Assembly (NCBI GenBank): GCA_964508185.1
Contig: CAZDSS010000002.1
Span: 6,674 to 70,673, forward strand
Direction: 5' to 3'
Length of the DNA: 64,000 nucleotides
DNA from: an uncultured Sphingomonadales bacterium
GTDB lineage: Bacteria > Pseudomonadota > Alphaproteobacteria > Sphingomonadales > Govanellaceae
In this document: positions 1 through 64,000 of the stretch, piece after piece
How the letters are laid out: every line of letters starts with the position of its first letter
How positions within the stretch are numbered: the first letter of the stretch is position 1
Made by a program: the position numbers and the translations under genes
Notes under the pieces: generated by a model
Told to the model about the DNA's origin: nothing
The model's input: the letters and a program-made list of their open reading frames with translations, nothing else
Databases searched by the model: none

Positions 1-147
1 CCGCATCTTGCCCGCGATCTCCTCGATCTGGGCCAGCATCTGGGCGCGGACCGCGTCGCGATCCTTGAGACGCTCCACCGACCGCGCCGCGATCTGGAAG
101 GCGAGCGCCGCATAGGGCGCCGGAGTCTTGTCCCCTGCCCCGCTCAT
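1..147 (-). CDS. Partial CDS (first 49 codons, runs off the window edge). Possibly a carbon-nitrogen hydrolase family protein.
   Basis: The minus-strand ATG at 147 overlaps the stop of the upstream FAD-oxidase gene (ATGA at 144-147). Translation is MSGAGDKTPAPYAALAFQIAARSVERLKDRDAVRAQMLAQIEEIAGKMR... The layout resembles the N-terminus of the CN-hydrolase at 27924-29057 (LGVAQSR...KANLQHMLNLID). 49 aa is too short for a firm call. Confidence 0.35.
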   Translation of the reverse strand, partial: MSGAGDKTPAPYAALAFQIAARSVERLKDRDAVRAQMLAQIEEIAGKMR

Positions 148-1712
148 GGCGCGAGCCCCAGACTGCCGGGGTTCATGAGATTGCGCGGGTCCACGTTGCG
201 CTTGATGGCGCGCAGGATCTCCCACGCCCGGGGATCCGTGGTCTCGGCCAGCGGATAGGTGCGCGCGACCTGAAGATGGGTGGCATCAAGCCCCTTGAAG
301 ACATCCACAATCGCGCGCCGCAGCCGCTGCACGAGGGCGCGGGATTCCGCGTTTTCCGGGAAGCGCTTGAGCTTGGCCAGGTGATCGGGCTCCAGCGACC
401 GGCAATGAATGTCGTCGAGCGCATCCGGCCAGAAGAACACGGGCTCGATCAGGCAGGTGGAGGTATCGACGGCGGCGAGCAGCGCGCCCGCGCCGACGCC
501 GAGCCGGTCCATCTCCGCGCTGTTCTCGGAAAACAGCCCCTGGATGCGGTTCCAGCCCTCGATCATGCGGCTGTGCGGCAGGAAGCCGTGCACCGGCACC
601 CAGCGCTCGCCCGCGGGCCCGACCATGGAATTCACCGGCGGGAACGGGTTGGCGCGCATGATCTTGGGGATGGTGTTCTCGATCGCCTTGCCGCCGAAGC
701 GCCGGGCGATCTCGTCGATCGCCGCGAGATCCGCATCCACCGCGGCCTGATGGCGTCCCTCGCATATGAGATGGAGGGAGAACGGCACGTCGTCGAGGAA
801 GGACCGGCCGGCCATCACCACCTTGGCCCCTTCCTTGAGGGCCTTCCAGGCGCTGCCCTGGGCCTTCATCATGTTGACGAGGGCCTTGGCGTCCTTGGAC
901 AGGCTGTCGCGCTTCATGCGCTGGGCCTGGAGATAGGGATCGAAGCCGAAGCTTTCGGAGGCGAGCCCTTCCCGCGCGATGGCGCTCATGGCGCCGAAGA
1001 AGGCGTCGGCGTCCGGCATGGCGAAGGAGCCGTAGGCGAAAGCCTCAGCTTCCCGCACCAGTTTGAGGGTTACCGTGGCCTTGATGCCGAGCGCGCCGCA
1101 ATCGGCGGCGAAGATGCCGGTGACATCGGGCCCGTAGGGCCGGAAGAATTGGGATCCCGTGCTGACGATGGCGCCGTCCGCCAGCACCACCTCGAAGCTC
1201 ACGGCGGCGTTCACCACGGTGCCGTTGCGCGCGCCCCAGAAGATGCCGTTCTGGCTCATGCCGCCGCCGACGGTGGCGTTGATGCCCGAGAGCGTCCCCC
1301 ACACCCTGGCGCGAAGGCCCCTGGGCTTGAGCGCCGCATGGAGCTTGGCCCAGGTGCAGCCCGCCTCGACGGTCGCCGTCATGTCCTCCTCGTTGATCTC
1401 GAGGATGCGGTTCATGGCGGCGGTGTCCACAAGGAGCGCGGCGGAGGTGGGCGCGAGGTACCCGCCCGTATAGCTCATGCCGCCGCCGCGCGGGATGACG
1501 GCAAGACCGGCACTGGTCGCCGCCGCGATCCCGCGGGCGAGCATGTCCTTGTCCGTCGGGCGGAAGATCGCGACCACTTCCGCGCCGCGGGAATAGACGT
1601 CCTGGGAGTAGAAGCGGCGCTCGGCCGCGTCGGTCACGAGATTTTCGGGCCCGACGGCCCGGGCAACGGGATCAAGCACTTCGACAGAAACCACACTTTC
1701 GTGCGCCATCAA
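144..1712 (-). CDS. FAD-binding (PCMH-type, GlcD-like) oxidoreductase
   Basis: 522-aa ORF with the FAD-binding motif AVIPRGGGMSYTGGY and VEAGCTW...LKPRGL. It is a clear paralog of 24913-26496. A 4-bp overlap couples it to the upstream MFS gene. Confidence 0.85.
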   Translation of the reverse strand: MMAHESVVSVEVLDPVARAVGPENLVTDAAERRFYSQDVYSRGAEVVAIFRPTDKDMLARGIAAATSAGLAVIPRGGGMSYTGGYLAPTSAALLVDTAAMNRILEINEEDMTATVEAGCTWAKLHAALKPRGLRARVWGTLSGINATVGGGMSQNGIFWGARNGTVVNAAVSFEVVLADGAIVSTGSQFFRPYGPDVTGIFAADCGALGIKATVTLKLVREAEAFAYGSFAMPDADAFFGAMSAIAREGLASESFGFDPYLQAQRMKRDSLSKDAKALVNMMKAQGSAWKALKEGAKVVMAGRSFLDDVPFSLHLICEGRHQAAVDADLAAIDEIARRFGGKAIENTIPKIMRANPFPPVNSMVGPAGERWVPVHGFLPHSRMIEGWNRIQGLFSENSAEMDRLGVGAGALLAAVDTSTCLIEPVFFWPDALDDIHCRSLEPDHLAKLKRFPENAESRALVQRLRRAIVDVFKGLDATHLQVARTYPLAETTDPRAWEILRAIKRNVDPRNLMNPGSLGLAP

Positions 1713-2977
1713 TGGGCTCCAGCAGGCTCAGCACGCGGGTCGACGAGCTCCTCGACCGTTGGGTAACGCCCGAGGCCGAGCAGCACCGCCCCGCCCGATG
1801 CAAAGAGGATCATGGCCGCCCCGAGGATCAGATCATAGCTCCCCGTGGCGTCGCGCGAGATGCCGTAGAGGATCGGCGATATGGCGGAGCCGATCCCGAA
1901 CGGCATGTAAAGGACGCCGTAGATCTTGCCGTAATGGGCCATGCCGAAATACTTGGCGGCGAGATAGGCGATGACGTCGGATTCCGCCCCCGCCGCGAAG
2001 CCGAGGAGGAAAGCGCCGAGCAGCACCAGGACGAGGCTGGTGCCGGTGCCCATCAGAAGCCAGCAGGCAATCGCCGGCGACAGCAGGGCCGGAAAGGCCA
2101 CGCCCGGCGCCCAGAAGCGGTCGAACAGGAAGCCGACGATCAGGCGCCCGGCGAGAATGCCGACGGCGACGACGCCGAGGACGCTCGCCGCCACATCCGC
2201 CGAAAAGCCGTGGAGCGACACGATCTGCGCGATATGGATATGGGCGCCGCCATAGGCGAAGGCGGTGAGCAGGATGGACGCCATCAGGATCCAGAAGCGG
2301 TAGCCCCGCGCCGCGGTGCGGAGCGTGAGGCCCGAAAGCTGCCCTTGCGCATTGGCGATGCCGGCCGGTCGTTCCTCCGGCCGCGGCTCACGGAACCACA
2401 GCAGGCCGACGGGCAGCGCGATGAACAGCGGCAGCAGCGCCACCACGGGGAACGCCATGCGCCAGCCCCCGGCGGAGATCGCCGCCTGGGCGATCTGCGG
2501 CACCGTGACGGCGGCAAGGCTCGTCCCCAGCAGCATGATGCCGAGGGCGAGGCCGCGATTGCGGTTGAACCACATGCTGATCGCCCGGCTCCAGGTCACC
2601 GGCGTCGAGCCGATGCCGATCGCGCCCAGAACCGCCCAGAACAGCCAGTAGCCGAGCTTCGACTGGGGCAGCAGATAGAAGGACGCGAAGACCAGGGCGA
2701 AAAGAAACAGGGATGTAAGCGCCACGGGGCGGACGCCGAAGCGGTCGGACAGACCACCGAACACCGGCGCCAGCAGCGAGGCGATGATGCCGAATACCGT
2801 CACACCTGCGCTGATCGAGGCGAAATCCCAACCAAACTCCAGATGAATCGGTCCCATGACAAGCGGGAGCACGTTGAAAGGGAGTGGCGAGGCTCCGCAC
2901 GCCACTCCCAGCAACGCTGCAGCCAGCGGCTTGGTGCCCAGTTTGAACTCCGAGCCCGCGCGTTCGGCTAGCGTCAT
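1709..2977 (-). CDS. MFS transporter
   Basis: Polytopic hydrophobic protein with about 12 TM segments. MFS loop motif GGLSDRFGVRP. I chose the ATG at 2977, which is preceded by GAGGAA; the ORF track starts at a GTG at 2992. Confidence 0.85.
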   Translation of the reverse strand: MTLAERAGSEFKLGTKPLAAALLGVACGASPLPFNVLPLVMGPIHLEFGWDFASISAGVTVFGIIASLLAPVFGGLSDRFGVRPVALTSLFLFALVFASFYLLPQSKLGYWLFWAVLGAIGIGSTPVTWSRAISMWFNRNRGLALGIMLLGTSLAAVTVPQIAQAAISAGGWRMAFPVVALLPLFIALPVGLLWFREPRPEERPAGIANAQGQLSGLTLRTAARGYRFWILMASILLTAFAYGGAHIHIAQIVSLHGFSADVAASVLGVVAVGILAGRLIVGFLFDRFWAPGVAFPALLSPAIACWLLMGTGTSLVLVLLGAFLLGFAAGAESDVIAYLAAKYFGMAHYGKIYGVLYMPFGIGSAISPILYGISRDATGSYDLILGAAMILFASGGAVLLGLGRYPTVEELVDPRAEPAGAH

Positions 2978-3007
2978 ACTTTCATTCCTCACAAAAGATG
3001 GCCCGGC

Positions 3008-5503
3008 TTAGAAATTATGCCGGGCGCGAACCATCCACCGCATCGGCGGGTCGAGATAGTAGCCGTTGGCCAGCGAGGTGTTCCCCGCAGTTTCGTTGAA
3101 GCAGTTGGTGCATTCAAGGGCCAGCTGCCACTTCTGTTCGGGACCGTTGAGCGCGAGGCTCGCGTTCACGAACCAGGCCTCACCCGAATAGGAGCCGGTG
3201 ATGAATTCGCCGCTGAACGGGTTCGACGGGAAGCTGCCGTTGGCGCCCGTGATCGAGCCCGAATAGATGCTGAAGTTGCTGGCGGCCACTTCCTGGCTGC
3301 TGCGGTAGCTGAGGTTGACGGACGGCACGAGCGTCATGCCGTTCTGACCGATGGGCTGTTCGTAGCTCGCACCCACCGCCAGGGTCACCTTCGGCGTCCG
3401 GGTCGGCTTGGAGAGCTCGCCCTTGGCGTTCACGATACCCGCGCCGCAGGTGGCCGCGCCGGGACCGCTCGGGATCAAGCCCGCCGCCAGAGCTTCCTGG
3501 CACGCCCGCTGCTGCGCCGCCACGGACTGGATGCCGTACTCGTCCTCATCCGGCGCGTTGCGGTCGATCTTGTACTTCGCGTCCTGCAGGCCGACATTGA
3601 GGTAGAGGCTCATGCGATCGGTCGGCATGTAGGTGAATTCGGCCTCGATACCCTTGTTCTCAAGGCTCGCGAAGTTGCGGGTGATGAAGGTGATGGCGCC
3701 CGTGGGGCCGACGAGACCCGCCGGGGTCTGAAGGTCCGACACGTCCACATAGAACGCGGTGATGTTGGCGCGGAGCCGCCGGTCGAAGAGGTCGGACTTG
3801 ACCCCCGCCTCATAGCTCCAGACCGTTTCCGGACCAAAGGGCTGGAAGGCGTTGGGCGCGGTGCTGCGCGCGTTCCAGCCGCCCGACTTGAAGCCGCGGG
3901 TGGCGGAGGCGAAGAGCATCACGTTGTCCGAGGCCTTGAAGTCGATGGCGAAGCGCGGCGTCCACTTCTTGGTTTCAAGCTCGGTGGGGATCACCTTGTT
4001 GGAGGGGGCGATCAGGTTCTCGTTGACGAGACAGTTCGCCTCGACCGTGCCGTCGTTGCAGGACGCGCGGTTGTCGGTCACCCGCACGGTCTTGGTTTCA
4101 TCCGTGTAGCGGACACCGGCGGTCAGCGTCAGCTGCTCGGTGACATGGAAGTCGGCCTGCAGGTAGCCAGCGTAGGCTTCCGTCTTGTTGTAAAGGAGCC
4201 GGTCGGCGAGGAGCAGCGGCACGCCGGAGCCGAGGGTGAAGACGTCGGCGAAGTCCGTATGGTTCTTTTCGTTGATGTAGTAGCCGCCGCCCACGAAGTC
4301 GACGAGACCGTTGAACAGCGTGCCGTTCAGCTTGATTTCCTGGGTGAACTGCTCGTGCTTGCCGTCGTTGACCACGGTGAAGCCGCCGTGCGGGAAGCCC
4401 TGCACCGGCGGGATGGGATTGCTGAGGGTCGCCCCCGTGCGGCCGTCATAGAAGTCCAGGGCATATTGCTGGACCTGATGTACGTAGCCGGAGATGAAGC
4501 TCAGCGTCAGGTCTTCGCTGATGTCGATGGAGAGATCGGAGGTCGCGAGATCCGTATCCGTCCGGTTGCCCTGCAGGTAATATGCCTTGCGACCCGTGAT
4601 GCCGAGATCGACGAAAGGCGAGTCCGCGGAGGTGCTGCCGGAACGCAGGCCGGTCGTGGCGAAGCGGCCGTTGCAGTCCGAAGGATTGGCCGGGTTGCAT
4701 TCATAGTTCAGGATGTTTTCGGCGTCCGCGGCGATGCGGGCATAGGAGCTGCGCCACCGCACGTTGTCCGCGAAGTCGGCGCGAACGCCAAGGCGGACAC
4801 CCCAGCCGTCCTCGTCATTGAGGCGCTGGTTGGTGGTGACGTTCTTCACGTAGCCGTCGTCATCCTGCCAGTAGCCGGACAGCTTGATCGCGAACTTCTC
4901 GGTGAACGGAACGTCGAAGGAGCCGCGCACCATCATCTTGTCGTAGCGGCCATAGCCCACTTCCGCGTATCCGCCGAACTCCTCGCCCGGATCGCGCATG
5001 ATGACGTTGACCGCGCCGCCCGTGGTGTTGCGCCCGAAGAGCGTGCCCTGCGGACCGCGCAACACTTCGACGCGCTCCACGTCGAAGAGGTTGATGTTGT
5101 TGGCGTTCTGACGGCTGAGATAAATGTCGTCCACATAGGTGCCGACGGGCGGGTCGAAGGTCGGGATCGATTCGGTGTTGCCGAGACCGCGGAGATAGAA
5201 GGCGTTCGCCGTACCCGCGCCCGTGTTGTTCATGGTGATGAGGTTGGGGACGAATCGGCCGAGGTCGAGGGTGTTCGAGATGCCCTGACGCATCAGCTGG
5301 TCGTTGGAGAAGGCGGAGACGGCGATCGGCACGCTTTGCACCGTTTCCTGGCGACGCTGCGCCGTCACGACGATGTCCTCGATGCCGCGCCAGACGGCGG
5401 CGTCCTCCGTGGCCGCAGGCGCCGCGGCGTCCTGCGCATACGCGGAAACTGTCGCCAGCGAGGTCACAAGAGCCGTGCTGGCCACACACAATATTCTCTT
5501 CAT
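3008..5503 (-). CDS. TonB-dependent receptor
   Basis: 831 aa. Signal peptide MKRILCVASTALVTSLATVSAYAQ. Plug region IVVTAQRRQETVQSVPIAVSAF and VEVLRGPQGTLFGRNTTGGAVNV. Beta-barrel ends in Phe. Confidence 0.92.
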   Translation of the reverse strand: MKRILCVASTALVTSLATVSAYAQDAAAPAATEDAAVWRGIEDIVVTAQRRQETVQSVPIAVSAFSNDQLMRQGISNTLDLGRFVPNLITMNNTGAGTANAFYLRGLGNTESIPTFDPPVGTYVDDIYLSRQNANNINLFDVERVEVLRGPQGTLFGRNTTGGAVNVIMRDPGEEFGGYAEVGYGRYDKMMVRGSFDVPFTEKFAIKLSGYWQDDDGYVKNVTTNQRLNDEDGWGVRLGVRADFADNVRWRSSYARIAADAENILNYECNPANPSDCNGRFATTGLRSGSTSADSPFVDLGITGRKAYYLQGNRTDTDLATSDLSIDISEDLTLSFISGYVHQVQQYALDFYDGRTGATLSNPIPPVQGFPHGGFTVVNDGKHEQFTQEIKLNGTLFNGLVDFVGGGYYINEKNHTDFADVFTLGSGVPLLLADRLLYNKTEAYAGYLQADFHVTEQLTLTAGVRYTDETKTVRVTDNRASCNDGTVEANCLVNENLIAPSNKVIPTELETKKWTPRFAIDFKASDNVMLFASATRGFKSGGWNARSTAPNAFQPFGPETVWSYEAGVKSDLFDRRLRANITAFYVDVSDLQTPAGLVGPTGAITFITRNFASLENKGIEAEFTYMPTDRMSLYLNVGLQDAKYKIDRNAPDEDEYGIQSVAAQQRACQEALAAGLIPSGPGAATCGAGIVNAKGELSKPTRTPKVTLAVGASYEQPIGQNGMTLVPSVNLSYRSSQEVAASNFSIYSGSITGANGSFPSNPFSGEFITGSYSGEAWFVNASLALNGPEQKWQLALECTNCFNETAGNTSLANGYYLDPPMRWMVRARHNF

Positions 5504-5577
5504 GTGGTTTCCCTTCCCAAGAATTGCTTCGATACCCCGTGCGGGGATTGCACCTTGACGGCGCTACGCATTTTTGT

Positions 5578-5620
5578 ACTTGTCTGGACAAATTTTCATG
5601 TAATGTACGAACTGTCAAGC
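5578..5620 (-). promoter_or_regulatory. Putative promoter plus operator for the TBDR/MFS/FAD-oxidase operon (operator copy 1, TTGTCTGGACAA at 5580-5591)
   Basis: Read on the minus strand: TTGACA (5618-5613), a 17-nt spacer containing TG, AAATTT, then the palindrome TTGTCCAGACAA. A 43-nt block is 34/43 identical to 29217-29259. Confidence 0.6.
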
Positions 5621-5646
5621 AGCCAAGCATCAAAGGGGAGAAAACG

Positions 5647-6327
5647 ATGGCGCTTTCCGATCTGGCCTATCCCAGTCTGGTCTATTTCCACATGTTTCTC
5701 TTCGTCATGTGGCTTGGCGCCGACGTGGGCGTCTATCTCGCCGGCCAGCATTTCCGAAAACGCGAAATTTATTCGCTGGATCAGCGGATTGCGCTGTTGA
5801 AGCTTCTCGTTCTGATCGACATGACGCCGCGCTCCGCCTGGGCGCTGATGGTGCCGGTGTCGCTCTCCGTCGTCACCATGGGCGGCTACTGGGCGGTGCC
5901 CGCCTGGCTGCTGATTCTCGCCTGGGTCATCGCCGGCATCTGGCTGTGGCTCATCTGGGACGCCCACTATCACGACATGACGCCGCGCGCCGCCCGCAAC
6001 CGGCGAATCGAGAGCTGGCTCCGAATCGGGCTCACGCTGTTCTATCTCTGGCTCGGCATCCAGTCGCTGCTGACCAACGCGCCGCTCGAGCCCGACTGGC
6101 TGGCGTCCAAGGCGCTTCTGTTCGGCCTGATCTTCGCCGCCGCCATCATGATCGACGTCACCTTCAAGCCGGTGGGGCCGCAGCTTGGCCGGCTCCTCAA
6201 GGAAGGCTCCAGCGACGAGACGGAAATTCCGCTGCGCCGGACCATGGACCGCACGCGGGTCTGGGTGCGCATCACCTATCTGCTTCTGGTCATCATCTCC
6301 TATGTGGGCCTGGTGAAGCCATTCTGA
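5647..6327 (+). CDS. Polytopic membrane protein of unknown function (paralog family M, copy 1)
   Basis: 226 aa starting at the ATG at 5647, preceded by AGGGGAG. About 6 TM segments. Shares H-x6-WLGAD and IDxxPR motifs with 26481-27143 and 35900-36583. Confidence 0.8.
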   Translation: MALSDLAYPSLVYFHMFLFVMWLGADVGVYLAGQHFRKREIYSLDQRIALLKLLVLIDMTPRSAWALMVPVSLSVVTMGGYWAVPAWLLILAWVIAGIWLWLIWDAHYHDMTPRAARNRRIESWLRIGLTLFYLWLGIQSLLTNAPLEPDWLASKALLFGLIFAAAIMIDVTFKPVGPQLGRLLKEGSSDETEIPLRRTMDRTRVWVRITYLLLVIISYVGLVKPF

Positions 6328-6359
6328 TGGCTTCACCGCGGCGGATGGCGAAGCGCGAC

Positions 6360-6387
6360 TTGAAATTTGTCTGGACAACCTTATAAG
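6360..6387 (+). promoter_or_regulatory. Putative sigma70-like promoter with embedded operator copy 2 (TTGTCTGGACAA at 6367-6378)
   Basis: TTGAAA (6360-6365), a 16-nt spacer, then TATAAG (6382-6387). The palindrome lies inside the spacer, directly upstream of the CitE-like gene. Confidence 0.55.
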
Positions 6388-6407
6388 CTGTGACCGGGAG
6401 TGAGGAA

Positions 6408-7244
6408 GTGAGCAGAGTGGTATCCTTCGCCAGCATGTTGTTCGTGCCCGGCAGCCGGCCGGAACGCTTCGCCAAGGCGCTGGCGAGCGGCGCCGACATC
6501 GTCTGCATCGACCTTGAGGACGCGGTGCCCGCGGCCGACAAGGCGGCGGCGCGGGCGGCGGCCCTTGAGGCCATTGCCATCATCGACGGACGCGAACGGC
6601 TGGCGCTGCGCATCAACGGCGTCACCACCCGCGCGGGCCTCGAGGATCTGGTGGCGCTCGCCGATGCGGCCGTACCCCCTGCCCTTCTGTTCGTGCCCAA
6701 GGTGGAAAGCAGCGCCGAGATCGCCGTCATCCGCGGCGCTCTGGGCGACAAGGCGCCGGGCATCGTGCCGCTCATCGAAAGCGTCGCAGGCATGGATGCG
6801 ATTCGCGACATCGCCCGGGCGCCGGGTGTCGCCGCCATGATGTTCGGCGGCGGCGACTTTGCGGGCGAACTTGGCGTCGAACTCACCTGGGACGCGCTTG
6901 CGACGGCGCGCGGGCTTTTCGTCATGGCCTGCGCGGGGGCCTGCATTCCGGCGATCGACGTTCCCTATCTCGCCCTCGACGACGCGGAAGGGCTGCTGGC
7001 CGAATGCAGGGCCGTGAAGCGCCTCGGGTTCACCGCCAAGGCGGCGATCCATCCGGCGCAGGTTGCCGCCATCAACGAGACATTTCGTCCCACCGCCGCC
7101 GAGATCGCCGAAGCGCGCGAGGCGGAAGCCGCCTTCATCGCGGCGAACGGTGCGGCGGTCAGATTCAAGGGCCGCATGCTCGAAGCACCGATCATGCGCC
7201 GCTATCAGAGGATTCTAGCAATGGAGAAGATTCACAATGCGTGA
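6408..7244 (+). CDS. HpcH/HpaI aldolase / citrate lyase beta (CitE)-like acyl-CoA lyase. Candidate citramalyl- or malyl-CoA lyase.
   Basis: N-terminus SMLFVPGSRPERFAKALASGADIVCIDLEDAV is typical of CitE-like lyases. I chose the GTG at 6408 (GGGAGTGAGGAA upstream); in-frame GTGs at 6390 and 6417 are alternatives. Confidence 0.85.
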   Translation: MSRVVSFASMLFVPGSRPERFAKALASGADIVCIDLEDAVPAADKAAARAAALEAIAIIDGRERLALRINGVTTRAGLEDLVALADAAVPPALLFVPKVESSAEIAVIRGALGDKAPGIVPLIESVAGMDAIRDIARAPGVAAMMFGGGDFAGELGVELTWDALATARGLFVMACAGACIPAIDVPYLALDDAEGLLAECRAVKRLGFTAKAAIHPAQVAAINETFRPTAAEIAEAREAEAAFIAANGAAVRFKGRMLEAPIMRRYQRILAMEKIHNA

Positions 7245-7746
7245 CGGCGTGATCGAAGTCGAACCCGGACGGTATCGCGAAACCTTCGGGCGTTATTTCG
7301 AGGACTTTGTGGTCGGTCACATCTACGAGCACCGACCCGGCCGGACTATCACGGACACGGACAATGTCTGGTTCACCTTGCTGACCATGAACACCCATCC
7401 GGCCCATTTCGACTATGAATTCGCGAAGAAGACCGAATTCAAGAAGCCGCTGGTCTGCTCGCCCTTCACGGTCGCCCTCATGGTCGGAATGAGCGTCTCC
7501 GACATCAGCCAGAAGGCGGTCGCGAATCTCGGCTGGGACAATATCCGTCTCACCCACCCGCTGTTCCCGGGCGACACCCTTTATGCGGAAAGCGAAGTGA
7601 TCGACAAGCGTGAATCGAGCTCGCGCCCGCAGCAGGGCATCGTCACCGTGAAGACCACGGGCAAGAACCAGCACGGCGACATCGTCTGCACCTTCAACCG
7701 CACCATGCTGATCTGGAAGCGCGGCTTCGGTCCCATGGACGACTAA
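7237..7746 (+). CDS. MaoC-like (R)-specific enoyl-CoA hydratase. Candidate itaconyl- or mesaconyl-CoA hydratase.
   Basis: 169-aa hot-dog fold protein. The sequence context RTITDTDNVWFTLLTMNTHPAHFD is typical of the MaoC dehydratase family. It overlaps the CitE-like gene by 8 nt. Confidence 0.85.
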   Translation: MRDGVIEVEPGRYRETFGRYFEDFVVGHIYEHRPGRTITDTDNVWFTLLTMNTHPAHFDYEFAKKTEFKKPLVCSPFTVALMVGMSVSDISQKAVANLGWDNIRLTHPLFPGDTLYAESEVIDKRESSSRPQQGIVTVKTTGKNQHGDIVCTFNRTMLIWKRGFGPMDD

Positions 7747-7758
7747 GGACCGCCTGAA

Positions 7759-8928
7759 ATGAGTGAAAAAGTCATACGCAGCATCGACCCCGACGAGGAG
7801 GCAGCGCTGCTCGATTCCATCGACAAATGGATCGAGCGCGAGGTCCGGCCCGTGGTCATGCATCACGACCACAACGACATCTGGCCCGCCCATCTCGTGG
7901 AGCAGATGAAGGAAATGGGCCTCTTCGGCGCCACCATTTCCCAGGAATACGGCGGCCTCGGCCTGCCGGCGACGACCTACGCCAAGATCATCTCGCGCAT
8001 CTCGTCCTACTGGATGGCGCTCACCGGCATCGTCAATTCCCACCTCATCATGGCGGCGGCGGTCGAGCGCTTCGGCACGCCCGAACAGAAGGAGGAATGG
8101 CTGCCCAGGTTCGCAAGCGGCGAGATCCGCGGCGGCCTCGCGCTCACCGAGCCTGACGCCGGCACCGACCTCCAGGGGATCCGCACCACGGCGGTGCGCG
8201 ACGGTGACGATTACGTCATCAACGGCACCAAGACCTGGATCACCAACGGCATCGAAGGGAGCTGCTTCGCCCTTCTCGTCAAGACCGATCCCAATGCCGA
8301 GCCGCGCTACAAGGGCATGAGCTTCTTCATCGCCCCCAAGGGCCCCGGCTTCACCGTGGGCAAGAAGCTCGAGAAGCTCGGATACAAGGCAATCGACAGC
8401 GCCGAGCTCGTCTTCGACAACTACCGCGTGCCGGCCAAGAACCTGATCGGCGGCGTCGAGGGCCAGGGCTTCTTCCAGGCGACCGGCGGTCTCGAGCTCG
8501 GCCGCATCAACGTCGCCGCCCGCGGCGTCGGCCTTGCCGAAGGGGCGCTGCGGCTTGCGACCGAATATGCCCAGATCCGCAAGACCATGGGCAAGCCCAT
8601 CTGCGAGCATCAGGCGATCCAGCTCAAGCTCGGCGAGATGGTGACCCGGGCGCGCGCCGCGCGGCTTCTCGTCATGGATGCGGCCAGGGCCTATGACCGC
8701 GGCGAACGCTGCGACATGGAAGCGGGGATGGCCAAGTTCTTCGCCTCCGAGGCGGCGGTGCGCAATTCGGAAGAAGCCATGCGCATCTTCGGCGGCTACA
8801 GCTATTCCAAGGAATACGAGATCGAGCGCTTCTACCGCGACGCGCTTCTGATGTGCATCGGCGAAGGCACCAACGAGATGCAGCGCATCATCATCGCCAA
8901 GCAGTGGGTCAAAAGGAATCCGGTGTGA
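7759..8928 (+). CDS. Acyl-CoA dehydrogenase
   Basis: 389 aa. ACAD motifs GLALTEPDAGTDL and FGGYSYSKEYEIERFYRDA...IGEGTNEMQR. Confidence 0.92.
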   Translation: MSEKVIRSIDPDEEAALLDSIDKWIEREVRPVVMHHDHNDIWPAHLVEQMKEMGLFGATISQEYGGLGLPATTYAKIISRISSYWMALTGIVNSHLIMAAAVERFGTPEQKEEWLPRFASGEIRGGLALTEPDAGTDLQGIRTTAVRDGDDYVINGTKTWITNGIEGSCFALLVKTDPNAEPRYKGMSFFIAPKGPGFTVGKKLEKLGYKAIDSAELVFDNYRVPAKNLIGGVEGQGFFQATGGLELGRINVAARGVGLAEGALRLATEYAQIRKTMGKPICEHQAIQLKLGEMVTRARAARLLVMDAARAYDRGERCDMEAGMAKFFASEAAVRNSEEAMRIFGGYSYSKEYEIERFYRDALLMCIGEGTNEMQRIIIAKQWVKRNPV

Positions 8929-10118
8929 GCAGCAATCTTCCCCTCACGGGCTTCCGCGTCCTGTCGGCGGAGCAGTATGGCGCCGCGCCCTATGGCACCA
9001 TGTTCCTCGCCCAGCTCGGCGCGGAGGTCATCAAGATCGAGCAGCCGGGTGCGGGCGACACCGCGCGCGCGGTGGGGCCGTTCTTCCTCCGCGACAACGA
9101 AAGCCTGTTCTTCCAGACCTTCAACCTCAACAAGCGGTCGATCACCCTCGACCTCAACAGCGCCGAGGGCAAGGAGATCCTGCACCGCCTGGCGCGCGAC
9201 GCCCATGCCCTGGTCAACAATCTGCGCGGCGACCTGCCGGAGCGCATGGGCCTTACCTACAAGCACATGCAGGAGACGAACCCGGCCCTCGTCTGCGCCC
9301 ATCTTTCGGCCTATGGCCGCGATACGGAGCGGGCCAAATGGCCGGGCTACGACTATCTCATGCAGGCGGAAGCGGGCTTCCTGTGGATGACCGGCGAGCC
9401 CGACGGGCCGCCCACCCGCTTCGGTCTGTCCATGGTGGATTTCATGACCGGCACCACGATGGCCATCGGCCTGCTCGCCGCCATGATGGACGCCCAGCGC
9501 AGCGGCAAGGGCCGCGACGTGGACGTGGACCTTCTCTCCACCGCGCTCCATCAGACGAGCTATCCCGCCATGTGGTATCTGAATACGGGCCACAAGGTGG
9601 AGCGCGTCTCCCGCTCCGCCCATCCGTCCGTGGTGCCGAGCCAGATGTTCCGCACCGCCGACGGCTGGATCTTCGTCATGGCGCAGCTTCCCAAATTCTG
9701 GAAGCTTCTGGTGGAGCGCATCGGCCGTCCCGAGCTTGCGGACGATCCGCGCTTCAGGACGCCTGCGGACCGGCTTCAGAACCGCGACGTCCTGATCCCC
9801 ATCCTCGAGGACGTCTTCATGACGCAGACGACGGCCCACTGGCTCGATCTCCTGGCCGGGGACATGCCGGTCGCGCCCGTCTACAAGCTGGATGAGGCGC
9901 TGGACAATCCCTACATGGCCCGGGTCGGCATGCTGGACAAGGCGCCCCATCCCGACCGCGAGGACATGCGGGTGCTCGCCAACCCCATCCGCATCGACGG
10001 CAAGCGCCTGCCCAACCGGGCGGCCCCCCTGCTCGGCATCGATACGGACGACGTTCTGCGTGAAGCGGGCTACAGCGCCGACGACATCGCGGCCTTCCGC
10101 GCCAAGGGTGTGATCTGA
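8925..10118 (+). CDS. Family III (CaiB/BaiF) CoA-transferase
   Basis: The GTG at 8925 overlaps the ACAD stop (GTGA). PLTGFRVLSAEQYGAAPYGTMFLAQLGAEVIKIEQP is the typical family III N-terminus. Confidence 0.88.
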   Translation: MSSNLPLTGFRVLSAEQYGAAPYGTMFLAQLGAEVIKIEQPGAGDTARAVGPFFLRDNESLFFQTFNLNKRSITLDLNSAEGKEILHRLARDAHALVNNLRGDLPERMGLTYKHMQETNPALVCAHLSAYGRDTERAKWPGYDYLMQAEAGFLWMTGEPDGPPTRFGLSMVDFMTGTTMAIGLLAAMMDAQRSGKGRDVDVDLLSTALHQTSYPAMWYLNTGHKVERVSRSAHPSVVPSQMFRTADGWIFVMAQLPKFWKLLVERIGRPELADDPRFRTPADRLQNRDVLIPILEDVFMTQTTAHWLDLLAGDMPVAPVYKLDEALDNPYMARVGMLDKAPHPDREDMRVLANPIRIDGKRLPNRAAPLLGIDTDDVLREAGYSADDIAAFRAKGVI

Positions 10119-10122
10119 GACC

Positions 10123-11214
10123 ATGGCGAAGCTTGCCGGAATCAAGGTCATCGACCTGTCGCAGTTCCTGCCGGGGCCGATGCTCACCCTCATGATGGCG
10201 GACCAGGGGGCAGACGTCATCAAGATCGAACCGCCTGCGGGCGACCCCGCGCGCGGGCTGGAACCCTATGAAGCGGGCCAGTCCATCTGGTTCCGCAATC
10301 TCAACCGGGGCAAGCGCAGCATCGCGCTCGACCTCAAGTCGGAAGCGGGAAAAGAGAAGCTCTGGGAGCTGATCGCCGACGCCGACGTCTTCGTCGAAGG
10401 CTTCCGCCCGGGCGTCATGGCGCGGCTCGGCTTTTCCTACGAGGCGGTCGCGGCGCGCAATCCGCGCATCGTCTATTGCTCCGTCTCCGCCTTCGGGCAG
10501 GAGGGGGAACTGTCGCACCATCCGGCTCACGACCTTGCGGTGCAGGCCTTGTCCGGCTTCCTGTCCGTCAATGACGGGCGCGACGGGCGGCCCGTGGTGC
10601 CGGGGGTGCCCTCCGCCGACATGGCGGCGGGGCTGACCGCGCTCTCGGCCGTGCTCATGGCATTGATCGGCCGCGAGCGCACGGGACGGGGCGACCATAT
10701 CGACGCCGCCATGTTCGACAGCCTGATCCCCTGGTGCGCCCATATCGTGGGGACGGCGATTCATGGCGGCGAGCCGCCGCGCTCCCACAGCCAGCGCTCC
10801 CTGGGCGGCGCCGCCTTCTACAACGTCTATGAAACCGCCGATGGAAAGTTCGTGGTGCTGGGCGGGCGCGAGACCAAGTTCGTCGCGAACCTCCTCAACG
10901 CCCTCGGCCGTCCGGACCTCATCCCGCTCGGCAGCGAGCCGCCGGGACCGGCGCAGGCGCCCCTCGTCCGCTATCTCGAGGAAACCTTCCGCGCCCGCAC
11001 GCGCGACGAATGGGTCGCCTGGTTCGCCGACAAGGACGTGGCCTTCGCCCCCGTCCTCGACTTCCGCGAGGCCTTGTCCGCGCCCCACGTCGCCGAACGG
11101 GGCATCGTCGTCGAGGCCGACGGCGCCCACCATATCGCGCCGGCCATCCGCTTCCGCTCCGAACCGGACTGGAAGCCGCGGCCGGCGCCGGAGCTCGACG
11201 CCGATGGCCGCTGA
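10123..11214 (+). CDS. Family III (CaiB/BaiF) CoA-transferase, second tandem copy
   Basis: 363 aa. LAGIKVIDLSQFLPGPMLTLMMADQGADVIKIEPPAGDP is the typical N-terminus. Confidence 0.88.
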   Translation: MAKLAGIKVIDLSQFLPGPMLTLMMADQGADVIKIEPPAGDPARGLEPYEAGQSIWFRNLNRGKRSIALDLKSEAGKEKLWELIADADVFVEGFRPGVMARLGFSYEAVAARNPRIVYCSVSAFGQEGELSHHPAHDLAVQALSGFLSVNDGRDGRPVVPGVPSADMAAGLTALSAVLMALIGRERTGRGDHIDAAMFDSLIPWCAHIVGTAIHGGEPPRSHSQRSLGGAAFYNVYETADGKFVVLGGRETKFVANLLNALGRPDLIPLGSEPPGPAQAPLVRYLEETFRARTRDEWVAWFADKDVAFAPVLDFREALSAPHVAERGIVVEADGAHHIAPAIRFRSEPDWKPRPAPELDADGR

Positions 11215-11215
11215 C

Positions 11216-11977
11216 CTAGCCGTCCACCTCCATATGCATGGAGTAGGCGAAGCGGTCGCCGGGATGGTGGCTGGCGGAGAATTCCAGCACGCGCCCGCTC
11301 GCGTCGTAATAGCAGCGGAGAATGCGCAGGCAGGGGCTGCGGCGCGGAATGCCGAGCTCCGCCGCCACCGCCGTGCTCGCCGGCACCGCCTGGATGTCCT
11401 GGGTCACCCGCACGATCTTCGTGCCCGACAGCCGTTCCAGTTGCTGGAAGATGGTGTCCTGGTTGGGCTTGATGGCCTTGGCCGCCGCGAGAAGGTCGGG
11501 ATGGATGTAGGTGTCGGTGAGCGCGATGGGCTCCGCCTGGCCGGTGCGCGTGCGCAGGCCGCGGAAATGATACCAGCGGCGCTTGTCCGTGATCCCCGCA
11601 TGGACGGCAAGGGACTTCGGCAGCGGCACCTCGCCCTGGGCCGTGAACAGATAGCGGGTGTCCCGCGCGTATTGCAGGATTTCGCCCACGTTCGACAGCG
11701 GCTGATAGAGCGCCCCGCCGCGGGCGGACGCCGGCTGGATCACCGTGCCCGAGCCCTGGCGTCGCTGGATGAGCCCTTCCGCCTGCAGGGAGCGCAGCGC
11801 CTCGCGCACGGTGAAGCGGCTCACCTCGAAACGGGCGCAAAGCTCGCTTTCGGTCGGGAACGGATTGGGGTGAAGATAGTCGCCGCGAAGGATCTCCGCG
11901 CGCAGTTCGTCCGCAAGTTCCTGATAACGGGGCTTGCGCGCCCGCTTCACGGCTACCGCCTGACTGGAACCCGGCAA
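11216..11977 (-). CDS. GntR-family transcriptional regulator, HutC subfamily (winged HTH plus UTRA domain)
   Basis: 253 aa. N-terminal GntR wHTH (LPTESELCARFEVSRFTVREALRSLQAEGLIQRRQGSGT). The C-terminal domain has the length and pattern of a UTRA effector domain. Confidence 0.88.
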   Translation of the reverse strand: MPGSSQAVAVKRARKPRYQELADELRAEILRGDYLHPNPFPTESELCARFEVSRFTVREALRSLQAEGLIQRRQGSGTVIQPASARGGALYQPLSNVGEILQYARDTRYLFTAQGEVPLPKSLAVHAGITDKRRWYHFRGLRTRTGQAEPIALTDTYIHPDLLAAAKAIKPNQDTIFQQLERLSGTKIVRVTQDIQAVPASTAVAAELGIPRRSPCLRILRCYYDASGRVLEFSASHHPGDRFAYSMHMEVDG

Positions 11978-12020
11978 GGCAATACTCCTTTTCTCAAATT
12001 GGCTCCCGGGAGACTGCCCG

Positions 12021-13268
12021 GTGATTGACGCGAATTATAGCTTAACAGAACGGCTTGCCCAGCATTGTCTGACGCCCGTTTCAGAAGTTATCCGGACAAA
12101 ATCCCGGCTTCATCTTCTGGACTGGCTGGGCTGCGTCATGGGTGCCCGGCGGGGCGAGGTCGCCCATGCGCTGAAGCATATGGATGATCTCTCGCCTGCA
12201 GGCAAGGCGGCATGGCTCGGCAACGTGCTGGAGATGGACGACGTCCATCGCACGGCGATCCTCCATCCCGGCCCGGTGGTGTGGCCGACGGTGCTCGCCG
12301 CCGCCCGCGGCCACGGGATGGACGAGGTGCTGGACGCCGCCGTCCGGGGTTACGAGGCGATGATTTCGATCGGCGCGACCTTCGACGCCCGTCATTACGC
12401 CCACTGGCACAACACGGCGACCGCGGGCCTGTTCGGGGCGGCTGCAGCCGCCGCCGCCTTGCAGGGCGCCGACCGGGCGCAGCTCGTCGCCGCCCTCGGC
12501 CTTGCGGGATCGGTGACCGGCGGCTTCTGGCAGATGCGGCACGAGCCGGTGACCGCCAAGCAATGGCACATCGCCCATGCCATGCGCACGGGGCTGGAGA
12601 CCGCGGCCTTCGCCCTCAGGGGGATCACGGGCCCCCGCTTCATCCTGGAAGGGCCGCAGGGGCTCTATGCCGGAACCTGCGACGCCGCGAAGCCCATGCT
12701 GCTGGCGGACGGGTGGCGCATCAGCGAAGTGAGCTTCAAGCCCTGGGGCGCCTGCCGCCACGCGCATCCCGCGATCGATGCGGCCCTCGAGCTCAAGAAG
12801 CAGGGCGCGCTTCAGGGCCCGGTGACCGTCGCCACCTACCGCGACGCGCTCACCTTCTGCGACCGGCCGGAGCCGCGCAGCGTGATCGAGGCCAAGTTCT
12901 CCCTCCAGCACGCGGTGGCGGTCGTCATGGAGCGGGGCGTGCCGGAGCTCGCCGATTTCGAGCCCGAGGCCATCGCCGCCCTTGCGGATGCCCGCAAGCT
13001 CGTGACGGTGGAGGAGGATCCCGCGCTCACCGCCGCCTACCCTGCCCATTTCGGCGCGCGGGTGACAAGCGCTGGCGCAAGCGTCACCCTGGCGGATACG
13101 CTGGGCGATCCCGAGCGGCCGCTCGATGAAGCGGGCGTCGTCGCCAAGGCGCGGGCGCTCATGGATTGGGGCGGGCTCGGTGGGCGGGCTGCGGACGAGG
13201 CGATCGCCGCCGCCCTTCACGGCGACCGCCCCGACGCTATCGTGGATATTCTGGAGCGCTGGCTATGA
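12021..13268 (+). CDS. MmgE/PrpD family protein
   Basis: 415 aa with a GTG start. Family-typical segments LDWLGCVMGA, HPGPVVWPT and KPWGACRHAHPAIDA. Confidence 0.85.
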   Translation: MIDANYSLTERLAQHCLTPVSEVIRTKSRLHLLDWLGCVMGARRGEVAHALKHMDDLSPAGKAAWLGNVLEMDDVHRTAILHPGPVVWPTVLAAARGHGMDEVLDAAVRGYEAMISIGATFDARHYAHWHNTATAGLFGAAAAAAALQGADRAQLVAALGLAGSVTGGFWQMRHEPVTAKQWHIAHAMRTGLETAAFALRGITGPRFILEGPQGLYAGTCDAAKPMLLADGWRISEVSFKPWGACRHAHPAIDAALELKKQGALQGPVTVATYRDALTFCDRPEPRSVIEAKFSLQHAVAVVMERGVPELADFEPEAIAALADARKLVTVEEDPALTAAYPAHFGARVTSAGASVTLADTLGDPERPLDEAGVVAKARALMDWGGLGGRAADEAIAAALHGDRPDAIVDILERWL

Positions 13269-14572
13269 CCGCGACGGCAAAAGTGGTTGAATTCGCGCGG
13301 GCGCAGCATCGGCTGCCCGCGGACGTGCGGGCTGCGGCCGTGGACCTTCTCGGCGATACGCTCGCGGTCGGCGCCGCGGGCTCGACCGCCCCGGGGGCGG
13401 ACGGCGTGCTGCGCGCGGCGGAAGGCTGGGGCGGGGGTGATGACGCCCGCGTCATCGCCCGGGGCGTCCGCCTTCCCGCAAGCGGCGCCGCCTTCGTGAA
13501 CGCCTTCCAGATCCATTGCCTCGAATGGGATTCGGTCCATGAACCCGCGGTGGTCCATGCCCTGTCCACCGTGACGGCGGCCCTCGGCGCCGCCATCGAC
13601 CGGCTCGGCGGCTGCGATCCGGAGGAAGCGGTCACGGCCCTGGCCGTCGGCGTCGATATCGCAAGCGGCCTCGGCCTTGCCGCCGACACGCCCCTCCGCT
13701 TCTTCCGCCCGGCGACCGCCGGTTGCATCGGCGCCGCGGCGGCCGTCGCCCGCATCATGAAGATCGAGCGCATGGAGGACGTGCTGGGCCTCGCCTATTC
13801 CCAGTGCGCCGGAACCATGCAGGCCCATGTGGAAGGATCGATCGCCCTGCCCCTGCAGATCGCGAACGCCGCGCGGGCGGCGATCACCGCGGCGGACCTG
13901 GTGGCGAATGGCCTCACCGGCCCCCATGACGTGTTCGAGGGGCCGTTCGGCTATTTCACCCTGTTCGATAACGGCGACTTCACGCGGTATACGGACCGGC
14001 TCGGCAGCGTCTGGCGCATCGCGGAGGTGAGCGTCAAGCCGTTCCCCTCGGGCCGGGCGAGCCACGGGGTGCTTGCGACCCTCTCCCGCCTTATCCGGGA
14101 CAAGGAATTCGCCGCCGACGACGTGCTGCAGATCGAAGCCTTCGTGCCGCCGCTCATCCAGCGGCTGGTGGGCCGCCCCATGAAGGCGGACATGACGCCC
14201 GCCTATGCGCGGCTCTGCCTGCCGTTCCTCGTCGCCCTCATGCTGCGCGACGGGCGCATCGACCCCAGGCGCTTCACGCCCGAGGCGTTCGCGGATCCGG
14301 AGCTTGCCGCGCTGGCGTCCCGGCTCGTCATCACCCTCGACGGCAATCCCGACCTCAACGCCCTGTCGCCGCAGCGGCTGGTGATAACCCTCAGCAACGG
14401 CCGCGTGCTGCGGCACCACATCCCGAAGACCGCGGGCCATCCCGAGGCGCCGCTCGATGCGGGCGAGACCGCGGCCAAACGGAATCTCGCGCGGGAGCTT
14501 GCGCTTTCCGTGCCGGATCCGCGACTGTTCGAAGATCCCCTGTCCTACTACACATGTCCGGAGGCGAAATGA
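13265..14572 (+). CDS. MmgE/PrpD family protein, second tandem copy
   Basis: The ATG at 13265 overlaps the upstream stop (ATGA). Family-typical segments LLGDTLAVGAAGS and VKPFPSGRASHGV. Confidence 0.85.
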   Translation: MTATAKVVEFARAQHRLPADVRAAAVDLLGDTLAVGAAGSTAPGADGVLRAAEGWGGGDDARVIARGVRLPASGAAFVNAFQIHCLEWDSVHEPAVVHALSTVTAALGAAIDRLGGCDPEEAVTALAVGVDIASGLGLAADTPLRFFRPATAGCIGAAAAVARIMKIERMEDVLGLAYSQCAGTMQAHVEGSIALPLQIANAARAAITAADLVANGLTGPHDVFEGPFGYFTLFDNGDFTRYTDRLGSVWRIAEVSVKPFPSGRASHGVLATLSRLIRDKEFAADDVLQIEAFVPPLIQRLVGRPMKADMTPAYARLCLPFLVALMLRDGRIDPRRFTPEAFADPELAALASRLVITLDGNPDLNALSPQRLVITLSNGRVLRHHIPKTAGHPEAPLDAGETAAKRNLARELALSVPDPRLFEDPLSYYTCPEAK

Positions 14573-15942
14573 CCTTCCCCACCTATTTCGAGGCCCTCGA
14601 CATCCGTCAGCTGCTGGAGGAATACCCCGTCGGCGACGCCTTCGTCCGCCGCTACACCTCCATGAGCCGCGACGAGCTTTTTGACCTCCAGAACAAGCGC
14701 TTTCTCAAGCTCATGAAGCGGGGCTGGGAAATTCCCTTCTACCAGCGGCTGTGGGGCGACAAGGGGATCGAGCCCGGCGACATCCGAAGCCTCGAGGACA
14801 TCACCAAGCTTCCGGTCTACGACAAGTCGGACCTCATGAAGTCCATCGCCGAATTCCCGCCCTATGGCGATTTCGCGGGGATTCCGGATTCGAACGACCG
14901 CCCGCCGGTGATCTTTCATACGACCTCCGGCACCACTGGCCGCCCGCAGGCGCTTCTCTTCGGCCCCAAGGGGCGCGAGGTGACCAATCTTCTCGTCGGC
15001 CGCATGTATCGCTGGCAGGGGCTGAAGCCGTCGGACGTGGTGCATTCGGTCTATGGCCACGGCATGATCAACGGCGGCCACTATATCCGCGAGGCCGTGA
15101 CCCATTTCACCAATTCCCTGTTCCTCTCCGCCGGCACCGGGATCGAGACCCGCTCGGTCAACCAGGTGCGGCTCATGGCCGACTTCAACGTGACGGTGAT
15201 CGTCGGCTTCATCGACTATATCCGCAAGCTCGCCCAGGTGGCGAAGGACGAGGGGCTGCTCGACAAGATCAATATCCGCATGATCTGCGGCCATCTCGGG
15301 ACCGAGGACCGGGCGGCGGTGGAAGCGGCCTGGGGCGGCGCCAGGGCCTATGACTGGTACGGCGTGGGCGACACCGGCACGATCGCCGGCGAAGGGCCCG
15401 AGCGCGACGGCCTCTATGTGTGGGAGGACGCCCAGTATCTCGAAATCCTCGACATCGACACCGGCAGGCCGGTGGCGCCGGGCGAGACGGGCGACATGGT
15501 GGTGACCTGCCTCTTCAAGGACGACGTCGCCCCCTGCATCCGCTTCAACACCCACGACGTGACCCACGAGCTTCTGGGCCGGAACCAGACGGGCATGGTG
15601 TTCAAGCGCATCGCGGGCTTCAAGGGCCGCAGCGACAACATGGTGAAGCTCCGCGGCATCAACGTGTTCCCCCATGCGATCGGCGCGCTCATCGAGAACC
15701 GGCCGGATCTCACCGGCGAATATGTCTGCCGCGTGTCCCGCGACGCGTCGGGCCGCGACGAGATGCTGGTGATCCTCGAAAGCCGCGGCGGCACGGACGA
15801 AGCGGCGCTTGCGGCCCTCCTGCGTCAGGGCCTCGGCGTCGAGGTGGACGTGAAGCTCGTCGGCCCCGGCGAGACCGCGGCGGACACCCAGATCGAGGTG
15901 CGGCAGAAGCCCATCCGTCTCATCGACGAGCGCAAGCTATGA
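14569..15942 (+). CDS. Phenylacetate-CoA ligase (PaaK)/F390-synthetase-like adenylate-forming enzyme
   Basis: AMP-binding loop HTTSGTTGRPQ. PaaK-like N-terminus with DIRSLEDITKLPVYDKSDL. The ATG at 14569 (GGAGG upstream) overlaps the upstream stop; the ATG at 14554 is an alternative. Confidence 0.82.
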   Translation: MTFPTYFEALDIRQLLEEYPVGDAFVRRYTSMSRDELFDLQNKRFLKLMKRGWEIPFYQRLWGDKGIEPGDIRSLEDITKLPVYDKSDLMKSIAEFPPYGDFAGIPDSNDRPPVIFHTTSGTTGRPQALLFGPKGREVTNLLVGRMYRWQGLKPSDVVHSVYGHGMINGGHYIREAVTHFTNSLFLSAGTGIETRSVNQVRLMADFNVTVIVGFIDYIRKLAQVAKDEGLLDKINIRMICGHLGTEDRAAVEAAWGGARAYDWYGVGDTGTIAGEGPERDGLYVWEDAQYLEILDIDTGRPVAPGETGDMVVTCLFKDDVAPCIRFNTHDVTHELLGRNQTGMVFKRIAGFKGRSDNMVKLRGINVFPHAIGALIENRPDLTGEYVCRVSRDASGRDEMLVILESRGGTDEAALAALLRQGLGVEVDVKLVGPGETAADTQIEVRQKPIRLIDERKL

Positions 15943-17243
15943 GCGACTGGCGCCACGCGGACATCGCGACGCTCCACGCAGCCTATGGGCAAGGCGCGGT
16001 CACGGCGCGCGCGGTGACCGCCCATTTCCTCGACCGCATCCGCCGCCACAATCCCCAGCTTCACGCCTTCATCGAGGTTGACGAAGCGGGGGCGCTGGAC
16101 GCGGCCGCGGAATCCGACCGGCGCATCCGCGAGGGCGCGTTGCGTCCGCTCGAAGGAATCCCTGTCGCCGTCAAGTCCAACATTGCGGTCAGGGGCCTTT
16201 CCTGGAACGCGGGCATGGAGCTTCGCCGCCACATCATCGCGGCGGAAGACGCGGAAACCGTCGCACGCCTTCGTCATGCCGGCGCCGTCATCCTCGGCAC
16301 ACTCAACATGCATGAGGCGGCGCTCGGCGCCACCACCGCCAATCCCTGGTTCGGACACGCCATGAACCCGCACCGCCCCGGCCACACGCCCGGCGGATCG
16401 TCGGGCGGCAGCGGCGCCGCAGTGGCGGCGGGGCTTTGCGTCGCGGCCCTCGGCACCGACACCCTCGGCTCCGTGCGCATTCCCGCGGCCTATAACGGCG
16501 TCTACGGCATCAAGCCGACGCAGGGTGCGGTATCCGACGACGGCCTCGTGCCCCTCAGCACCTGGCTCGACTGCATCGGCCCCCTGGCGCGCACGCTCGA
16601 CGATCTCGACCGCATGCTGCGCGTGCTGACGGACGTGAAGCCCGCCGCCGGCCCGCGCCGCCTTCTGGTGCTGGGGCAGCTGGAAGAAGGGTGCGAGCCC
16701 GAAATCGTCGCTGCCTACGAACGCGCGCTCGCCGCGCTGCCGCTCAAGCCGGAAGCCCTCGCCCTCCCCCACAGCCTGGCCGAAATCCGCTTTGCGGGCT
16801 TCGTGGAGACGGCGCGTGAGCTTACCCGGCATCTCGGGTCCAGCATCGAGACGGACGCCGACCGCATCTCGCGCGAGCTCCATTTCCTGCTCGGCGTCGC
16901 ACGCAAGAAGGAAAGCGAATATCCGGCGCTTTACGCCGTCCTGCAGGCGACGCGGGACGCAATCCGCGCCGCCATCGGCCAGGACGGCATCCTGCTGACG
17001 CCCACGACGCCGCAGGCGGCATTCGTCCATTGCGACCGCCCGCCGGCAACACAGGCGAGCTTCACGGCCCTTGCCAACATCGCGGGGCTTCCCGCCATCA
17101 GCATCCCGGCGGGCGTCAATGGCGATGGCCTGCCCGTCGCCGTGCAGGCCATCGGCTGGCCCGGAAGCGAAGCGGCGCTCGTCGAGCTCGCGCGACAACT
17201 TGAAACGGAACTGGGTGGTTCCATAATTCCCGCCCTCGCCTAG
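15939..17243 (+). CDS. Amidase-signature (AS) family amidase
   Basis: 434 aa. AS motif GGSSGGSGAAVAAGLCVAALGTDTLGSVRIPAAYNG. ATGA overlap with the upstream gene. Confidence 0.9.
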   Translation: MSDWRHADIATLHAAYGQGAVTARAVTAHFLDRIRRHNPQLHAFIEVDEAGALDAAAESDRRIREGALRPLEGIPVAVKSNIAVRGLSWNAGMELRRHIIAAEDAETVARLRHAGAVILGTLNMHEAALGATTANPWFGHAMNPHRPGHTPGGSSGGSGAAVAAGLCVAALGTDTLGSVRIPAAYNGVYGIKPTQGAVSDDGLVPLSTWLDCIGPLARTLDDLDRMLRVLTDVKPAAGPRRLLVLGQLEEGCEPEIVAAYERALAALPLKPEALALPHSLAEIRFAGFVETARELTRHLGSSIETDADRISRELHFLLGVARKKESEYPALYAVLQATRDAIRAAIGQDGILLTPTTPQAAFVHCDRPPATQASFTALANIAGLPAISIPAGVNGDGLPVAVQAIGWPGSEAALVELARQLETELGGSIIPALA

Positions 17244-17259
17244 ATCAAGGAGAAGTCCC

Positions 17260-17565
17260 ATGCGGATCATCGTCCTCTTCAATCTCAAGCCCGGCGCCGA
17301 CCGGAGCGCCTATGAAAACTGGGCGCGCAGCACGGACATTCCGGGTGTTCGCGCCCTCGGCTCCATCAAGGACTTCCAGGTCTACCGCACCACCGGGCTG
17401 CTCGGCGCGGAAGACAGGCCGCCCTATGAATATATCGAGGTGATCGACGTCGCCGACATGGAGGCTTTCGGCCGCGACGTCTCGAGCGACGCCGTGCAGA
17501 AGGTCGCCGCCGAGTTCCGCAACTTCGCCGACAATCCCCTGTTCATCACCACGGAGGCCCTGTGA
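17260..17565 (+). CDS. Small dimeric alpha/beta-barrel protein (EthD/REDY-HapK-like)
   Basis: 101 aa. The size and the MRIIVLFNLKPG...YEYIEV pattern fit the Dabb/EthD-like fold. The function call is tentative. Confidence 0.6.
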   Translation: MRIIVLFNLKPGADRSAYENWARSTDIPGVRALGSIKDFQVYRTTGLLGAEDRPPYEYIEVIDVADMEAFGRDVSSDAVQKVAAEFRNFADNPLFITTEAL

Positions 17566-18398
17566 TGCGGCGGTTCGAAGGCAAGACCATCGTCGTCACC
17601 GGCTCCGGCCGCCACAAGGGTCTGGGCCAGGGCATCCTCCAGCGCTTCGCCGACGAGGGCGCCAATTGCGTGGTGTCCGACATCGGCCGCCCCGCCGAAC
17701 ATATGGGCGAAGGCGACATCGGCACCACGACGGAGATGGAGGAAATCGCCGAGGAGCTGCGCCAGCGCGGCGCGAAGGCGATCGCGGTCCCATGCGACGT
17801 GCGCAAGGAAGCGGATTGCGAGGCCCTGGCGCGCAAGGCTAGGGAAGCCTTCGGCTCCCTCGACATCTGGGTCAACAACGCCGGGATCGGCTACATCATG
17901 AAGCCGCTGCTGGAAACCACGGCGAGCGAGTGGGAGGCGGTGATCGGCGTCAATCTCACCGGCGCGTTCTTCGGGACGAAGGCGGCGGCGCGCATCATGA
18001 TCGAACAGGGCCGCGGCGGCCGCATCATCAATATCGCGAGCCAGGCGGCCAAATCCGGCTTCCCGCACATGGCGCCCTATACCAGCTCCAAGCACGGCAT
18101 GGTGGGGCTCACCCGCTCCACCGCCATCGAGCTCGGCCCCCACGGCATCACCGTGAACGCCGTCTGCCCCAATCACGTGACCACGGGGCTCGGCGCCAGG
18201 CAGAACGAATATTTCTCGAAGCTTCTCGGCTTCGACAGCGTCGAGGCCTATCTCGACAACATGAAGCGCAAGAACCCCATGGGCCGCCCGGGCCTTGCGA
18301 GCGACACCGCCGCCGCCTGCGCCTGGCTGGCGTCGGACGACGCCTTCTATGTGACGGGCGAGGCCCTCAATGTTTCCGGCGGAGAGGAAATGCACTGA
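17565..18398 (+). CDS. Short-chain dehydrogenase/reductase (SDR)
   Basis: Cofactor motif TGSGRHKGLGQG, NNAG, and catalytic YTSSKHG. The ATG at 17565 shares one base with the upstream TGA; the in-frame GTG at 17562 is an alternative. Confidence 0.9.
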   Translation: MRRFEGKTIVVTGSGRHKGLGQGILQRFADEGANCVVSDIGRPAEHMGEGDIGTTTEMEEIAEELRQRGAKAIAVPCDVRKEADCEALARKAREAFGSLDIWVNNAGIGYIMKPLLETTASEWEAVIGVNLTGAFFGTKAAARIMIEQGRGGRIINIASQAAKSGFPHMAPYTSSKHGMVGLTRSTAIELGPHGITVNAVCPNHVTTGLGARQNEYFSKLLGFDSVEAYLDNMKRKNPMGRPGLASDTAAACAWLASDDAFYVTGEALNVSGGEEMH

Positions 18399-19264
18399 TG
18401 CAGGAAGAACGGATCGACTGGCCGAACGACGCCAGGATCGCATTGTCGGTCGTGGTCAATGTGGAGGAGGGCTCCGAAATGACGGTCGCCCGCGGCGACC
18501 GCGGCATGGAGCCGGTGGACGAGCTGGGCATCCACATCAAGTCGCCCATCCGCAACTACGGCAATGAATCGAACTATCTCTACGGCATCAAGGCGGGCGC
18601 GCCGCGCATCGTGAAGCTGTTGCGCAACTACGGCATCAAGGCGAGCTGGACGGTCGCGGCCATGAGCCTCGAGAACCATCCGCAGATCGCCGAGGCCATC
18701 GCCGAACTCGGGCACGAGCCCGTGAGCCATGGCTGGCGCTGGATCCACCAGTTCAAGATGAACGAGGAACAGGAGCGGGAATTCATCCGCCGCGCCGTCA
18801 CCTCCATCGAGCGCACGGTGGGGGTCCGCCCCTATGGCTGGCTCAGCCGCTATTTCCACACCGACAACACCCGGCGCTTGCTGATCGAGGAAGGTTTCGA
18901 ATATCACATGGATGACTATTCGGGCGACGTGCCGTTCTGGGACCGCGAGACGGTGCCGGGCAAGCCCATCGTCATCGTGCCCTATCAGCTCGACAGCAAC
19001 GACATGAAGATGTGGACCGACCCGGCGATGACCCCGACCCAGTGGCTGGACTACGCGAAGCGCTGCTTCGACCAGCTCTACCGCGAGGGGCAGGAGGGCA
19101 ATCCGAAGATGATGTCCCTCGGTCTCCATCTCCGCATCATCGGCCGTCCGGGGCGCATCTGGGCCCTTGAGGAGTTCTTCCGGCACGTGACGAGCAAGCC
19201 CGACGTCTGGATCACCACCCGGCGCGAGATCGCCGAACATTTCCGGAAGGTACAGCCTGCATGA
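18398..19264 (+). CDS. Polysaccharide deacetylase / PuuE-like family hydrolase
   Basis: 288 aa. The ATG at 18398 overlaps the SDR stop. RIALSVVVNVEEGSE...YGNESNYLYG...SHGWRW is typical of the divergent NodB-fold deacetylase group. Confidence 0.75.
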   Translation: MQEERIDWPNDARIALSVVVNVEEGSEMTVARGDRGMEPVDELGIHIKSPIRNYGNESNYLYGIKAGAPRIVKLLRNYGIKASWTVAAMSLENHPQIAEAIAELGHEPVSHGWRWIHQFKMNEEQEREFIRRAVTSIERTVGVRPYGWLSRYFHTDNTRRLLIEEGFEYHMDDYSGDVPFWDRETVPGKPIVIVPYQLDSNDMKMWTDPAMTPTQWLDYAKRCFDQLYREGQEGNPKMMSLGLHLRIIGRPGRIWALEEFFRHVTSKPDVWITTRREIAEHFRKVQPA

Positions 19265-20025
19265 GTTTGCGTCTTGAAAGAGACGGCGCCGTCGCCCGTC
19301 TGATCCTGGACCGCGCGGAAAAGCGCAATGCCTTCACCCAGGCCATGTGGGAAGAATTCCCGCGGCTTCTCGCTGACGCCATGAACGATTCCGCCGTCCG
19401 CGTCATGATCCTGCAGTCGGCGGCGCCCGGCATCTTCTCCGCCGGGGCTGATATCGCGGAATTCTCCACCGGCGCCCGCGATCCCCAGTGGCGCGCGCGC
19501 AACCAGGCGGCGATCCGCACGGCGCAGTACGAGCTTGCCCGCGCGCCAAAGCCGGTGATCGCCCTTGTGGACGGCGACTGCGTGGGCGGCGGCTGCGGCC
19601 TCGCGCTTGCCTGCGACATGCGGGTCGCCACCCCGCGCTCCCGCTTCGGCATCACGCCGGCGAAGCTCGGCCTCGTCTATTCGCTCCACGACACCAAGCT
19701 GCTCGTGGATCTCGTGGGGCCGGCCCAGGCCAAGCGCATCCTGTTCACGGCGCAGCTCATCGGCGCCGAGGAAGCGGCGCGCATCGGCATGGTGGAATTC
19801 CTGACCGATGACGCCGAGGCGCAGGCCCAGTCGCTTGCGGAAACCATCGCCCAGTCCTCGCCCCATTCGGTGCGCGAGACCAAGGCCATGGTGCGCCGCA
19901 TCCTCGACGGCCAGGCGGAGGACAACGACGAGACGCGCGCCCTGTTCGATGCGGCCTTCACCGGCCCCGATTTCGAAGAAGGGGTGTCGGCCTTCCTCGA
20001 GAAACGAAAGGCGGTCTTCAAATGA
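19261..20025 (+). CDS. Enoyl-CoA hydratase/isomerase (crotonase) family protein
   Basis: 254 aa. Crotonase motifs FSAGADI and DGDCVGGGCGLALACDMRVA. Confidence 0.9.
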   Translation: MSLRLERDGAVARLILDRAEKRNAFTQAMWEEFPRLLADAMNDSAVRVMILQSAAPGIFSAGADIAEFSTGARDPQWRARNQAAIRTAQYELARAPKPVIALVDGDCVGGGCGLALACDMRVATPRSRFGITPAKLGLVYSLHDTKLLVDLVGPAQAKRILFTAQLIGAEEAARIGMVEFLTDDAEAQAQSLAETIAQSSPHSVRETKAMVRRILDGQAEDNDETRALFDAAFTGPDFEEGVSAFLEKRKAVFK

Positions 20026-20924
20026 AGGGCGGGCTCACCCACGGGCAGATCGTCGGCGGCGTCATCACGACGCCCGATCTCGACGCGGCGATCACGGATT
20101 ACGCGGACAAGCTGCAGCTGACCCTCGTCGAGCGCGGCGCGATCGATGCCGACCTCGCCGCAAGCTGGGGCTGCCCGGCGAGCGCCGGCGCGCGCTTCGC
20201 CGCCCTGCAGCCGAAAAGCGGCGCCCATTGCTTCTTCCGCCTTGTGGAAGCACCCGTCCCCGCGGATTTCCGCCCCACCCGCACCTATGGCTGGGCGGCC
20301 TACGAGATGACCGTGCAGGACGTGACGGGCTGGCCGGAGCGCCTTGCCGGCAGCGGCTTCCGCATCGTGGGGCAGCCCAAGCCGCTCGACGGCCTTCCCT
20401 TCATCGTCGCCATGCAGATGCTGGGGCGCGGCGACGAGATGCTTTACCTCACCGAGATCTTCGGCGATACGCCGGGATCCGAACTGCCGCGCGCCGCATC
20501 CTTGTCCGACCACATCTTCATCGCCGTGCTTGCAAGCCCTGACCGCGAGGCGAGCGTCGCCTGGTATCGCGACCGCCTCAGGCTCGAGCCCGGCGGCAGC
20601 TATACCCTGACCTACACCATGATCAACAACGCCTTCGGCCTGCCGCCCACGCACCGCACCACCCTCACCATGGTGCAGAAGGGCGCGATGCCGATCATGG
20701 AGGTGAACGACTATCCGGCGGAGGCGACGGAGCGGCCCTGCAACCCCGGCATGCTGCCGCCGGGGAATTCGTTGCTCACCCTTGCGGTTGATAGCCTCGG
20801 TGCGCTCGATCTCCCCTTCATCGCGCAGCCCAGGCCGCGTGAAGGCGCGCTTTATGGCGGCCGCCGCGCGGCGACGGTGCGCGGGCCTGCGGGCGAGCTG
20901 GTGGAGCTTCTGGAAATCGCCTGA
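20022..20924 (+). CDS. Two-domain VOC (glyoxalase/dioxygenase)-like protein. Function unknown.
   Basis: 300-aa ORF, ATGA-coupled to the crotonase gene. The two repeated beta-alpha-beta-like halves suggest a VOC fold. No metal ligands are confidently assigned. Confidence 0.5.
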   Translation: MKGGLTHGQIVGGVITTPDLDAAITDYADKLQLTLVERGAIDADLAASWGCPASAGARFAALQPKSGAHCFFRLVEAPVPADFRPTRTYGWAAYEMTVQDVTGWPERLAGSGFRIVGQPKPLDGLPFIVAMQMLGRGDEMLYLTEIFGDTPGSELPRAASLSDHIFIAVLASPDREASVAWYRDRLRLEPGGSYTLTYTMINNAFGLPPTHRTTLTMVQKGAMPIMEVNDYPAEATERPCNPGMLPPGNSLLTLAVDSLGALDLPFIAQPRPREGALYGGRRAATVRGPAGELVELLEIA

Positions 20925-20931
20925 TCAGTTC

Positions 20932-20968
20932 AAAAAAATCCCGCCCCCGCGGAGCAATACGGGGGCGG
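20932..20968 (-). terminator. Intrinsic terminator between convergent genes, canonical for the minus-strand qor transcript
   Basis: A 9-bp GC stem (CCGCCCCCG 20941-20949 / CGGGGGCGG 20960-20968) with a 10-nt loop. On the minus strand it is followed by a U7 tract (A7 at 20932-20938). Confidence 0.7.
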
Positions 20969-20988
20969 CAGTGGTGCCATCCCTGTTG

Positions 20989-21963
20989 TCAGGGAAGAAG
21001 AATGCTCGAACCCGTGGTGCGGCGGCCTTCGAGATCCGCATGGGCCCTGGCCGCGTCACGCAAGGCATAGCGCTGGCCGATGGTGACCGAAAGCTTGCCT
21101 GAGCGCAACATGTCCCAGACCCGCGCGGCGCCCGCCGCCCGTTCGCCGGGTTCCGCGTAATAGTGATAGAGCGCCGGGCGCGTATGGAACAATGATCCCT
21201 TGCGCGCGAGCGGTCCCATGTCCACGGGCCCCGTGGGCGCGTCCGCATTGCCGTAGACGACGATGAGGCCGCGCACCCCGCAGCTGTCGATGGAGGCATC
21301 CCACGTCGCCTTGCCGACGCCGTCGAACACCACGCGGACACCGGCGCCGCCGGTGATTTCGCGCACCCGCGCCGCCGTGTCCTCCTCGGTATAGAGAATG
21401 AGGTGATCGGCCCCGGCGGCCCTCGCCGCTTCGGCCTTGGCGGGCGTGCTGACCGTGCCGATGACGACGGCGCCGACGGCCTTCAGCCACTGCAGGAGCA
21501 GAAGCCCGAGCCCCCCCGCCGCCGCATGGACGAGTACGGGTGAGCCCGGTTCCACCTTCGCGCAGCGTTCCACCAGGAACTCCGCCGTGCAGGCCTTGAG
21601 GAAGGCGGCGGCCGCCACTTCGTCCGAAATGTCGTCGGGGATGGGGAACCACAGGAATTCGTCCAGCACCCGCTCGGTCGCGTAGCTCCCGATGTCGGGG
21701 CCGAAGGTCACGACGCGGTCACCGGGCTTGAAGCGGGTGACCCCCTCGCCCACCGCTTCCACGACGCCTGCGGCCTCGACCCCGAGGCCGGTGGGCAGCG
21801 ATACGGGATAGATTCCGCGCCGGTGATAGGTGTCGATGAAATTGACGCCGATCGCGGTGTGGCGGACGCGAACCTCCGTGCCGCGCGGCGCCGGAATGTC
21901 GACCTCCTCGAAGCGGATGACGTCGGGCGAGCCGGTCTCATGGACGCGGGCGACAAGCGCCAT
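20989..21963 (-). CDS. qor: NADPH:quinone oxidoreductase (zinc-independent MDR family)
   Basis: 324 aa. MDR pattern GVNFIDTYHRRGIYP and nucleotide motif AAAGGLGLLLLQW. Confidence 0.85.
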   Translation of the reverse strand: MALVARVHETGSPDVIRFEEVDIPAPRGTEVRVRHTAIGVNFIDTYHRRGIYPVSLPTGLGVEAAGVVEAVGEGVTRFKPGDRVVTFGPDIGSYATERVLDEFLWFPIPDDISDEVAAAAFLKACTAEFLVERCAKVEPGSPVLVHAAAGGLGLLLLQWLKAVGAVVIGTVSTPAKAEAARAAGADHLILYTEEDTAARVREITGGAGVRVVFDGVGKATWDASIDSCGVRGLIVVYGNADAPTGPVDMGPLARKGSLFHTRPALYHYYAEPGERAAGAARVWDMLRSGKLSVTIGQRYALRDAARAHADLEGRRTTGSSILLP

Positions 21964-21974
21964 GTCGCCCTCCG

Positions 21975-22283
21975 TTACCAGGTCTTGCCGCCGACCCAGT
22001 CGCCGGCGGCGGCATTGAAGGCGCTGATCTCGATGCGATCCCAGATGTCGGCGCGGAAATAGGGATCCTGCTCCAGAAAGGCGCGGGCGTCTTCAACGCT
22101 TTCCGCCTTCACCACCAGAAGGGATCCCACGAAATTCCCCGCCTCGTCCCGCAGCGGCCCGGCGACCGCGATGCGGTCCAGCACCTTTTCCACATGGGCG
22201 AGATGCTGCATGAGCTTTTCCTTGCGCACCGCGCCGGCGCCGGGCTTGTCGCGGGTGACGATCGCATAGAGACCAGACATCAT
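21975..22283 (-). CDS. YciI-family protein
   Basis: 102 aa with a YciI-like pattern (H...GPL...G...DPY). Confidence 0.75.
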   Translation of the reverse strand: MMSGLYAIVTRDKPGAGAVRKEKLMQHLAHVEKVLDRIAVAGPLRDEAGNFVGSLLVVKAESVEDARAFLEQDPYFRADIWDRIEISAFNAAAGDWVGGKTW

Positions 22284-22301
22284 TCTTGCTCCCCTGTTGT
22301 C

Positions 22302-22331
22302 GTTCGCCCGGACGACCCCGCCCGGGCGAAC
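22302..22331 (-). terminator. Stem-loop downstream of the TBDR gene. Possible terminator or mRNA stabiliser.
   Basis: A 10-bp inverted repeat (GTTCGCCCGG 22302-22311 / CCGGGCGAAC 22322-22331). There is no U-tract, so the function is uncertain. Confidence 0.35.
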
Positions 22332-22344
22332 ATGACCTAGCCTA

Positions 22345-24729
22345 TCAGAACGCCTTGCGGACGATCACGCCCCATTCGGCCTTCGAGGGCGGCGTGATGC
22401 TGAAGGCGCGGACCGAATCGCCCGTCGCCGCAGCCGGCACGCCGAGATCGATATAGCGCATGATGCCGTCCGGCGTCTCGTTGCCGAGCACGTTCTTGCC
22501 GTAGGCGGTGACGCGCCAGCCGTTGTTGTCGGTCACGCCCGCCTGCAGGTTGACCTTGGTGGCGTCGCCGGTATGGGCCAGGTTGTGCACCTGGGCGTAG
22601 AAGCGGCTGCGATAGATCACGTCGATGCCGGAGAAGAACGCCCAACCGTTTCCGATCTCGTGATCGAAGCGCAGGCCGATGGCGCCGTTATGCTTGGATA
22701 CCAGCGGCGGACGCTGGCCGACGATGGACGCCGCCTCGCGGCAGCCCGGAAGGTCGAGATTGATGGCCGAGCCGGTCTTGCAGGCCGCGCCCAGCAGCAG
22801 GACCGCATGATCGGGCTCGACACCCTCGCGGATCTTGGCATCCAGATAGGTGTAGTTGAACTGCAGGGTGAACATGCGGTTGGCGAGCGGCAGCGCGCCT
22901 TCCACCTCGATCCCGCGGATCCGCGTCTTGCCGATATTGGCCTTGTAGGAGTCGATCAGGGTTTCGGTCACATAGGTGTTGGTCAGGACCTGGTTCTTGT
23001 AGTTCTGCCAGAAGGCCGAAACGTTCAGGTAGTCGAAGCCGAACTTCGAGGTCTTGAAGCCGATTTCGTAGTTGATGAGCTTCTCTTCGTCATAGGTGGT
23101 GGTCGGCGCGGTCAGCGGGTTGAAGCCGCCCGGCGAGTTGCCCTGGGAATACTGGGCATAGACCGACCAGTCGCGGGCGGGCGACCAGTTGACGGTGACG
23201 CGCGGCAGGGTCGCCTTGAACTTGGCGTTGCGCTCGCCAGCCGTGCCGACGATCTGGTCGGGGTTCGGGTACAGGAGCTCCGCCAGTTCCTCGTCGCTGA
23301 AGAGGTCGCCGGCGCGGTAGGTGACGCCGGTCGAGCGCACCTTGTCGATCTGGCGACGCAGCTCGGCGCCGATGGTGAGGTCCTCGGTCACGTCCAGATC
23401 GATGCCGCCGAAGAAGGCGAGGTTCTTGACCCGCGTGGCATCAGGCAGGATGTCGAGGCCCACTTCCGTCGCCTCCACATAGTCCGGATTGGGCTTCACG
23501 CGGTCGCGGCTGGTGAACACACCGACGCGCCAGCGGAAGCGATCCGCGCCGGGCGAGGTCAGGCGCCATTCATAGGTCTCGGTCTCGCGCTTCAGGCCGT
23601 CGGTGGTGTTGAACGGCGACTGGCTGCAGTCCTGGTTGCCGATCGGAATGAAGGCGCAGGCGCCGCGGAACAGGAAGAAGTTGCGGTCGTCGAAGGACTG
23701 GTCGGTGCCCACCACCTGGACCATGTCGCTGTAGCCCACCTGGAACGACGCCTCGTAGCCCGAGCCCATGATGTCCCAGCGAATGTCGCCGATGAAGCGG
23801 TCGGCGTTGCGGTAGAGGCCCGGCCGCATCAGGCGGTCCGTATTGATCCCGTAGGACTTGGGAACCTGCACCTCGCCGCAGTAGTACTGGCGGGTATCCA
23901 GAAAGCAGTTGTTCTCGGACGCGGGCTGCAGGCCGATGGCATAATGGCCGTCGTCGTCCTTCTGATGGATCCACTGCACGGAGGCGCTGATGTCCGGCGT
24001 CGGATCAAGGAACACGCCCGCCATGTACTGATGCGTCTTCTCGTCGCCAAGGCGCTCGCCCGGGATCAGCGCATTGTCGTACTGGCCGTTCACGTCATAG
24101 AACTTGAAACCCGCCTGAACGCCGAGCCAGGGGGTGACCGGCGTCGAAAGGAAAGCGCTGAATTCCTTGCGGTTGTAGTTGCCCACATTGGCCGTCACCT
24201 GCCCCTCGAGCTCCTCGCCCGGGCGCTTCAACACCACGTTGACGGCGCCGCTCAGGGTGCCGCGGCCGAAGACCGCCGACTGCGGGCCCTTGATGACCTC
24301 GACCCGCTCCACATTGGCGAGATCGAGCGACGAGAAGTCGCCGAGATAGGGCACGCCATTGAGGAACACGCCCACCTTGCCCTCGGCCATGAGGATGTTG
24401 GACGCGCCGCGGATCACCGGACGGTCGCCGTTGCGGCCGAAGGCCTCCTGGATCTGGAAGCCGGGGGTGAATTCGGCGATGTCCACGATGCTCTGCACCA
24501 GCCGGTCTTCCATGCGCAGGGAGTCGAAGGCGCTGACGGCGATCGGCACGTCCATCAGGCTTTCCTCGCGCTTGCGCGCCGTGACCACGATGTTCTCGAG
24601 GGTCATGGACTGGCTGGACGCCGTGGGCGCGGCGTCCTGCGCCTGGGCGTAGACGGGCGCCGCGAAGGCGACGGCAGCCGCGGACAGCATGAGGTTGAGG
24701 CGGCGAAGAGAATGCAGTCTGTGGGTCAT
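22345..24729 (-). CDS. TonB-dependent receptor
   Basis: 794 aa. Signal peptide ending AAPVYAQA. Plug region IVVTARKREESLMDVPIAVSAF and VEVIKGPQSAVFGRGTLSGAVNV. C-terminal Phe. Confidence 0.92.
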   Translation of the reverse strand: MTHRLHSLRRLNLMLSAAAVAFAAPVYAQAQDAAPTASSQSMTLENIVVTARKREESLMDVPIAVSAFDSLRMEDRLVQSIVDIAEFTPGFQIQEAFGRNGDRPVIRGASNILMAEGKVGVFLNGVPYLGDFSSLDLANVERVEVIKGPQSAVFGRGTLSGAVNVVLKRPGEELEGQVTANVGNYNRKEFSAFLSTPVTPWLGVQAGFKFYDVNGQYDNALIPGERLGDEKTHQYMAGVFLDPTPDISASVQWIHQKDDDGHYAIGLQPASENNCFLDTRQYYCGEVQVPKSYGINTDRLMRPGLYRNADRFIGDIRWDIMGSGYEASFQVGYSDMVQVVGTDQSFDDRNFFLFRGACAFIPIGNQDCSQSPFNTTDGLKRETETYEWRLTSPGADRFRWRVGVFTSRDRVKPNPDYVEATEVGLDILPDATRVKNLAFFGGIDLDVTEDLTIGAELRRQIDKVRSTGVTYRAGDLFSDEELAELLYPNPDQIVGTAGERNAKFKATLPRVTVNWSPARDWSVYAQYSQGNSPGGFNPLTAPTTTYDEEKLINYEIGFKTSKFGFDYLNVSAFWQNYKNQVLTNTYVTETLIDSYKANIGKTRIRGIEVEGALPLANRMFTLQFNYTYLDAKIREGVEPDHAVLLLGAACKTGSAINLDLPGCREAASIVGQRPPLVSKHNGAIGLRFDHEIGNGWAFFSGIDVIYRSRFYAQVHNLAHTGDATKVNLQAGVTDNNGWRVTAYGKNVLGNETPDGIMRYIDLGVPAAATGDSVRAFSITPPSKAEWGVIVRKAF

Positions 24730-24799
24730 TTGCAGAAACCTCCCTGACGGATTTGCAACTTCTATTGGTTCGAATTCAGCCTAGATTTGGCCGCGTATC

Positions 24800-24811
24800 T
24801 TGTCCAGACAA
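24800..24811 (-). promoter_or_regulatory. Operator copy 3 (TTGTCCAGACAA), 71 nt upstream of the TBDR start codon
   Basis: The minus strand reads ACTTGAAGGAAAATTTGTCTGGACAAGAT. The flank and orientation are the same as copy 2. It lies in an AT-rich 183-bp intergenic region. Confidence 0.6.
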
Positions 24812-24912
24812 ATTTTCCTTCAAGTCTTTCCAGATACCGCTCATATCCAACCTAAACTGCGCTTTGATGATCTGAGTTCAGGTAAAAGATTAACTCAAAA
24901 TTGGATCCAACA

Positions 24913-26496
24913 TTAACGGCCCAGCCCGATGACGCCGGGATTCATCAGGCGACCGGGATCCAGGATCGCCTTGATGCCTTTGAGAAGCTCGGCCGGAACG
25001 GGGGACAGCGCCTCGAGATAGGGATAGGTCCGGCCGATCTGGTTCGATGCGGCCCCGAGCTTTCGGAAAAGCTGCACCGTCTCGAGGCGCAGCTGGTCTA
25101 CGAGCTTGCGGGCCGCGGGATTGGTCTCAGGCTCCGTCATCTTCTGCAGGAAGGCGGGCTCCGGCGCGCGGCGGTGGAGCGGCTGCCAGGAATCCTTCCA
25201 GTGGAACACGGGCTCGAAGCTGAAGGCATGGTTGGAGAGCGCCGAGGCGAGCCGGGTAAGCCACACGCCATGCGCCGCCATTTCGGAAAGATAGGGCGCG
25301 ATCATGGCGTCGAACGCCGCGATAAGATCGCGCGCGTCGGAATGCGCCACCTTGGCGTTCAGCGCCGCCCAGCGGCTGCCGTCGGCGCCGAGCACCGCAT
25401 TGAGATCCTGGAAAAGCGTCGCCCGCGCGACCCGCGGAATGGTGGGCGCGACCGGCCGCCCGCCGAGATCGGCGGCGATCCGCGCCGCGCGACGGAGGTC
25501 GTGCCGCACGGCGGCGGCGCAGCGCCCGGCCGCCGTCATGTGGAGGGAATAGTGCCCCGGCGGGATGAACTGCGTCCCCCCGCGGGCGAGGGACAGAAGC
25601 GCCGATGCCGCGCGCAGCGGTCCGCCCGCACGGCGCGCGACGGAGAGCGCCGTCCGCAGTTTTTCGCCGCCATCCGCCGCGATCGCCCCGGTGGAGACGG
25701 GATCGAGCACATAGATTTCTTCGGCGAGATCCGCCCGCGCAATGGCCGAAAGCGCATCGGCCGCATGCGCGAGATCGGCGAAGGCGAAGCTCAGATAGTC
25801 CTCATGCCGCGGCGCTTCGATGAGGCGCAGGCTTGCCGCCGTCTTGATGCCGAAGGCGCCGCCGTCATGGGTGAAAAGGCCGGTGAGATCGGGCCCGAAG
25901 CTGCGGAGGAACGGCTTCGCGCCCACGGCGAGCGCCCCCTGCCCCGTCCTCAGGATGCGCCCGTCGGCCAGCACCACTTCGAGCCCCAGCACCATCTCGG
26001 CGGCGGAGCCGTAGCGGGCCGAGCCGAAGAACAGCGCCCCGTGGGACAGCCCGCCGCCGACCGTGGCGCCCGCGCCGGAAAAGGTGCCGAAGAACGGCAG
26101 CCGCAGCCCCCGCGGCTTCAGCGCCGCCGCGATTTGGCGCCAGGTGACGCCCGCTTCCACCGTCATCACCATGTCCTGTTCCGATATGTGGATGATGCGG
26201 TCGAGGGCCGAAAGGTCGAAGGTCACGGACCTGTCCGTCGGCGGCGCATAGCCGCCCGTATAGCTGAGCCCGCCGCCCCGCGGCAGGACGGCATAGCCGC
26301 GGGACGTTGCGGCGGCGACAGCGGCGGCAAGGGCATCCCGGTCCTGCGGCCGCACCACGGCGGCCGGCAGCGCGCCCGTCACATGGAGATCGGCGGCGGC
26401 AAGCCGCCGGGCCTCCATGTCCGTGAGGACGGAGCCCTTGCCCGCGGCGCTTTCCAGCGCCGCCAGCAGGTCCTGGTCGGTCACATGGGTTTCCAC
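24913..26496 (-). CDS. FAD-binding (PCMH-type, GlcD-like) oxidoreductase, paralog of 144-1712
   Basis: Motifs AVLPRGGGLSYTGGY and VEAGVTW...LKPRGL. I trimmed the ORF-track 650-aa ORF to the in-frame GTG at 26496; the extension overlaps the real membrane gene. The GTG at 26484 is an alternative. Confidence 0.82.
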   Translation of the reverse strand: METHVTDQDLLAALESAAGKGSVLTDMEARRLAAADLHVTGALPAAVVRPQDRDALAAAVAAATSRGYAVLPRGGGLSYTGGYAPPTDRSVTFDLSALDRIIHISEQDMVMTVEAGVTWRQIAAALKPRGLRLPFFGTFSGAGATVGGGLSHGALFFGSARYGSAAEMVLGLEVVLADGRILRTGQGALAVGAKPFLRSFGPDLTGLFTHDGGAFGIKTAASLRLIEAPRHEDYLSFAFADLAHAADALSAIARADLAEEIYVLDPVSTGAIAADGGEKLRTALSVARRAGGPLRAASALLSLARGGTQFIPPGHYSLHMTAAGRCAAAVRHDLRRAARIAADLGGRPVAPTIPRVARATLFQDLNAVLGADGSRWAALNAKVAHSDARDLIAAFDAMIAPYLSEMAAHGVWLTRLASALSNHAFSFEPVFHWKDSWQPLHRRAPEPAFLQKMTEPETNPAARKLVDQLRLETVQLFRKLGAASNQIGRTYPYLEALSPVPAELLKGIKAILDPGRLMNPGVIGLGR

Positions 26497-27143
26497 AGGC
26501 TGACGACCACGATTCCGGCGATGAACACCCAAAGCAGGATCAGCACGCTGGTGGCCCGCCAATAGGTGCGGCGGATGATGGCGTTGGTCTCGTCCGTCGG
26601 CCCCTCCTTGGCCATTCTGGCCCAGGTGCGGAAGTGGGACAGAAGCGCGATGCGGATCCCGACGCCCGACGCCATCACCCCGGCAAAGAGGCCGAGCTTC
26701 CAGCGCAGGAACAGCGGCATGGGCCAGTCGCCGCCGATGAGCCCGAAGGCGAGCGCGATGAGGATGACCATCAGCACATAGCGCGAACCGCGGTCGAAGG
26801 TCTGGAGCTTCTTGCCCACGGGCGTCTTGCGCAGGCGGTGCGTCACCTCCACAAAGGCGAGCCACAGGGCGGCAATGATGCCGGCGGCGATGGCCACGGT
26901 CTCGCCCCCGGGGAACCAGCCGTAAAGGGCGGCGATCGCCGTCCCCAGCCCCGCCTGCAGGATGAGGGCGTAGCGCACATGCTGGTCCACCTTCATGACA
27001 TGGTCCATGAGGCGCGAGCGGTCCGGGAACGGCAGCTCGTCATGATAGCAGACATAGCGGTAGGTGCTGTTGATGACCAGCTCGGACCCGAGCCAGTAGC
27101 CGAGCACGGTGATATGGGCGGCGAGCAGCCAGGAAATGATCAT
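26481..27143 (-). CDS. Polytopic membrane protein of unknown function (paralog family M, copy 2)
   Basis: 220 aa, about 6 TM segments. Motifs H-ITVLGY-WLGSE and KVDQHVR. The ATG overlaps the stop of the upstream family-S gene (ATGA at 27140-27143). Confidence 0.8.
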   Translation of the reverse strand: MIISWLLAAHITVLGYWLGSELVINSTYRYVCYHDELPFPDRSRLMDHVMKVDQHVRYALILQAGLGTAIAALYGWFPGGETVAIAAGIIAALWLAFVEVTHRLRKTPVGKKLQTFDRGSRYVLMVILIALAFGLIGGDWPMPLFLRWKLGLFAGVMASGVGIRIALLSHFRTWARMAKEGPTDETNAIIRRTYWRATSVLILLWVFIAGIVVVSLWKPM

Positions 27144-27892
27144 CGCGCGTCTCCCGTGGCGTCGTAAGCGGTGAGTTCGTAGGCGGTCATCATGTAGCCG
27201 CCGACGGTGGCCTTCAGCAGCACGTAATCACCATCGGCCGTGCACCAGAGATCATAGGGCGGATAGGCTTCGGGCAGCCCCGGCACGTCCACCATGCGGA
27301 AATGGAGGGCGTCGAACCGTCCCGCCGCCACGGTGAGCTTGGTCGGGCCCACATACTGGATCGCGAGATCGGTGCGGAAAAGAAGCGGCCCCGTCGCCCC
27401 GCGGTGGTCTGGGGACGACAGCAGGATGTCCCGGATCACCTGGACGCCTGGGCCTTGAGAGAGGTCGTAGAGGGAGAGAAGAAACCCGTCATTGACCATG
27501 GCATGGTTGCCGAAGGCGACCAGAGGCTTGTCGAGCGCCATCGTCTGGGTGACGCGCCCTTCCGCCGTGGTGAAGGCCTCGCACTCGGCCAGATCATCGG
27601 CAAAGCGGAACCAGCCCGAGCCGCGGAAAGCCCCGCCCACCGCGATGCGCACGAAGCCCTCGAGCGGCCGGTTGTCGGGGCCGAGGCGCAAGCTCACGTC
27701 GCGCACCACGGCGGGGGCGTCATCGATCTCGCCGTGGGCGGCGATCACCCGCGAGCCGTCCTGATGGATGTCCATGCGGAACTGCTCACGCCCGCGCTCG
27801 GCGCCCTTCCGTTCGGGCTTGTCGCTCGTATAGCGGATATAGCCCGTGATGCTGCGGCGAACGCCGCCGGTCGCTTGCCTGTTCGCCATCAT
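27140..27892 (-). CDS. Cytoplasmic protein of unknown function (paralog family S, copy 1)
   Basis: 250 aa with no signal peptide. AGGAGGGGGA lies upstream of the ATG. Collinear with 36580-37290: DGSR, GxGWxRF, FGxH, SSxxHxGxxGP, TVxAGxF, LWC, GGYxxTxYEL. Confidence 0.8.
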   Translation of the reverse strand: MMANRQATGGVRRSITGYIRYTSDKPERKGAERGREQFRMDIHQDGSRVIAAHGEIDDAPAVVRDVSLRLGPDNRPLEGFVRIAVGGAFRGSGWFRFADDLAECEAFTTAEGRVTQTMALDKPLVAFGNHAMVNDGFLLSLYDLSQGPGVQVIRDILLSSPDHRGATGPLLFRTDLAIQYVGPTKLTVAAGRFDALHFRMVDVPGLPEAYPPYDLWCTADGDYVLLKATVGGYMMTAYELTAYDATGDAR

Positions 27893-27923
27893 CTCCCCCT
27901 CCTAGAACCTGCTCCCCCCTGCC

Positions 27924-29057
27924 TCATTTCCAGTTGGACTTGTCGCGCAGGTAGCGGGCTGCATCCTGCAGGTCCTCCGGCTGGTAATCGGCGAAGAGAT
28001 TGGGCGAGTAGCGCGGCACATAGCCGTTGAGCACGTCCATGTAGAGCGCGGGATGAAGCGTGGGCTGGCGATGCCGGGCGCGGAAGGCGCCGATGGGAAT
28101 GCGCGCGGTGACCAGCGTCTCGTTCGGCGACTTCGCGATCGCCATCGCCTCGCCGTCGGGACCATAGATGGCGGAGCCGCCCGCATTGCTGTCCTCGAAG
28201 AAGGGCGAGCCGGGCGAGATCGCCTGGTTGGCGACGGCCACATAGACGCCGTTGTAAAGCGCGGTCGCCGCCACATCGAGCGGGCTGAAGCCGCCCGTCG
28301 CCGTGCGCAGGATCACTTCCGCCCCCTTGATGGCCATGGCGCGGAACAGTTCGGGCTCCCGCTGCACGGAACTCATGGCGATGTTGCCGAGGGGCGTCTG
28401 CACCACGGGAATGACGGCGTCCTGCCCGTACATTTCCACGTAACGGTCGTAGACGTCGTAGATGGTGGTGGTGAAAAGCTCGATCTGGCCGCCGAACGCG
28501 CCCTTGATGTTCCGCGCCTTCCATTCGCGCGCGAGAATCTTGCCGTCGGGCCCGATCATGGTGGTGATCGACAGCACATGGCCGGGCCAGTCCTTGTCGC
28601 GGGCATAGGAGCCGAACACCAGATAGATGCCGCGCTCCCGCGCCTTCCTGGCGAGCGCCTCCGTCTCCTCGCCGGGGATCTCGATCGCGACCTTCAGGAT
28701 GTCCTTCCGCGTCCATCCCGCGCCGAAGCCGGTGATGGGGAATTCGTGGAAGAACAGCATGTCCGGCCCCATGCCGAAGCCGAATGCCGCGTCGATGAGG
28801 TTCAGCATATGCTGCAGATTGGCCTTGCGGCTCGCATCCACCCGGCCGAGATCGACGGGAATCGAGCGGGACTGGGCGACGCCCAGGGTCCACATTTCCT
28901 TGGCGAGCGGCACGGTCGGATATTTCCCGTCCGCCCCGATCTCCACAGCCTTGCCCGGCGTCGCCGCCCCGGCGATGGAGGGCGCAAGACCCAGGGCCGC
29001 CGTCAGGCCAAGCCCGCCGGCAGCGCCCAGAAGCCCGCGGCGCGTGAGGGCGCTCAT
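27924..29057 (-). CDS. Tat-signal-bearing carbon-nitrogen hydrolase (nitrilase superfamily) fold protein lacking the catalytic cysteine
   Basis: 377 aa. Twin-arginine signal MSALTRRGLLGAAGGLGLTAALGLAPSIAGAA. CN-hydrolase blocks FFHEFP, REWKARN, GNIAMSSVQREPELFRAMAIKGAEVIL and YNGVYVAVANQA...GGSAIYGPDGE. The translated protein contains no Cys residue. Confidence 0.8.
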   Translation of the reverse strand: MSALTRRGLLGAAGGLGLTAALGLAPSIAGAATPGKAVEIGADGKYPTVPLAKEMWTLGVAQSRSIPVDLGRVDASRKANLQHMLNLIDAAFGFGMGPDMLFFHEFPITGFGAGWTRKDILKVAIEIPGEETEALARKARERGIYLVFGSYARDKDWPGHVLSITTMIGPDGKILAREWKARNIKGAFGGQIELFTTTIYDVYDRYVEMYGQDAVIPVVQTPLGNIAMSSVQREPELFRAMAIKGAEVILRTATGGFSPLDVAATALYNGVYVAVANQAISPGSPFFEDSNAGGSAIYGPDGEAMAIAKSPNETLVTARIPIGAFRARHRQPTLHPALYMDVLNGYVPRYSPNLFADYQPEDLQDAARYLRDKSNWK

Positions 29058-29216
29058 TTCGCACCTCCGCGGCGTTCGACCCGGCGACCATGGGATTCGG
29101 CAACCGCCGCGCGGGCGACAGAACTGGAAATTCTCATCTGGGCTCCCCTTTGTGCTTGATATGATCGGGCGGAACCGTTCCGGCCCCGGTGCCTTCCCCG
29201 CGCTCCGCCCCGCCCC

Positions 29217-29259
29217 ACTTGTCTGGACAAATTTTCACGTTAATCGGGGGCTGTCAAGC
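29217..29259 (-). promoter_or_regulatory. Putative promoter plus operator for the CN-hydrolase/S/M/FAD-oxidase operon (operator copy 4, TTGTCTGGACAA at 29219-29230)
   Basis: Same architecture as 5578-5620: minus-strand TTGACA (29257-29252), a 17-nt spacer with TG, AAATTT, then the palindrome. 34/43 nt are identical to copy 1. Confidence 0.6.
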
Positions 29260-29408
29260 GGCTTCGGACTGTTTGCCGCACGCAGAAAGGGCGCAGCCCG
29301 GCACCGTCGCCATGCGTCAGGATCGCATGTCGGCGGCCCGGGCAGCGCCCTGGCGGATTGTCGTCGGATTGTGTCCGAGCCTCACTTGCGCGCTTGCTTC
29401 ATCGCGCC

Positions 29409-29933
29409 TCAGATGGCGCCGCGCGGCTTGAAGCTGTAGTAGCTCGGATCGTCATAGGCCTTCCAGTCGCGGGACACGCGCACCTCGTTGATGACCGTGC
29501 GCTGGAACAGGCGGCCCTTGCGGTACCAGTGCCAGGTGCGGTTCTTGGCCTCGCGGTCCTCGGCCACGGTGATCATCTCGTAATAGCGGAAGTCCGGCTC
29601 ATGGGCGCGGGTCCAGCCGACCATGATCGTGCGGTTGGTGGGATCGAGGCTCACCGAGCCCGTCCAGCCGTCGATGAGATCGTTCTTGATCCACACCCGG
29701 TCGCCCTTGAAGACGCCGTCGAAATACCGGATCTCCTGCGTGCCGTCGGCCCAGGTGTAGATGTTGGTCTGGGACAGGCGCGCTTCGCCGTCGGGGCCGT
29801 CGAACAGACGGCAGACGAGGCGCGACTTGTGCCGGTCGATGATGTTCTGGTCGGCGTCCAGATGGACATATTCGCCTTCCCAGACGCCCGCCTGGTCGGC
29901 AACGAGCGGCATCTTTTCGCTGATGATCTTCAT
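29409..29933 (-). CDS. Hypothetical protein, beta-rich, no signal peptide
   Basis: 174 aa from the ATG at 29933, preceded by GGAGGTG. The ORF-track start at 30041 has no RBS. I recognise no family. Confidence 0.65.
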   Translation of the reverse strand: MKIISEKMPLVADQAGVWEGEYVHLDADQNIIDRHKSRLVCRLFDGPDGEARLSQTNIYTWADGTQEIRYFDGVFKGDRVWIKNDLIDGWTGSVSLDPTNRTIMVGWTRAHEPDFRYYEMITVAEDREAKNRTWHWYRKGRLFQRTVINEVRVSRDWKAYDDPSYYSFKPRGAI

Positions 29934-30039
29934 GCTGAGCACCTCCGTTATCGTTTTCCGAAGATTGCCCAAGGAGGGGTGTTCTTGGCTAACAACTTTT
30001 TGTCTTTGTCTCCATCCATCGGTTGTATATAAGGATGCC

Positions 30040-30945
30040 ATGGAATCCCGTCACATCCGTCATTTCCTTGCGGCCTACGACGCCGGCACCTTCGCCGCCG
30101 CCGCCGAGCGCCTGGGCCTCAGCCAGCAGGCGGTGAGCAAGAGCATCCTTCGCCTTGAAAGCCAGCTCGGCGTGCGTCTCTTCGAGCGCGACGGGCGGCG
30201 CATCCGCCCCACCGAATATGCCGAGCTGTTCCTGCCCCATGCCCGCACCATGGCGGCGGAGGCGGAGCGATTCCGCGCCGGCCTCGATGACATGCTGGGC
30301 GGGCGGCGCGGCCTGGTGCGTGTGGGCGTGGGGCCGAGCGCCGCGGCCCACATGGTGGCCGCCGCCGCCGACCATCTGGTGCGCGAACGGCCGGGGCTTC
30401 GCATGCAGGTGCTGGCCGGGATCTACGAGGACATGATCGAGGATCTGGTGTGCGGCAAGCTCGACCTGTTCGTCGCCGTGCGCCTCGTGGAGCGGCGCTC
30501 CCCCCTGATCCGGGAAGAAAAGCTCTGCGACATCGATTATGTGGTGGTGGCGGGGCCGGACCATCCGCTGGCCGATCTCGAGGACATCACCCTTGAACGG
30601 CTTGTCCAGGAGCGCTGGATATCCGGCGCCAATCTCGGCGTCATCGAGGAAGCGATCGAGAACAGCTTCGCCGCCGAGGGTCTCGCCCTCCCCCGGCCGG
30701 AGATCGAGACCACGTCCCTGCTTTTCACCCTCGCCATGCTCGACCGCGGGCGGCATCTCAGCATCCTGCCCGAAATGCTGGTGAGCCACGAAATCGCTTC
30801 CGGCCGCCTCGTGAAGCTCAGGCTGCGCGCCGCGCCCTGGCGGCGGCCGCTGATCGTGGCGACGCGCGCGCGGGGCGTGAAATCTCCCCTCGTCGAGATG
30901 CTGATCGCGCAGTTCAGAAATCATCTCGCAACGGCACAAGGATAA
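30040..30945 (+). CDS. LysR-family transcriptional regulator
   Basis: 301 aa. N-terminal HTH MESRHIRHFLAAYDAGTFAAAAERLGLSQQAVSKSILRLESQLGVRLFER. Divergent from 29409-29933. Confidence 0.9.
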   Translation: MESRHIRHFLAAYDAGTFAAAAERLGLSQQAVSKSILRLESQLGVRLFERDGRRIRPTEYAELFLPHARTMAAEAERFRAGLDDMLGGRRGLVRVGVGPSAAAHMVAAAADHLVRERPGLRMQVLAGIYEDMIEDLVCGKLDLFVAVRLVERRSPLIREEKLCDIDYVVVAGPDHPLADLEDITLERLVQERWISGANLGVIEEAIENSFAAEGLALPRPEIETTSLLFTLAMLDRGRHLSILPEMLVSHEIASGRLVKLRLRAAPWRRPLIVATRARGVKSPLVEMLIAQFRNHLATAQG

Positions 30946-31151
30946 GAGCCGGAGCGAAAGCGTCGGAAATACTTACATGTCCGGCCTCACCACCCGGCCA
31001 AGGGACTGGCAGGGCTTGGCGTTCGGATTCGGCATGAAAATTGCGTTAAAGTGGGCGCCCATGAATTCACCTTTTGCCAGGCGGCCGGCAGAGCCGGTGA
31101 CGTCCTTCGGTGGATTTCCGCGGCCTGCCTGTCGCCCGATGGAGACAGGAC

Positions 31152-31739
31152 ATGTTTCGTATCGTTGTTTATGCGCTCGCCGCCCTCGCGGCGGGATCGC
31201 TCGGCGGCACGCAGGCCGCGCCCATCACATTCACGGCAAGCCTCAGTGGCGATGCCGAGAATCCGCCGATTGTGTCACCGGGCACCGGCTCCGCCACCGT
31301 CATCTTTGATCCCGACGCCCACAGCATGAGCGTCAATGTCAGCTTCGACAATCTGACGGGAATGACCACCGTAGCCCATATCCACGGCCCCGTGACGGAG
31401 CCCGGCGGCAACGCTGGCGTGGCAACCCAGGTGCCGAGCTTCGTCGATTTTCCGGCGAACGTGACGAGCGGCAGCTACACCCGCGACTTCGACACCCTGG
31501 ACCCTGCCACCTACAACCCCGCCTTCGTCACCGCCAATGGCGGCAGCGTGGAAGAAGCGGAAGCGGCGTTTTTCGCCATGCTGCTGGCGGGCAGTGCCTA
31601 TCTCAACATCCACACCACGAATTTCCCGGCGGGCGAGATTCGCGGTTTCCTCATCGCACAGACGGTCGCGGCGCCGCCTGCCGGCTTCATTCTCGCCGCG
31701 GGCGCCCTGTTGCTCACCGGGATGCGGCGGCGGGCGTGA
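31152..31739 (+). CDS. CHRD-domain protein with signal peptide and PEP-CTERM/VPLPA-CTERM-like C-terminal anchor
   Basis: 195 aa from the ATG at 31152 (GGAGA upstream). Signal peptide MFRIVVYALAALAAGSLGGTQA. CHRD-like blocks LSGDAENPP...GTGSATV, HIHGP and YLNIHT..FP.GEIRG. The C-terminus is AAPPAGFILAAGALLLTGMRRRA. Confidence 0.75.
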   Translation: MFRIVVYALAALAAGSLGGTQAAPITFTASLSGDAENPPIVSPGTGSATVIFDPDAHSMSVNVSFDNLTGMTTVAHIHGPVTEPGGNAGVATQVPSFVDFPANVTSGSYTRDFDTLDPATYNPAFVTANGGSVEEAEAAFFAMLLAGSAYLNIHTTNFPAGEIRGFLIAQTVAAPPAGFILAAGALLLTGMRRRA

Positions 31740-31745
31740 AGGGTT

Positions 31746-33212
31746 TTATTGCCACTTCCAGCGGCTGCGGGTTTCAAGATACTGGTCGAGGCCCGTCTTC
31801 TTCAGGATGTCGCCCAAGGCCCATTCCGCCTCGCCGAGCACTTCGGCAAGCTTCACGGACCGGTGGCGGCCGTCGGATATCAGAAGCTCGCCGTCCACGT
31901 AGACTTCGCGCACCGCCCAGGGATCGTTGGAATAGACGAGGTTGGAGAGCGCCGTCTGCCACGGCGCGATGGGCAGGCGGCTTGCGTCGATGACGATGAC
32001 GTCGGCGCGCTTGCCCGTTTCCAGGGACCCGATCTCGTCTTCCATGTGAAGCGCCGCGGCGCCGCCGCGGGTCATGAGCTCGAGCGCAAGCTCCGCCCCG
32101 CCGAAGGACGCCCGTTCCAGCCGCTGCTTCTGGAACAGCATGGCCATCTTCATGGTCTCCCACACGTTCTGGCTGTTGTTGGTGGAAGCACCATCGACGC
32201 CAAGGCCGACGCGCACGCCCTTGTCGAGAAGCTCCGCAAGCCGCGCGACCCCCGCCGCGTAATAGGCGTTTGCCACGGGATTGTGGGAGATCCCCGTCTG
32301 CCGTTCGGCAAGGCAGGCGATCTCGTCGTCATCAAGCCAGATGGTATGGGCGAGAAGCGTCTTTGGCCCCAGCACGCCGAGGCGCTCGAGCTCCGAGACG
32401 CTGCCATGGCCGAAGCGGGCGCGGCTTTCGTCCCGCTCGTCCTGGGAGCTTGCCACATGCATGGTGAAATGGCTGCCCGTGCGCACCGCCAGGGCATGCA
32501 TGGCCTGGATCATCTCCGGCGTGCAGCGGAGAACGCCGAGCGCTTCCGGCACCACCGACAGGCGGTCGGAATTGTAATCCCTCTGCAAGCGCAGAAGCTC
32601 GTCCGTCGCCTGTTCCGGGGTTTCGCGGAAGGCCTCGGGGATGAACTGGGCCGGGCTGCTGTCGTCGGCGCTGTCCATGACGATGCGCGACACGACGGCG
32701 CGCATGCCGAGGGTCTGCAGCGCCGTCATCACGCCGTCCATGGATTCCCGGCGCGGCGTGCAGATCTCGCCGCTCGCCGTGGTGGTGACGCCCGTGGACA
32801 GCAGCTCGAGGCCGGACAGGAAGGTCCCCGCCGCCGCCGCGCGCGCGCTCATGCTGTCGAGGACCGGCCACATGCCCTTGGCGAACCACACTTCGAGCGG
32901 CATCTCGTCATAGATGCCGCGCAGGACGCCGTTCCCGAGATGGGTATGGCAGTTGACGAGGCCCGGCATGATGATGTGGCGCTCGAACGAACGGCGGGTC
33001 ACGTTGGGGGGAACGCTCCCCAGTTCCGACATGGGCCCCACACGGTGGATGCGCCCGTCCTTCAGCCACACGAAACCCCTGGCGAACGCCCGGCGCTCGT
33101 CGTCCATGGTAATGACCACGGCATCGGTCAGGATCACTTCCGGTCCCTTGGGGGTGATCCGGTCGCTGCCCGGCCTTGCGGCCCGTGCCGCATCCTCTTG
33201 CCTGCCTGTCAT
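31746..33212 (-). CDS. Amidohydrolase (TRZ/ATZ / SsnA-like metal-dependent hydrolase or deaminase)
   Basis: 488 aa. Motifs PGLVNCHTHLGN and later H/D ligands (HVAS, HTIWL, VGLGVDG). Confidence 0.85.
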   Translation of the reverse strand: MTGRQEDAARAARPGSDRITPKGPEVILTDAVVITMDDERRAFARGFVWLKDGRIHRVGPMSELGSVPPNVTRRSFERHIIMPGLVNCHTHLGNGVLRGIYDEMPLEVWFAKGMWPVLDSMSARAAAAGTFLSGLELLSTGVTTTASGEICTPRRESMDGVMTALQTLGMRAVVSRIVMDSADDSSPAQFIPEAFRETPEQATDELLRLQRDYNSDRLSVVPEALGVLRCTPEMIQAMHALAVRTGSHFTMHVASSQDERDESRARFGHGSVSELERLGVLGPKTLLAHTIWLDDDEIACLAERQTGISHNPVANAYYAAGVARLAELLDKGVRVGLGVDGASTNNSQNVWETMKMAMLFQKQRLERASFGGAELALELMTRGGAAALHMEDEIGSLETGKRADVIVIDASRLPIAPWQTALSNLVYSNDPWAVREVYVDGELLISDGRHRSVKLAEVLGEAEWALGDILKKTGLDQYLETRSRWKWQ

Positions 33213-33322
33213 GTACTACTCCCTGGAAACGCGGACGGCACCGGACGCGGCCGGCGCCATGCCGTTCTTGGATCCACTATCTGAAATTCCCCGGTCATTC
33301 GGCCACCAACTTCCCGTCTTTT

Positions 33323-34612
33323 TCAGCAACCATCCGTCACGGCGCGCGTCAGGCGGCGGAAGGCCGGATAGGCGCCCGCAAGGAGCAGGAAGGATCCCGC
33401 GGCCGATCCCGCGAAGGTCGCGGACAGCGCAAGATCGATGGCCGAGCCGCCGGGCCAGAAATCGTTGAGCGAGCCCACCGCGAGCGGCCCGAAGGTCGCC
33501 GAGACGAGCCCGACGAGGGCGGTATAAAGGGCCGTCATGCGGCCGCGGAGCTCGTTCGGCGTGATGTCGGCGATGGCGGCGAGCACCGCGACCGCGGGAT
33601 AATTGGCGAAGACGCCGGACAGCGCGAACAGCGCCATGCACCATTTCCCGTCCGGCATCAGGGGCGCGAGCGCGCCGGGCACGAGACAGGCGAGCGAGCC
33701 CCAGAGGCATACGAGCCAGGACGCATGGGCGAAGCCGCGGCGGGTGAGCCAGTCGGTGACCCAGCCGACGGAGACGGAGCCGAAGACGCCGACCACGCCC
33801 GCAATCGCGCCGAAGACCAGCGCCACGTCCTGCGCCGCCCAGGCGTATTTGCGCATGAACAGGGCGGGCATGAAGGCAAGCTGACCGTACATGGCGGCGA
33901 AAGCGAAGGCGACGCCGCCGAAGAGCGCGGCGAAGACCCAGCCGCGGCGGAGAACGAAACGCACCGCCGCCCCGTGGGACACCGGCTCCTCGCTCAGTTC
34001 CTGCCGCACCGGCTCGCGAAAGCCCATGAGCAGGATGGGGATCAGAAGCCCGAGCCCGCCGAGCAGCATCATCGCCGCCTGCCAGTCGGCCACACCGAGA
34101 GGGCCTGCCATCAGGCTGCCGACGGCGACCGCCGCCGCCGCCGCGAAATAGGCGCCCGAGGTACCAAGGGCCGTGCCCGCGACGAAGACGCCGTAGCCCG
34201 TCGCCCGCCGCTCTGGCGGGAACATGTCGGCGATGAGTGACGTGGATCCCGGCTGCACGATGGATTGCGCCGCGCCGGTAACGATGCGGCCGACCACGAT
34301 GCTCATGTAAGAAAAGACGCCGAAGGCCGTGCCCGCGCTCCAGATCAGGGCGCAGACCGCAATGAGGCGCAGGCGATGGAAACGGTCCACGAGCCAGCCC
34401 ATGAACGGCGCAGAGAGGGTATAGGGTATGGCGAAGCACGCCCCGGTGATGAGCCCGATCGCCGTGTCGCTGAGGGCGAGATCGGCGCGCATGGGCTCCA
34501 CGAAAAGGCTGATGCCGATCCGGTGCAGGAAGCCGATGGCATAGGCGAAGGTGAGCGCAAGCGTCATGCCCCAGGCCGCGCGCGTCGATGGCCATTGTGT
34601 CGCCGGGATCAT
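33323..34612 (-). CDS. MFS transporter
   Basis: 429 aa, about 12 TM segments. MFS loop motif MGWLVDRFHRLR. Confidence 0.85.
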   Translation of the reverse strand: MIPATQWPSTRAAWGMTLALTFAYAIGFLHRIGISLFVEPMRADLALSDTAIGLITGACFAIPYTLSAPFMGWLVDRFHRLRLIAVCALIWSAGTAFGVFSYMSIVVGRIVTGAAQSIVQPGSTSLIADMFPPERRATGYGVFVAGTALGTSGAYFAAAAAVAVGSLMAGPLGVADWQAAMMLLGGLGLLIPILLMGFREPVRQELSEEPVSHGAAVRFVLRRGWVFAALFGGVAFAFAAMYGQLAFMPALFMRKYAWAAQDVALVFGAIAGVVGVFGSVSVGWVTDWLTRRGFAHASWLVCLWGSLACLVPGALAPLMPDGKWCMALFALSGVFANYPAVAVLAAIADITPNELRGRMTALYTALVGLVSATFGPLAVGSLNDFWPGGSAIDLALSATFAGSAAGSFLLLAGAYPAFRRLTRAVTDGC

Positions 34613-35919
34613 GCACTCAACTCCTGCACCACAAGAGGCCGCCCCACCCGGCGGAGCACCAGAAGGCCCGCAATGAGCAGCAGGGCGGCGACGCCGAAGA
34701 CGCCAAAGCGCTGCTCCCCCGTGATCACGGTGGAGAGCGCCACAAAAAGCGGCGCCATGAAGGATGACGCCCGCCCGATCATCACGTAAAGCCCGAAGGC
34801 TTCGCCGAGGGCGTCGGGATCGGCGAGAGAGACGAGAAGCGACCGGCTCGCCGCCATGATGACGCCGAGCATGCCGCAGGCGGCGACCGCCAGGGCGAGA
34901 TAGGCGTAGTCGGCGGGCCCCGTGAAGCCCCCGCCAGCGCCGCGCGCCGTCGCGATCACCAGCGCAAGCGCCCCCGTGATGGCGAGCAGGCCGGAAAGCG
35001 CCAGCACCAGCGTGCGGCGCGTGCCGAACAGCCCTTCAAGCCGCCCGGCGACGAGCCCTGCCGCAGCGCCGGCGATGAGGCCGAGGAAACCGAACACCGT
35101 CACCTCCGCCGTGCCCCAGCCGAGACGAGTCGCGGCGACGATGGAGATGAATGAGAAAAGGCACATGGTGCCGTCCCAGTAGAGCATGCGCGCAAGCAGA
35201 AAGGTGCGAAGGCCCTTCTGCGCCATGAACCGGGACCAGAGGCCCGAGAGCTCGCGAAAGCCCCGGGCAACCGCCGCGCCGAGCGACGCCTCGCTCCGCG
35301 CCGCGGGCTGCGGGCAGAACAGAAGGCACGGCAGAATGAAAAGGACGAGCCACAAGCCGCTTCCTGCGGAAAGCGCCCGCGCCGCCACATCATCCCCCAC
35401 CCCCGCCGCCGTCGCGCCGTAGCCGAGGCCGAGATAGAGAAGGCTCGCGACGAAGCCGAGCCCCACGCCAAGGCCGCTCAATTTTCCGGTCTCCGCCGCG
35501 GGCACAAGCCCGGGCAGCAGGCTGTCCGTATGTATGCGCGACCATTCGATCCCGAGCTGGGCGAGGCCGACGGACGCCAGCACCCACAGCACATGCCCCG
35601 GCGTGGCGGAGGCGAACCACAGGCTCAGAAGCGCCGCACAGGCAAGGGCGACGCTCATCACCAGCCACGGCCGCCGCGTGCCGGTGGCGTCCGCCAGCGC
35701 CCCGGCGACGGGCGCCGTCAGGATCAGGGTGAGGCTCGTCGCCGACAGGCCATAGCCCCACCAGGCGGTGCCGCGCACCGGGTCCGCGGCCACGACGCTC
35801 ACGAAGAAGGGCGGAAAGGCGAGCGACAGCACGAAGGAGAAGAACGGCTCCCGCGCGAAGTCCGCAAGCGCCCAGGACAGGCGGGCGCGGCCCGCTTTCT
35901 CAGACAAACTTGGCCACAC
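34609..35919 (-). CDS. MFS transporter, UMF1/Atg22-like subfamily
   Basis: 436 aa. N-terminus SWALADFAREPFFSFV is typical of UMF1-type MFS. The GTG at 35919 is taken from the ORF track; the TTG at 35907 is an alternative. It overlaps the upstream membrane gene. Confidence 0.78.
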   Translation of the reverse strand: MWPSLSEKAGRARLSWALADFAREPFFSFVLSLAFPPFFVSVVAADPVRGTAWWGYGLSATSLTLILTAPVAGALADATGTRRPWLVMSVALACAALLSLWFASATPGHVLWVLASVGLAQLGIEWSRIHTDSLLPGLVPAAETGKLSGLGVGLGFVASLLYLGLGYGATAAGVGDDVAARALSAGSGLWLVLFILPCLLFCPQPAARSEASLGAAVARGFRELSGLWSRFMAQKGLRTFLLARMLYWDGTMCLFSFISIVAATRLGWGTAEVTVFGFLGLIAGAAAGLVAGRLEGLFGTRRTLVLALSGLLAITGALALVIATARGAGGGFTGPADYAYLALAVAACGMLGVIMAASRSLLVSLADPDALGEAFGLYVMIGRASSFMAPLFVALSTVITGEQRFGVFGVAALLLIAGLLVLRRVGRPLVVQELSA

Positions 35920-36583
35920 CGAGCACTACCATCACACCGGACAGGGACCACATGCCGAAGGCGATCCAGCGCGCCCGGGCGAGGGAATCCGTGAAGAGGG
36001 CGTCCACCTCGGGGCTTCGCCCCTCGGTCGCGAGGCGCCGGAAGCCTTCGGCCCAGGCGCGCATGATGTGACGCAGGATGAGGCCCACCACGATCATCAG
36101 GCCAAAGACCAGAATCTTCGCCGCGATGAAGGTATGCGGGATCGGGTCGTCGGTCGCGAGCGACCACAGGCCGATGCCGATGAGCACCGGCGCCATCGCC
36201 ATGCGGATCCGCGTGTCGATCAGGCGGATGCGGTCGCCAGCAGGCGAGCCCATCCTGCGGTAGCCGTTGATGTTGAGGACGAGCCAGGCGATGCCGAGGA
36301 TCCAGACCGCGATCATGAACGGCCCCGTGGGCGACCACAGGCCGTAGAAGGATGCAAGCTGCAGGCCCACGGGCAGAAGCAGGGTGAACGCCATGCGCGG
36401 CATCAGGTCGATGCGGAACGCCGCCTGCAGGAAGCGCCGCCGCTCGTCCATGGGCAATTCCGGATTGGCGACGTAGCGGGAGGTGACGAACACCCCCCAG
36501 TCCGCGCCGAGCCAGTAGGCGAACAGCAGCACATGCACGATCACGAAGACGGTATGGACGGTCATGGGTTGGCACCCCGTCAC
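35900..36583 (-). CDS. Polytopic membrane protein of unknown function (paralog family M, copy 3)
   Basis: 227 aa. Motifs H-VLLFAY-WLGAD and RIDLMPR. The GTG at 36583 overlaps the stop of the upstream family-S gene (GTGA). The ATG at 36565 is an alternative. Confidence 0.8.
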   Translation of the reverse strand: MTGCQPMTVHTVFVIVHVLLFAYWLGADWGVFVTSRYVANPELPMDERRRFLQAAFRIDLMPRMAFTLLLPVGLQLASFYGLWSPTGPFMIAVWILGIAWLVLNINGYRRMGSPAGDRIRLIDTRIRMAMAPVLIGIGLWSLATDDPIPHTFIAAKILVFGLMIVVGLILRHIMRAWAEGFRRLATEGRSPEVDALFTDSLARARWIAFGMWSLSGVMVVLGVAKFV

Positions 36584-37290
36584 ATGGAAAGTTCAACGAG
36601 CTCGTAGGTGGTGGCGAGATAGCCGCCGACCCGGATCTTCACGAAGATGAAGTCGTCGGGCAGGCACCACAGCTCTTCCGGCGGATGCTCCTTGGGCAGC
36701 GCGCCCGCGAGATGGAACAGATAGCTGTCCACCTCGAAGGTGCCGGCGCGCACCGTGATGGTCTCGCGCCCGCGATATTCGATGCCGAAGCGGATGGGCA
36801 GGATCATGGGCCCACCGCTGCCGTCATGCTCCAGCGAACTCAGGTAGGACCGCTCCATCATCTGGACGCCGCCCTTCTTGTGGTCGTAGGCGGCAAGATG
36901 CCAGATGTCGCAGGACAGGGGGTGAGGTCCGAAGGTCTCGATGGGCGACGGCAGGCTGATGCGCTGGTCGATGCGGCCGAGATCGCGGTTCCAGCTCTGG
37001 AGCTCGATCTCCGTGCCGTTGAAGCGGTACCAGCCGGTGCCCTGCAGGCTGCCGTCCTTGATGAGACGGATATAGCTGTCGATGGGCCGGAAATTGCGGT
37101 CCACCGAATAGACGATGTCCTTGGACAGCGCCCGGTCGAAGATTTCGCATGTGGCGTGCAGCGTGCGGCTGCCGTCGGGGGCGACGCTCACCGAGAAGCG
37201 CTCGGTGCCGCGCAGGCCGACCTCGTCCCCGATGGCCTCGATGACGCCCGCGTAATGGCGGCGTCCCTGCCCTTGCGATCGTGATGACAT
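36580..37290 (-). CDS. Cytoplasmic protein of unknown function (paralog family S, copy 2)
   Basis: 236 aa from the ATG at 37290, preceded by GAGGGAGGG. Collinear with 27140-27892. Confidence 0.8.
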   Translation of the reverse strand: MSSRSQGQGRRHYAGVIEAIGDEVGLRGTERFSVSVAPDGSRTLHATCEIFDRALSKDIVYSVDRNFRPIDSYIRLIKDGSLQGTGWYRFNGTEIELQSWNRDLGRIDQRISLPSPIETFGPHPLSCDIWHLAAYDHKKGGVQMMERSYLSSLEHDGSGGPMILPIRFGIEYRGRETITVRAGTFEVDSYLFHLAGALPKEHPPEELWCLPDDFIFVKIRVGGYLATTYELVELSM

Positions 37291-37315
37291 CCCTTGTCCC
37301 TCCCTCAAGACAGGT

Positions 37316-37339
37316 CCGGCACGGATGATACCGTGCCGG
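37316..37339 (-). other. Intercistronic stem-loop between the TBDR gene and the family-S gene
   Basis: A 9-bp inverted repeat (CCGGCACGG / CCGTGCCGG) with a 6-nt loop and no U-tract. It could be a partial terminator or a processing/stability element. Confidence 0.4.
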
Positions 37340-37363
37340 AGCCGAATGCGGATTGGCCCGCCG

Positions 37364-39649
37364 TTACATCTGGTAGCGCGCGGTGAGCGTCCACATGCGC
37401 GGCGGATTGAAGTAGATGGCGTTGAAGCCGAGCGCCGGGATGAAGAACTGGCCGGTGGAATATTCTTCCTTGAACAGGTTCTTCACCGCGAGCGCAAGAC
37501 GGAAGCGGCTGTCGTCCGTCTCCCAGGCGACCTGCGCATCCACGAGATCATAGCCGTCCTCGCGCGACGCCACCGGGTTGCAGGAGCTGTGATAGTAGCC
37601 GCTCTTGCGGGTCCAGTTGCCGCCGATGGACATGGTGCCGCCCAGCACCTCGGGGATCGCGTAGTCGATCGCAAGGTTGCTCGAGAAGCTCGGCGCGAAC
37701 TTCTGCCGGAGCTTCGCCGTGCCGGTGCCCACCGGGCCGCAGTCCGCCACCTGGTCGAAATTGATCTTGGTGTACTTGTTGGCGAGATAGCCGACCGAGG
37801 CATTGACCTGCAGATTGCGGATGGGAAGCGCGGTCAGTTCAAGCTCCACGCCCTCGGTGCGCACGTCGCCCACGGAGAAGCGGGTGAGCGCGCCTGTCAC
37901 CTGGTCGGTGCCGGTGCCCTGCAGATCGTCGATCTCGTTGCGGAACACGGCCACGTTGGTGCGCAGGCGGCGGTCGAGCCAGTCGGCCTTGACGCCCGCC
38001 TCATAGGCCCAGACCTTCTCCGGCGCGATGGGCTCGAGCTTGTAGAGCTGGGTGCTCATCTCGCGGCCGTCGAACGCGCCCGACTTGAAGCCCTTGGAGA
38101 CCGAGGCATAGAGCAGCAGGTCATCGCGCACCGCGTAATCCACCGCAAAGCGCGGCGTGACGGAGGACCAGCTTTCCTTGATCTGGCGGGCGAGCGGCAC
38201 GGTGACCGCGCCCGCCGGGCTCGCGCCGTCGCACGGGCCGGCGGAGAACACGTCGCGGCCCACGGGCGCGGCGCAGATCAGGCTCGGCGAACCGTCGGGA
38301 TGGAACATGGCCGAGGCGAAATCCTTCTCGTCCCGGGTCCAGCGGATGCCGGTCGTCACCGTCCAGCGGTCGGAAAGGTGCCACGAGCCCGACGCGAAGA
38401 CGGCGATGCTGTCCGTATCCAGCGTGGTGTCCGCATAATCGTTGGCGCCAGCAGGCGCGAGGATCATGTTCTCGGTGATCTGGCTGTTTTCCTCGCGGAA
38501 CCAGTAGACGCCGACCACGTAATCAAGCAGTCCGCCGAAGGCCTGGCCGGACGCCTGCAGTTCCTGGCTGAACTGCTCCTGGTCCTGGTCCTGATAGAGA
38601 TGGAGGCACGGCAGATCGAAGCCGAAGCAGGTATCCTGCCCGTCGGCGTCCAGTACGAATTCGGAGCTCATCTCGCGCCAGGCGGTGATGGAGCGCAGCG
38701 TCACCGCGCCGAGATCGTAGCTGATGTTGAGCGAGGCGCCGCGCTGGTCGATCTCGCTCATGGGGTTCGTGAGATCGGAGCGCAGGGTGTAGACGTCGCG
38801 GTCGCCGTCCACCTGCTGGTTCTTGTCCCACAGGCCGAGATCCGCCGGCGGCTGCAGGAGGACGCCGGTCGCGAACGCCGGGTCCGAATGGTCGCGGATC
38901 TCGTCATAGGAAATGAGGATGTCGAGGCGCTCGTTGGGCTGCCAGCGCAGGGAGGCGCGGCCCGCCAGCACGTCCTGATCGTTGACGTCGGCGCCGTTCA
39001 CCAGGTTCTTGGCCCAGCCGTCGCGCTGGCGCGACAGGAAGGCAAGCTGGCCGTAGAGCCCTTCGGCGAGCTTGCCGGAGACGCTCGCGCGCACGTCGAT
39101 CCGCTCGTGATTGCCGACGGTGCCTTCGAGCATCAGGCGGGTTTCCTCGTCCGGCTTGCGGCTCACGAGCTTGATGGCGCCGGCCGAGGTGTTGCGGCCG
39201 TAGAGCGTGCCCTGCGGTCCGCGCAGCACTTCGATGCGCTCGATGTCGTAGAGGTCGAACAGCGCGCCGTTCTGACGCGGAATGTAGACGTCGTCCACAT
39301 AGATCCCGACCGGCGGGTCGGAGGTGAAGAAGCTTTCATCCTCGCCGATGCCGCGGAGCGCGGCGCGGGCGCCGTTCTGCAGGCCCGTATTGGGCTCCAT
39401 CCAGAGGTTGGGGACGAAGTTCTGCACCTCGCGGACGGAGAAGACCTGCATGCGGTCGAGGGCGTTGGCGTCAAAGGCGCTGACCGCGATCGGTACGTCC
39501 TGCAGACGCTCCTCGCGGCGCTGGGCGGTGACGACGATCTCGTCGAGGGCGATGCCCTCCCGCAGCTGGGCGTGGCCGCTGTCGGCGACGAATACGGATG
39601 AAGCAAGGGCAATAGGCAGTACTAACGAACGACCAATGGCGTGATCCAT
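37364..39649 (-). CDS. TonB-dependent receptor
   Basis: 761 aa from the ATG at 39649 (GGGAGGA upstream). Plug region IVVTAQRREERLQDVPIAVSAF and IEVLRGPQGTLYGRNTSAGAIKL. The C-terminal residue is Met rather than the usual aromatic. Confidence 0.9.
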   Translation of the reverse strand: MDHAIGRSLVLPIALASSVFVADSGHAQLREGIALDEIVVTAQRREERLQDVPIAVSAFDANALDRMQVFSVREVQNFVPNLWMEPNTGLQNGARAALRGIGEDESFFTSDPPVGIYVDDVYIPRQNGALFDLYDIERIEVLRGPQGTLYGRNTSAGAIKLVSRKPDEETRLMLEGTVGNHERIDVRASVSGKLAEGLYGQLAFLSRQRDGWAKNLVNGADVNDQDVLAGRASLRWQPNERLDILISYDEIRDHSDPAFATGVLLQPPADLGLWDKNQQVDGDRDVYTLRSDLTNPMSEIDQRGASLNISYDLGAVTLRSITAWREMSSEFVLDADGQDTCFGFDLPCLHLYQDQDQEQFSQELQASGQAFGGLLDYVVGVYWFREENSQITENMILAPAGANDYADTTLDTDSIAVFASGSWHLSDRWTVTTGIRWTRDEKDFASAMFHPDGSPSLICAAPVGRDVFSAGPCDGASPAGAVTVPLARQIKESWSSVTPRFAVDYAVRDDLLLYASVSKGFKSGAFDGREMSTQLYKLEPIAPEKVWAYEAGVKADWLDRRLRTNVAVFRNEIDDLQGTGTDQVTGALTRFSVGDVRTEGVELELTALPIRNLQVNASVGYLANKYTKINFDQVADCGPVGTGTAKLRQKFAPSFSSNLAIDYAIPEVLGGTMSIGGNWTRKSGYYHSSCNPVASREDGYDLVDAQVAWETDDSRFRLALAVKNLFKEEYSTGQFFIPALGFNAIYFNPPRMWTLTARYQM

Positions 39650-39751
39650 GGAAATCCTCCCGAAATCTCCCACAGTGACCGGCGCTTGTGCCCGATCATC
39701 CAGCTTCATGCTGGGCCGCAGATCGCCTTCAAGGCCATCAACTAGTTGTCT

Positions 39752-40684
39752 TTATCGGCAACCCGCGGTTGGCAGGGTTGCGGAACTCCCCTTCGCCACG
39801 ATCTTGCGCACCTCGTCGAGGAAGCGGACGGAATCGGGCGAGCGCGTGCTGTTCTTGCGGAAGAAGACGGCGGTGGGCCGCTGCCACGGCGGCGAGGCCA
39901 CGTCGATCACCGCGAGCAATCCCGCCTCCACGTCGCGCCGCACCATCTCGTAGGGCAGCAGGAACAGGGCGTCCGACGCCTGGGCGAGGCTGACGGCGAA
40001 GGCCACCGAATCCGTCCGGAACTGGGCCTGCGGCGGCTCGAGCCCCGCGGCCTCGAAGCTTTCGCGCGCTTCCTCGATCGCCCGGTCCTCGTCCAGTCCC
40101 ATGATCCAGGGATAGGTTTCAAGCTCCTCGAGGGTCACGGCCTTGCGCCCGGCCAGGGGGTGTCCCGCGCGGCCGAACAGGTGATAGGTTTCCTGATTGA
40201 CGATGTGATGGCCGATCAGGGGATCCACCTCGTCCCGCGTCATGATGCTGACGAAGACGTCGATCTTGCCGTTGACGAGCTGCGGCATCAGGGTTTCATA
40301 GGTCCCTTCCACCACGGTGACCGAGAGCTTCGGATTCCAGCGCTTCACGGCCAGCACGGCGCAGGCGGCGATCTGCATGGCCGCGGCGGCGCCGACGCCG
40401 ATCGCGAGATCGTTGGTGCCCGTGCCCAGCATCTGGTCGAGATCGCGGCGGAGGCTCCGCACCTCGGCGTCGATGTTGCGGGCATAGGCCTCGATGCGCT
40501 CGGCGAAAAGGGTCGGATTCACCGAGCGGCTGTCGCGGTCGAACAGCCGGACGCCGAGGCTTTCCTCGAAACGGCGGATGCTCTTGCTCAGCGCCTGGGG
40601 CGTCAGATGGCACATCTCCGCCGCGCGCCAGTAGCTTCGCGTTTCCATGAGCGCCAGAAAATGGCGCAATTGCCGGATCTCCAT
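39752..40684 (-). CDS. LysR-family transcriptional regulator
   Basis: 310 aa. HTH MEIRQLRHFLALMETRSYWRAAEMCHLTPQALSKSIRRFEESLGVRLFDR. Same strand as, and directly upstream of, the TBDR cassette. Confidence 0.9.
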   Translation of the reverse strand: MEIRQLRHFLALMETRSYWRAAEMCHLTPQALSKSIRRFEESLGVRLFDRDSRSVNPTLFAERIEAYARNIDAEVRSLRRDLDQMLGTGTNDLAIGVGAAAAMQIAACAVLAVKRWNPKLSVTVVEGTYETLMPQLVNGKIDVFVSIMTRDEVDPLIGHHIVNQETYHLFGRAGHPLAGRKAVTLEELETYPWIMGLDEDRAIEEARESFEAAGLEPPQAQFRTDSVAFAVSLAQASDALFLLPYEMVRRDVEAGLLAVIDVASPPWQRPTAVFFRKNSTRSPDSVRFLDEVRKIVAKGSSATLPTAGCR

Positions 40685-40707
40685 GGTCCTCCCCCTGTTG
40701 CCGCGAT

Positions 40708-40719
40708 TTGTCTGGACAA
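40708..40719 (+). promoter_or_regulatory. Operator copy 5 (TTGTCTGGACAA) in the LysR / ba3-oxidase divergent region
   Basis: GATTTGTCTGGACAACGGG lies 23 nt upstream of the LysR ATG (40684) and about 180 nt upstream of the cbaD-like start. The A/T flank is oriented toward the plus-strand oxidase operon. Confidence 0.55.
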
Positions 40720-40898
40720 CGGGATCATTTCAGCATTTGGGGAGTCCCTTGGCAAGGGGCGCAGCGAGAAGCACCGGCTGGATGATGGTGTATGCCGCCC
40801 CTCAATTCCCGCCTGCCGGGGAACTTTTGCCCCCCTTGCGCCCTTATCCCCAGAGGCCGGTGCTGATGTCCGCAGGTCGGCCGGAAAGGGGGACGACC

Positions 40899-41099
40899 AT
40901 GTATCCCTATGACGAACCCTCCGCCGCAGACCGGCCAGAAGACGTGGAAGATCGCGTGAACGAAGACGATCTCGACCGCGTGATGGCCGAGGTCCCGCGC
41001 GGCGCCATGGCCCTTGCGGGCGTCGCCCTCCTCGTCCTCATGCTGTTCTGGCTCGTCATCTATTTCGGCGTCTTCATTCCCCGCGGCCCGGTGAATTGA
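40899..41099 (+). CDS. cbaD: ba3-type cytochrome oxidase small subunit IIa (CbaD-like) with acidic N-terminal extension
   Basis: 66 aa. The ATG at 40899 is preceded by AAAGGGGGA. The single TM tail PRGAMALAGVALLVLMLFWLVIYFGVFIPRG closely resembles, from memory, Thermus subunit IIa (...KPKGALAVILVLTLTILVFWLGVYAVFFARG). It sits directly upstream of subunits II and I. Confidence 0.65.
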   Translation: MYPYDEPSAADRPEDVEDRVNEDDLDRVMAEVPRGAMALAGVALLVLMLFWLVIYFGVFIPRGPVN

Positions 41100-41109
41100 G
41101 GAGTCGCAC

Positions 41110-41649
41110 ATGGACGAGCGCGACATCCTGAGGACCGAGCTGCGCTGGGGCGCCGTGGTGGCCGCCGCGGTCGCCCTCATCATCGCGGTGATCGTGGTCA
41201 CCGGCCTCGCCATGGCGCTGCACCCGCCGAGCAATGTGGAGCTCGTGAGCCCCACCCGCATCCATCTCGAAGGCGAGTTCGCCGAAAGCAATCTCGGCAG
41301 CATGGAAAACCCGGACGGCTCGGTGACCGTGCGCGTCGTCGCGACCCAGTTCACCTTCCTGCCGCGCTGCATTCCGGTGCCTGTCGATCGGCCGGTGAGC
41401 CTGCGCATCACCAGTCCCGACGTGATCCACGGCCTCATCGTCAGCGGCACCAATGTGAACACCATGGTCGTCCCCGGCTACGTGGCGGAGGTCAACACCC
41501 GCTTCCGCGCCGCGGGCGACCATCTGATGCCCTGCCACGAATATTGCGGCCTCGGGCACAGCGAGATGTGGAGCATCATCCGCGTCCTGCCGGCGGAGCG
41601 CTGGCAGCCGGACGAGAACGGGAGGGTCGCTTGTGACTTACAGGGCTGA
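41110..41649 (+). CDS. cbaB: Cytochrome c oxidase subunit II, ba3 (B-family) type, CuA cupredoxin
   Basis: 179 aa with one N-terminal TM segment. ITSPDVIHG plus CuA ligands CHEYCGLGHSEM. Confidence 0.88.
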   Translation: MDERDILRTELRWGAVVAAAVALIIAVIVVTGLAMALHPPSNVELVSPTRIHLEGEFAESNLGSMENPDGSVTVRVVATQFTFLPRCIPVPVDRPVSLRITSPDVIHGLIVSGTNVNTMVVPGYVAEVNTRFRAAGDHLMPCHEYCGLGHSEMWSIIRVLPAERWQPDENGRVACDLQG

Positions 41650-43264
41650 CCGACTGATCCTCGCCCATCTCTGGGTCGCCTTCGCGGCCTTCGCCTTCGC
41701 CGCGGTGCTTGGCGCATGGCAGATGCTGGTGCGAAGCCCGCTGCCCGCGCCCTTCGCCCATAACGAAACCTATTTCGCCTCGGTCACCGCCCACGGCACC
41801 CTCATGGCCTATGTGCTGACGACGCTGTTCGTCATGGGCTTCGGCTATTTCGTGGCGGTGACCGCCCTCGACCGGCCGCTGCCCAGCATGCGCGCGGCCT
41901 GGGTCGGGTTCTGGCTGGCGGTTGCAGGGATCGTTCTTGCCGCCGTCACCGTGCTTTCGGGCCGCGCCACGGTGCTTTACACCTTCTACCCGCCCCTCAC
42001 GGGGAGCGTGTTCTATTATCTCGGCGTCCTCCTCGTGGTCATCGGCTCGTGGATCTGGTGCGCGCTGATGATCATCGCCCTCATGCGCTGGAAGCGGGAG
42101 CAGCCGGGACGTCCCGTTCCGCTCGCCATGTATGCGACGGTCGCCAATGTGGTGCTGTGGCTCTGGACCACGGTGGGGGTCGGCGTCGAACTGCTGTTCC
42201 AGGTGATCCCCGCCGCCCTCGGTCTCACCGAGACGGTGGATGTGGGGCTGTCCCGCACCCTCTTTTCCTGGACCCTGCATGCCATCGTCTATTTCTGGCT
42301 GATCCCGGCCTATATCGCGTTCTACACCATCCTGCCGCGGGCGGCGGGCGGGCGGCTTTACAGCGACACCATGGGGCGGCTGAGCTTCATCCTGTTCCTG
42401 CTCTACAGCCTGCCCGTTGGCATGCATCACCTGTTCATGGATCCGGAGCACGGGAGCGGCTTCAAGTTCCTGCAGATGATGCTGACGGCGCTTGTCACCG
42501 TGCCCACCCTGCTCACGATCTTCACCATCGGCGCGTCGCTCGAGATCGCAGGCCGGCTCAGGGGCGGCAAGGGCCTTTTCGGCTGGCTCCGCACCCTGCC
42601 CTATGACCGGCCCATGGTGCTGGCGGCGGCGCTTGCCTTCATCATGCTGGGGCTCGGCGGCTTCGGCGGCCTCATCAACATGGCCTACGGCATGAACGCC
42701 ATGGTTCACAACACGTCGTGGGTCACCGCGCACTTCCACCTGATCTTCGGCGGCTCCGTCGTCATCATGTATTTCGCGATCGCCTACGAGATCTGGCCGA
42801 AGCTCACCAACCGCCGCGCGCCCTCCGTCGCCCTGCAGCGCCTGCAGCTCTGGACATGGTTCGTCGGCATCATGGTGACCACGCTGCCATGGCATGCCCT
42901 GGGCCTCTTTGGTCAGCCGCGGCGGGTTGCGACCTTCGACTACGACAACCCGATCCTCAGCCACTGGGGGCCGTGGACGGTGGTCTCCGCCGTCGGCGGC
43001 TTCATCATGCTGGTGGGCGCGCTTCTCTTCGTCTGGAACCTCGCGCGGCATCATGGCGGCGTCGTCGCGCCCGCCCGGCGCATGACCTATGCCCTCGCCG
43101 TCCATCCGCCGCAGCGCCTGCCCGCGGCGCTCAACGGCTTCGCGCTGTGGAACTGGCTGGTGCTGTTCCTGATGGCGGTGGCTTACGGCTATCCCATCGC
43201 CCAGTTCTTCCTGATCGATGTGGAGCCCGCGCTCATCCACCGCGTCGCCGGGGGAGGCCCGTGA
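41633..43264 (+). CDS. cbaA: Cytochrome c oxidase subunit I, ba3 (B-family) type
   Basis: 543 aa. GTG start after GGGAGGG. B-family blocks ATVLYTFYPPL, HAIVYFWLIPAY (His-Tyr), VGMHHLF, GRLRGGKGLFGWLRTLP and HNTSWVTAHFH. Confidence 0.92.
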   Translation: MTYRADRLILAHLWVAFAAFAFAAVLGAWQMLVRSPLPAPFAHNETYFASVTAHGTLMAYVLTTLFVMGFGYFVAVTALDRPLPSMRAAWVGFWLAVAGIVLAAVTVLSGRATVLYTFYPPLTGSVFYYLGVLLVVIGSWIWCALMIIALMRWKREQPGRPVPLAMYATVANVVLWLWTTVGVGVELLFQVIPAALGLTETVDVGLSRTLFSWTLHAIVYFWLIPAYIAFYTILPRAAGGRLYSDTMGRLSFILFLLYSLPVGMHHLFMDPEHGSGFKFLQMMLTALVTVPTLLTIFTIGASLEIAGRLRGGKGLFGWLRTLPYDRPMVLAAALAFIMLGLGGFGGLINMAYGMNAMVHNTSWVTAHFHLIFGGSVVIMYFAIAYEIWPKLTNRRAPSVALQRLQLWTWFVGIMVTTLPWHALGLFGQPRRVATFDYDNPILSHWGPWTVVSAVGGFIMLVGALLFVWNLARHHGGVVAPARRMTYALAVHPPQRLPAALNGFALWNWLVLFLMAVAYGYPIAQFFLIDVEPALIHRVAGGGP

Positions 43265-44130
43265 TGCAGGACCGGCCCGCAGTCCCCGCCGAACAGGAAG
43301 CCCTGAACCGCCCGTGGCGCGTCTGGGCGACGGTCGCCGTCGTCGTCTTCGTGGCGGTGAGCGTGCTTCTGGGCTTCGTCGTGCTCCCCAAGCAAGCGGG
43401 CGCCGACGACAGCCTGTTCGCCGCCATCTGCCGGGCGATCGGCATACCCGGCTATGGCGCGCCCCAAGACTCGGGAGCGGGCGCGGGCGACAAGCCGATC
43501 GCCGCATCCAACGTCGCCTGGTCGCCCGAGATCCGCGGCGGCCTCAAGCGCGCCAACCTCGAGAACGGCGCAAGGATCGCGGGCGAGATCTGCGTCAGCT
43601 GCCATGGCGAGGACGGGATCGCGGTCGATCCCATCTATCCCAATCTCGCCCACCAGTCGCCGCGCGCCATCTTCAAGCAGCTGCAGGACTATGCGGACGG
43701 GCGGCGCACCGGCGGCCAGGCGGAGGTGATGATGCCCTTCGCCCAGCAGCTCGACGACCAGCAGCGCTTCGATGTGGCTGTCCATTACGCCGCCCAGACG
43801 CCGAAACCGCAGATCGTGGCGGCAAGCGCCGTCGATCCGAGGATCGCCGAGATCGCCCGCCACGGCCATATCGGCCGCGGCATTCCGGCCTGTGATTCCT
43901 GCCACGGCATCGGGCTTACGGGACCCGAGGAGACGCCGGTGCTCAACGGCCAGCCACGGGACTATCTGGAACAGCAATTGACCAGTTTCGCGAACGGCGA
44001 ACGCAGCAACGACATCTATGCGCGGATGCGGGAGATCGCGCGGCTCCTGACGCCCGAGGAGATCCGCCAGCTTGCGATCTATTACAGCGGCAAGCCGGAG
44101 ACCCGCTACAAGCCGCACCCCCTGCGCTGA
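43264..44130 (+). CDS. Membrane-anchored dihaem c-type cytochrome
   Basis: 288 aa from the ATG at 43264, which shares one base with the subunit I TGA. N-terminal TM segment VWATVAVVVFVAVSVLLGFVVL. Two haem c motifs, CVSCHG and CDSCHG. Confidence 0.85.
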   Translation: MQDRPAVPAEQEALNRPWRVWATVAVVVFVAVSVLLGFVVLPKQAGADDSLFAAICRAIGIPGYGAPQDSGAGAGDKPIAASNVAWSPEIRGGLKRANLENGARIAGEICVSCHGEDGIAVDPIYPNLAHQSPRAIFKQLQDYADGRRTGGQAEVMMPFAQQLDDQQRFDVAVHYAAQTPKPQIVAASAVDPRIAEIARHGHIGRGIPACDSCHGIGLTGPEETPVLNGQPRDYLEQQLTSFANGERSNDIYARMREIARLLTPEEIRQLAIYYSGKPETRYKPHPLR

Positions 44131-44133
44131 GGC

Positions 44134-44907
44134 TCAATAGGGCTTGATGAGGCTGCCGCCGTCCACGGGGAAGGCCGCGCCGGTGGTGAAGCGGGATTCT
44201 TCGGACGCGAGGAACAGGTTGGCCAGCGCCACCTCCTCCGCCGTGCCGATGCGCTTGATGGCGTGGCAGGACGCGAAATAGGCGCGAAGCCCATCGGGAT
44301 CCTCGGCGGCGTCCAGATATTCCTGCAGCATGGGCGTGTCGATCGCCGCCGGATGGACGGAATTGCAGCGGATATTGTAGCCGCTTTCGGCGCAATGGAG
44401 GGCGACGGTCTTGGTGAGATTGTCGAGCGCCGCCTTGCTTGCCCCATAGGCGCAGAGCATGGCGCCGGTGCGGATGCTCTCGATCGACGAGATGTTGATG
44501 ATGGAGCCGTAGCCCGACCGCTTCATGGCCGGGATCGCGTATTTGCAGCCAAGGAACGCCCCTTCCGCATTGGTCAGCTGATGGTCGCGCCATTCTGCGA
44601 GGTCGATCTCCTCGATGGTGCCGGGGCGGCTGATCCCGGCGCTCTGCACCAGGACATGGAGGGCGCCGAAGGTCCGCTCCACTTCCTCGATGGTCCGGAT
44701 CCAGGAATCCTCCGCCCGCACGTCGAGGGGAAGCTCGATCGCGCCGTCGCCAAGCTCCGCCGCAAGGGCCCGGGCCCGTTCCCGGTCGATGTCTCCGATC
44801 GCGACGCGCGCGCCCTCGGCATGGAACAGGCGCACCGTCGCCTCCCCGATCCCCGATGCGCCGCCGGTGACCAGCGCCACCTTGTCCTTGAGCCTGCCCT
44901 GCGTCAT
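44134..44907 (-). CDS. Short-chain dehydrogenase/reductase (SDR)
   Basis: 257 aa. TGGASGIGEA, catalytic YGASKAAL, and NSVHPAAIDTPM. Confidence 0.9.
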   Translation of the reverse strand: MTQGRLKDKVALVTGGASGIGEATVRLFHAEGARVAIGDIDRERARALAAELGDGAIELPLDVRAEDSWIRTIEEVERTFGALHVLVQSAGISRPGTIEEIDLAEWRDHQLTNAEGAFLGCKYAIPAMKRSGYGSIINISSIESIRTGAMLCAYGASKAALDNLTKTVALHCAESGYNIRCNSVHPAAIDTPMLQEYLDAAEDPDGLRAYFASCHAIKRIGTAEEVALANLFLASEESRFTTGAAFPVDGGSLIKPY

Positions 44908-45009
44908 TGAAGCCTCCTTCTGTCTTTCGCTGAGGCTTCCTTTGTACCCCGCGCCCCGACTGCCACCAAGGGTAGTTCTGGCGGTCCCGGCGGCGGAATC
45001 GCGCGCGGC

Positions 45010-46083
45010 TCAGCGCCGCATGGCCGCCCGCGCCCGCCACAGATAGATGCCGAGGCAGACCATGGAAACCAGCCAGATCGCGATGACGAGCACGATCACG
45101 CGCCCGATGGTGCCCACATATTCCCCCGTATGAATGGGGTAGATGGCGTTGAGGAAGGCGGGCCCCGGCCCTTCCTTCAGGGCGTCATGATCGGCGAGAA
45201 TCTGGCCGTTCGCCGCATCCACATAGACCTGCGTGGTGCCGAAGATGCGCCGCGGCTCCTCCGGCTGGCGGATGGTGACGCGGTACCAGTAGGCGTCGGC
45301 CCGCGGCATGGTGAGGATCGAAAGCCGCGCCCCCGGATAGCGGGCGAGCGCCGTCTCGATCGCCGCGTCCGGCGAGACCGGCACGGCGGCGGGATCGCCG
45401 GTGCGGGTGACGGTGGGCGACGCGCTCACCGGGCCGAGCCAGTCATAGAGCGGCCCGCCCCAGACCTGGAGGATACCGGTGGTAACGATGAGGATCGCCG
45501 GAATGCCGAGCCACAGGCCGAGCGCGCGATGCCAGCCATAGGCCTTGGCGGCGCCGCCCTTCGCCTTTGCCGGCGCGAGCGCCCTTCCCCAGCGCCCCGC
45601 CTGCGGCCAGGCGAGCTTGAGGCCAAGGATCAGGTTGGTGAGCAGCAGAAAGCCGCTCGTTCCCACGAGCCAGGCGGACCATTCGCCGGCGAACATGGTC
45701 TCGTGCCAGGTATGGGCGATCTTGAGGATGCCCGCATTCAGGAAATCGTGGTTCGACGGCCGCTCGCGGAGCACGGCGCCGTCGCCGTCCACATGGCGGA
45801 TGCGGGACTTGCCCTCCCCGTCCACGAGATAGATGTCGAAGCGGTCGGGATTGCCGCGGCTTGCATAGACATAGGGAATGCGGCGGTCGGGATTGTCCGC
45901 CTGGGCCTCGGCGATGGCGCGCCCGAGGGCGGCGACGTCCAGCGGATGGGTCTCCCGGTCGATCGACGCCTGATCGAGCTCTCCCTGGAATACGAGCAGG
46001 GCGCCTGTGAGGCCCTGCAACAGCCAGAAAATGGCAAGGATCACGCTGAGCCAGCGATGAATGCGACGCAGGTTGTTCTTCAT
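45010..46083 (-). CDS. PepSY-associated TM-helix protein (PiuB-like)
   Basis: 357 aa. N-terminus RRIHRWLSVILAIFWLLQGLTGALLVF and C-terminal IHTGEYVG are typical of PepSY_TM proteins. Confidence 0.8.
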   Translation of the reverse strand: MKNNLRRIHRWLSVILAIFWLLQGLTGALLVFQGELDQASIDRETHPLDVAALGRAIAEAQADNPDRRIPYVYASRGNPDRFDIYLVDGEGKSRIRHVDGDGAVLRERPSNHDFLNAGILKIAHTWHETMFAGEWSAWLVGTSGFLLLTNLILGLKLAWPQAGRWGRALAPAKAKGGAAKAYGWHRALGLWLGIPAILIVTTGILQVWGGPLYDWLGPVSASPTVTRTGDPAAVPVSPDAAIETALARYPGARLSILTMPRADAYWYRVTIRQPEEPRRIFGTTQVYVDAANGQILADHDALKEGPGPAFLNAIYPIHTGEYVGTIGRVIVLVIAIWLVSMVCLGIYLWRARAAMRR

Positions 46084-46192
46084 GGGGTCAGTCCCCTTTT
46101 CCTTTCAAGCGTCGGTCGAGATTACCGGGTCGCCCCGGATCCGTCTTGACGAGCAGGGCCGAATTTTATCGCAATCGGGCCGCGCCCGTTCA

Positions 46193-49100
46193 TCAATTCG
46201 TGAGCCCGTCCTCGCCATGGAACCAGAGGGGCGGCAACGGCTTCTGGCGCGGCCAGACCTCGTCCAGCGTGTTGCCGTCATAAAGCCGCCCGTTCTTCAT
46301 GACGAACTCGATCGCGCGGGCATGGCGCACGTTTTCAAGGGGGTTGCGGGTGAGAACGAGTAGATCGGCGTATTTCCCGGGCTCGATGCTGCCCATCTGC
46401 CGCCCGCGCCCGATCATGGTGCTGGAGCCGAGGGTCGCGATCCGCAGCACTTCGTGAGGTGTCAGGGCCGAGGCCAGCAGTTCCATTTCCCAATGCATGG
46501 CGACCCCCTCGAACTCGCTGTGGCTCCCGGCGCCGACGATGCCGCCGTTGCGGACGATCTGCGCCACCGCCTTCGCGTAATGGGGATAGGCGTAGCGGTC
46601 GTCGCGGAAGATGGTGAGCCGCTGGCTTTTCTCGTCGATATGGAAGCGCGGGAAGAAGCGGCGGACCTTGGGGTCGTTCGCAAGGTCGTCCTTCAGGGTC
46701 ATCAGGTGCAGGCCCGCGACCCCGTCGCTGATGTCGAGCGTCGGGCTGTAGCCCGTTCCCGTTGCGCGGAACATCTGCACCACGTCGTCGCCGAAGGGTG
46801 TGGCCGGGATCGCATGCTCGACCCCCGCATAGCCGTCGATCACCATGGTGAGATCGAGCTTGAGATTGCTCGCCCCCTCGGTCGTCGGCATCAGCTTCAT
46901 TTCCCGCGCAACATTGGCGAACCACTGCCGCACCTGCCGGTTGCCGACGCGGTACTGCTTCAGGTTCTGCACGCGGTAATGATCCCGGTAGCGGGTGAGC
47001 ACGTCGCGCACCTGCTGCTCGGACCTGAATTCGTTGAAGGAGAAGACGGCGGGCCCCGTGGAATAGGCGCGAAGCCCCGTCATCATCCCCGCCGCCAGCA
47101 TGTCCTCGTAGGGCAGCATGTCGATGGTGAGCGGCGACACATCGAGCCCCGCGGTCACGCCGAAGGCGAGGTTGGCGAGGAAGGCGTAATTTTCCAGATC
47201 CAGCACCCGGCGGCGGATCTCCGCCCAATGGGCGTGACTGTCCACGAGCCCCGGCATGACGAAGCGGCCCGAAAGATCGCGCAGCTCCGCCCCCTCCGGC
47301 ACGGGGAAGGATCCGCGGGAGCCGATGGCCGCGATGCGATTGTCGCGGATCAGGATGTCGGCGTCATGGATCACCTCGTCGCCCTTCATGGTGATGGCGG
47401 TCGCGCCGCGAAGGAGGAGCAAACCCTCCGGCTTGTCGCGCGGCATCTCCACGACGGCGACGAAACTCTGCGTGCTGCGGGCGATGGTGTCGTTCGTCTC
47501 CGGCGGGCCGGAGAAATCGATGCTCGCGAGCGGACGGCGGTAGAAGCTCGACCCCACCGCCCAGGTGATTGTGCGCCCGTCATCCGCCCAGTTCATGAAA
47601 TCGGCGCCGACGGTCGTGAGCTGGCGATGGGCGACCGCCGCGCCGCCCACATCCGCTTCCACCGCCGCGCCGCTGAGCGGCGGCATGGCGACGAGATATA
47701 GCTGCGACCGGATCTGGGCGAGCAGCCATTTGCCGTCGGGGCTGAGGCGCAGATCGAAGACGGGGACGCGGCCTTCCTCGAAATAATATGCGGGGCCCGT
47801 CACCTTCACATGCCGCCGCCGGTCGGAGCCGTCGGGCCGGAAGGAGGTGAGTCCTTCCGCCGCATGGATGAAAACCCGGTCGGCGTCCCTCGTGAACTGC
47901 GCCGGGCCGCCGAAGGCGCCGCTTGCGATCCGCTCCGCCCGCCCCGTTTCCAGATCGATGCGGACGAGATCCGCCTGGCGAAACGCGCCATATTCCATGC
48001 GGCTGTGGAGCCGGGCATGATGGCTCGACCGCAGGACCATCACGCTCCGCCCGTCGGGCGTGAAAACGGGATCGCTGTAATAGGCGGCATCCTGCGTGAG
48101 GCGTTCGGGCGTCCCGCCGTCGCGGGCGACGCGCCACACATGCCCCCCGTCCCGCGCCGTCCAGGTGACGAAGGTGACCTGTTTTCCGTCCGGCGACCAG
48201 GCGGGCTGGAATTCGGGAAGATCGCCGTCGGTGAGACGCCGCGGCGTCGCGCCGTTTGCCGCAAGATCCATGGCGTAGATCCGCGCGAAGGCGGAAAAGA
48301 CCAGAAGCTTGCCGTCGGGCGACTGGCTGGGGTTGCGGATGAGGCGGGCGCGCACCGGGCCCTCGTCGTCCGCAAGCTCGCGGCGGAGCGATGGGCCCGC
48401 CACAAGCCGCACATCCGCCGTGAAGGGAATGACCGTGGCCTCGCCGGTATCAAGGGCCACGCGCCGGATGCGCCCCTCATGGGCGAAGATCACGGCCTCC
48501 CCGTCCGGCGTGAAGGCGTAGCGGGGAATGAGGTCGAGGGTCGGCCAGCTTTCCTGCTCGTCCATCTGCACGGGATAGGCGACGAGCCGGTCGTCCCCCG
48601 TCTCGAGATCGCGAAGCCTCAGCGCCGTGCCGTCCTTGAGCCGCGTCGCATAGAGCAGCTTGCGGCCGTCGCGGGACAGCACCGGGCGCATGGCGCTCCC
48701 CTGCGCGGTCACCACCGTCTCCTCGTCGCCGGTCGCAAGGTCACGGCGCTGGATGGACCAGAGGGGCAGCGCATCGCTGCTCGCGAAGCGGCCCGCCTTG
48801 CTGGCGTAATAGACATGCCGCCCGTCGGGAGAGGCCGCGACCCCGAGGGCGTTGCGTCCGTTCTCGCGGAACACGGGAAGGCCCGTGCCGCCCGCCACGT
48901 CATAGGCCCAGATCTCGAACAGGCCGCGGTCCGGCCGGATGCGCGAGACATAGACGAAGCGACCGTCCGGCGACCAGGCGGGCGACGTGAACTCCGTATT
49001 GTCGTCGATCTGGGAAAGCTGGCGCGGATTGCCGCCGTCCGCATCCGCGATCCACAGGTTTTCGTTGCCGCTGCGGTCGCTGACGAAGGCGATGCGCCTG

Positions 49101-49387
49101 CCGTCGGGCGAAAAGACCGGCTGGGATTCGAAGGCAAGGCCCCTGAGGATCGGTCGGGCCTTGCCGCCACTCGCATCGACGGCATAGATGTCGCCCAGCA
49201 TGTCGAAGATGATGCTGCGGCCGTCGGGCGACATGTCGAGCCACATCCAGGTGCCCGTCTCCGTGGTGAAGCGGATCTCCCGCGTGTTGCGGAGCGGCAG
49301 CGGATCCTCGGCGGCGAGGCCCGAAACCGGCAGCAGGGCGGCCGCCGCAAGACACAGGATCCGCGTGAAGGGCAGGATGCGCATCAT
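46193..49387 (-). CDS. Periplasmic TolB-like beta-propeller / amidohydrolase fusion protein
   Basis: 1064 aa. Signal peptide MMRILPFTRILCLAAAALLPVSGLAA. The N-terminal roughly 600 aa contain repeated PxFSPDG/WSPDG propeller blades. The C-terminal amidohydrolase domain carries PGLVDSHAHW. Confidence 0.85.
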   Translation of the reverse strand: MMRILPFTRILCLAAAALLPVSGLAAEDPLPLRNTREIRFTTETGTWMWLDMSPDGRSIIFDMLGDIYAVDASGGKARPILRGLAFESQPVFSPDGRRIAFVSDRSGNENLWIADADGGNPRQLSQIDDNTEFTSPAWSPDGRFVYVSRIRPDRGLFEIWAYDVAGGTGLPVFRENGRNALGVAASPDGRHVYYASKAGRFASSDALPLWSIQRRDLATGDEETVVTAQGSAMRPVLSRDGRKLLYATRLKDGTALRLRDLETGDDRLVAYPVQMDEQESWPTLDLIPRYAFTPDGEAVIFAHEGRIRRVALDTGEATVIPFTADVRLVAGPSLRRELADDEGPVRARLIRNPSQSPDGKLLVFSAFARIYAMDLAANGATPRRLTDGDLPEFQPAWSPDGKQVTFVTWTARDGGHVWRVARDGGTPERLTQDAAYYSDPVFTPDGRSVMVLRSSHHARLHSRMEYGAFRQADLVRIDLETGRAERIASGAFGGPAQFTRDADRVFIHAAEGLTSFRPDGSDRRRHVKVTGPAYYFEEGRVPVFDLRLSPDGKWLLAQIRSQLYLVAMPPLSGAAVEADVGGAAVAHRQLTTVGADFMNWADDGRTITWAVGSSFYRRPLASIDFSGPPETNDTIARSTQSFVAVVEMPRDKPEGLLLLRGATAITMKGDEVIHDADILIRDNRIAAIGSRGSFPVPEGAELRDLSGRFVMPGLVDSHAHWAEIRRRVLDLENYAFLANLAFGVTAGLDVSPLTIDMLPYEDMLAAGMMTGLRAYSTGPAVFSFNEFRSEQQVRDVLTRYRDHYRVQNLKQYRVGNRQVRQWFANVAREMKLMPTTEGASNLKLDLTMVIDGYAGVEHAIPATPFGDDVVQMFRATGTGYSPTLDISDGVAGLHLMTLKDDLANDPKVRRFFPRFHIDEKSQRLTIFRDDRYAYPHYAKAVAQIVRNGGIVGAGSHSEFEGVAMHWEMELLASALTPHEVLRIATLGSSTMIGRGRQMGSIEPGKYADLLVLTRNPLENVRHARAIEFVMKNGRLYDGNTLDEVWPRQKPLPPLWFHGEDGLTN

Positions 49388-49396
49388 CAGGACACC

Positions 49397-50686
49397 TCAG
49401 CGATAGGCGGGCGGCAGTCCGGAATTCCGGTTCTTCGGGTGATAACGGTCGCGAAGCTCCGTTTCACGGGTCTTCAGCGATACGGGCGTCCCGCCGACGA
49501 TGACTTCGACAGGCGCGCTCGTCACCTCCAGCGGATCGCCGTCCCAGATCACGAGATCGGCCGCGTGGCCTGCGGCGATGACGCCCGCGTCCGCCATGCC
49601 CCAGATCTTCGCAGCGTTACGGGTGAGCGCCGCAAGCGCCGCATCCCAGGGAAGGCCGTTCGCGACCGCGATCCCGGCGCTTTCGCGGGGACTTGCGCCC
49701 GCATGGTAGGTCATGTTGATGCCGGAATTGAAGAAGGCGATCGTCACCCCCGCTTCATGGAGCATCGCCGCATTGTCGCGCCGCGCGCCCATCTGGTCGA
49801 AGCTCGTGGGCAGATTGTCGGCGGGATCGATCACCACCGGAATGTTCCTGGCGGCAAGCAGGTCCGCGACCCGCCAGGCCTCCGCCGCCCCGACGAGGAT
49901 GACGCGGATGCCGTAGTCGTCCGCAAGGCGCACCGCCTCGCGAATGTCCGACTCCCGATGGACGGAAAGGGCGAGCGGGATTTCCCCCTTCAGCACCGGC
50001 TGCAGGGCTTCGACATCGATCTGCCGCAAAAACTGCTCCCCGCCCGGACGGTTGCGGAAGACGCGGAGGAAACTGCCCTGCGCGCGCGCCTCGTCGAAGG
50101 CGCGGCGGATCATCTGCCATTCGGCGCTTCGCGACCGGTCGCCCTCGCCCGTGGTGCCGCCGCCGACGGCGGCGAAGAGCGCGATTTTCGGCCGGTCCAG
50201 AATGTCGGACCCGGGCAGGAGGCGGAGACCGGCGCCGAAGCCGAGAAAGGGCGTTCCCGTCTGGCTGCTCGGCGCGGCGACGGCGCGGGTGAGCCCCTCC
50301 GCCCGCGCGATGGGGATCGCGACGGATGCGGCATTGATGCCGTATTGCACGTCGAAGGCGATGCCATAGCCCTGCGCCCCCTGGGCGTGGTCCACCGTAT
50401 CTTCCGCATTCCCCACCTCGACGAGGCCGAGGCGGGTGAGCGAATTCGTGAGGCCGGGGGTCACGAACCTTCCCCCCGCATCGATCACGCGGGCATCATC
50501 CGGAGCATCGGTTTCTGTACCCACCGCCGCGATCTTTCCATCGCGAATGACGATCGTCGCGTCATCAAGCGTGCCCCCGTCGGTCATGGTGACGGCGCGG
50601 GCATGGGTGATGACGACGGTTTCCGCCGCGGCGGGAGCGGACGCGAGAAGAAGGGCCGTGGCCAGGGCCGCAACACATGTCCTCAT
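49397..50686 (-). CDS. Periplasmic amidohydrolase family protein
   Basis: 429 aa. Signal peptide ending SAPAAA. Amidohydrolase-like composite-domain N-terminus (IVIRDGKIAAVG). 4-bp overlap with the upstream gene. Confidence 0.8.
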   Translation of the reverse strand: MRTCVAALATALLLASAPAAAETVVITHARAVTMTDGGTLDDATIVIRDGKIAAVGTETDAPDDARVIDAGGRFVTPGLTNSLTRLGLVEVGNAEDTVDHAQGAQGYGIAFDVQYGINAASVAIPIARAEGLTRAVAAPSSQTGTPFLGFGAGLRLLPGSDILDRPKIALFAAVGGGTTGEGDRSRSAEWQMIRRAFDEARAQGSFLRVFRNRPGGEQFLRQIDVEALQPVLKGEIPLALSVHRESDIREAVRLADDYGIRVILVGAAEAWRVADLLAARNIPVVIDPADNLPTSFDQMGARRDNAAMLHEAGVTIAFFNSGINMTYHAGASPRESAGIAVANGLPWDAALAALTRNAAKIWGMADAGVIAAGHAADLVIWDGDPLEVTSAPVEVIVGGTPVSLKTRETELRDRYHPKNRNSGLPPAYR

Positions 50687-52101
50687 CGCCGCCCCTCCCC
50701 GGCAAAGCCCAGCTCAAGGTCTGAGCCCGGCTGAAACGCCGGATCCGCCCGGTCATAGACAAGGGCGCCGTCGATATAGACCTGATCGGCCTTGCTGTAG
50801 GTGCTGAAGGGATCGCCGGACCAGACGACGAGGTCGGCATTCTTGCCCGGCTCGATGGAGCCGATCCTGTCCTCGAGCCCGATGAGGCGGGCCGCATTCA
50901 GCGTTACCCAGCGGATTGCATGCTCGCTCGGGATATCAAGCCCGGCGCGGCGCCCCGCCGCCATGGCCTTGGCCGCTTCCAGATTGAGCCGCTGCCCGAC
51001 GACAGGGGAATCCGAATGCATGGCGGCGCAGCCGCCCGCGGCGTCGAGGAAGGCCGCATTCTCGCGGATGCCGTCGATCCCTTCCATCTTGAAGCCCCAC
51101 CAGTCGGACCAGACGGCGGCGCAGATTCCCTTTTCGGCAAGCAGGGGCGCGATCTTGTAGGCCTCCGTCGCATGATGGAAGGCCGCAAGGCGCAGGCCGA
51201 ACTCGGCCGCCACGTCCATGACGTTCGCCATGTCGTCGGCGCGGTAGCAATGGACATGGACCCGGATTTCACCCTGAAGCGCCCGCGCGAGGGTTTCGAG
51301 CCTGAAGTCCCGGGCGGGCGGCGGATCGTCGTCCCCTTCGGCAAGCTCCCGCCGGTATTCATCCCACTTGGCCATGTATTCGCGCGCCGCCTGCAGCGCC
51401 TGGCGCATGCCGGCGACGACACCCATGCGGCTTCCCGGCGCCATGCCGCGCAGCCCATAGTTGTATTTGGGATTTTCCCCGCAGGCCATCTTGAGCGGCA
51501 CCGGCGCGCCGGGGAATTTTCGGTCCTGCACGGTCACCGTCGGCACGTTCTTGAGGACGACGCCCCGGCCGCCGAAGAGATTGGTGGAGCCGGGCAGGAT
51601 CTGCAGCGTGGTCACGCCCCCTTCGAGCGCGCGGACGAAGGCCGGATCCTGGGCGAAGATCGCGTGCTCGGCGAAGACATGGGCGGTGTTGGGATCGGTG
51701 CGCTCGTTCACGTCCCAGGACTTGAGCTCGAGCGGCGTGATGGGAAGCGGCGCGTTGCCGAGATGGGAATGAGGGTCGACGATCCCGGGGGTGAGCCACC
51801 GTCCCGCGCCGTCGATGACCTCGACGCCGGCCGGGATCTCGAGATCCGCGCCGATGGCCGCGATCTTGCCGTCCCGCACCAGAACCGCGCCCTTCTCGAT
51901 GCGACCGCCCGCGCCGTCGAGGATGGTGACATTGGTGATCGCAAGGTCATGGCGGGGAAGCGGCGCATAGGTGCTGGGGAACGGGTCCGGATCGAAGGGA
52001 AAGAGGTCGTCCGCCATGGCTTGGCCGGTCAATGCGGCAAGGATCAAAACCGCTGCCGCCACATGTCCCACCGCGCGCCCCCTGAGCTTTTCCTCCGTCA
52101 A
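50683..52101 (-). CDS. Periplasmic amidohydrolase family protein (imidazolonepropionase/dipeptidase-like)
   Basis: 472 aa with a signal peptide. Motifs LVRDGKIAAIGA, PGIVDPHSHLG and later HCY/HH ligand blocks. Confidence 0.82.
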   Translation of the reverse strand: MTEEKLRGRAVGHVAAAVLILAALTGQAMADDLFPFDPDPFPSTYAPLPRHDLAITNVTILDGAGGRIEKGAVLVRDGKIAAIGADLEIPAGVEVIDGAGRWLTPGIVDPHSHLGNAPLPITPLELKSWDVNERTDPNTAHVFAEHAIFAQDPAFVRALEGGVTTLQILPGSTNLFGGRGVVLKNVPTVTVQDRKFPGAPVPLKMACGENPKYNYGLRGMAPGSRMGVVAGMRQALQAAREYMAKWDEYRRELAEGDDDPPPARDFRLETLARALQGEIRVHVHCYRADDMANVMDVAAEFGLRLAAFHHATEAYKIAPLLAEKGICAAVWSDWWGFKMEGIDGIRENAAFLDAAGGCAAMHSDSPVVGQRLNLEAAKAMAAGRRAGLDIPSEHAIRWVTLNAARLIGLEDRIGSIEPGKNADLVVWSGDPFSTYSKADQVYIDGALVYDRADPAFQPGSDLELGFAGEGRR

Positions 52102-52195
52102 CGAACCGCCCCCCTTCGGATCTTCGCCAAAAACAGCCGTGGCCCGGAAACAATTGTGGCGTGGATCATATCAGATCCACGCCACCCGTGCAGGA

Positions 52196-54376
52196 TCAGA
52201 ACTTGCGGGTGATGGAGCCCACCACCTGCCGCTTCACGCCGTAGAAGCAGTCGGTGGCGGAGCTGCAACGCTGGACATATTCCTTGTCGAACAGGTTGTT
52301 GGCATTGACCGCAAGCCGCCACTGTTCGGTGTCGTAATGGATGATGGCGTCGAACAGGGTGACGCTGCCCGTGCGCCACAGATTGGCCTCATCCCCGAAG
52401 ACGGAGCTGATATGGCGCACGCCCGCGCCAGCGCCGAGACCGGCGAGCGGCCCGTCCTGGAAGGTATAGTCCACGAGGAGCGACGCCTTGTGCTTCGGCA
52501 CCGCCATCAGGCGGGAGCCGAGGACGGCGGGATCGTTGCTCTCGGTCACCTCGCTGTCCGTGTAGGTGTAGGAGGCGTTGATGCTCAGGCGCTCGCGCCA
52601 GCGCATGACGCCTTCAAGCTCGACGCCGTTCACCTCCACTTCCCCTTCCTGCACCTGGGCGAAGGGGTTGCTCGGGTCGTTGGCCGGGGTCAGCACGTTC
52701 TTCTGCACCAGGTTGAACACCGCGGCGGAGGCGAAGACCTTGAGATCGGGGCCGAGATTGGCGCCATCATACTTGATCCCCGCTTCGTACTGCGTGCCGG
52801 TCGTCGGCACGAACGGGTCGCCCGTATAGACGCTGCGGCCCGCCACCGGCTGGAAGGACTTGGCCATCTGCACATAGGGCGCGATGCCGCTCGGGAAGAC
52901 GTAGTTGAGGCCCACGCGATAGGTGAACTTGTCGTCCTTCGTGCGGTCGCCGGCATTGGCGCTGGACACCCAGTCCTGACGGCCGCTGACGGTGAGCACC
53001 AGACGGTCGAAGCGGATCTGGTCCTGGATGTAGAGGCCCTTCTGCTTCTGCTGCTGGTCGTCGAACGGGAACAGCGCGGGCATGGGCACGTCGGCGCCAT
53101 AGACCGGATTGAAGATGTCGATGGACGGCGCGACGGCAAAGCCGAATTCCGACTGATAGTCATAGTCACGGTAATCGAAGCCGACGAGGATCGAATGTTC
53201 GAGCGCGCCGGTGTTCACCTGCCAGTGCAGGCGCGTGTCCACGTTGAACGACTTCACCACCTCGTTGAACGGGAAGTCGTAGCGGTTGAGCGTGCGGTAG
53301 TCGTCCGGCACGCCGTCGAAGTCGGCGTCCAGCAGCCCCGCGCCGTAGATCACGCGGGACTCCGTCTCGGCCTTGAAATATTTCAGGTTCTGCTGCAGCG
53401 ACAGGTTGTCGGCGAAGCTGTGGGAGAAGTCATAGCCCACCGCCCACTGCTCGCGGTTGAAGAAGTTGACCCCCGGCTCGCCGGGGAAGAAGCTCGGCGA
53501 GATCTTGCCGAGGGGGTTCGGCAGCAGCGTGCCGAAGGCCGGCAGGAAGCCGTGGGTCTCGTTGTCCACGTCATCCTTCTGGTAATAGGCAAGCAGCGTG
53601 AGCTGGGTCTCGGGCTTGAGCTGCATGGTCAGCGCCGGGGCCACATAGACGCGCTCGGACTCGGCGTAATCCACCTGGCTTTCGCGGTCGCGATAGAGGC
53701 CGGTCAGGCGGAAGGCGAGATTTTCGGTGATCGGGCCGGTGATGTCGGCGTTGGCCTGCTTGTGATCGTAATTGCCGTACTGGATCTCGGCCTCGCCGCC
53801 CCATTCGAACTGGGGCCGGCGGCTGCGCATGTTGACGATGCCGCCGGGCGGCGTCTGGCCGTAGAGCACCGAGGACGGACCCTTGAGCACATCGACGCTC
53901 TCGAAGCCGTAAAGATCGGTGCCCGTATTGGTGACCGAGCCCACCGGGGCCTGCAGGCCGTCGATATACTGGACGGGATAGAAGCCGCGCACGGTCAGCC
54001 AGTCATAGCGGTCATCAGGCCCGAAATTCTCGCCCGTCACACCCGCCGTGTAGCGCATGGCGTCCTGCAGGCTGCTCCAGTTCAGAAGGTCGATCTGGTC
54101 GCGGGAGATGAGGGTCACCGATTGCGGGATCTCGACCAGCGGCGCATCGTCCTTGAGCGCCGACCGGCTCGCGCTCGGCACGTATTCCGGCGCGCTCACG
54201 ATGATTTCTTCCATGGAAAGGGGCCGGTCCTTGTCGGCCGCCGCGTTTCCACCCTCCTGAGCGACCGCCGCCGTCGCGCCGGCGATGATGACGAGCGCCG
54301 TGGTGCCGCGGCAGAGCGCCCGCAGGGACCGCAGCGCGGCGGCCCGTTTTCCTTGTTCAGATGCCATAGCGGCCAT
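52196..54376 (-). CDS. TonB-dependent siderophore-type receptor (FhuA/FhuE-like)
   Basis: 726 aa from the ATG at 54376 (GGGAGAGGA upstream). Plug region VDVLKGPSSVLYGQTPPGGIVNM. C-terminal Phe. The PepSY_TM gene lies nearby. Confidence 0.88.
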   Translation of the reverse strand: MAAMASEQGKRAAALRSLRALCRGTTALVIIAGATAAVAQEGGNAAADKDRPLSMEEIIVSAPEYVPSASRSALKDDAPLVEIPQSVTLISRDQIDLLNWSSLQDAMRYTAGVTGENFGPDDRYDWLTVRGFYPVQYIDGLQAPVGSVTNTGTDLYGFESVDVLKGPSSVLYGQTPPGGIVNMRSRRPQFEWGGEAEIQYGNYDHKQANADITGPITENLAFRLTGLYRDRESQVDYAESERVYVAPALTMQLKPETQLTLLAYYQKDDVDNETHGFLPAFGTLLPNPLGKISPSFFPGEPGVNFFNREQWAVGYDFSHSFADNLSLQQNLKYFKAETESRVIYGAGLLDADFDGVPDDYRTLNRYDFPFNEVVKSFNVDTRLHWQVNTGALEHSILVGFDYRDYDYQSEFGFAVAPSIDIFNPVYGADVPMPALFPFDDQQQKQKGLYIQDQIRFDRLVLTVSGRQDWVSSANAGDRTKDDKFTYRVGLNYVFPSGIAPYVQMAKSFQPVAGRSVYTGDPFVPTTGTQYEAGIKYDGANLGPDLKVFASAAVFNLVQKNVLTPANDPSNPFAQVQEGEVEVNGVELEGVMRWRERLSINASYTYTDSEVTESNDPAVLGSRLMAVPKHKASLLVDYTFQDGPLAGLGAGAGVRHISSVFGDEANLWRTGSVTLFDAIIHYDTEQWRLAVNANNLFDKEYVQRCSSATDCFYGVKRQVVGSITRKF

Positions 54377-54517
54377 GATTTCCTCTCCCGTCCTGTCTTG
54401 TGATCTTGACGCCACGCTGGAAGGGGCCATTCAGGCGCGATTTCCCGCCTGGGCACATGACCCCGAACTTCACTTTAGACCTCTGCCACAAACCCGCTTT
54501 CGCATAAGGGCCGTAGA

Positions 54518-55531
54518 TTATCGCGACCGGGCCATGACCTTTTTCAGCCAGTCCGCCGTGTCCGCGAAGGCACGGTCGGCGACTTCCGCGATCGATACGG
54601 CCTCGAGAAAGCTGTGGGTCGCCCCTTCATAGACCCTGGCGTCCGCTGAAACGCCCGCGGCGTGCAAACGTTCGGCCATGATGAGGCTCTGCTCGGTCAG
54701 AAGGTCGCATTCGGGAATGACGAGAAAGGCCGGCGGCAGCCCCTCGAGCCGCGCCCGCAGGGGGCAGACGAGAGGATCCGCGCGGTCCCTGTCGTCGCGC
54801 AGGTAATTGTCCCAGAACACGTCCATCTCGTCGCTTCCCAGCATGTAGCCGGGGCCGCCGAAGCGGCTGCGGGATTCTTCCGATGTCTCCACGTCGAACG
54901 CGCCGTAGTTCAGCACCATGGCGGAGATCACGTCGCCCTCCCCCGCATCCCGCAGGGTGAGCGCCGTCGCCACGGTCAGATTGGCGCCCGCGGAATCGCC
55001 TCCCATGGCAAGGCGGGCGGTGTCGATGTTCCACTCCGCCCCGTTGTCCTTCAGCCACCGGGTCGCATCCACGATCTGCTCCAGCGCCACGGGATACTTC
55101 ACCTCGGGCGACAGGGCGTAATCGACGCCCACGACGATCACTTCGGCCCGCGCCGCATATTCTCGCATCAGCCGGTCGTGGGTGTCGAGGCTGAATACCG
55201 TCCAGCCGCCGCCATGGATGTAGATCAGCGCCGGAAGCGCCCCCTCCCCCTTCGGATCATGGATCCGCAGCCGCACCGGGCCGTGGCGGGACGGCGCCGT
55301 CACCTCCGTGGTGCGGGCCATGGCGGGTCCGCCCGCGGCCCAGGGAGCGCGGATTTCCTCGATCACCCGCCGCCGTTCGGGGTAGGACATGGTGGCAAAA
55401 CCGGGATAGCGCCCATAGGCGCCGCTGATGGAATCAACGAAGCGCTTCACGTCCGGATCCAGATCCCGCGCCGCGTCGCCCCCCTTGCTTTTGTTGAGCC
55501 GGAGTTTATCTTCGCCATTGATGCCGTTCAA
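54518..55531 (-). CDS. Alpha/beta hydrolase, family IV (HSL-like) esterase/lipase
   Basis: Oxyanion motif HGGGW and nucleophile elbow GDSAGANL. I trimmed the ORF-track 625-aa ORF to the TTG at 55531 (GGGAG upstream). The exact start is uncertain. Confidence 0.78.
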   Translation of the reverse strand: MNGINGEDKLRLNKSKGGDAARDLDPDVKRFVDSISGAYGRYPGFATMSYPERRRVIEEIRAPWAAGGPAMARTTEVTAPSRHGPVRLRIHDPKGEGALPALIYIHGGGWTVFSLDTHDRLMREYAARAEVIVVGVDYALSPEVKYPVALEQIVDATRWLKDNGAEWNIDTARLAMGGDSAGANLTVATALTLRDAGEGDVISAMVLNYGAFDVETSEESRSRFGGPGYMLGSDEMDVFWDNYLRDDRDRADPLVCPLRARLEGLPPAFLVIPECDLLTEQSLIMAERLHAAGVSADARVYEGATHSFLEAVSIAEVADRAFADTADWLKKVMARSR

Positions 55532-55639
55532 ATCGGACTCCCTCGAGCCTCGCACAAACCAATCAACCGCTGAAAAATCTAGTCTTGTGCGGGCGGCGCT
55601 GCTATCGCGCGCGGAACAATAAACATCTAGGGCGGGCCA

Positions 55640-56422
55640 ATGAATCGCAGCACACGCGGAATCGATTATCAGAACGTGCCGCGGCCGGTGGCGGCGCTGG
55701 CGGACGAATATCCCCCCAATTTCGTGGACCCGCCGCACAGCCATCCGCGGGCGCAGCTCGTCTATGCGGCGACGGGGGTGATTTCGGTCATCACCCATGC
55801 GGGAAGCTTCATGGTGCCGCCCCAGCGCGCGGTCTGGGTCCCCGCCGGCATGGTGCACGAGGCCCATTGCCGCGGCCATGTATCGGTCCGCACCCTCTAT
55901 ATCGATACCCGCGCGCGGCCGGACCTTCCCAGGTCCTGCCGGGTGATCGAGGTCTCGACCCTGCTCCGCGAGCTCATCATCGAGGCGACCCAGATCCCCA
56001 TCGAATACGACGTCAACGGCCGCGACGGCCGGGTGATGGAGCTGATCCTGGACGAAATCACGGCGACGCCCGCCGCCCCCCTTCATATCCCCATGCCGCA
56101 GAGCATGCGGCTCTTGAAGGTCTGCCGCGAGATCCTGGCGAATCCCGCCAACAACCAGACCCTGGACGAATGGGCGGCGGCGGCCGCCATGGGGCGGCGC
56201 ACCTTCACGCGCATGTTCCGCAAGGAAACGGGGATGAGCTTCGCCTTCTGGCGCCAGCATGTGCGCCTCATGGAGGCGCTGTCCCGCCTCGCCACCGGGC
56301 AGCGGGTGACGACGGTGGCGCTGGACGTGGGCTACAACAGCCCGAGCGCCTTCACCGCCATGTTCCGCCGCACCTTCGGCATGGCGCCGTCGCAATATTT
56401 CGGCAACGGCGGCGAGGAATGA
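55640..56422 (+). CDS. AraC-family transcriptional regulator (cupin N-domain plus HTH)
   Basis: 260 aa. The C-terminal AraC HTH region includes LDEWAAAAAMGRRTFTRMFRKETGMSF and GYNSPSAFTAMFRRTFG. Confidence 0.88.
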   Translation: MNRSTRGIDYQNVPRPVAALADEYPPNFVDPPHSHPRAQLVYAATGVISVITHAGSFMVPPQRAVWVPAGMVHEAHCRGHVSVRTLYIDTRARPDLPRSCRVIEVSTLLRELIIEATQIPIEYDVNGRDGRVMELILDEITATPAAPLHIPMPQSMRLLKVCREILANPANNQTLDEWAAAAAMGRRTFTRMFRKETGMSFAFWRQHVRLMEALSRLATGQRVTTVALDVGYNSPSAFTAMFRRTFGMAPSQYFGNGGEE

Positions 56423-56428
56423 CGGGAA

Positions 56429-57055
56429 TCAGGCGCGGCCCGGATTGAAGTCGCGCATCCAGGCGGCAAGCTCCGTGTCCCCGCCCGCGTCCAGCCCCTT
56501 GAGGATGTCCGCCAGCACGTCCGGCCGCTCGTCCTGGCCGAGCTTGAACCTGGCGCGGGTATCCTTGATGCGGGCGCGGAAGCCGACGATGCGGGACGCG
56601 AGCATCTCGTAGCGCGCGCCCATTTCAGGGATGGACCAGGCGCGCTCCCGCCCCGCCTCCATGGCGCCGACGAGATCGTCGAGATGGGCGCGGATTTCCG
56701 CCGGATCCTCGAAGAATTCGATCTCCGCCGCAAACTGCGCGCTTGCATAGTTCCAGGTGGGCGCCTGGGTCCTGTCCGCCATCCATGACGGGGAGATGTA
56801 GCCGTTGACGCCAAGGAACAGGATGAGCGCCCGCGGATCGGCGCGAAGGGCCGCAAGATGGGCGTTGCCGCGGGCGAAATGGCCCATGAAGCCCAAAAGA
56901 TTCCCGTCTTCCTCCATGGGCCGCAGGGGCAGAAGGGTCGCATTGAAGCCCGCATCCCCGCCGCCGGATACGATCCAGGCCAGGGGCTGCCCCGCCACCA
57001 GGCGCTTCACATCCTCCGCCGAGCGCGGGGCAAAGAGATCACGCTTGTCGCTCAT
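56429..57055 (-). CDS. paiB: FMN-binding negative transcriptional regulator PaiB-like
   Basis: 208 aa. The pattern (HFARGNAH, ISPSWM, VPTWNY, RFKLGQ) is typical of the PaiB family. Confidence 0.75.
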   Translation of the reverse strand: MSDKRDLFAPRSAEDVKRLVAGQPLAWIVSGGGDAGFNATLLPLRPMEEDGNLLGFMGHFARGNAHLAALRADPRALILFLGVNGYISPSWMADRTQAPTWNYASAQFAAEIEFFEDPAEIRAHLDDLVGAMEAGRERAWSIPEMGARYEMLASRIVGFRARIKDTRARFKLGQDERPDVLADILKGLDAGGDTELAAWMRDFNPGRA

Positions 57056-58617
57056 CCTTGAGACTTCCCGATTTCAGGACATGGGGCCGCATCCTCCCGA
57101 CCGGCCCGCGCATGTCGCACGCCATAGGTGAAATAGAGCACGAGCCCGGCCACCGCATAGCTGCCGAGGATCACGGCCGGGATGATGTCGCCGCGCAAGG
57201 CCTGACCCACGATGTCCATGAGCACCGGCACGATCATCAGCCAGCACAACAGGATCGCCGCCACTGGAATATAGCCGATCCAGACCTTCCCGACCATGAA
57301 GCCGCCGAACGGCACCTTGAACGGACGCGCGAGATCGGGGCGCTTGCTGCGCAGCCACATGAGGCTGAAACAGACGATGGAAAAGGCGGAGGCGATCCCG
57401 AGGCTGATGAGATCGGCCAAAAGCGTGATGGGCAGAAGCGCCGCGCCCGCCGCCGAGATCACGCCATAGGTGATGGTGCCGAGCCAGGGGGTGACGTACT
57501 TCGGGTGAAGCGCGCTGAACAGGGGCGGAAGCAATCCGTCCTTGGACATGGCGAAGCTCACCCGCGACTGCCCGTAGGCATTGACGAGCAGCACGGAGCC
57601 GAGCCCCATGAGCGCGCCGAACTTCACGACCACCGCGAATTCCGGCATTGCCATGCGGTCAACCGCAAGGGCGATCGGGTCCGGCACGTTGAGCTCGCGG
57701 AACGGCACGATGCCCGTGAGGACCAGGGATACCGCGATATAGACCGTGGTGCAGACGATGAGCGCGCCGAGGATTCCGATGGGCACGTCCCGCTGGGGCT
57801 TGCGCGCCTCCGCCGCGGCGGTCGAGACCGTCTCGAACCCGATATAGGCGAAGAACAGGACGGATGCGGCGCGGAACACGCCCGCCCAGCCATAGGTGAA
57901 TTCGCCCTCGTTCTCAGGAATGAAGGGTTGCCAGTTCTCGGGCGCGACTGCGCTCACCCCGACGATGATGAAGGCGATCAGCACCAGGATCTTGATGACC
58001 ACCATCACGTTGTTGGCCTGGGCCGATTCCCGGATGCCGATGACGAGGATGACGGTGACGATCGCTATGGTCGCCGCGGCAATCAGGTTGACGCCGCCGC
58101 CATAGATGAAGTCCGTGCCGCCGGGCGTTATCACCGACTGCACCGTGGGGGTGGCGATGAAGGCCGGAACGAGAATGCCGAAATCGGCGAGAAGGCTCGT
58201 GAGATAGCCGGAAAACCCGACGGCGAGCGCCGCCGCGGCGAGTCCGTATTCGAGAAGGAGCAGCCAGCCGAGCGCCCAGGCCGCGATCTCGCCGATGGTC
58301 GCATAGCAATAGGTGTAGGACGAGCCCGAGACCGGCATGGTCGAGGCAAGCTCCGCATAGCAGAGCCCCGTGAGGGCGCAGGCGAGCCCCGCGATCATGA
58401 AGGACAACACGACGCCGGGCCCCGCGAAATTGGCGGCCGCCGTTCCGGTCATGACGAAGATCCCGGCGCCCAGGATGCAGCCGACGCCGAGGAACACCAG
58501 ATTGGTTGCGCTCAGGCTGCGCTTCAGGCCTTGTGACAGCGCCTCGGCCTGAACCGTCTCGACCGTCTTGCGTGTGAAGATTCTCGAACGCAGCGCGCGT
58601 CCGCTCCTGTCGCTCAT
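57052..58617 (-). CDS. APC-superfamily amino acid permease
   Basis: 521 aa from the ATG at 58617 (GGGAG upstream). Motif NLVFLGVGCILGAGIFV. 12-14 TM segments. Confidence 0.88.
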   Translation of the reverse strand: MSDRSGRALRSRIFTRKTVETVQAEALSQGLKRSLSATNLVFLGVGCILGAGIFVMTGTAAANFAGPGVVLSFMIAGLACALTGLCYAELASTMPVSGSSYTYCYATIGEIAAWALGWLLLLEYGLAAAALAVGFSGYLTSLLADFGILVPAFIATPTVQSVITPGGTDFIYGGGVNLIAAATIAIVTVILVIGIRESAQANNVMVVIKILVLIAFIIVGVSAVAPENWQPFIPENEGEFTYGWAGVFRAASVLFFAYIGFETVSTAAAEARKPQRDVPIGILGALIVCTTVYIAVSLVLTGIVPFRELNVPDPIALAVDRMAMPEFAVVVKFGALMGLGSVLLVNAYGQSRVSFAMSKDGLLPPLFSALHPKYVTPWLGTITYGVISAAGAALLPITLLADLISLGIASAFSIVCFSLMWLRSKRPDLARPFKVPFGGFMVGKVWIGYIPVAAILLCWLMIVPVLMDIVGQALRGDIIPAVILGSYAVAGLVLYFTYGVRHARAGREDAAPCPEIGKSQG

Positions 58618-58821
58618 GATTGCGGAACTCCCAACTCCCCTTGCTTGTGATATTAGAACTTTACGCTCTTCCCACATACGCGCGCGGGCCAATGATTTTC
58701 TCGATCAGGCCAAAGGGGGCGAAACGGGGCAGACATCCGCCCATTGCACGCTATGTTCGGGCGGGGGCGCGGATTCCATCCCGCGCCTGCCTGTATTCAA
58801 GTTGCAACGAAGGACGCCATC

Positions 58822-59991
58822 ATGCTTCGCAATACGCATGCGGTCAGCCCTTTGGCCCTGCTCACCTTTCTGGTTGCGCCCGCGGCCGCCGCGGCGGAGG
58901 AAAGCGCCGCCCGCTTCGACATCCGGTATATCGCCGACGTCATGTCCAACCTGTCCGGCGGCCTCGAGACCGGCAGCCGCTACATGGACAATCTGGACCT
59001 GTCGCTCGAAGTGGATGCGGAGCGCGCCATGGGCTGGAACGGCGCGACCCTGTTCCTTTACGGCGTCTACAACAACGGCAAGGCCCTGTCCGGCGATCTC
59101 GTGGGCGACGCCCAGGCCCTGAGCAGCATCGAGACGGGCGTCGAGGCCGCCCGCCTTCTGGAAGCCTGGATCGACCAGCGCTTTCTCGACGACCGCGCCT
59201 CGATCCGGGTGGGACTCTATGACCTCAACAGCGAATTCGACGTGATCGACACGGCGGACCTGTTCCTGCACGCGGCGCAGACCACCACCTTCGCCCTCGC
59301 CCAGAGCGGGGAAGCGGGACCTTCGATCTTTCCGGTAACCTCCCTCGCCGCGCGGGCCGAATTCCGGCTGACCGACGCCCTTCTCCTGCGCACGGCGGTG
59401 CTCGACGGCGTGCCCGGCGATCCCGATCATCCGAAGCGCACGGCGGTCAAGCTCGGCGACGGCGACGGCGCCTTGCTTGTAAGCGAGCTGGAATATGGCG
59501 CTGGCAGCATGCGCGCGGCCGCCGGATACTGGCGCTATACGGCTCGGTTCGAGGATCTGGAGACGGGACGCTTGCGCCGCGGCAATGACGGGATCTATGC
59601 CCTGGTGGAAGGCCGGGTCTACGAGGACCCCGACGATCCGCGCCGTGGCCTCGCCCTTTATGCCCATGGCGGCTGGGCGAGCGCCGGGGTCAATCCGTTC
59701 AAATATTCCCTGGCCGCCGGCGCGGTCTATACGGGGATCCTCCCGGCGCGGCCGGAGGACGATCTCGGCCTTTCCGTCGCCTGGGTCGAAAGCGGCGGGC
59801 CGTACAAGCGCGCGGACGACGCGCTCAAGCGGGAGGTCGCCTTCGAACTCACCTACCGCGCCCGCATCAACGACATGATCGCCATCCAGCCCGACATCCA
59901 GTACGTGATCAATCCCGGCGTCGCGCCGGACGTGAAGGACGCCTTCGTCATCGGCCTCAGGCTCGATCTCGCCTGGGGGACGGATCTCTAG
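58822..59991 (+). CDS. oprB: OprB-family (carbohydrate-selective) porin
   Basis: 389 aa from the ATG at 58822, with a signal peptide ending AAAAAA. Blocks LLEAWIDQRF, RVGLYDLNSEF and IQPDIQYVINPG are typical of the OprB family. Confidence 0.72.
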   Translation: MLRNTHAVSPLALLTFLVAPAAAAAEESAARFDIRYIADVMSNLSGGLETGSRYMDNLDLSLEVDAERAMGWNGATLFLYGVYNNGKALSGDLVGDAQALSSIETGVEAARLLEAWIDQRFLDDRASIRVGLYDLNSEFDVIDTADLFLHAAQTTTFALAQSGEAGPSIFPVTSLAARAEFRLTDALLLRTAVLDGVPGDPDHPKRTAVKLGDGDGALLVSELEYGAGSMRAAAGYWRYTARFEDLETGRLRRGNDGIYALVEGRVYEDPDDPRRGLALYAHGGWASAGVNPFKYSLAAGAVYTGILPARPEDDLGLSVAWVESGGPYKRADDALKREVAFELTYRARINDMIAIQPDIQYVINPGVAPDVKDAFVIGLRLDLAWGTDL

Positions 59992-60174
59992 CGCCTTGCG
60001 AGAGGCGGCCGCCGACACGGAATCGGCGCCGCCATTTGCCAATCCCCCTCGCGTCGCCAAAGCGCCGATCGCATCTTGATCGACATTGGCCATCTCATTG
60101 TTCATTCTTCTGTTGCCGAGCGAGGCCGGGCAATACCGGTTCCGGGTTGACGAAGACTGCATGCGAGGGGGTGT

Positions 60175-61288
60175 ATGGCACACGGTGTTCTTTTTACTGT
60201 TGATCCTGACGGCAGCCTGAGGCGGATGACGCCCCTCGGCGCCCGAGACGGAAGACAGGGTGCAGAGCTTGGTGGCGCGATACCCTGAACTCATTGCTGA
60301 CGGGGACGGCCCCCTGTTGCTGATCCGGCGGGAACAGGCCATCAGCGATAACGAGCAAGGCAACGGCCGCTGGTCCGTCGATCATCTGTTCGTGACCCAG
60401 GATGCAGTCCCGGTTCTGGTTGAGGTCAAACGGGCTGCCGATACTCGCCTCCGCCGGGAGGTCGTCGGCCAGATGCTGGATTATGCGGCGAACGCCACCG
60501 CGTATTGGCAGGCGGGAAGCATCGCCCGAAGCTTCGCTGAAACTGCCGAGGCCGCGGGCATGGATCCGGAGACCGCACTGCAGCAGTTCATCGGCGATCA
60601 GGACCCGGCGGTATTCTGGGATCAGGTCGACGCAAATTTCAAAGCGGGACGCATCAAACTCGTGTTCGTCGCCGACGAGATCCCACGGGAGCTGGCGCGC
60701 GTACTGGAGTTTCTCAACGACCAGATGCGCGCAGACGTTCGCGCCGTGGAACTCCGCTGGTTCGCGGGTGACGGCGGCGCCGTCACCTTGAGCCCGCGCG
60801 TGATCGGCGAAACGGAACGGGCCGCCGCTGCCAAGTCTTCCCGGCTCGCCTTGCCCCCGCTCTCATGTGAGGAATGGCTGGAGAAACATATCACGGAAGG
60901 TGACAAGGATGCACGTGAGGGCGCAGCCGCCTTCATCGCGCTGACGGAAAGCCTTGGCGCCCGAACAGGCGTCTCGAAGGGCCAGGCCTCGATCTATGCC
61001 GCCTTCCCGTGGCATGACGGCAAGGAAATCCAGCCGCTTCATCTCTGGCAATGGGGCAAGCGCGGCCTTCTTGTCTCGTTCACCCTCCGCAATCTGTACT
61101 ACCAGCCGGGCTTCGAGGATGAAGAGGTTCGCCGCCACTTTCGGGAAGAACTCGAGCGGATCGTAGGTCCGCTCACGACAACGAACCTGCGCGGCTTTCC
61201 TGCCTTCAGGGTCGCTCTTCTTGCGGATGACGAGATCGTCGCAAAGCTGAAGCAGTGGCTTTCCGCTCTGCTCGACTTGGGCAGATGA
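60175..61288 (+). pseudogene. PD-(D/E)XK (NucS/DUF91-like) nuclease-fold protein gene with an apparent +1 frameshift in a C4 run. Alternatively an intact GTG-start CDS at 60260-61288.
   Basis: The ATG at 60175 (GAGGGGG upstream) encodes MAHGVLFTVDPDGSLRRMTP, then leaves the long frame at CCCC 60232-60235. Skipping one C gives ...RRMTPSAPETEDRVQSLVARYPELI..., continuous with the 342-aa ORF. Nuclease-like core DHLFVTQDAVPVLVEVKRA...QMLDY. Confidence 0.5.
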
Positions 61289-61298
61289 GGATGACTGC

Positions 61299-61598
61299 CT
61301 AGCGCCGCAGCACGTCCTGCCATTCGGGATGGCGGTCGAACTGGGCCTTGGCGAAGGGGCAGAGGGCGATGATGGCGCGGCCTTCGCGCCGGGCGTCCTC
61401 GACCGCGCGCTCGACGAGCGCCCGTCCCACCGCGCGGCCGCGAAGGGCGTCCGGTACTGACGTGTGATCGATGATGACGATGGCGGCGCCGGCGCGGGAA
61501 TAGGTCATCTCCGCTTCCACACCGTCAAGGCGGGCCACATAGCGGCCCTTGCTCGGCCCCTCCACCCGATTGATGACGAGGTCTTCCGGTGTCTCCAT
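61299..61598 (-). CDS. Small GNAT-like acetyltransferase (YjdJ/Acetyltransf_CG type)
   Basis: 99 aa. GRGVG-like motif RGRAVGRALV and C-terminal CPFAKAQF are typical of this mini-GNAT family. Confidence 0.75.
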   Translation of the reverse strand: METPEDLVINRVEGPSKGRYVARLDGVEAEMTYSRAGAAIVIIDHTSVPDALRGRAVGRALVERAVEDARREGRAIIALCPFAKAQFDRHPEWQDVLRR

Positions 61599-61601
61599 GG
61601 C

Positions 61602-62582
61602 TCAGGATCCTTGGCTTGGGACGGGCGACGTCAAAGGTCGCGGGCGGCGCGGGACGCCGAGGGGACATTCCAAGGCATCACGATCCCAGCGCCCGAGATC
61701 GGCGGCGGCCCTGTAGGTGCTCTCCAGAAAGGCCAGCAAGGTCGCTTCCGGATCTTCTGCCGTGCGCACGGCGTCATAGGGCAGGATGAACTCGCCGAGT
61801 TGTTCATCGAACCGCGCGGCGGCGGGCGCGACGGGCGCCGCGGCGAAGCCCGCGGGCATGGGATAGGCGTAGGAATAGAAGGCCGCGTGATCGAGGCCCC
61901 CGCCCCCGGGCCAGAAGCCGGCGGACGAGACCTCGTGGCTGTAGGCCTCTTGCGTCACGGCGTCGGGCAGATGGGGGACGCCGCCGGGATGGAGCGGCGC
62001 GCGACGGCCCGAAAAGCGGGTCACCGCCAGATCGAAGCTGCCCCAGAAGAAATGCACGGGACTGGACTTTCCGATGAAGCCGGTGCGGAAGCGCTGCAAG
62101 ACCCGCGTCGCCGCAACGATCACCTGATGGAAGCGCGTCACCGCCGCGGCGTCATAGGGCCGCTCCTCGTGATCGTCGATGAAGGGCACGGGATCGGGAA
62201 TCTCGTTCGGAACGCCGTGGAAGGTCGCGGTGGCGCCCAGGGCATCGAGCAGCGCCGTCAGCCGTCCGTGAAATTCCGCGACCGACATGGGCCGAAGGGC
62301 GAAGCGCGCGCTTCTCCCCTCGCTCGTCATGCCCAGGACTTCGTGATCGATGAGGTCCAGCACGATCTCCACCCCGCCCGCGGCATCCGGCACGAGGCCG
62401 GTGGTGAAGCCGCGGCCGGTGGAATAGAGGGTCGCGTGCCACGAATGATTGAGCCAGGGCGTCCGGGCAAGGCGATACTTGCCGATCATCTGGCACCAGA
62501 GATGAAGCGCCCGGCAGGTCTCCGCCCATTCCGGGTAATGTAGGGGCGGCCAGTGGATGCCGCCGTTCGCCGCCGCCGTCAT
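61602..62582 (-). CDS. DUF5996-like hypothetical protein
   Basis: 326 aa from the ATG at 62582, which overlaps the GST stop (ATGA). N-terminus WPPLHYPEWAETCRALHLWCQMIGKYRLA matches my recollection of the DUF5996 family. The upstream ORF-track extension is rejected. Confidence 0.6.
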   Translation of the reverse strand: MTAAANGGIHWPPLHYPEWAETCRALHLWCQMIGKYRLARTPWLNHSWHATLYSTGRGFTTGLVPDAAGGVEIVLDLIDHEVLGMTSEGRSARFALRPMSVAEFHGRLTALLDALGATATFHGVPNEIPDPVPFIDDHEERPYDAAAVTRFHQVIVAATRVLQRFRTGFIGKSSPVHFFWGSFDLAVTRFSGRRAPLHPGGVPHLPDAVTQEAYSHEVSSAGFWPGGGGLDHAAFYSYAYPMPAGFAAAPVAPAAARFDEQLGEFILPYDAVRTAEDPEATLLAFLESTYRAAADLGRWDRDALECPLGVPRRPRPLTSPVPSQGS

Positions 62583-63205
62583 CCCACGGGTTCCATCCCC
62601 TGCCGCTGCAGTGCACGCTTCACCCCCTCGTCCGTCTCCATGCGCGCGCGATGGGAGGCAAGGACCGGATAATCGCCGATGGAGAGCGGCGTCAGCTCGA
62701 TCCAGCGGCAGAGGACATAAAGGAACGCATCGGCGAAGGAGCGCTTGCCCAGATACCATTCGCCGCCATTGGCCTTGAGCGTGTCCTCGAGCCGCCGGTA
62801 ATGTTCGCCGAGCTTCTCGTAGGTCTTGCGCTTCACCTCGTCCTGCGCCGCCTTGCTTTGGGCGAAGGCCCCGGGGGCGAAATGGCCGCCGTACGTCGCA
62901 TGGACCTCGGACGTCATGTAGGCGAGCGCCTCCTCCTCCTTGCGCCCCAAGGGCGTGTCCCGTGCGAAGCCCGGCCCGCCGAAGGCAGCGCCGAGCCAGG
63001 TCAGGATCGCCGCCGCTTCCGTCAGAACGTCGCCATCGTCGAAGCGGAGCGCCGGGACCTTCCCCTTGGGATTGATCGCCAGGAATTCCGGCTTCTTGTG
63101 GTCGCCATAGGCCATGTTGTGAATCTCGACCGGCGCATCGAGCCAGGCGATCGCGATATTGGGAGCGAGGGAACAGGTTCCCGGCATGGTATAGAGCGTC
63201 GTCAT
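62579..63205 (-). CDS. Glutathione S-transferase
   Basis: 208 aa from the ATG at 63205. The N-terminal thioredoxin-like domain carries INPKGKVPAL and LTEAAAILTWL. Confidence 0.85.
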   Translation of the reverse strand: MTTLYTMPGTCSLAPNIAIAWLDAPVEIHNMAYGDHKKPEFLAINPKGKVPALRFDDGDVLTEAAAILTWLGAAFGGPGFARDTPLGRKEEEALAYMTSEVHATYGGHFAPGAFAQSKAAQDEVKRKTYEKLGEHYRRLEDTLKANGGEWYLGKRSFADAFLYVLCRWIELTPLSIGDYPVLASHRARMETDEGVKRALQRQGMEPVG

Positions 63206-63387
63206 CCAGCCGTCCTTTCGTGGAGGGTTGATGGTTCGCCGCCCGGCACCGGACAAACGCAGGCAGGAAGCTGTCCGTTCCCCCAGCCGCGCGGGAAAGG
63301 CATGGCCCGGATGATGCAAACGCAGTCGCATTTCACTTGGAATGCGTTATAAGCGGCGGAACGCTGCGTATCATGTGAGTTCCCGGG

Positions 63388-64000
63388 ATGGAGACAACGT
63401 CCCCCGCATCCGCCCTGTCGAGATCCCGCAAGCCGAGGCCGGAGGCCCTGCGCGGCCTGATGGACGCCTTGCCGGTGGGCGCGGGCTTCGTGCCCTTCGC
63501 CCTCGTCCTCGGTGCCCAGGCGGCGCAGAAGGGTCTCTCGATCGTCGAGGTGCCGCTGCTCACGGGGCTCAATTTCGGCGGCGGATCCGAATTCGCGGCG
63601 ATCGCCCTCTGGACTTCGCCGCCGCATGTGCTGCTGATCGCCGCCGTCGCCTTCCTCATCAACAGCCGCCACCTTCTGATGGGCGCGGTGCTCGCGCCCC
63701 ATCTGCAGCATCTGCCGAAGCGCAAGGTACTGCCCGCATTGGCCATCATGTGCGACGAATCCTGGGCACTCGCCATCAGCGACGTGCAACGTCGGCAGCT
63801 TGCGGGAGAAAGGCCCGCCTTCAGCCTGCCCTATTATCTCGGCGCGGCAATACCCCTTTATCTCACCTGGCTCGTCTTCACGTTCGTGGGGGCCTTCGTC
63901 GGCCCGCTCATCGGCGACATCGAGGCCTGGGGCCTTCATCTCGCCTTCCCCGCCGTGATCCTCGTGCTGCTCCGCGGCATGTGGCGCGGCCTGCGACCGG
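63388..64000 (+). CDS. azlC: AzlC-family branched-chain amino acid exporter subunit (partial, runs off the window)
   Basis: My own translation from the ATG at 63388: METTSPASALSRSRKPRPEALRGLMDALPVGAGFVPFALVLGAQAAQKGLS...NFGGGSEFAAIAL...INSRHLLMGAVLAP. There is no stop before the window end, so it is absent from the ORF track. Confidence 0.75.
   Translation, partial: METTSPASALSRSRKPRPEALRGLMDALPVGAGFVPFALVLGAQAAQKGLSIVEVPLLTGLNFGGGSEFAAIALWTSPPHVLLIAAVAFLINSRHLLMGAVLAPHLQHLPKRKVLPALAIMCDESWALAISDVQRRQLAGERPAFSLPYYLGAAIPLYLTWLVFTFVGAFVGPLIGDIEAWGLHLAFPAVILVLLRGMWRGLRP

Follow-up and report, generated by a model that had tools for sequence, protein, structure and literature searches.

A predicted GntR-controlled regulon joining TonB-dependent uptake cassettes to a CoA-dependent gene block in an uncultured sphingomonad

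Genes of the cassettes and of the central block

The window, i.e., the whole 64,000-nucleotide stretch of contig CAZDSS010000002.1 that was analysed, derives from an uncultured Sphingomonadales bacterium and carries within its first 40.7 kb three gene cassettes (A, B and C). A sequence-only reading had described these as uptake and catabolic units built on TonB-dependent receptors, a description that the present analysis supports; its coordinates agree with the GC3-supported open reading frames and its family calls are borne out by Pfam.

In cassette A, the minus strand carries the 5′ end of a gene running off the window (1–143, 47 codons) downstream of FAD oxidase A (144–1712), a VAO/PCMH-superfamily flavoprotein without signal peptide (Pfam FAD_binding_4, 6.7e-29, plus an FAD-oxidase_C tail), which overlaps by 4 nt the gene of MFS permease A (1709–2992; MFS_1, 2.3e-38; 422 amino acids as called on independent contigs), followed by that of TonB-dependent receptor A (TBDR_A, 3008–5503; Plug and TonB_dep_Rec_b-barrel). 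The plus strand encodes M_A (5647–6327), a six-helix membrane protein paralogous to M_B and M_C. The 1–143 translation matches the N-terminal end of a CN hydrolase from the Stenotrophomonas cluster, but not significantly (26% over 38 amino acids, E 2.8), and no contigs reaching beyond this edge of the window were found; the gene possibly encodes a cytoplasmic, canonical CN hydrolase.

The genes of cassette B lie on the minus strand and comprise TBDR_B (22345–24729), followed downstream by a YCII-domain gene and one resembling Zn-ADH/quinone oxidoreductases (20989–22283), FAD oxidase B (24913–26496; FAD_binding_4, 3e-34), M_B (26481–27143), S_B (27140–27892), a nitrilase-fold protein with a twin-arginine signal (27924–29057; CN_hydrolase, 6.9e-22) and p174 (29409–29933), a small, probably lipocalin-like protein (weak DUF3598_N match, E 0.003) divergent from the plus-strand regulator LysR_B (~30040–30945; HTH_1 and LysR_substrate). 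S_B and M_B overlap by 4 nt, M_B and FAD oxidase B by 16 nt; the closest solved relatives of the latter, as regards the FAD domain only, are D-lactate/D-2-hydroxyacid dehydrogenases and PCMH/VAO enzymes. Alignment to NIT4 indicates that the nitrilase-fold protein has Ser229 in place of the catalytic Cys; in 18 orthologs this position is Ser or Thr, Glu and Lys being retained, and the TAT motif is conserved. The protein may be catalytically dead. Of the CN hydrolases originally listed for cassettes A (there only as a possible one) and B, the latter is genuine as to family but Cys-less and exported, whereas the former has only the E 2.8 match in its favor.

Cassette C, also on the minus strand, begins with LysR_C (39752–40684) and continues with TBDR_C (37364–39709), S_C (36580–37290), M_C (35900–36583; assigned by blastp paralogy), which shares 20 nt with the MFS gene after it, two MFS permeases (33323–35919, the upstream one, 34609–35919, being ATG22/UMF-like, the other 33323–34612) and, as last gene, an amidohydrolase (31746–33212; Amidohydro_1, 8e-55). 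The NCBIfam best matches of the latter are deaminase/chlorohydrolase families, each under cut-off; the initial amidohydrolase assignment holds, the enzyme being TRZ/ATZ-type and deaminase-like. A PepSY_TM protein is encoded nearby, at 45010–46083.

The three cassettes are real, but the account limited to them had left out a central, CoA-dependent and catabolic 15-kb block, assigned from Pfam and NCBIfam, that is under the same operator. Its five-gene plus-strand operon (6390–11214) encodes an HpcH/citramalyl-CoA-lyase-like protein, a MaoC/itaconyl-CoA-hydratase-like protein, an acyl-CoA dehydrogenase (ACAD) and two family III CoA-transferases. There follow a minus-strand gene for a HutC-subfamily GntR regulator (11216–11977; GntR wHTH plus UTRA) and a nine-gene plus-strand operon (12138–20924) for two MmgE/PrpD proteins, a PaaK-like CoA ligase, an amidase-signature amidase, a HapK/REDY protein, an SDR, a polysaccharide-deacetylase-like hydrolase, an enoyl-CoA hydratase (ECH) and a VOC/glyoxalase-like protein.

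Operator sites and the predicted repressor

A 12-bp palindrome with the consensus TTGTC-YR-GACAA occurs six times within 1–40.7 kb, always intergenic and promoter-proximal, with exact copies of TTGTCTGGACAA at 5580, 6367, 24800 (minus strand), 29219 and 40708 and a two-mismatch copy at 12088. The 12 strand-matches observed, versus 1.6 expected, were reached in none of 100 shuffles, confirming that the cassettes have an operator in common. O1 (5580–5591; TTGTCTGGACAA) lies in the divergent TBDR_A/M_A promoter region, at distances of 77 nt from the TBDR_A start and 56 nt from M_A; read toward TBDR_A, it comes after a TTGACA box, 15–17 nt and GAAAAT. O2 (6367–6378), upstream of the HpcH operon, is flanked by TTGAAA and TATAAG, the HpcH start called on independent contigs being ~30–40 nt further on. 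The imperfect O3 (12088–12099; TTATCCGGACAA) is placed between GntR and PrpD1, 111 nt upstream of the former and 39 nt upstream of the latter (start 12138). O4 (24800–24811), 71 nt upstream of TBDR_B, occupies a position likewise occupied in loci L011, L014–L017, L021, L024 and L025. O5 (29219–29230) precedes the nitrilase-fold gene by 162 nt and lies in a region containing a 24-nt segment 96% identical to the O1 region and having the same TTGACA spacing as the TBDR_A promoter. O6 (40708–40719), 24 nt upstream of LysR_C, is the right border of the regulon; a search of 40.8–64 kb found no operator.

Among 80 related loci (1.4 Mb), 32 contain a total of 50 sites, versus 0.70 ± 0.97 in shuffles. 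The operator recurs at the orthologous promoters of M_A, TBDR_A/M_A, TBDR_B, S_B and, in Stenotrophomonas and Thermomonas, of a HapK-SDR-deacetylase-HpcH operon, the taxa concerned being Sphingomonadales, Stenotrophomonas, Steroidobacter and Thermomonas, i.e., both alpha- and gammaproteobacteria. Since it precedes the HpcH-MaoC-ACAD-CoA-transferase and the PrpD…glyoxalase operons as well, the first 40.7 kb would constitute a single ~40-kb catabolic regulon including the 6.4–22.3-kb block. On the other hand, cassette C as found in other genomes was checked for the operator and lacks it, so that this cassette may be a late, loosely attached member of the regulon.

The predicted repressor is most likely the HutC-type GntR protein. 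The operator has the GT-N4-AC spacing that is the rule for the HutC subfamily (PMC4494728), and the divergent promoter of the regulator's own gene holds the imperfect site O3. Furthermore, GntR+UTRA regulators are found in alpha- and gammaproteobacterial loci alike, including those of Stenotrophomonas, where the operator is accompanied by a HutC-type GntR, and the DNA-binding domains of the two groups are ~46% identical as counted on the alignment. Alternatively, the operator could be bound by the LysR proteins or by some factor encoded elsewhere.

Paralogy, conservation and the M and S families

The FAD oxidases, the three M and the two S proteins are paralogs, as originally stated, with blastp identities between cassettes ranging from 22 to 39%: 39% for the FAD oxidases (E 3e-103), 34% for S_B and S_C (E 2e-43), 28% for M_C with M_A (E 8e-25) and with M_B (E 1e-19), and 22% for M_A with M_B (E 4e-8). 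LysR_B and LysR_C are 38% identical, TBDR_A and TBDR_C 33% (289 bits, an unrelated receptor of the same window scoring 56–88 bits). The shuffled gene order noticed earlier holds, and DNA-level similarity between cassettes was not found beyond conserved domains and the 24-bp promoter/operator segment.

By contrast with the paralogs, each of these proteins has orthologs of 54–77% identity among other alpha- and gammaproteobacteria, and M_A, M_B and M_C belong to three separate, deep subfamilies. In Parasphingorhabdus-type loci (L027–L031) TBDR_A orthologs (54–56%) are divergently paired with those of M_A, the latter reaching 66–72% in these loci, Stenotrophomonas and Pelagerythrobacter; a Hyphomonas locus (L054) has a 44% homolog of FAD oxidase A beside a CN hydrolase and a gene similar to MFS_A. 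For cassette B, TBDR_B orthologs (60–67%) keep the order TBDR_B-YCII-ZnADH in Sphingomonadales, the arrangement LysR<->p174-CNhyd-S-M-FADox is conserved (LysR_B, 56–67%; p174, highly conserved at 75–86%), FAD oxidase B orthologs (49–72%) invariably follow M_B, and other sphingomonads keep the SDR, deacetylase, ECH and VOC genes in synteny beside the cassette, at 64–89%. For cassette C, the order LysR-TBDR-S-M-MFS-MFS-amidohydrolase is conserved, the MFS pair being kept in L091 and L092, whose M_C orthologs are matched by the M HMM; the nearest representative of M_C is 76% identical, in its separate subfamily, whereas S_C has 71 homologs, the exact protein being present on 23 contigs. In Sphingobium chungbukense cassette C is an autonomous operon with cassette B on a different contig, and a gammaproteobacterial MAG also has cassette C, without the operator. 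These comparisons indicate that the cassettes are ancient, separately conserved import modules rather than products of recent local diversification; their common ancestry, if any, would be older than their spread across Alpha- and Gammaproteobacteria.

M is an uncharacterised family of six-helix membrane proteins: neither M_A, searched in Pfam and NCBIfam, nor 29 family members, searched in Pfam, nor the predicted fold of M_B (AF2 model, pLDDT 89.9, six helices), compared with the PDB, gave a match. The M_B family comprises 748 clusters among 1.84e9 representatives, with H10, W17, G19, R42, D53, W94 and K149 as invariant M residues; M-M tandem fusions occur and M probably forms a dimer. S_B is modelled (AF2, pLDDT 91.6) as a DUF3108-like β-barrel without signal peptide, its best fold match being 6NTR (DUF1849; TM 0.52–0.60), and 29 of 37 S members match DUF3108 weakly; it has >1000 homologs, with 334 relatives among species-representative genomes. 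In 62 of the 80 loci an M gene is found no more than 10 kb from S, in about 45 right next to it, but S occurs without M in the other 18 and no S adjoins M_A in the window, so that an obligate M-S complex is unlikely. As to the amide-containing substrates proposed earlier, a connection with amides or nitrogen is plausible, in that amide hydrolases of several folds recur near S in unrelated genomes.

Possible functions and competing explanations

The family set of the central block is that of a characterised cluster comprising Ict/Ich/Ccl, Mch, a PrpD-isomerase and a VOC-lactonase, and the block resembles itaconate/methylsuccinate degradation, a likeness that suggests that nitrogen-containing acids may be taken up, undergo de-amidation or oxidation, and be channelled into a branched C5-dicarboxylyl-CoA. 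The NCBIfam best matches are RipC/Ccl for the lyase-like gene (235 bits, cut-off 375), RipB/Ich for the hydratase-like gene (247, cut-off 340) and succinyl-CoA:mesaconate CoA-transferase for the CoA-transferase (226, cut-off 700); these scores being below the equivalog cut-offs, the actual acyl-CoA may be something other than a C5-branched dicarboxylate. Genes of the HpcH operon adjoin S in L046 (HapK-MaoC-ACAD-CoAT-CoAT-S), L080 (MaoC-ACAD-CoAT-S-SDR) and L084, and L095 combines M-S with an FAD_binding_4 oxidase, an MFS permease, a family III CoA-transferase, an HMGL-like lyase and an aconitase-type dehydratase; the neighbourhoods in L046, L080 and L095 suggest that S is functionally linked to the CoA block.

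The sequence-only reading, taken literally, would have the cassettes arise by duplication of a single ancestor in this lineage, the copies diverging toward related substrates. It has in its favor the operator and the TBDR, M, S, FAD oxidase and LysR families common to the cassettes, as well as the fact that TBDR_A/C and LysR_B/C are closer mutually than to unrelated family members. Yet the excess of ortholog over paralog identity, the clustering of the M subfamilies, which points away from lineage-specific sister pairs among the window paralogs, the existence elsewhere of cassette C by itself, whether on a separate contig or in a different genome, and the absence of residual DNA similarity render a local or recent diversification improbable. 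It is hardly credible, on the other hand, that the cassettes are functionally unrelated neighbours and the 12-mer a genomic repeat devoid of regulatory meaning, as its absence from cassette C elsewhere might imply, given that all six sites are intergenic and promoter-proximal, that the motif is strongly enriched both in the window and at orthologous promoters of other classes, and that it has the shape of a HutC operator.

Metal-chelate or siderophore uptake and recycling, in place of carbon or nitrogen catabolism, might be invoked in view of the three TonB-dependent receptors, the PepSY_TM protein close by and the presence of iminodisuccinate epimerase among the MmgE/PrpD relatives; it is highly improbable, however, since ABC or periplasmic-binding siderophore components, a FecIR/Fur-type context and a riboswitch are all absent, the regulators are of the catabolic GntR/LysR type and an extensive CoA-dependent carbon pathway is under the same operator. 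Also unlikely, though less so, is the possibility that M, S and FAD oxidase form a membrane-bound respiratory dehydrogenase, the cassettes being oxidation rather than transport modules, in which the VAO-type flavoprotein would oxidise a (hydroxy)acid, M would provide the anchor and the electron exit (a quinone or haem site involving the invariant His) and S would act as adaptor or assembly subunit. In its favor, M_B is always found beside the FAD oxidase and is translationally coupled to it, the nearest solved relatives of the oxidase include D-lactate/D-2-hydroxyacid dehydrogenases and flavocytochrome PCMH, the M family shows one invariant His, located in TM1, along with conserved Arg and Lys, in Stenotrophomonas M_A and S are separated by a lipoprotein cytochrome c, with an ETF-QO gene upstream, and in a Chromatiaceae MAG ETF α/β genes adjoin S. 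However, M and S occur without flavoprotein in cassette C and in many gammaproteobacterial loci, no haem- or quinone-binding family is detectable, and the ETF genes may only serve acyl-CoA dehydrogenases.

The explanation regarded as reasonably probable is that of a single GntR-controlled regulon in which ancient uptake front ends feed a shared CoA-dependent sink. The GntR repressor would bind TTGTC-YR-GACAA overlapping or abutting six promoters and, upon release by an effector, seven transcription units would be switched on: TBDR_A-MFS_A-FADox_A-(next gene); M_A; the Ccl/Ich/ACAD/CoA-transferase operon; the PrpD-PrpD-ligase-amidase-HapK-SDR-deacetylase-ECH-VOC operon; TBDR_B-YCII-ZnADH; (p174)-exported nitrilase-fold protein-S_B-M_B-FADox_B; and LysR_C-TBDR_C-S_C-M_C-MFS-MFS-deaminase, the two LysR proteins adding cassette-specific control. 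The TBDR of each cassette would import across the outer membrane one among several related nitrogen-containing organic acids, which would then pass the inner membrane and undergo a first oxidation, de-amidation or deamination; the products would meet in the shared CoA-transferase, dehydrogenase, hydratase and lyase module to yield, as in itaconate/methylsuccinate degradation, pyruvate or glyoxylate plus acetyl- or propionyl-CoA.

The M/S step is the least understood part of this pathway. The presence of MFS permeases in cassettes A and C weakens a transporter role for M; the preferred reading is that M and S represent an inner-membrane hand-over device, in which M would conduct or process the substrate and S, presumably cytoplasmic and often translationally coupled to M, would take it up at the conserved cytoplasmic face of M. 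Taken as a whole, the regulon would represent a widespread, still uncharacterised bacterial system of nutrient degradation.

The operator and its candidate repressor

The operator TTGTCTGGACAA, a palindrome with the core TTGTC-YR-GACAA, is present in five exact copies, at 5580, 6367, 24800 (minus strand), 29219 and 40708, and in one further copy with two mismatches at 12088. Counted as strand matches, the window holds 12 versus 1.6 expected, a number reached by no shuffle, and not one copy falls within its 40.8–64 kb portion. With the start codons refined by means of independent gene calls from other contigs, all six sites are intergenic and lie 24–162 nt upstream of a start codon, the genes behind them being those of the TonB-dependent receptor and the six-helix membrane protein of cassette A (TBDR_A and M_A, divergent), the HpcH operon, PrpD1 and GntR (divergent), TBDR_B, the nitrilase-fold gene and LysR_C (the suffixes denoting cassettes A, 1–6327, B, 22345–29933, and C, 31746–40684).

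The promoters of TBDR_A, TBDR_B and the nitrilase-fold gene have GAAAATTTGTCYRGACAAG in common. The promoter boxes were read by eye from an alignment of the operator regions: a TTGACA box is located 15–17 nt upstream at the TBDR_A and nitrilase-fold promoters, and in the HpcH promoter the palindrome lies between TTGAAA and TATAAG; a strict sigma-70 promoter scan of 5450–6450 returned no match. A 24-nt segment at 96% identity is common to 5578–5601, in the TBDR_A promoter, and 29217–29240, in the nitrilase-fold promoter; this identity and the equal distance of the TTGACA box suggest a common promoter–operator cassette for the two genes. The placement of the palindrome relative to the promoter boxes fits a repressor.

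The sequence-only reading had attributed a shared operator to the three cassettes. The operator is real, but this scope was too narrow, since two of the six sites control the 6.4–20.9 kb block, which had been omitted; the functional unit is thus a single regulon of ~40 kb, and it is very probable that the cassettes and the central block all belong to it.

The only regulator encoded inside the central block is GntR (11216–11977), which consists of PF00392 and PF07702, the latter being the UTRA domain that is the defining mark of the HutC subfamily. A comparison of GntR motifs has yielded the family consensus NyGT-Nx-ACNy, with a spacing of 4 nt for most HutC-type and 3 nt for FadR-type sites (PMC4494728). 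The sequence TTGT-CYRG-ACAA found at the six promoter regions has the 4-nt spacing and matches the HutC-type NyGT-N4-ACNy, and the imperfect operator at 12088 sits within GntR's own divergent promoter. Another GntR+UTRA protein accompanies this palindrome in Stenotrophomonas, the DNA-binding domains of the two proteins being ~46% identical, as counted by hand on the alignment. The protein encoded at 11216–11977 is, by inference, the likely binder of the operator, to which LysR_B and LysR_C probably add cassette-specific control.

The arrangement resembles that of the HutC and NagR/DasR repressors (PMC4494728, PMC4333415) in the combination of a wHTH with a UTRA domain, in the 12-bp palindrome with 4 nt between GT and AC, in the overlap of the operators with uptake and catabolic promoters and in the site within the regulator's own divergent promoter. 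On the other hand, the window core TTGTC-YR-GACAA has a G+C-rich centre, unlike the A/T-rich GTMTAKAC of the HutC-type operators (PMC4494728, PMC4333415), and, in a further difference from HutC-type regulons, two LysR regulators are layered above GntR. A literature search on the operator sequence returned nothing relevant.

Paralogy, conservation and age of the cassettes

The G+C content of the window is 62–71% (2-kb windows), and real genes were told from the abundant shadow ORFs by their third-position G+C. A protein 100% identical to S_B is encoded by a Sphingomonadales MAG, which assigns the DNA to a member of this order. The gene map drawn from the sequence proved correct and its family calls are backed by Pfam, which confirms two FAD_binding_4 flavoproteins, three Plug-plus-barrel receptors (TBDR_A, TBDR_B and TBDR_C, each with PF07715 and PF00593), three MFS permeases, two LysR regulators, one CN_hydrolase and one Amidohydro_1 enzyme. 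A TBDR-centred catabolic locus is recognized by a linked transporter, degradative enzymes and a regulator; linked to the receptors are here MFS permeases (cassettes A and C), flavoprotein, nitrilase-fold and deaminase genes, two LysR and the GntR. In FAD oxidases A and B the match to PF01565 is strong, that to PF02913 is confined to the last ~30 residues and the PDB relatives align across the FAD domain only; the predicted architecture, FAD_binding_4 followed by a C-terminal cap/substrate domain, is that of the VAO/PCMH flavoprotein superfamily.

The claimed paralogy of the cassette proteins was borne out by all-against-all blastp. Identity amounts to 39% between FAD oxidases A and B, 38% between LysR_B and LysR_C, 34% between the DUF3108-like beta-barrel proteins S_B (27140–27892) and S_C (36580–37290) and 22–28% in the pairwise comparison of M_A (5647–6327), M_B (26481–27143) and M_C (35900–36583). 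TBDR_A and TBDR_C are 33% identical with a score of 289 bits, versus only 56–88 bits with an unrelated TBDR of the same window.

S_B has more than 1000 homologs, and a pattern scan of narrow scope brought up 334 relatives among species-representative genomes. All window proteins were mapped onto a comparison set consisting of the best 80 loci of S relatives (1.4 Mb, S identity 54–77%), whose hosts are Sphingomonadales, Steroidobacter, Stenotrophomonas, Thermomonas, Hyphomonas, Rhodospirillales and many Chromatiales-type MAGs. Common to the Sphingomonadales is the order LysR (divergent from what follows), p174, nitrilase-fold, S, M, FAD oxidase, TBDR, YCII and ZnADH, then VOC, ECH, deacetylase and SDR, which is the order of window 17.5–30.9 kb reversed. 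In Stenotrophomonas two deacetylase genes are followed further on by M_A (70%), cytochrome c, VOC, S_B (64%), M_B (68%) and FAD oxidase (56%), and these by ALDH, a canonical CN hydrolase, ECH and GntR. The divergent M_A/TBDR_A pair with the operator in between is kept in Parasphingorhabdus-type loci, and in three loci (L046, L080 and L084) S is found directly inside HapK–MaoC–ACAD–CoA-transferase genes. TTGTC-NN-GACAA occurs in the 80-locus set in 50 copies distributed over 32 loci, versus 0.70 ± 0.97 in shuffles, and the copies occupy the same kinds of promoters as in the window. Cassette C is found as a unit (LysR–TBDR–S–M–MFS–MFS–amidohydrolase) in Sphingobium chungbukense, on a contig other than that of cassette B, and in a gammaproteobacterial MAG, the palindrome being absent from both these cassette C loci.

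The protein p174 (29409–29933, minus strand) is the best conserved of cassette B, with orthologs at 75–86% identity, and p174-like paralogs (44–50%) recur beside family III CoA-transferase genes in five loci (L008, L018, L022, L035 and L080). A CHRD-domain protein, encoded at 31110–31739 (plus strand) in the interval from LysR_B to the amidohydrolase of cassette C, is retained by contigs of the same species and by no others.

The premise that the cassettes represent the diversification of one ancestral locus finds no support if this is understood as a recent or local event. The paralogs are 22–39% identical, whereas the orthologs of each paralog in another proteobacterial class reach 54–77%; at the 30% level M_A, M_B and M_C are assigned to three different subfamilies of a family that comprises only 748 clusters, nearly all of ~220 aa, in a profile search of 1.84 billion representatives. 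A recent segmental duplication is also at odds with the shuffled gene order and with blastn, whose only matches among the cassettes are the FAD-binding coding core, the Plug/barrel coding core and the 24-nt promoter/operator segment. Judged from these comparisons, the cassettes are not the product of recent or local diversification and can exist apart, even if they may share a very old common ancestor. The observation of the sequence-only reading is therefore confirmed and its interpretation upheld in part, as regards the shared operator and the paralogy, but not as regards recent local diversification.

The kind of system is already known. TBDR-linked catabolic loci, such as the TBDR+MFS+amidase bile-salt side-chain cluster of Sphingobium sp. 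Chol11 (10.1101/2021.05.19.444901), likewise combine TBDR, MFS, hydrolases or oxidoreductases and dedicated regulators with CoA-dependent downstream steps, and they are substrate-induced, as the window locus presumably is too. The Rieske monooxygenase and the steroid genes of Chol11 are without counterpart among the window family calls, and the window has three TBDR cassettes, each with M/S members, together with a C5-dicarboxylate-like module under one operator. Identity with the sphingomonad bile-salt side-chain cluster was rejected since the gene content described for the latter is unlike that of the window locus, and siderophore or metal uptake was judged unlikely.

To the right of the operator copy at 40708 lie COX2/COX1 oxidase genes (41110–43264), followed, according to independent gene calls on same-species contigs, by a cytochrome c gene, then an SDR (44134–44907) and a PepSY_TM protein (45010–46083); this neighbourhood (41110–46083) is kept beside cassette C in same-species contigs L004–L006. 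Beyond it, a fourth TBDR (52196–54430, minus strand) is followed by three amidohydrolase-family genes, one of which (46193–49387, minus strand) encodes an amidohydrolase fused to PD40 beta-propeller repeats. M, S and the TTGTC-NN-GACAA operator are all absent from 46193–54430, which thus represents a separate uptake locus outside the regulon.

The M, S and nitrilase-fold proteins

Searches of Pfam and NCBIfam with the M and S proteins of the window gave no match up to E = 10. M is confidently predicted to be a six-helix membrane protein (pLDDT 89.9) and H10, W17, G19, R42, D53, W94 and K149 are invariant family-wide. The sequence leads us to infer that the topology of M is N-out/C-out and that three conserved polar segments are cytoplasmic; these segments plausibly constitute a docking face for S. 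M has S within 10 kb in 62 of the 80 loci and as its direct neighbour in ~45; S occurs without M in the other 18, five of them with full flanks. Two long matches, P0258 (456 aa) and P0377 (314 aa, truncated), considered as possible M–S fusions of the Rosetta stone type, proved to be natural M–M tandems and, together with the two M types that flank S in Stenotrophomonas, suggest that M acts as a dimer (12 helices).

A CopD/HemJ-like identity of M was suggested by an H-x6-W-x-G motif and by one UniRef name, the sole database hint. As tested against CopD, this identity was rejected: none of 29 members matches Pfam, in which CopD is PF05425 (E. coli YebZ), no fold match is found in the PDB and hhalign against YebZ gives a probability of 0.5%.

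S is predicted to be an all-beta barrel (pLDDT 91.6) whose best PDB match is 6NTR, a DUF1849 beta-barrel-like protein of Brucella abortus (Foldseek E 2e-6, TM 0.52–0.60, 10–11% identity), followed by Bacteroidales putative lipoprotein/exported-protein structures and a LolA3 structure. Of 37 S homologs, 29 match Pfam DUF3108 (PF11306) weakly (best E 1e-4), and a literature search on DUF3108 returned nothing relevant. S shares with the DUF1849 (6NTR), DUF3108 and LolA-like proteins the all-beta open barrel and a similar size but differs from them in the lack of a signal peptide and in its genetic coupling with a membrane protein and catabolic enzymes. The S_B and S_C types have 42 invariant positions in common, many of them polar (R33, E36, E55, D58, D65, R82, H130, D135, Q151, S159, S160, H163, Y233, Y238 and E239), which suggests a putative active/catalytic or specific ligand site.

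Five S-like (DUF3108-like) paralogs are found in tandem, M being absent, at 7170–10981 of locus L093, where they adjoin sdhCDAB, methyltransferase, MFS, VOC, luciferase-like monooxygenase and HpcH lyase genes. In Stenotrophomonas terrae (L043, 8297–12958) a lipoprotein cytochrome c (CTACH motif) and a small VOC are encoded between M_A and S, with ETF-QO and PEP-mutase/methylisocitrate-lyase-like genes upstream; in a Chromatiaceae MAG (L067) ETF alpha/beta genes adjoin S.

The nitrilase-fold protein (27924–29057, minus strand; PF00795, 6.9e-22) retains Glu105 and Lys180 of the catalytic triad, the position of the Cys being occupied by Ser229 (AMSSVQREPE aligned with AICWENRMP of NIT4, the spacing to the Pro anchor being identical). 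The catalytic-Cys position is Ser or Thr in 18 of 18 orthologs and never Cys, which leaves the Glu-Lys-Cys triad incomplete. A twin-arginine signal, SRRxLLGAAGG, is conserved, with a lipoprotein-type signal instead in Hyphomonas. Compared with the amidases AmiE, Nit2 and NIT4, the CN_hydrolase fold and the Glu and Lys of the triad are the same, whereas the nucleophile Cys is missing and an export signal is present. The protein belongs to a Cys-less clade of the nitrilase superfamily, predicted to be exported, which appears to be undescribed; a literature search on Cys-less nitrilases returned nothing relevant. The protein could either hydrolyse its substrate by means of a hydroxyl nucleophile or have a binding function.

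The description of 1–143 as a possible CN hydrolase was fair in its caution but is unproven: the fragment has no signal peptide, and its resemblance to the N-terminus of the CN hydrolase encoded in the Stenotrophomonas cluster, a canonical cytoplasmic enzyme, is non-significant. The left edge of the window could not be extended to identify this gene: exact-match searches for FAD oxidase A and M_A were unsuccessful, and contigs with TBDR_A end inside FAD oxidase A.

A probable CoA-dependent sink and the likely nature of the substrates

Between 6.4 and 14.6 kb are encoded an HpcH lyase, a MaoC hydratase, an acyl-CoA dehydrogenase, two family III CoA-transferases and two MmgE/PrpD proteins. The itaconate/methylsuccinate cluster of Pseudomonas aeruginosa and Cupriavidus necator comprises Ict, Ich, Ccl, methylsuccinyl-CoA dehydrogenase, an MmgE/PrpD-type methylsuccinate isomerase and a VOC-type 2-hydroxyparaconate lactonase (PMC12290011, PMC9875883), i.e., the same set of families (HpcH, MaoC, ACAD, family III CoA-transferase, MmgE/PrpD and VOC). 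The window differs in having two CoA-transferases and two PrpD paralogs, in its divergent VOC protein of 300 aa, as opposed to the 127 aa of RdoPA (PMC12290011, PMC9875883), and in that the module belongs to a larger regulon, which also includes TBDRs, amidases and a PaaK-like ligase. The top NCBIfam models are RipC/Ccl (235 bits, cut-off 375), RipB/Ich (247, cut-off 340) and succinyl-CoA:mesaconate CoA-transferase (226, cut-off 700); with all three scores below the equivalog cut-offs, the predicted chemistry is related but the enzymes are not the same.

Downstream are genes for a PaaK-like ligase, an amidase-signature amidase, HapK, an SDR, a deacetylase-like hydrolase, ECH and VOC. In other genomes S has as neighbours asparaginase II, an AstE/aspartoacylase-type enzyme, an HDAC-like amidohydrolase and isochorismatase or, elsewhere, an alternative hydroxy/branched-dicarboxylate module (HMGL-like lyase, CoA-transferase and aconitase-type dehydratase); ETF, ETF-QO and cytochrome c genes recur in the related loci. 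A search of the window for riboswitches as clues to the substrate and for tRNAs as clues to mobility found none.

The most economical reading is that N-containing organic acids (amides, imides or amines) would be imported via the TBDRs and de-amidated or oxidised by the cassette enzymes, their carbon skeletons being converted to branched C4/C5-dicarboxylyl-CoA esters and finally to central metabolites; that the sink is of the C5-dicarboxylate type is, in our estimate, about an even chance. A hand-over role for the M–S pair is more doubtful. Equally tentative is a joint reading in which M and S would form an unrecognised inner-membrane module coupling TonB-dependent uptake to cytoplasmic catabolism, either as a new secondary-transporter family with S as its cytoplasmic acceptor or as a new membrane redox enzyme. 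Such a module would serve amide/imide-type precursors of branched C5-dicarboxylates in hundreds of proteobacterial species, the exported Cys-less nitrilase-fold protein being a Ser/Thr-nucleophile hydrolase or a periplasmic binding protein.

As far as can be predicted from the genes, the best description of the locus is a conserved regulon marked by a HutC-type operator, in which three TBDR modules of ancient origin serve as front ends to a CoA-dependent sink that they share; it contains two uncharacterised families and an unusual nitrilase-fold clade. The operator-marked regulon spans Sphingomonadales, Stenotrophomonas, Steroidobacter, Hyphomonas and many uncultured Gammaproteobacteria; the short palindrome predicts its members across genomes, and the effector of the candidate repressor would reveal the substrate. 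The genetics of M and S point to a new step that lies between import across the outer membrane and catabolism in the cytoplasm, the nitrilase superfamily acquires a natural Cys-to-Ser/Thr clade with predicted periplasmic export, and itaconate-type C5-dicarboxylate catabolism would be extended to TonB-dependent substrates, with relevance for how organic acids and amides of plants, fungi and microbes are turned over in soil and water.

What the first reader, a model, noticed from the sequence alone, without database searches (positions are those of the whole stretch)
5580..40719. Five copies of the palindrome TTGTCYRGACAA, all in promoter regions, define an apparent local regulon
The 12-mer occurs at five positions:
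- 5580-5591
- 6367-6378
- 24800-24811 (central CA instead of TG, that is, the reverse complement)
- 29219-29230
- 40708-40719

Reading through all 64 kb, I saw it only in intergenic regions, immediately upstream of operons. Those operons are TBDR/MFS/FAD-oxidase, the CitE-MaoC-ACAD-CoA-transferase operon, a second TBDR, the CN-hydrolase/S/M/FAD-oxidase operon, and the LysR/ba3-oxidase divergent region.

Every copy has an asymmetric A/T flank (consensus about AAATTTGTCYRGACAAS) oriented toward the downstream gene. The GTCTGGAC core resembles HutC-subfamily GntR operators, for example the DasR/NagR-type TGGTCTAGACCA. A HutC-type GntR gene sits in the middle of the cluster at 11216-11977.

If this is right, one effector-responsive repressor couples outer-membrane uptake, periplasmic and cytoplasmic hydrolysis, CoA-dependent catabolism and possibly a dedicated terminal oxidase.
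Basis: partly seen in the sequence, partly recalled or inferred. Interest (0 to 1): 0.8.

Follow-up and report, generated by a model that had tools for sequence, protein, structure and literature searches.

The report
HutC-type repressor operators, catabolic island
The repeated 12-base palindrome is a real, evolutionarily conserved binding site, almost certainly for the neighbouring GntR/HutC-type repressor. It switches on a set of outer-membrane uptake and CoA-dependent breakdown genes in sphingomonad bacteria. This is an ordinary kind of gene switch, but it controls a pathway nobody has described.

Summary
TTGTCYRGACAA occurs exactly five times, where 0.01 is expected, and all five copies lie in the 4% of the region that is non-coding.

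The motif is phylogenetically conserved. In 80 Sphingomonadales loci anchored on the orthologous GntR/UTRA (HutC-subfamily) gene, the perfect palindrome TTGTCCGGACAA sits at the same two promoters as window sites 1 and 2. Its 16-bp consensus is A[T/G]TTGTCCGGACAAAT. It lies at fixed distances from a conserved TTGAC(A) box.

In relatives, codon usage at that spot shows selection on the DNA itself: GTC-CGG-ACA in 23 of 27 loci, and the Thr codon ACA in 91% against 12% overall.

The half-site matches the solved NagR-DNA register. The guanine-reading Arg is kept. The second Arg is replaced by Ser, and at the base that Arg reads the operator has T.

Best reading: a HutC-type repressor with an unknown effector controls three TonB-receptor modules and a C5-dicarboxylyl-CoA pathway.

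Site 5 more likely serves the LysR-TBDR3 operon than the ba3 oxidase.

It is a new member of a known kind. Binding has not been tested.

The parts
5580..5591 (.). Operator 1 (TTGTCTGGACAA). It lies in the 143-bp divergent region between TBDR1-MFS-FAD oxidase (minus strand) and the membrane-protein gene 5647-6327 (plus strand).
   Evidence: Exact match. The orthologous site is present in 51 relatives, with TTGAC starting 27 nt upstream in 38 of 51. In the window the minus-strand TTGACA is at 5618-5613, also 27 nt from the operator start.
6367..6378 (.). Operator 2. It lies between the membrane-protein stop (6327) and the CitE-like/MaoC/ACAD/CoA-transferase x2 operon (start GTG 6417). It is flanked by TTGAAA (6360-6365) and TTATAA (6381-6386).
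   Evidence: Exact match. The orthologous site is present in 58 relatives, with TTGAC 12-14 nt upstream in 54 of 58. Window sequence read.
12088..12099 (.). Operator 0 (TTATCCGGACAA, 1 mismatch). It is embedded in codons 23-27 of MmgE/PrpD gene 12021-13268 and lies 110 nt upstream of the GntR start codon. It is the probable autoregulatory or roadblock site.
   Evidence: Found. N-terminal conservation shows the PrpD1 start is GTG 12021. Exact copies occur at the same codons in 9-10 relatives and 1-mismatch copies in about 20. Codon-level selection: GTC-CGG-ACA in 23 of 27 loci.
24800..24811 (.). Operator 3 (TTGTCCAGACAA), 70 nt upstream of TBDR2-YCII-ADH (minus strand). The minus-strand TTGAAG starts 12 nt upstream of the operator.
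   Evidence: Exact match and sequence. The TBDR2 orthologue in Edaphosphingomonas haloaromaticamans (L091) has two sites upstream. Other TonB receptors beside GntR orthologues also carry sites (L018, L026, L077).
29219..29230 (.). Operator 4, 161 nt upstream of the Tat-signal CN-hydrolase/unknown/membrane protein/FAD-oxidase operon (minus strand). The minus-strand TTGACA at 29257-29252 lies 27 nt from the operator start, the same architecture as site 1.
   Evidence: Exact match and sequence. Hyphomonas locus L093 has ATGTCCGGACAA 17 nt upstream of its CN-hydrolase orthologue, with a GntR/UTRA gene nearby. In L091 and L092 the site is absent or degenerate, and the 351-bp gap is absent there.
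40708..40719 (.). Operator 5, in the 214-bp divergent region. It is 23 nt upstream of the LysR2 ATG (40684, minus strand; followed by TBDR3-unk-unk-MFS-MFS-amidohydrolase) and 179 nt upstream of coxIIa (40899, plus strand).
   Evidence: Exact match and sequence. A candidate minus-strand promoter is TTGCCA (40755-40750), N17, TGAAAT, then the operator at about +1; this is my reading and was not detected by the consensus scanner. The LysR-TBDR3 unit is conserved without cox in L097 and L098. Only a degenerate site is seen in L097 and none in L098.
11216..11977 (-). GntR-family, HutC-subfamily regulator (253 aa; winged HTH plus UTRA effector domain). It is the proposed repressor.
   Evidence: Pfam GntR 4e-21 and UTRA 8e-23. 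The closest solved structures are NagR/YvoA (2e-19) and DasR. It is below cut-off for every named NCBIfam equivalog; HutC scores 101 against a cut-off of 220. Orthologues with a near-invariant HTH occur in at least 80 Sphingomonadales genomes.
144..5503 (-). Target operon 1: TonB-dependent receptor (3008-5503), MFS transporter (1709-2992), FAD-linked oxidase (144-1712).
   Evidence: Pfam. Synteny with the operator in relatives.
5647..6327 (+). Target gene: 226-aa membrane protein with no family assignment, divergent from TBDR1.
   Evidence: No Pfam or NCBIfam hit. Conserved between the two operators in about 50 relatives. Paralogues at 26481-27143 and 35900-36583.
6417..11214 (+). Target operon 2: CitE/HpcH-like CoA-ester lyase, MaoC/mesaconyl-CoA-hydratase-like protein, acyl-CoA dehydrogenase, and two family-III CoA-transferases.
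   Evidence: Pfam. NCBIfam resemblance below cut-off to RipC/Ccl and to succinyl-CoA:mesaconate CoA-transferase. Synteny.
12021..20924 (+). Probable target operon 0: MmgE/PrpD x2, PaaK-like CoA ligase, amidase, HapK-like protein, SDR, PuuE-like deacetylase, enoyl-CoA hydratase, glyoxalase-fold protein.
   Evidence: Pfam and NCBIfam. Conserved in order in relatives. In rearranged clusters the operator sits upstream of these genes (L105, L113, L139, L166, L190).
20989..24729 (-). Target operon 3: TBDR2 (22345-24729), YCII (21975-22283), Zn-ADH-like oxidoreductase (20989-21963).
   Evidence: Pfam. L091 synteny with sites.
24913..29057 (-). Target operon 4: CN-hydrolase with twin-arginine signal (27924-29057), unknown 250 aa, membrane protein 220 aa, FAD-linked oxidase (24913-26484).
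   Evidence: Pfam. N-terminus MSALTRRGLLGA. Paralogy to the other modules. Same gene order in L091 and L092.
31746..40684 (-). Probable target operon 5: LysR2, TBDR3 (37364-39649), unknown 242 aa, membrane protein 227 aa, MFS x2, amidohydrolase.
   Evidence: Pfam. Paralogy. The unit is conserved in L095-L098. Co-transcription is inferred, not shown.

Best explanation
**What it is.** The palindromes are operators of the HutC-subfamily GntR regulator encoded at 11216-11977.

**How it works (inferred).**
- A dimer binds the 16-bp inverted repeat. The family consensus is A[T/G]TTGTCCGGACAAAT; in this lineage the core is TTGTCTGGACAA.
- One winged-helix domain binds each TTGTC half-site.
- The sites lie between or just downstream of the promoter elements, so the bound dimer blocks RNA polymerase.
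- An unidentified small-molecule effector, most likely an intermediate of the pathway, binds the C-terminal UTRA domain and lowers DNA affinity. This de-represses the regulon.

**The regulon.**
- Three paralogous outer-membrane and periplasmic uptake/oxidation modules: TonB receptor, MFS transporter, small membrane protein, unknown protein, FAD oxidase, and a secreted CN-hydrolase.
- An 'upper' operon of amide-hydrolysing and CoA-activating enzymes.
- A 'lower' operon resembling C5-dicarboxylate (itaconate/mesaconate/citramalyl-CoA) catabolism.
- A degenerate operator inside the first codons of the divergent MmgE/PrpD gene, which probably gives autoregulation.

**Shown:** presence, non-randomness, position, deep conservation, co-occurrence with the regulator, and structural plausibility.

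**Inferred:** binding, repression rather than activation, the identity of the effector and substrate, and the operon boundaries.
For: 1. **Non-random and intergenic.** Five exact copies against 0.01 expected. All are in the 4.1% of non-coding DNA.
2. **Phylogenetic footprint.** The exact palindrome occurs 126 times in 1.3 Mb around 80 GntR orthologues. Of these, 117 lie outside orthologous coding HSPs that cover 87% of the DNA (p = 2e-90).
   - The sites sit at the CitE promoter in 58 loci and the TBDR1 promoter in 51 loci.
   - The core is invariant and the flanks are conserved (A 99%, A 97%, T 100%).
   - The distance to a TTGAC box is fixed.
3. **Regulator linkage.**
   - The GntR gene is the only regulator conserved in the cluster.
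   - A copy lies about 110-150 nt upstream of the GntR gene, inside PrpD1 codons. It shows nucleotide-level selection: GTC-CGG-ACA in 23 of 27 loci, and ACA in 29 of 32 against 12% usage overall.
   - The paralogous GntR locus L018 has sites upstream of itself and of two TonB receptors.
   - Distant GntR homologues (30-38% identity) in Variovorax and Azospirillum sit beside the same enzyme genes, with the variant TTGTACGTACAA in the promoters.
   - In rearranged clusters from metagenomes the operator has moved with the operon start (L139, L166).
4. **Family fit.**
   - GntR plus UTRA domains.
   - The nearest solved structures are NagR and DasR.
   - In NagR, Arg48 reads G-4 and Arg38 reads G-5 of GTGGTCT|AGACCAC (PMC4333415).
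   - Here the Arg48 equivalent (Arg54) is invariant and G-4, T-3 and C-2 are shared. The Arg38 equivalent is Ser, and the operator has T at -5.
5. **Specificity.** A fourth TonB-receptor operon in the window (52196-54430) has no site.
Against: - No experimental binding, expression or effector data exist for this protein or any orthologue that I could find.
- The E. coli-type consensus scanner finds no canonical sigma-70 promoter at any site. The overlap of operator and promoter therefore rests on a conserved TTGAC box and on my reading of weak -10 elements.
- Sites 4 and 5 are not well conserved outside the lineage. They are degenerate or absent in L091, L092, L097 and L098.
- The sixth site is degenerate and lies in coding DNA.
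- All five exact copies in this lineage have a TG/CA centre instead of the CG seen in relatives, and this is unexplained.
- About 70% of an arbitrary sample of metagenomic hits to the 16-mer lie in low-GC contigs without regulon genes. The bare sequence is therefore not unique to this system.
Confidence: 0.85

Rival explanations
1. The palindrome is a real operator, but it is bound by a different regulator. Candidates are one of the two LysR-type regulators in the window (30040-30945, 39752-40684) or an unlinked global factor. The GntR protein would then recognise something else.
For: Site 5 is next to LysR2, and a LysR gene lies beside the CN-hydrolase operon here and in L091 and L092. No binding data exist.
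Against: - Neither LysR gene is conserved next to the two core sites in the 80 orthologous loci, whereas the GntR gene always is.
- The motif variant tracks the GntR variant in Variovorax and Azospirillum.
- The palindrome has the HutC GT-N-YR-N-AC form and the NagR register, not the T-N11-A of LysR boxes (family knowledge).
- There is no site in the unk174/LysR1 divergent gap.
Confidence: 0.07
2. GntR binds the sites but acts as an activator, or as a dual regulator, rather than as a simple repressor.
For: The -10 elements are weak and the scanner finds no canonical promoters. This would be compatible with activator-dependent promoters. Site 4 is 161 nt from its start codon.
Against: - The sites lie downstream of, or within 12-14 nt of, a conserved -35-like TTGAC box. 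That places them over the spacer, the -10 or +1, where bound proteins occlude polymerase.
- Characterised HutC-subfamily members (NagR, DasR, HutC, PhnF) are repressors released by effectors (PMC4333415, PMC4918961).
Confidence: 0.05
3. The palindrome is a dispersed repeat (REP/MITE-like), an RNA hairpin or terminator, or a promoter element for an alternative sigma factor. On this reading it is not a transcription-factor operator.
For: It is palindromic and recurs. The 16-mer also occurs in many unrelated low-GC metagenome contigs.
Against: - Only 12-16 bp are conserved.
- There are one or two copies per promoter, at fixed orthologous positions across 80 genomes.
- The predicted RNA hairpins are weak (-1.9 to -6.2 kcal/mol; z from -0.6 to +0.5).
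- Its distance to the TTGAC box differs between promoters (27 nt against 12-14 nt), so it is not itself a fixed promoter hexamer.
- The sites lie upstream of genes, not at their 3' ends.
Confidence: 0.02

Closest known systems
NagR (YvoA) of Bacillus subtilis and DasR of Streptomyces coelicolor with their dre operators (GntR/HutC subfamily; structures 4WWC, 4U0V, 4ZS8)
   Same: - The domain architecture is the same: winged HTH plus UTRA.
- These are the closest solved structures (E = 2e-19 and 2e-13).
- The operator is a 14-16 bp palindrome with a shared G-4, T-3, C-2 half-site and a central YR step (GTGGTCT|AGACCAC against TTTGTCC|GGACAAA).
- The guanine-reading Arg of the recognition helix is conserved.
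- The operators overlap promoters, and repression is relieved by an effector (PMC4333415).
   Different: - Sequence identity is only about 25-30%.
- The Arg38 equivalent is Ser, and the operator has T, not G, at -5. It also has T, not G, at -7.
- The centre is CG (TG in this lineage) instead of TA.
- The targets are TonB receptors and CoA-dependent catabolic enzymes, not GlcNAc genes.
- The effector is unknown and is unlikely to be an amino-sugar phosphate.
HutC, the histidine-utilisation repressor (TIGR02018), whose reconstructed regulons in Sphingomonadales and Caulobacterales include a TonB receptor (PMC5343134)
   Same: It belongs to the same subfamily and gives the best NCBIfam hit. There is precedent for a HutC-type repressor controlling a TonB-dependent receptor in sphingomonads.
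   Different: It scores 101 bits against a cut-off of 220. There are no hut genes in the window or in the 80 loci. It is a different orthologous group.
Itaconate / C5-dicarboxylate degradation genes (Ict CoA-transferase, Ich MaoC-type hydratase, Ccl/RipC lyase; mesaconate CoA-transferase and mesaconyl-CoA hydratase of the methylaspartate and 3-hydroxypropionate routes)
   Same: The lower operon has the same enzyme families in one unit: CitE/HpcH lyase, MaoC/MC_hydratase, ACAD, family-III CoA-transferases, and MmgE/PrpD nearby.
   Different: - Every match is below the curated equivalog cut-off (RipC 235 against 375; mesaconate CoA-transferase 226 against 700).
- The cluster is joined to amidase, PaaK-like ligase, PuuE-like deacetylase, a secreted CN-hydrolase and TonB receptors, which the known itaconate clusters lack (my knowledge).
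- The substrate is therefore not established.

Membership tests
GntR family, HutC subfamily transcription regulators | N-terminal GntR-type winged helix-turn-helix domain | tested here: met
   PF00392, residues 18-80, E = 4e-21.
GntR family, HutC subfamily transcription regulators | C-terminal UTRA (chorismate-lyase-fold) effector-binding domain | tested here: met
   PF07702, residues 107-243, E = 8e-23. Full-length alignment to NagR/YvoA and DasR chains.
GntR family, HutC subfamily transcription regulators | Palindromic operator with a GT-N-(TA/YR)-N-AC core, about 14-16 bp | tested here: met
   The operator is TT-GT-C-YR-G-AC-AA inside A[T/G]TTGTCCGGACAAAT. Register compared with the NagR palindrome GTGGTCTAGACCAC. 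The subfamily consensus itself is from my knowledge of Rigali et al. 2002, which I did not read here.
GntR family, HutC subfamily transcription regulators | Base-contacting residues of the NagR type (Arg38, Arg48, wing Gly69) | tested here: inconclusive
   The Arg48 equivalent (Arg54) and the Gly69 equivalent (Gly75) are invariant in 80 orthologues. The Arg38 equivalent is Ser44, in step with T instead of G at operator position -5. This rests on alignment only; no structure was modelled.
GntR family, HutC subfamily transcription regulators | Specific binding of the protein to the operator, relieved by a small-molecule effector | not testable with these tools
   Needs EMSA, footprinting or DAP-seq, plus ligand screening.
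HutC orthologous group (histidine utilisation repressor) | Score above the TIGR02018 cut-off and linkage to hutH/U/I/G genes | tested here: not met
   It scores 101 bits against a cut-off of 220. There are no hut genes in the window or in relatives.
NagR/DasR dre regulon | dre consensus (TGGTCTAGACCA) upstream of GlcNAc or chitin utilisation genes | tested here: not met
   The operator differs at positions -7, -5 and -1 and their symmetry mates. No nag or chitin genes are present.
REP / dispersed palindromic repeats | Many copies per genome, extragenic at 3' ends of genes, 30-40 bp, stable stem-loop | tested here: not met
   One or two copies per promoter at orthologous positions. Only 12-16 bp are conserved. 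Hairpins are weak with z near 0. A whole-genome copy number could not be obtained.
Itaconate degradation cluster (Ict-Ich-Ccl) | Equivalog-level match of the lyase to RipC/Ccl and of a CoA-transferase to a named C5-dicarboxylate transferase | tested here: not met
   RipC_Ccl scores 235 bits against a cut-off of 375. Succinyl-CoA:mesaconate CoA-transferase scores 226 against 700. The families are the same, but orthology is not shown.

The most novel reading that the evidence does not exclude
The operator marks a widely conserved but undescribed catabolic pathway. It occurs in Sphingomonadales, with rearranged versions in other Proteobacteria.

On this reading a scarce nitrogen-containing organic acid or cyclic amide is taken up through dedicated TonB receptors. 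It is opened by secreted and cytoplasmic amide hydrolases. It is then funnelled through CoA thioesters into a C5-dicarboxylyl-CoA lyase step.

The HutC-type regulator would sense a new effector. In this particular lineage every operator of the regulon has been retuned in concert (centre CG to TG, one flank lost). That would be a natural case of co-evolution between a regulator and its operators across a whole regulon.

The operator embedded in PrpD1 codons would be a clean example of a regulatory site constraining codon choice.
Probability: 0.3. Interest if true: 0.6.

Novelty: new member of a known kind. Interest (0 to 1): 0.42.

Why it matters
- **A regulon for an unassigned pathway.** It gives a precise operator (A[T/G]TTGTCCGGACAAAT) and a candidate repressor for a roughly 20-40 kb catabolic island. 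The island is conserved in at least 80 sphingomonad species and has no assigned substrate.
- **Tools for finding the substrate.** With the operator in hand the full regulon can be listed in any closed genome. Promoter-reporter fusions or the purified UTRA domain can be used to screen for the inducer, and thereby for the substrate of three TonB-dependent receptors.
- **An annotation trap.** Gene callers start the MmgE/PrpD gene 39 codons too late, which makes a coding-embedded operator look intergenic.
- **A limit.** The regulatory logic itself, a HutC-type repressor with palindromic operators over promoters, is textbook.

Tried and rejected
1. **Wing residue and operator centre.** I tested whether the lineage-specific TG centre co-varies with the unique wing substitution Arg74 to Gln. 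All 80 orthologues have Arg there.
   - This was rejected as a simple rule.
   - Independent lineages with Gln (P0042) or His (P0113) at that position keep CCGG-centred sites.
   - Distant homologues with Gln also use CG-centred sites.
2. **CCGG avoidance or methylation.** General avoidance of CCGG, or methylation-driven decay, does not explain the TG centres. CCGG (616 observed, 9.6 per kb) and TCCGGA (19 observed, 18.7 expected) are not depleted.
3. **Promoter scanner.** The sigma-70/terminator consensus scanner found nothing at any site.
4. **RNA folding.** Folding the sites as RNA gave no significant structure.
5. **Literature.** Searches for the motif strings and for the gene-cluster combination found nothing relevant.
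6. **Unknown proteins.** Pfam at a lenient threshold gave nothing for the recurring unknown proteins.
7. **Failed look-up.** The look-up of the Sphingobium chungbukense TBDR3 orthologue (P0244) failed.
8. **No extra site.** No operator is present in the unk174/LysR1 divergent gap or upstream of the fourth TonB receptor.
9. **Source genome.** The source genome is not in the genome collection (best GntR match 79%). A true whole-genome scan of the organism itself was therefore impossible.


Full report
**1. Checking the observation**

The 12-mer TTGTCYRGACAA occurs exactly five times in the 64-kb window: at 5580, 6367, 24800, 29219 and 40708. The expectation from dinucleotide-preserving shuffles is 0.01.

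The window is 66% G+C. I built a gene map from third-position GC bias and Pfam.

All five copies lie in intergenic gaps of 143, 89, 183, 351 and 214 bp. Only 4.1% of positions 144-44130 are non-coding, so five out of five by chance is about 1e-7.

- TBDR/MFS/FAD-oxidase (minus strand);
- the CitE-like/MaoC/ACAD/CoA-transferase x2 operon (plus strand);
- a second TBDR (minus strand);
- the CN-hydrolase/unknown/unknown/FAD-oxidase operon (minus strand);
- the LysR/ba3-oxidase divergent gap.

The gene at 11216-11977 has GntR and UTRA domains, which makes it HutC-subfamily.

One more copy with a single mismatch, TTATCCGGACAA, lies at 12088. It is not significant by itself and it lies inside a coding sequence.

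**2. The motif is phylogenetically conserved**

The regulator has close homologues (57-80% identity) with a nearly invariant DNA-binding region. A scan of one genome per species with that alignment returned 80 Sphingomonadales loci, each with 10-kb flanks. The source genome itself is not among them. The exact protein is seen only in metagenome assemblies and one MAG.

Those 1.3 Mb hold 126 exact matches to the 12-mer. Almost all are the perfect palindrome TTGTCCGGACAA.

I mapped orthologues of the window's proteins onto the loci. This shows one conserved cluster: Glyox-ECH-PDA-SDR-HapK-amidase-ligase-PrpD2-PrpD1 | GntR | CoAT2-CoAT1-ACAD-MaoC-CitE | membrane protein | TBDR1-MFS1.

The palindrome sits at the same places as in the window:
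- between CitE and the membrane-protein gene (window site 2; 58 loci);
- between the membrane-protein gene and TBDR1 (window site 1; 51 loci);
- in a subset, between PrpD1 and GntR (window 12088).

Of the 126 exact sites, 117 lie outside orthologous coding segments that cover 87% of the DNA (binomial p = 2e-90). The other nine are all at one spot in PrpD1.

**3. Anatomy of the operator**

Aligned in the direction of the downstream gene, the sites give the consensus AAA[G/T]TTGTCCGGACAAAT.
- The 12-bp core is invariant.
- The flanks are A at 99%, then A at 97% and T at 100%.
- The unit is therefore a near-perfect 16-bp palindrome, ATTTGTCCGGACAAAT.

A TTGAC(A) box starts 27 nt upstream of the operator at the TBDR1 promoter in 38 of 51 loci. 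It starts 12-14 nt upstream at the CitE promoter in 54 of 58 loci. The operator therefore covers the -10/+1 region in one case and the spacer/-10 region in the other.

In the window:
- sites 1 and 4 have the 27-nt architecture (TTGACA at 5618-5613 and at 29257-29252);
- site 3 has TTGAAG 12 nt upstream;
- site 2 is bracketed by TTGAAA and TTATAA.

In relatives both arms are kept.

A caveat applies. The simple E. coli-type scanner reports no canonical promoter at any site. The promoter assignments rest on conservation and on my own reading.

**4. The sixth, coding-embedded site**

Gene callers in related contigs start the first MmgE/PrpD gene at the ATG equivalent to 12138. That choice would make 12088 intergenic.

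The translated upstream region is conserved across 70 loci (…SLTERLAQHLxRPVxxxVRTxARLHLLDWL). The true start is therefore the GTG at 12021, and the site occupies codons 23-27.

The evidence for selection on the DNA itself is as follows.
- Among 27 loci that encode Val-Arg-Thr at that spot, 23 use exactly GTC-CGG-ACA.
- Thr is ACA in 29 of 32 cases. ACA accounts for 12% of Thr codons in the same genes.
- Codon usage alone predicts about 1.6% for the triple.

That is selection on the nucleotide sequence: an operator inside the coding region. It lies about 110 nt upstream of the divergent GntR start codon, where a promoter for GntR must lie, because the intergenic gap is only 43 bp.

The window copy keeps CCGGACAA and the rare ACA codon, but has A for G at position 3. 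I read it as a weakened autoregulatory or roadblock site.

**5. Which protein binds?**

The GntR gene is the only regulator conserved in the cluster. Four further lines link it to the motif.

(a) Sphingomonas cavernae has a second paralogue (70% identity) in a different neighbourhood. Sites lie upstream of that paralogue and of two TonB receptors (L018).

(b) In Variovorax paradoxus and Azospirillum brasilense, GntR homologues (30-38% identity) sit beside CoA-ester lyase, MaoC, ACAD and CoA-transferase genes. The promoters there carry the related palindrome TTGTACGTACAA. The motif changes when the regulator changes, while the targets stay the same.

(c) In rearranged clusters from metagenomes the operator sits at the new operon start (L139, L166, L105, L113).

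(d) The closest solved structures are NagR/YvoA and DasR.
- In the NagR-DNA complex, Arg48 reads G-4 and Arg38 reads G-5 of GTGGTCT|AGACCAC. The wing Gly69 touches position -7, and positions -3 to -1 are contacted only through the backbone (PMC4333415).
- Here the half-site is TTTGTCC|, which shares T-6, G-4, T-3 and C-2.
- The Arg48 equivalent (Arg54 in VSRFTVR) is invariant.
- The Arg38 equivalent is Ser, matching T instead of G at -5.

The protein is not an orthologue of HutC, PhnF, TreR or any other named equivalog.

**6. The regulon and site 5**

The window holds three paralogous uptake and oxidation modules.
- TBDR1, TBDR2 and TBDR3 are related.
- So are the membrane proteins at 5647-6327, 26481-27143 and 35900-36583.
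- So are the unknown proteins at 27140-27892 and 36580-37308.
- So are the two FAD oxidases.

Each module is headed by an operator. A fourth TonB-receptor operon (52196-54430) has none, so the motif is not a generic feature of receptor promoters.

Conservation of the accessory sites is mixed.
- The TBDR2 orthologue of Edaphosphingomonas haloaromaticamans has two sites upstream.
- A Hyphomonas CN-hydrolase orthologue has ATGTCCGGACAA 17 nt upstream, with a GntR/UTRA gene nearby.
- In L091 and L092 the CN-hydrolase gene overlaps the preceding 174-aa gene. The site is absent or degenerate there. The 351-bp gap carrying site 4 is therefore a lineage-specific promoter.

Site 5 lies 23 nt from the LysR2 start codon and 179 nt from coxIIa. 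The unit LysR-TBDR3-unknown-unknown-MFS-MFS is conserved in a related metagenomic contig and in a Steroidobacteraceae MAG, and in neither is it next to cox genes. I therefore think lysR2 and the TBDR3 operon are the relevant target. Control of the ba3 oxidase remains possible but is unsupported. Site 5 is not clearly conserved elsewhere: a 2-mismatch site is seen in L097 and none in L098.

**7. What the pathway may be**

The lower operon looks like C5-dicarboxylate catabolism. It encodes a CitE/Ccl-like lyase, an MC_hydratase/MaoC protein, an ACAD and mesaconate-type CoA-transferases. All scores are below the curated cut-offs.

The upper operon and the accessory modules are rich in amide-bond hydrolases: an amidase, a PuuE-like deacetylase, a Tat-exported CN-hydrolase and a metal amidohydrolase. 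They also encode a PaaK-like ligase.

I infer a nitrogen-containing acid or cyclic amide as substrate. I cannot name it, and no paper in the library describes the cluster or the motif.

**8. Is it a dispersed repeat?**

I scanned the metagenome collection for the 16-mer. The scan stopped at 120 hits.
- Thirty-three hits lie next to homologues of regulon genes. These include a recurrent new context, with a deacetylase-like gene divergent from a homologue of the 174-aa protein.
- Most of the remainder are in low-GC contigs with no such genes. I take these as background for an A/T-ended 16-mer.

The RNA hairpins are insignificant. A whole-genome count was not possible.

**9. Unexplained**

All five exact operators in this lineage have a TG/CA centre and have lost the A-T flank on one side. 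Relatives have CG centres and both flanks.
- CCGG is not avoided in the window.
- The regulator here has unique substitutions in the DNA-binding domain: Tyr-Gly to Phe-Glu before the recognition helix, and the wing Arg74 to Gln.
- The wing substitution does not predict the centre in two other lineages.
- The cause remains open.

**10. Verdict**

This is a genuine, conserved operator of a HutC-subfamily repressor. It defines a regulon of TonB-dependent uptake and CoA-dependent catabolism. Mechanistically it is a new member of a well-known kind. Its value is as a handle on an uncharacterised, widely conserved sphingomonad pathway. Binding, the direction of regulation and the effector all remain to be shown experimentally.

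Noticed in passing
window 5580, 6367, 24800, 29219, 40708 compared with L011-L090: Every exact operator in this lineage has a CTGG/CCAG centre and only one A-T flank. Eighty relatives have CCGG centres and both flanks. CCGG is not depleted in the window. The regulator has unique Phe-Glu and wing Gln substitutions, but the wing change does not predict the centre in two other lineages.
   Followed up: partly
window 12021-12138 (L001 9840-9957): Gene callers start the first MmgE/PrpD gene at the ATG at 12138 (376 aa). N-terminal conservation across about 70 loci shows the GTG at 12021 (415 aa) is the start. The short call hides the fact that the 12088 operator lies in coding DNA.
   Followed up: yes
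window 144-1712 / 24913-26484; 5647-6327 / 26481-27143 / 35900-36583; 27140-27892 / 36580-37308; 3008-5503 / 22345-24729 / 37364-39649: There are three paralogous modules, each with a TonB receptor, a small membrane protein, an unknown protein of about 245 aa, and an FAD oxidase or MFS transporter. The two unknown protein families have no Pfam or NCBIfam assignment, even at a lenient threshold.
   Followed up: partly
window 29058-29408: The 351-bp gap carrying site 4 is absent in L091 and L092, where the 174-aa gene overlaps the CN-hydrolase start. The gap also holds a 26-codon ORF (29138 down to 29058) with a Shine-Dalgarno-like sequence. Its stop overlaps the CN-hydrolase ATG (ATGA). It may be a leader peptide or may be chance.
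   Followed up: no
window 29409-30041 and 29761-30945: The mechanical ORFs are over-extended. The unknown gene starts at ATG 29933 (174 aa) and LysR1 at ATG 30040. This leaves a 106-bp divergent gap with no operator. Homologues of the 174-aa protein are nevertheless often directly preceded by the operator in metagenomic contigs (L100, L124, L135, L150, L153, L176, L183).
   Followed up: partly
window 52196-54430 and 46193-52101: A fourth TonB-receptor operon, with three amidohydrolase-family genes (one fused to PD40 beta-propeller repeats) and a neighbouring AraC regulator (55640-56422), has no copy of the palindrome. It is presumably a separate regulon.
   Followed up: partly
L219 (Variovorax paradoxus CP063167) 5321-5433 and 8815; L220 (Azospirillum brasilense p4) 6633 and 8863: A related palindrome, TTGTACGTACAA, lies in the promoters of CoA-ester lyase and MaoC/ACAD/CoA-transferase operons, next to GntR homologues (30-38% identity). 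It looks like a sister regulon with a shifted operator.
   Followed up: partly
L018 2514/2536; L091 14181/14204; L077 19310/19343; L038, L040, L043; L156 446-477: Relatives often have two operators in tandem, 18-33 bp apart, or directly abutting 16-mers in L156. These occur upstream of TonB-receptor genes and suggest cooperative binding. The window has only single sites.
   Followed up: no
L099-L218 (metagenome hits to ATTTGTCCGGACAAAT): About 85 of 120 hits are in contigs of 32-50% G+C, many from human gut, with no homologue of any regulon gene. They may be chance occurrences or an unrelated system.
   Followed up: no
L221 (Logan SRR28386214 contig): An orthologous cluster appears fragmented into many short gene calls: split PrpD, CoA-transferase, TBDR and MFS genes. 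The cause may be pseudogenisation or assembly errors. The operators are intact.
   Followed up: no

Follow-up and report, generated by a model that had tools for sequence, protein, structure and literature searches.

Promoter-operator modules, most likely under a GntR/HutC-type regulator, in a catabolic island of a Sphingomonadales bacterium

Two 43-nt blocks in the 64,000-nt stretch of DNA analysed here (the window), block 1 at positions 5578-5620 and block 2 at 29217-29259, are, as judged from their sequence and its counterparts in other genomes, real, conserved promoter-plus-operator modules. They are most likely switched off by a GntR/HutC-type regulator belonging to the same island of uptake and breakdown genes, and one of the two operons they precede has apparently acquired such a module. 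We consider it probable that in each block a sigma-70-type promoter is fused to the operator of a GntR/HutC repressor, that both are part of one local regulon and that block 2 was relocated.

Block 1 is composed as ACTTGTCTGGACAAATTTTCA-TGTAATGTACGAA-CTGTCAAGC and block 2 as ACTTGTCTGGACAAATTTTCA-CGTTAATCGGGGG-CTGTCAAGC. The earlier note had described two similar 43-nt blocks with the same spacing, and direct comparison bears this out, with 34 identities in 43 positions (21 + 4 + 9). The 21-mer common to both has two matches in the window at up to three mismatches, versus none in 100 shuffles. Read on the minus strand, each block carries the hexamer TTGACA, matching the -35 consensus in six of six positions, at 5613-5618 (the promoter of the receptor operon) and at 29252-29257 (the promoter of the CN-hydrolase operon). 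This is followed by a 17-nt spacer ending in TGA and by the hexamer AAATTT (5595-5590 and 29234-29229); the combined string TG-A-AAATTT (5590-5598 and 29229-29237) reads as an extended -10-like TG with a weak -10 element. The minus-strand palindrome TTGTCCAGACAA then occupies 5591-5580 and 29230-29219 and overlaps the hexamer by 2 nt, such that the last two T residues of AAATTT are the first two bases of the putative operator. The block 1 operator, TTGTCTGGACAA (5580-5591), lies between the TonB receptor gene on the minus strand and the membrane gene M1 on the plus strand; its counterpart in block 2 lies at 29219-29230. In both blocks TTGACA and the palindrome are separated by 21 nt.

Evidence for the promoter reading comes from orthologues of the receptor gene. 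The palindrome is found upstream of the TonB receptor gene in all 30 orthologues, which come from other Sphingomonadales of many genera. In this orthologue-based sample of 30 receptor genes, TTGACA (with at most one mismatch) occurs on the sense strand of the gene at a gap of 21 nt in 13 cases and of 9-10 nt in 12; other gaps account for one case each at most, and the hexamer is not enriched on the antisense side. Since these gaps differ by one operator length, either edge of the A/T-flanked operator falls 17 nt from the -35 box. In many genera, the heptamer CTTGACA recurs on the sense strand at a distance of exactly 21 nt before the palindrome, with a spacer of variable sequence. At least 118 exact CTTGACA-N21-operator modules were found in species-representative genomes; 109 of these could be evaluated, and in 70 the gene downstream in the sense orientation is homologous to one of the island. 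By this comparison, the conserved TTGACA is the phylogenetic footprint of a -35 box, with the operator predicted to lie over the -10 and start site, and the fixed CTTGACA together with the variable spacer is comparative evidence of selection on functional elements.

The -10 element is less regular. At 17 nt from the -35 box, AAATTT matches TATAAT in only two of six positions, but it retains A and T at positions 2 and 6 and follows a TGn; in the class-A promoters the -10 consensus, rAAnTT, has A and T at the same two positions. A consensus promoter scanner called no promoter at either block, since its threshold was not reached. The promoter proposed earlier on the minus strand (-35, 17-nt spacer, TG, -10 and overlapping operator) is thus supported by the comparative data, apart from its -10 hexamer with the 2/6 match and the lack of a scanner call; the accompanying proposal of repression by occlusion agrees with the geometry of an operator that overlaps the -10 and the start-site region.

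The weak -10 also lends something to a different view of the conserved TGTCAAG, namely that it is an auxiliary half-site of the same regulator, or the site of a second factor such as a LysR protein, with the promoter elsewhere. The element contains TGTC, like a half of the palindrome, its CTGTCA agrees with TTGTCY in four of six positions, and the calculated offset of 32 nt from the first half-site is close to three helical turns. Against this, the element is an exact -35 consensus with an alphaproteobacterial-style leading C, is always in the sense orientation relative to the gene that follows and keeps two discrete gaps (21 and 9-10 nt), each of which puts an A/T-rich operator edge 17 nt away; this agrees with the geometry of RNA polymerase and not with that of a fixed repressor. 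Nor was a LysR homologue found in the fetched island stretches of the relatives G277, G222 and G259. We therefore regard the half-site or second-factor view as quite improbable, and retain the -35 assignment. A plus-strand promoter for M1 (5647-6327) was sought in block 1; the candidate TTGACG (5555-5560), 19 nt from the palindrome, shows no conservation in relatives.

The two blocks cover only two of the copies of the palindrome. In the 2.9-Mb genome, the 12-bp palindrome at the core of both blocks, TTGTC[TG]GACAA, has five copies whose centre is TG or CA, in each case in an intergenic position within the window (5580, 6367, 24800, 29219 and 40708), and the reversed 12-mer, used as a control, has no copy in the same genome. 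A sixth, CG-centred copy is located on another contig, and a single-mismatch copy begins at 12088. The palindrome is likewise clustered in G358, G277 and G222, with 6-7 copies within one island of 35-65 kb. The copy at 6367-6378 sits in the spacer of the plus-strand promoter of the lyase operon, between TTGAAA (6360-6365) and TATAAG (6382-6387), which are 16 nt apart; the orthologous promoters read TTGACT-N6-palindrome in G358, G277 and G222 and CTTGAC-N7-palindrome in G259. The copy at 24800-24811 lies 71 nt upstream of a second TonB receptor gene (22345-24729, minus strand), reads TTGAAG-N6-palindrome on the minus strand and has an orthologous site in G358. That at 40708-40719 lies 23 nt before a minus-strand LysR gene (39752-40684) and faces a plus-strand operon for a ba3-type oxidase. 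This operator would guard no fewer than three other promoters in the window (6367, 24800 and 40708), which suggests that the blocks are part of one local regulon. A literature search for the exact operator sequence matched only the unrelated mycobacterial factor MscA, and nothing relevant was found on a known sphingomonad regulon or on a connection between itaconate and GntR regulators.

On comparative grounds, the regulator of the palindrome is most likely the GntR/HutC-family protein of the island (11216-11977, minus strand), which consists of an N-terminal wHTH and a C-terminal UTRA domain (Pfam GntR, 4e-21; UTRA, 8e-23). Of 400 genomes of the order, 40 encode an orthologue, and three or more palindromes were counted in 38 of these 40 versus 13 of the other 360; all of these genomes are related members of one order, such that the counts overstate independence and do not amount to a formal test. 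A search of 40 near relatives gave only homologues of 30-36% identity, the true orthologues being confined to the order-wide sample. The closest solved homologue is NagR (phmmer E about 2e-19). The counterpart of the G-4-reading Arg48 of NagR is Arg54, and that of the NagR wing residue Gly69 is Gly75; Arg54 and Gly75 are invariant in 29 orthologues. The position of NagR Arg38, which reads G-5, is taken by Ser44 here and by Ser, Thr, Ala or Gly in all orthologues, and the operator base at -5 is T, not G. By comparison with the NagR-DNA structure, the predicted DNA-reading residues of the regulator fit the operator. HutC proper was considered and rejected, as the protein scores 101 bits versus the TIGR02018 equivalog cut-off of 220 and the island contains no hut genes.

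Some observations would suit another assignment, in which the palindrome is bound by a LysR protein of the island or by the second GntR paralogue on contig C73, or in which the GntR protein is an activator. Any palindrome of 14-16 bp also fits the loose T-N11-A pattern of LysR sites, and one copy is located 23 nt from a LysR start codon. In addition, the 13 palindrome-enriched genomes outside the 40 have no close orthologue of the regulator; in some of these, a GntR protein of 34-36% identity adjoins a site. An autoregulatory site is also rare: the palindrome (with at most one mismatch) precedes the GntR gene in only four of 30 genes (that of G000 and 29 orthologues), and autoregulation was dropped as support for the pairing. 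The degenerate copy TTATCCGGACAA (12088-12099), 111 nt upstream of the GntR gene, is a possible site of this kind, with an exact palindrome at the equivalent place in G358. Set against these points are the co-occurrence in 38 of 40 genomes, the residue-to-base correspondence with NagR and the retention of the GntR gene as the sole island regulator in all four relatives examined in detail; an operator over the -10 and start site, or in the spacer, is moreover the geometry of a repressor. Another regulator or an activator role is therefore unlikely, and the island GntR/HutC protein, acting as a repressor, is preferred.

The two blocks head operons of different composition. Operon 1, on the minus strand, starts with the TonB-dependent receptor TBDR1 (3008-5503; Pfam Plug and TonB_dep_Rec_b-barrel), followed by an MFS transporter (1709-2992; MFS_1) and a terminal FAD-linked oxidase (144-1712; FAD_binding_4). 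Operon 2 (24913-29057, minus strand) comprises a Tat-signal CN-hydrolase (27924-29057; CN_hydrolase), the protein S2 (27140-27892), the membrane protein M2 (26481-27143) and again an FAD-linked oxidase (24913 to about 26480; FAD_binding_4); no Pfam family was found for S2 or M2. The description of these operons as paralogous does not hold: only the last genes, the oxidases, are related (39% identity), whereas the first genes, a TonB receptor and a Tat-exported CN-hydrolase, are not. Elsewhere, the island codes for a lyase that scores 234.8 bits against the RipC/Ccl model, below the cut-off of 375, followed by a MaoC hydratase, an acyl-CoA dehydrogenase, family III CoA-transferases and PrpD-like proteins. 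TonB receptors, MFS transporters, amidases, FAD oxidases and S and M proteins are also present in the island.

Block 2 is located in a 351-nt intergenic region that is absent from the closest relatives, where the upstream gene abuts the hydrolase gene, and its approximately 45 nt are closer to the receptor-gene promoter of another species than to block 1. From these two features, block 2 looks like an old, relocated copy of the receptor-type module, kept since by selection. The contention that the likeness of the blocks reflects selection rather than duplication is thereby half sustained: selection on functional elements stands, and the choice between the two was a false one, as block 2 appears to have been relocated and then kept. 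Orthologues of the CN-hydrolase gene are operon-internal, which is why most of them have no palindrome upstream, and hence these upstream regions cannot serve as a footprint for block 2. A strong hairpin followed by UUUCU (29283-29356, minus strand), indicated by its folding energy and by sub-threshold Rfam matches, is likely the terminator of the upstream gene (29409-30041) and would set that gene apart from the block 2 promoter. The 141-nt stretch that encloses it (29270-29410) has a folding energy of -67.5 kcal/mol, with a z-score of -2.6; an Rfam search of the hydrolase 5' leader gave only hairpin-type sub-threshold matches and no known riboswitch.

The genome-specific intergenic region around block 2, its homology over only some 45 nt, and one genome of the order, G160, with 41 copies of the palindrome might suggest that both blocks stem from a small mobile or repeated element (a MITE or REP) and are alike through recent spread and not through function. 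The intergenic regions of the two blocks share the 21-mer alone, however, and a search of this genome with both of them gave no other significant match. Furthermore, block 1 is at an orthologous position in 30 genomes of many genera, and the spacer has diverged between invariant functional elements. The mobile or repeated element was rejected on these grounds as a very remote prospect; relocation of a promoter-operator module is the favoured origin of block 2.

In the mechanism that we propose, RNA polymerase would use (C)TTGACA as the -35, with the 17-nt spacer ending in TGA and the weak -10 AAATTT, and would start transcription inside TTGTCCAGACAA, near 5583 and 29222. A dimer of the GntR/HutC regulator would bind the palindrome and block both -10 recognition and open-complex formation, until a small-molecule effector at the UTRA domain, as expected from the family, releases it; we infer the binding, the repressor sign and the effector alike. 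The regulon would encompass TonB-dependent uptake, amide hydrolysis and an itaconate-like CoA pathway for C5-dicarboxylates, and block 2, together with the upstream terminator hairpin, would give the CN-hydrolase operon a promoter of its own in this genome. A broader reading, which we put forward tentatively and hold to be somewhat doubtful as a whole, is that the operator doubles as a modular -10, and that the module of about 45 nt has been copied among island genes, moving operons from LysR to GntR control. If so, the A/T flanks would allow a -35 at either 21 or 9-10 nt to make a working repressible promoter, and the module would have been copied before receptor, MFS transporter, CoA-transferase and S protein genes and, in this genome, the CN-hydrolase gene. 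This shift of operons would have accompanied the horizontal spread of the island among Sphingomonadales and other Alphaproteobacteria, and the regulon would mark an uncharacterised TonB-dependent pathway for an amide-bearing C5-dicarboxylate compound.

The finding defines the putative cis-regulatory code of a large, conserved and uncharacterised catabolic island of Sphingomonadales that includes two protein families without assigned function. With the operator, the extent of the regulon can be traced in hundreds of genomes, and the regulator provides a handle toward the inducing substrate. The blocks also illustrate neatly how promoter-operator modules are preserved from genus to genus, down to the base-pair spacing.

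A repressor that covers the -10 and start site is a textbook mechanism, and such a gene switch is nothing unusual in bacteria. As in the occlusion by LacI at O1 and by LexA, the operator lies over the -10 and start site or in the spacer, and one repressor would serve several promoters; unlike these cases, the A/T flank of the operator here forms part of the -10, and the orthologous promoters show two discrete arrangements, which use either the left or the right edge of the operator. NagR (YvoA) of Bacillus subtilis and DasR of Streptomyces are GntR/HutC repressors of dre operators (PMC4333415, PMC4918961). These closest solved homologues share the wHTH + UTRA architecture of the present regulator; the proteins are distant though alignable, and the genes controlled here are not for amino-sugar use. 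As in NagR, the operator register has a GTC-NN-GAC core, and the Arg reading G-4 and the wing Gly are conserved: the idealised NagR operator GTGGTCTAGACCAC and TTGTCYRGACAA here are identical at positions -6, -4, -3 and -2 of each half. Unlike in NagR, the Arg reading G-5 is replaced by Ser, Thr, Ala or Gly, with T at -5 of the operator, and the operator centre is CCGG or CTGG versus CTAG. HutC and TreR, repressors of catabolic operons, have TTGTATATACAA-type operators. The present palindrome shares with these the outer TTGT...ACAA arms and the length of 12 bp, whereas its central four bases are CCGG or CTGG versus ATAT. Itaconate-degradation operons are governed by the LysR regulators ItcR or RipR. 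Like them, the island has a lyase matching the RipC/Ccl model (below the cut-off) with CoA-pathway genes after it; unlike them, it has a regulator of the GntR/HutC type, and its regulon would add TonB receptors, MFS transporters, amidases and S and M proteins.

The two blocks at 5578-5620 and 29217-29259, which the earlier note had described as near-identical, are present in the sequence with 34/43 identical positions: both contain ACTTGTCTGGACAAATTTTCA, followed by 13 nt of which 4 agree, and then CTGTCAAGC. With as many as three mismatches allowed, the window still contains only two matches to the 21-mer common to the blocks, against none in 100 shuffles. The proposed minus-strand reading is likewise exact in both blocks, consisting of a -35 box TTGACA (5618-5613 in block 1 and 29257-29252 in block 2), a 17-nt spacer that ends in TGA, a -10 hexamer AAATTT (5595-5590 and 29234-29229) and the palindrome TTGTCCAGACAA (5591-5580 and 29230-29219). 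Judged from the sequence comparisons presented here, both blocks are genuine promoter-operator modules that have been conserved, most likely as members of a local regulon whose GntR/HutC-type regulator would bind them.

The palindrome, TTGTC(TG/CA)GACAA, occurs as exact copies at window positions 5580, 6367, 24800, 29219 and 40708, and with one mismatch at 12088. The five exact copies, all intergenic, are the only TG- or CA-centred ones in the whole 2.9-Mb assembly, in which the reversed control pattern has no copies. The palindrome core is therefore the operator of a regulon, rather than a two-copy feature. Block 1 lies between a TonB-dependent receptor gene (3008-5503, minus), downstream of which are an MFS transporter and then an FAD-linked oxidase, and a membrane protein of unassigned family (5647-6327, plus). 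The site at 6367 is ahead of a RipC/Ccl-like lyase, a MaoC hydratase, an acyl-CoA dehydrogenase and two family III CoA-transferases; that at 24800 is ahead of a second TonB receptor; and downstream of block 2 are genes for a Tat-signal CN-hydrolase, for two proteins to which no family was assigned and for another FAD oxidase. The two operons headed by the blocks had been called paralogous, which does not hold for them as wholes, since only their FAD oxidases are related (39% identity). The GntR/HutC-type regulator itself (GntR and UTRA domains) is encoded at 11216-11977.

The fifth site (40708-40719) is located 23 nt before the start codon of a LysR gene, between this gene and a ba3-type haem-copper oxidase operon on the opposite strand, with TTGCCG 4 nt upstream of the palindrome on the plus strand; because of this position, the repressor may also control the oxidase operon. 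Two mechanically called ORF starts in the window (within 6390-6420 and 29761-30050) appear to be too early: that of the lyase is more likely a GTG at 6408 or 6417, behind GGGAG or GAGGAAG, and in a LysR ORF at 29761-30945 the HTH begins only at residue 97, which places the true start near 30030. The sole CG-centred palindrome of the window's genome, TTGTCCGGACAA (contig C10, 40743-40754), is upstream of acetyl-CoA acetyltransferase and acetoacetyl-CoA reductase (phaA/phaB-like) genes, in the neighbourhood of a PHA synthase and a PhaR-like gene. In each relative from the window's own family the pattern occurs once or twice, and a CG-centred copy is always among these. The C10 copy may be the site of a different regulator, or may be due to chance. 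In one Sphingomonadales genome (G160) the 12-bp palindrome occurs 41 times, compared to 3-10 times in other island carriers; in that genome it could belong to a repeated element.

Orthologous islands in Sphingobium estronivorans AXB, Pelagerythrobacter marinus H32 and two further genomes of the order (G222 and G259) have kept the regulator at 62-72% identity, and the stretches fetched from them contain 5-7 palindromes at the starts of orthologous genes. For the promoter footprint, 400 genomes were sampled evenly and the top 30 receptor orthologues were chosen from them without reference to the DNA motif; these are 53-65% identical to the window receptor, whose own copy is included in the set. 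The palindrome is found upstream of the gene in all 30. A sense-strand TTGACA (at most one mismatch) precedes it with a gap of exactly 21 nt in 13 promoters and of 9-10 nt in 12, each of the other gaps from 0 to 49 being represented by at most one case; on the antisense strand, TTGACA shows no enrichment near the palindrome in these promoters. In the gap-21 promoters, GCTTGACA and the operator are invariant, and the spacer varies except for a frequent CATGAAAAT adjoining the operator. Conservation of this kind marks the TTGACA as a -35 box by phylogenetic footprinting.

The gaps of 21 and 9 differ by the length of the operator. Given a 17-nt spacer, the -10 hexamer of the gap-21 class is made up of four flank bases and the first TT of the operator, with the consensus rAAnTT (A at position 2, T at position 6), and that of the gap-9 class comprises the last ACAA of the operator and two flank bases; the lyase promoters show a third layout, in which the operator is within the spacer. 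A bound protein would exclude RNA polymerase in each of the three. The mechanism originally proposed, a promoter with an overlapping operator and repression by occlusion, thus appears largely right: the -35 footprint in the orthologues supports it, although the -10 is weak (AAATTT matches TATAAT at 2/6 positions) and a consensus promoter scanner called no promoter at either block. Many gap-9 promoters have a second operator 42 bp upstream of the first, such that the two bracket the -35 box, which suggests cooperative binding or looping. This second palindrome is seen in the receptor promoters of G342, G298, G254, G389, G271 and G182 (loci L137, L138, L142, L143, L145 and L133), and in G191 and G208 (L134 and L135) an upstream copy with one mismatch is 43 bp away.

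When the exact gap-21 module was sought in species-representative genomes, at least 118 cases were found, mostly in Sphingomonadales and other Alphaproteobacteria. Among 109 evaluable modules, 70 have an island-gene homologue downstream in the sense orientation (49 receptors, 7 MFS transporters, 8 CoA-transferases, 2 hydratases, 2 lyases, 1 oxidase and 1 island protein without known family). By a rough estimate that assumes uniform base composition, chance alone would account for about 17 matches in these genomes, which fits the scattered modules in unrelated phyla. When window positions 1-45000 were compared with the six genomes of the window's own family (G001-G006), none of these contained a regulator orthologue and only one had a receptor match (~50% identity); the best matches all come from a different family of the order. 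Probably the island was acquired horizontally, or else the contig was binned with the wrong genome.

The origin of block 2 calls for a correction, as the resemblance of the blocks had been ascribed to selection rather than duplication. In S. estronivorans and G222 the CN-hydrolase gene directly adjoins its upstream neighbour, which leaves neither an intergenic region nor an operator between the two; the window genome has 351 nt at this position, for which no homologue was found elsewhere in the genome or in the fetched loci, except for the ~45-nt module. The S. estronivorans receptor promoter and block 2 agree at 86% across 44 nt; the match of block 2 to block 1 is weaker, only a 24-nt segment being aligned. 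Blocks 1 and 2 have in common a GT flank and a CA centre that are absent from other gap-21 promoters. It would be most economical to regard block 2 as an old copy of the receptor-type module, which would have provided the hydrolase operon with a promoter of its own that answers to the island's repressor; selection would since have kept the functional elements of the module. In the 351-nt intergenic region of block 2, a strong, long GC-rich terminator-like hairpin followed by UUUCU (29283-29356, minus) is directly downstream of the gene at 29409-30041, and Rfam gave only sub-threshold miRNA-type hairpin matches to it. Within the predicted 165-nt leader, a 27-codon ORF (29053-29136, minus) with a good ribosome-binding site (AAGGGGAG) ends in a stop that overlaps the CN-hydrolase start codon (ATGA), and the two may be translationally coupled.

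As to the protein that binds the operator, regulator orthologues (E <= 1e-60) were identified in 40 of the 400 sampled genomes. Three or more palindromes are present in 38 of these 40, and in only 13 of the 360 genomes lacking an orthologue; in four of the 13, all from one genus, a GntR homologue of 34-36% identity adjoins a palindrome. The island stretches fetched from P. marinus, G222 and G259 yielded no LysR homologue. An autoregulatory site is not general, as a palindrome (at most one mismatch) is upstream of only 4 of 30 GntR genes checked. That the regulator binds the operator, acts as a repressor and responds to an effector is inferred.

This type of switch is already well known, and the system is a new member of it; what the analysis adds is a definition of the regulon for a catabolic island of sphingomonads that is itself uncharacterised. 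The solved structures closest to the regulator are those of NagR and DasR. In the NagR-DNA complex on GTGGTCTAGACCAC, Arg38 reads G-5, Arg48 reads G-4 and Gly69 anchors the wing (PMC4333415). NagR Arg48 and Gly69 align with Arg54 and Gly75 of the regulator, both invariant in 29 orthologues, whereas Arg38 aligns with Ser44, a position occupied by Ser, Thr, Ala or Gly in every orthologue. The island operator, compared with the NagR site, keeps the G at -4 and has T at -5. With Arg54 retained along with G-4, and Ser44 accompanied by T-5, the regulator and the operator thus depart from NagR at matching positions.
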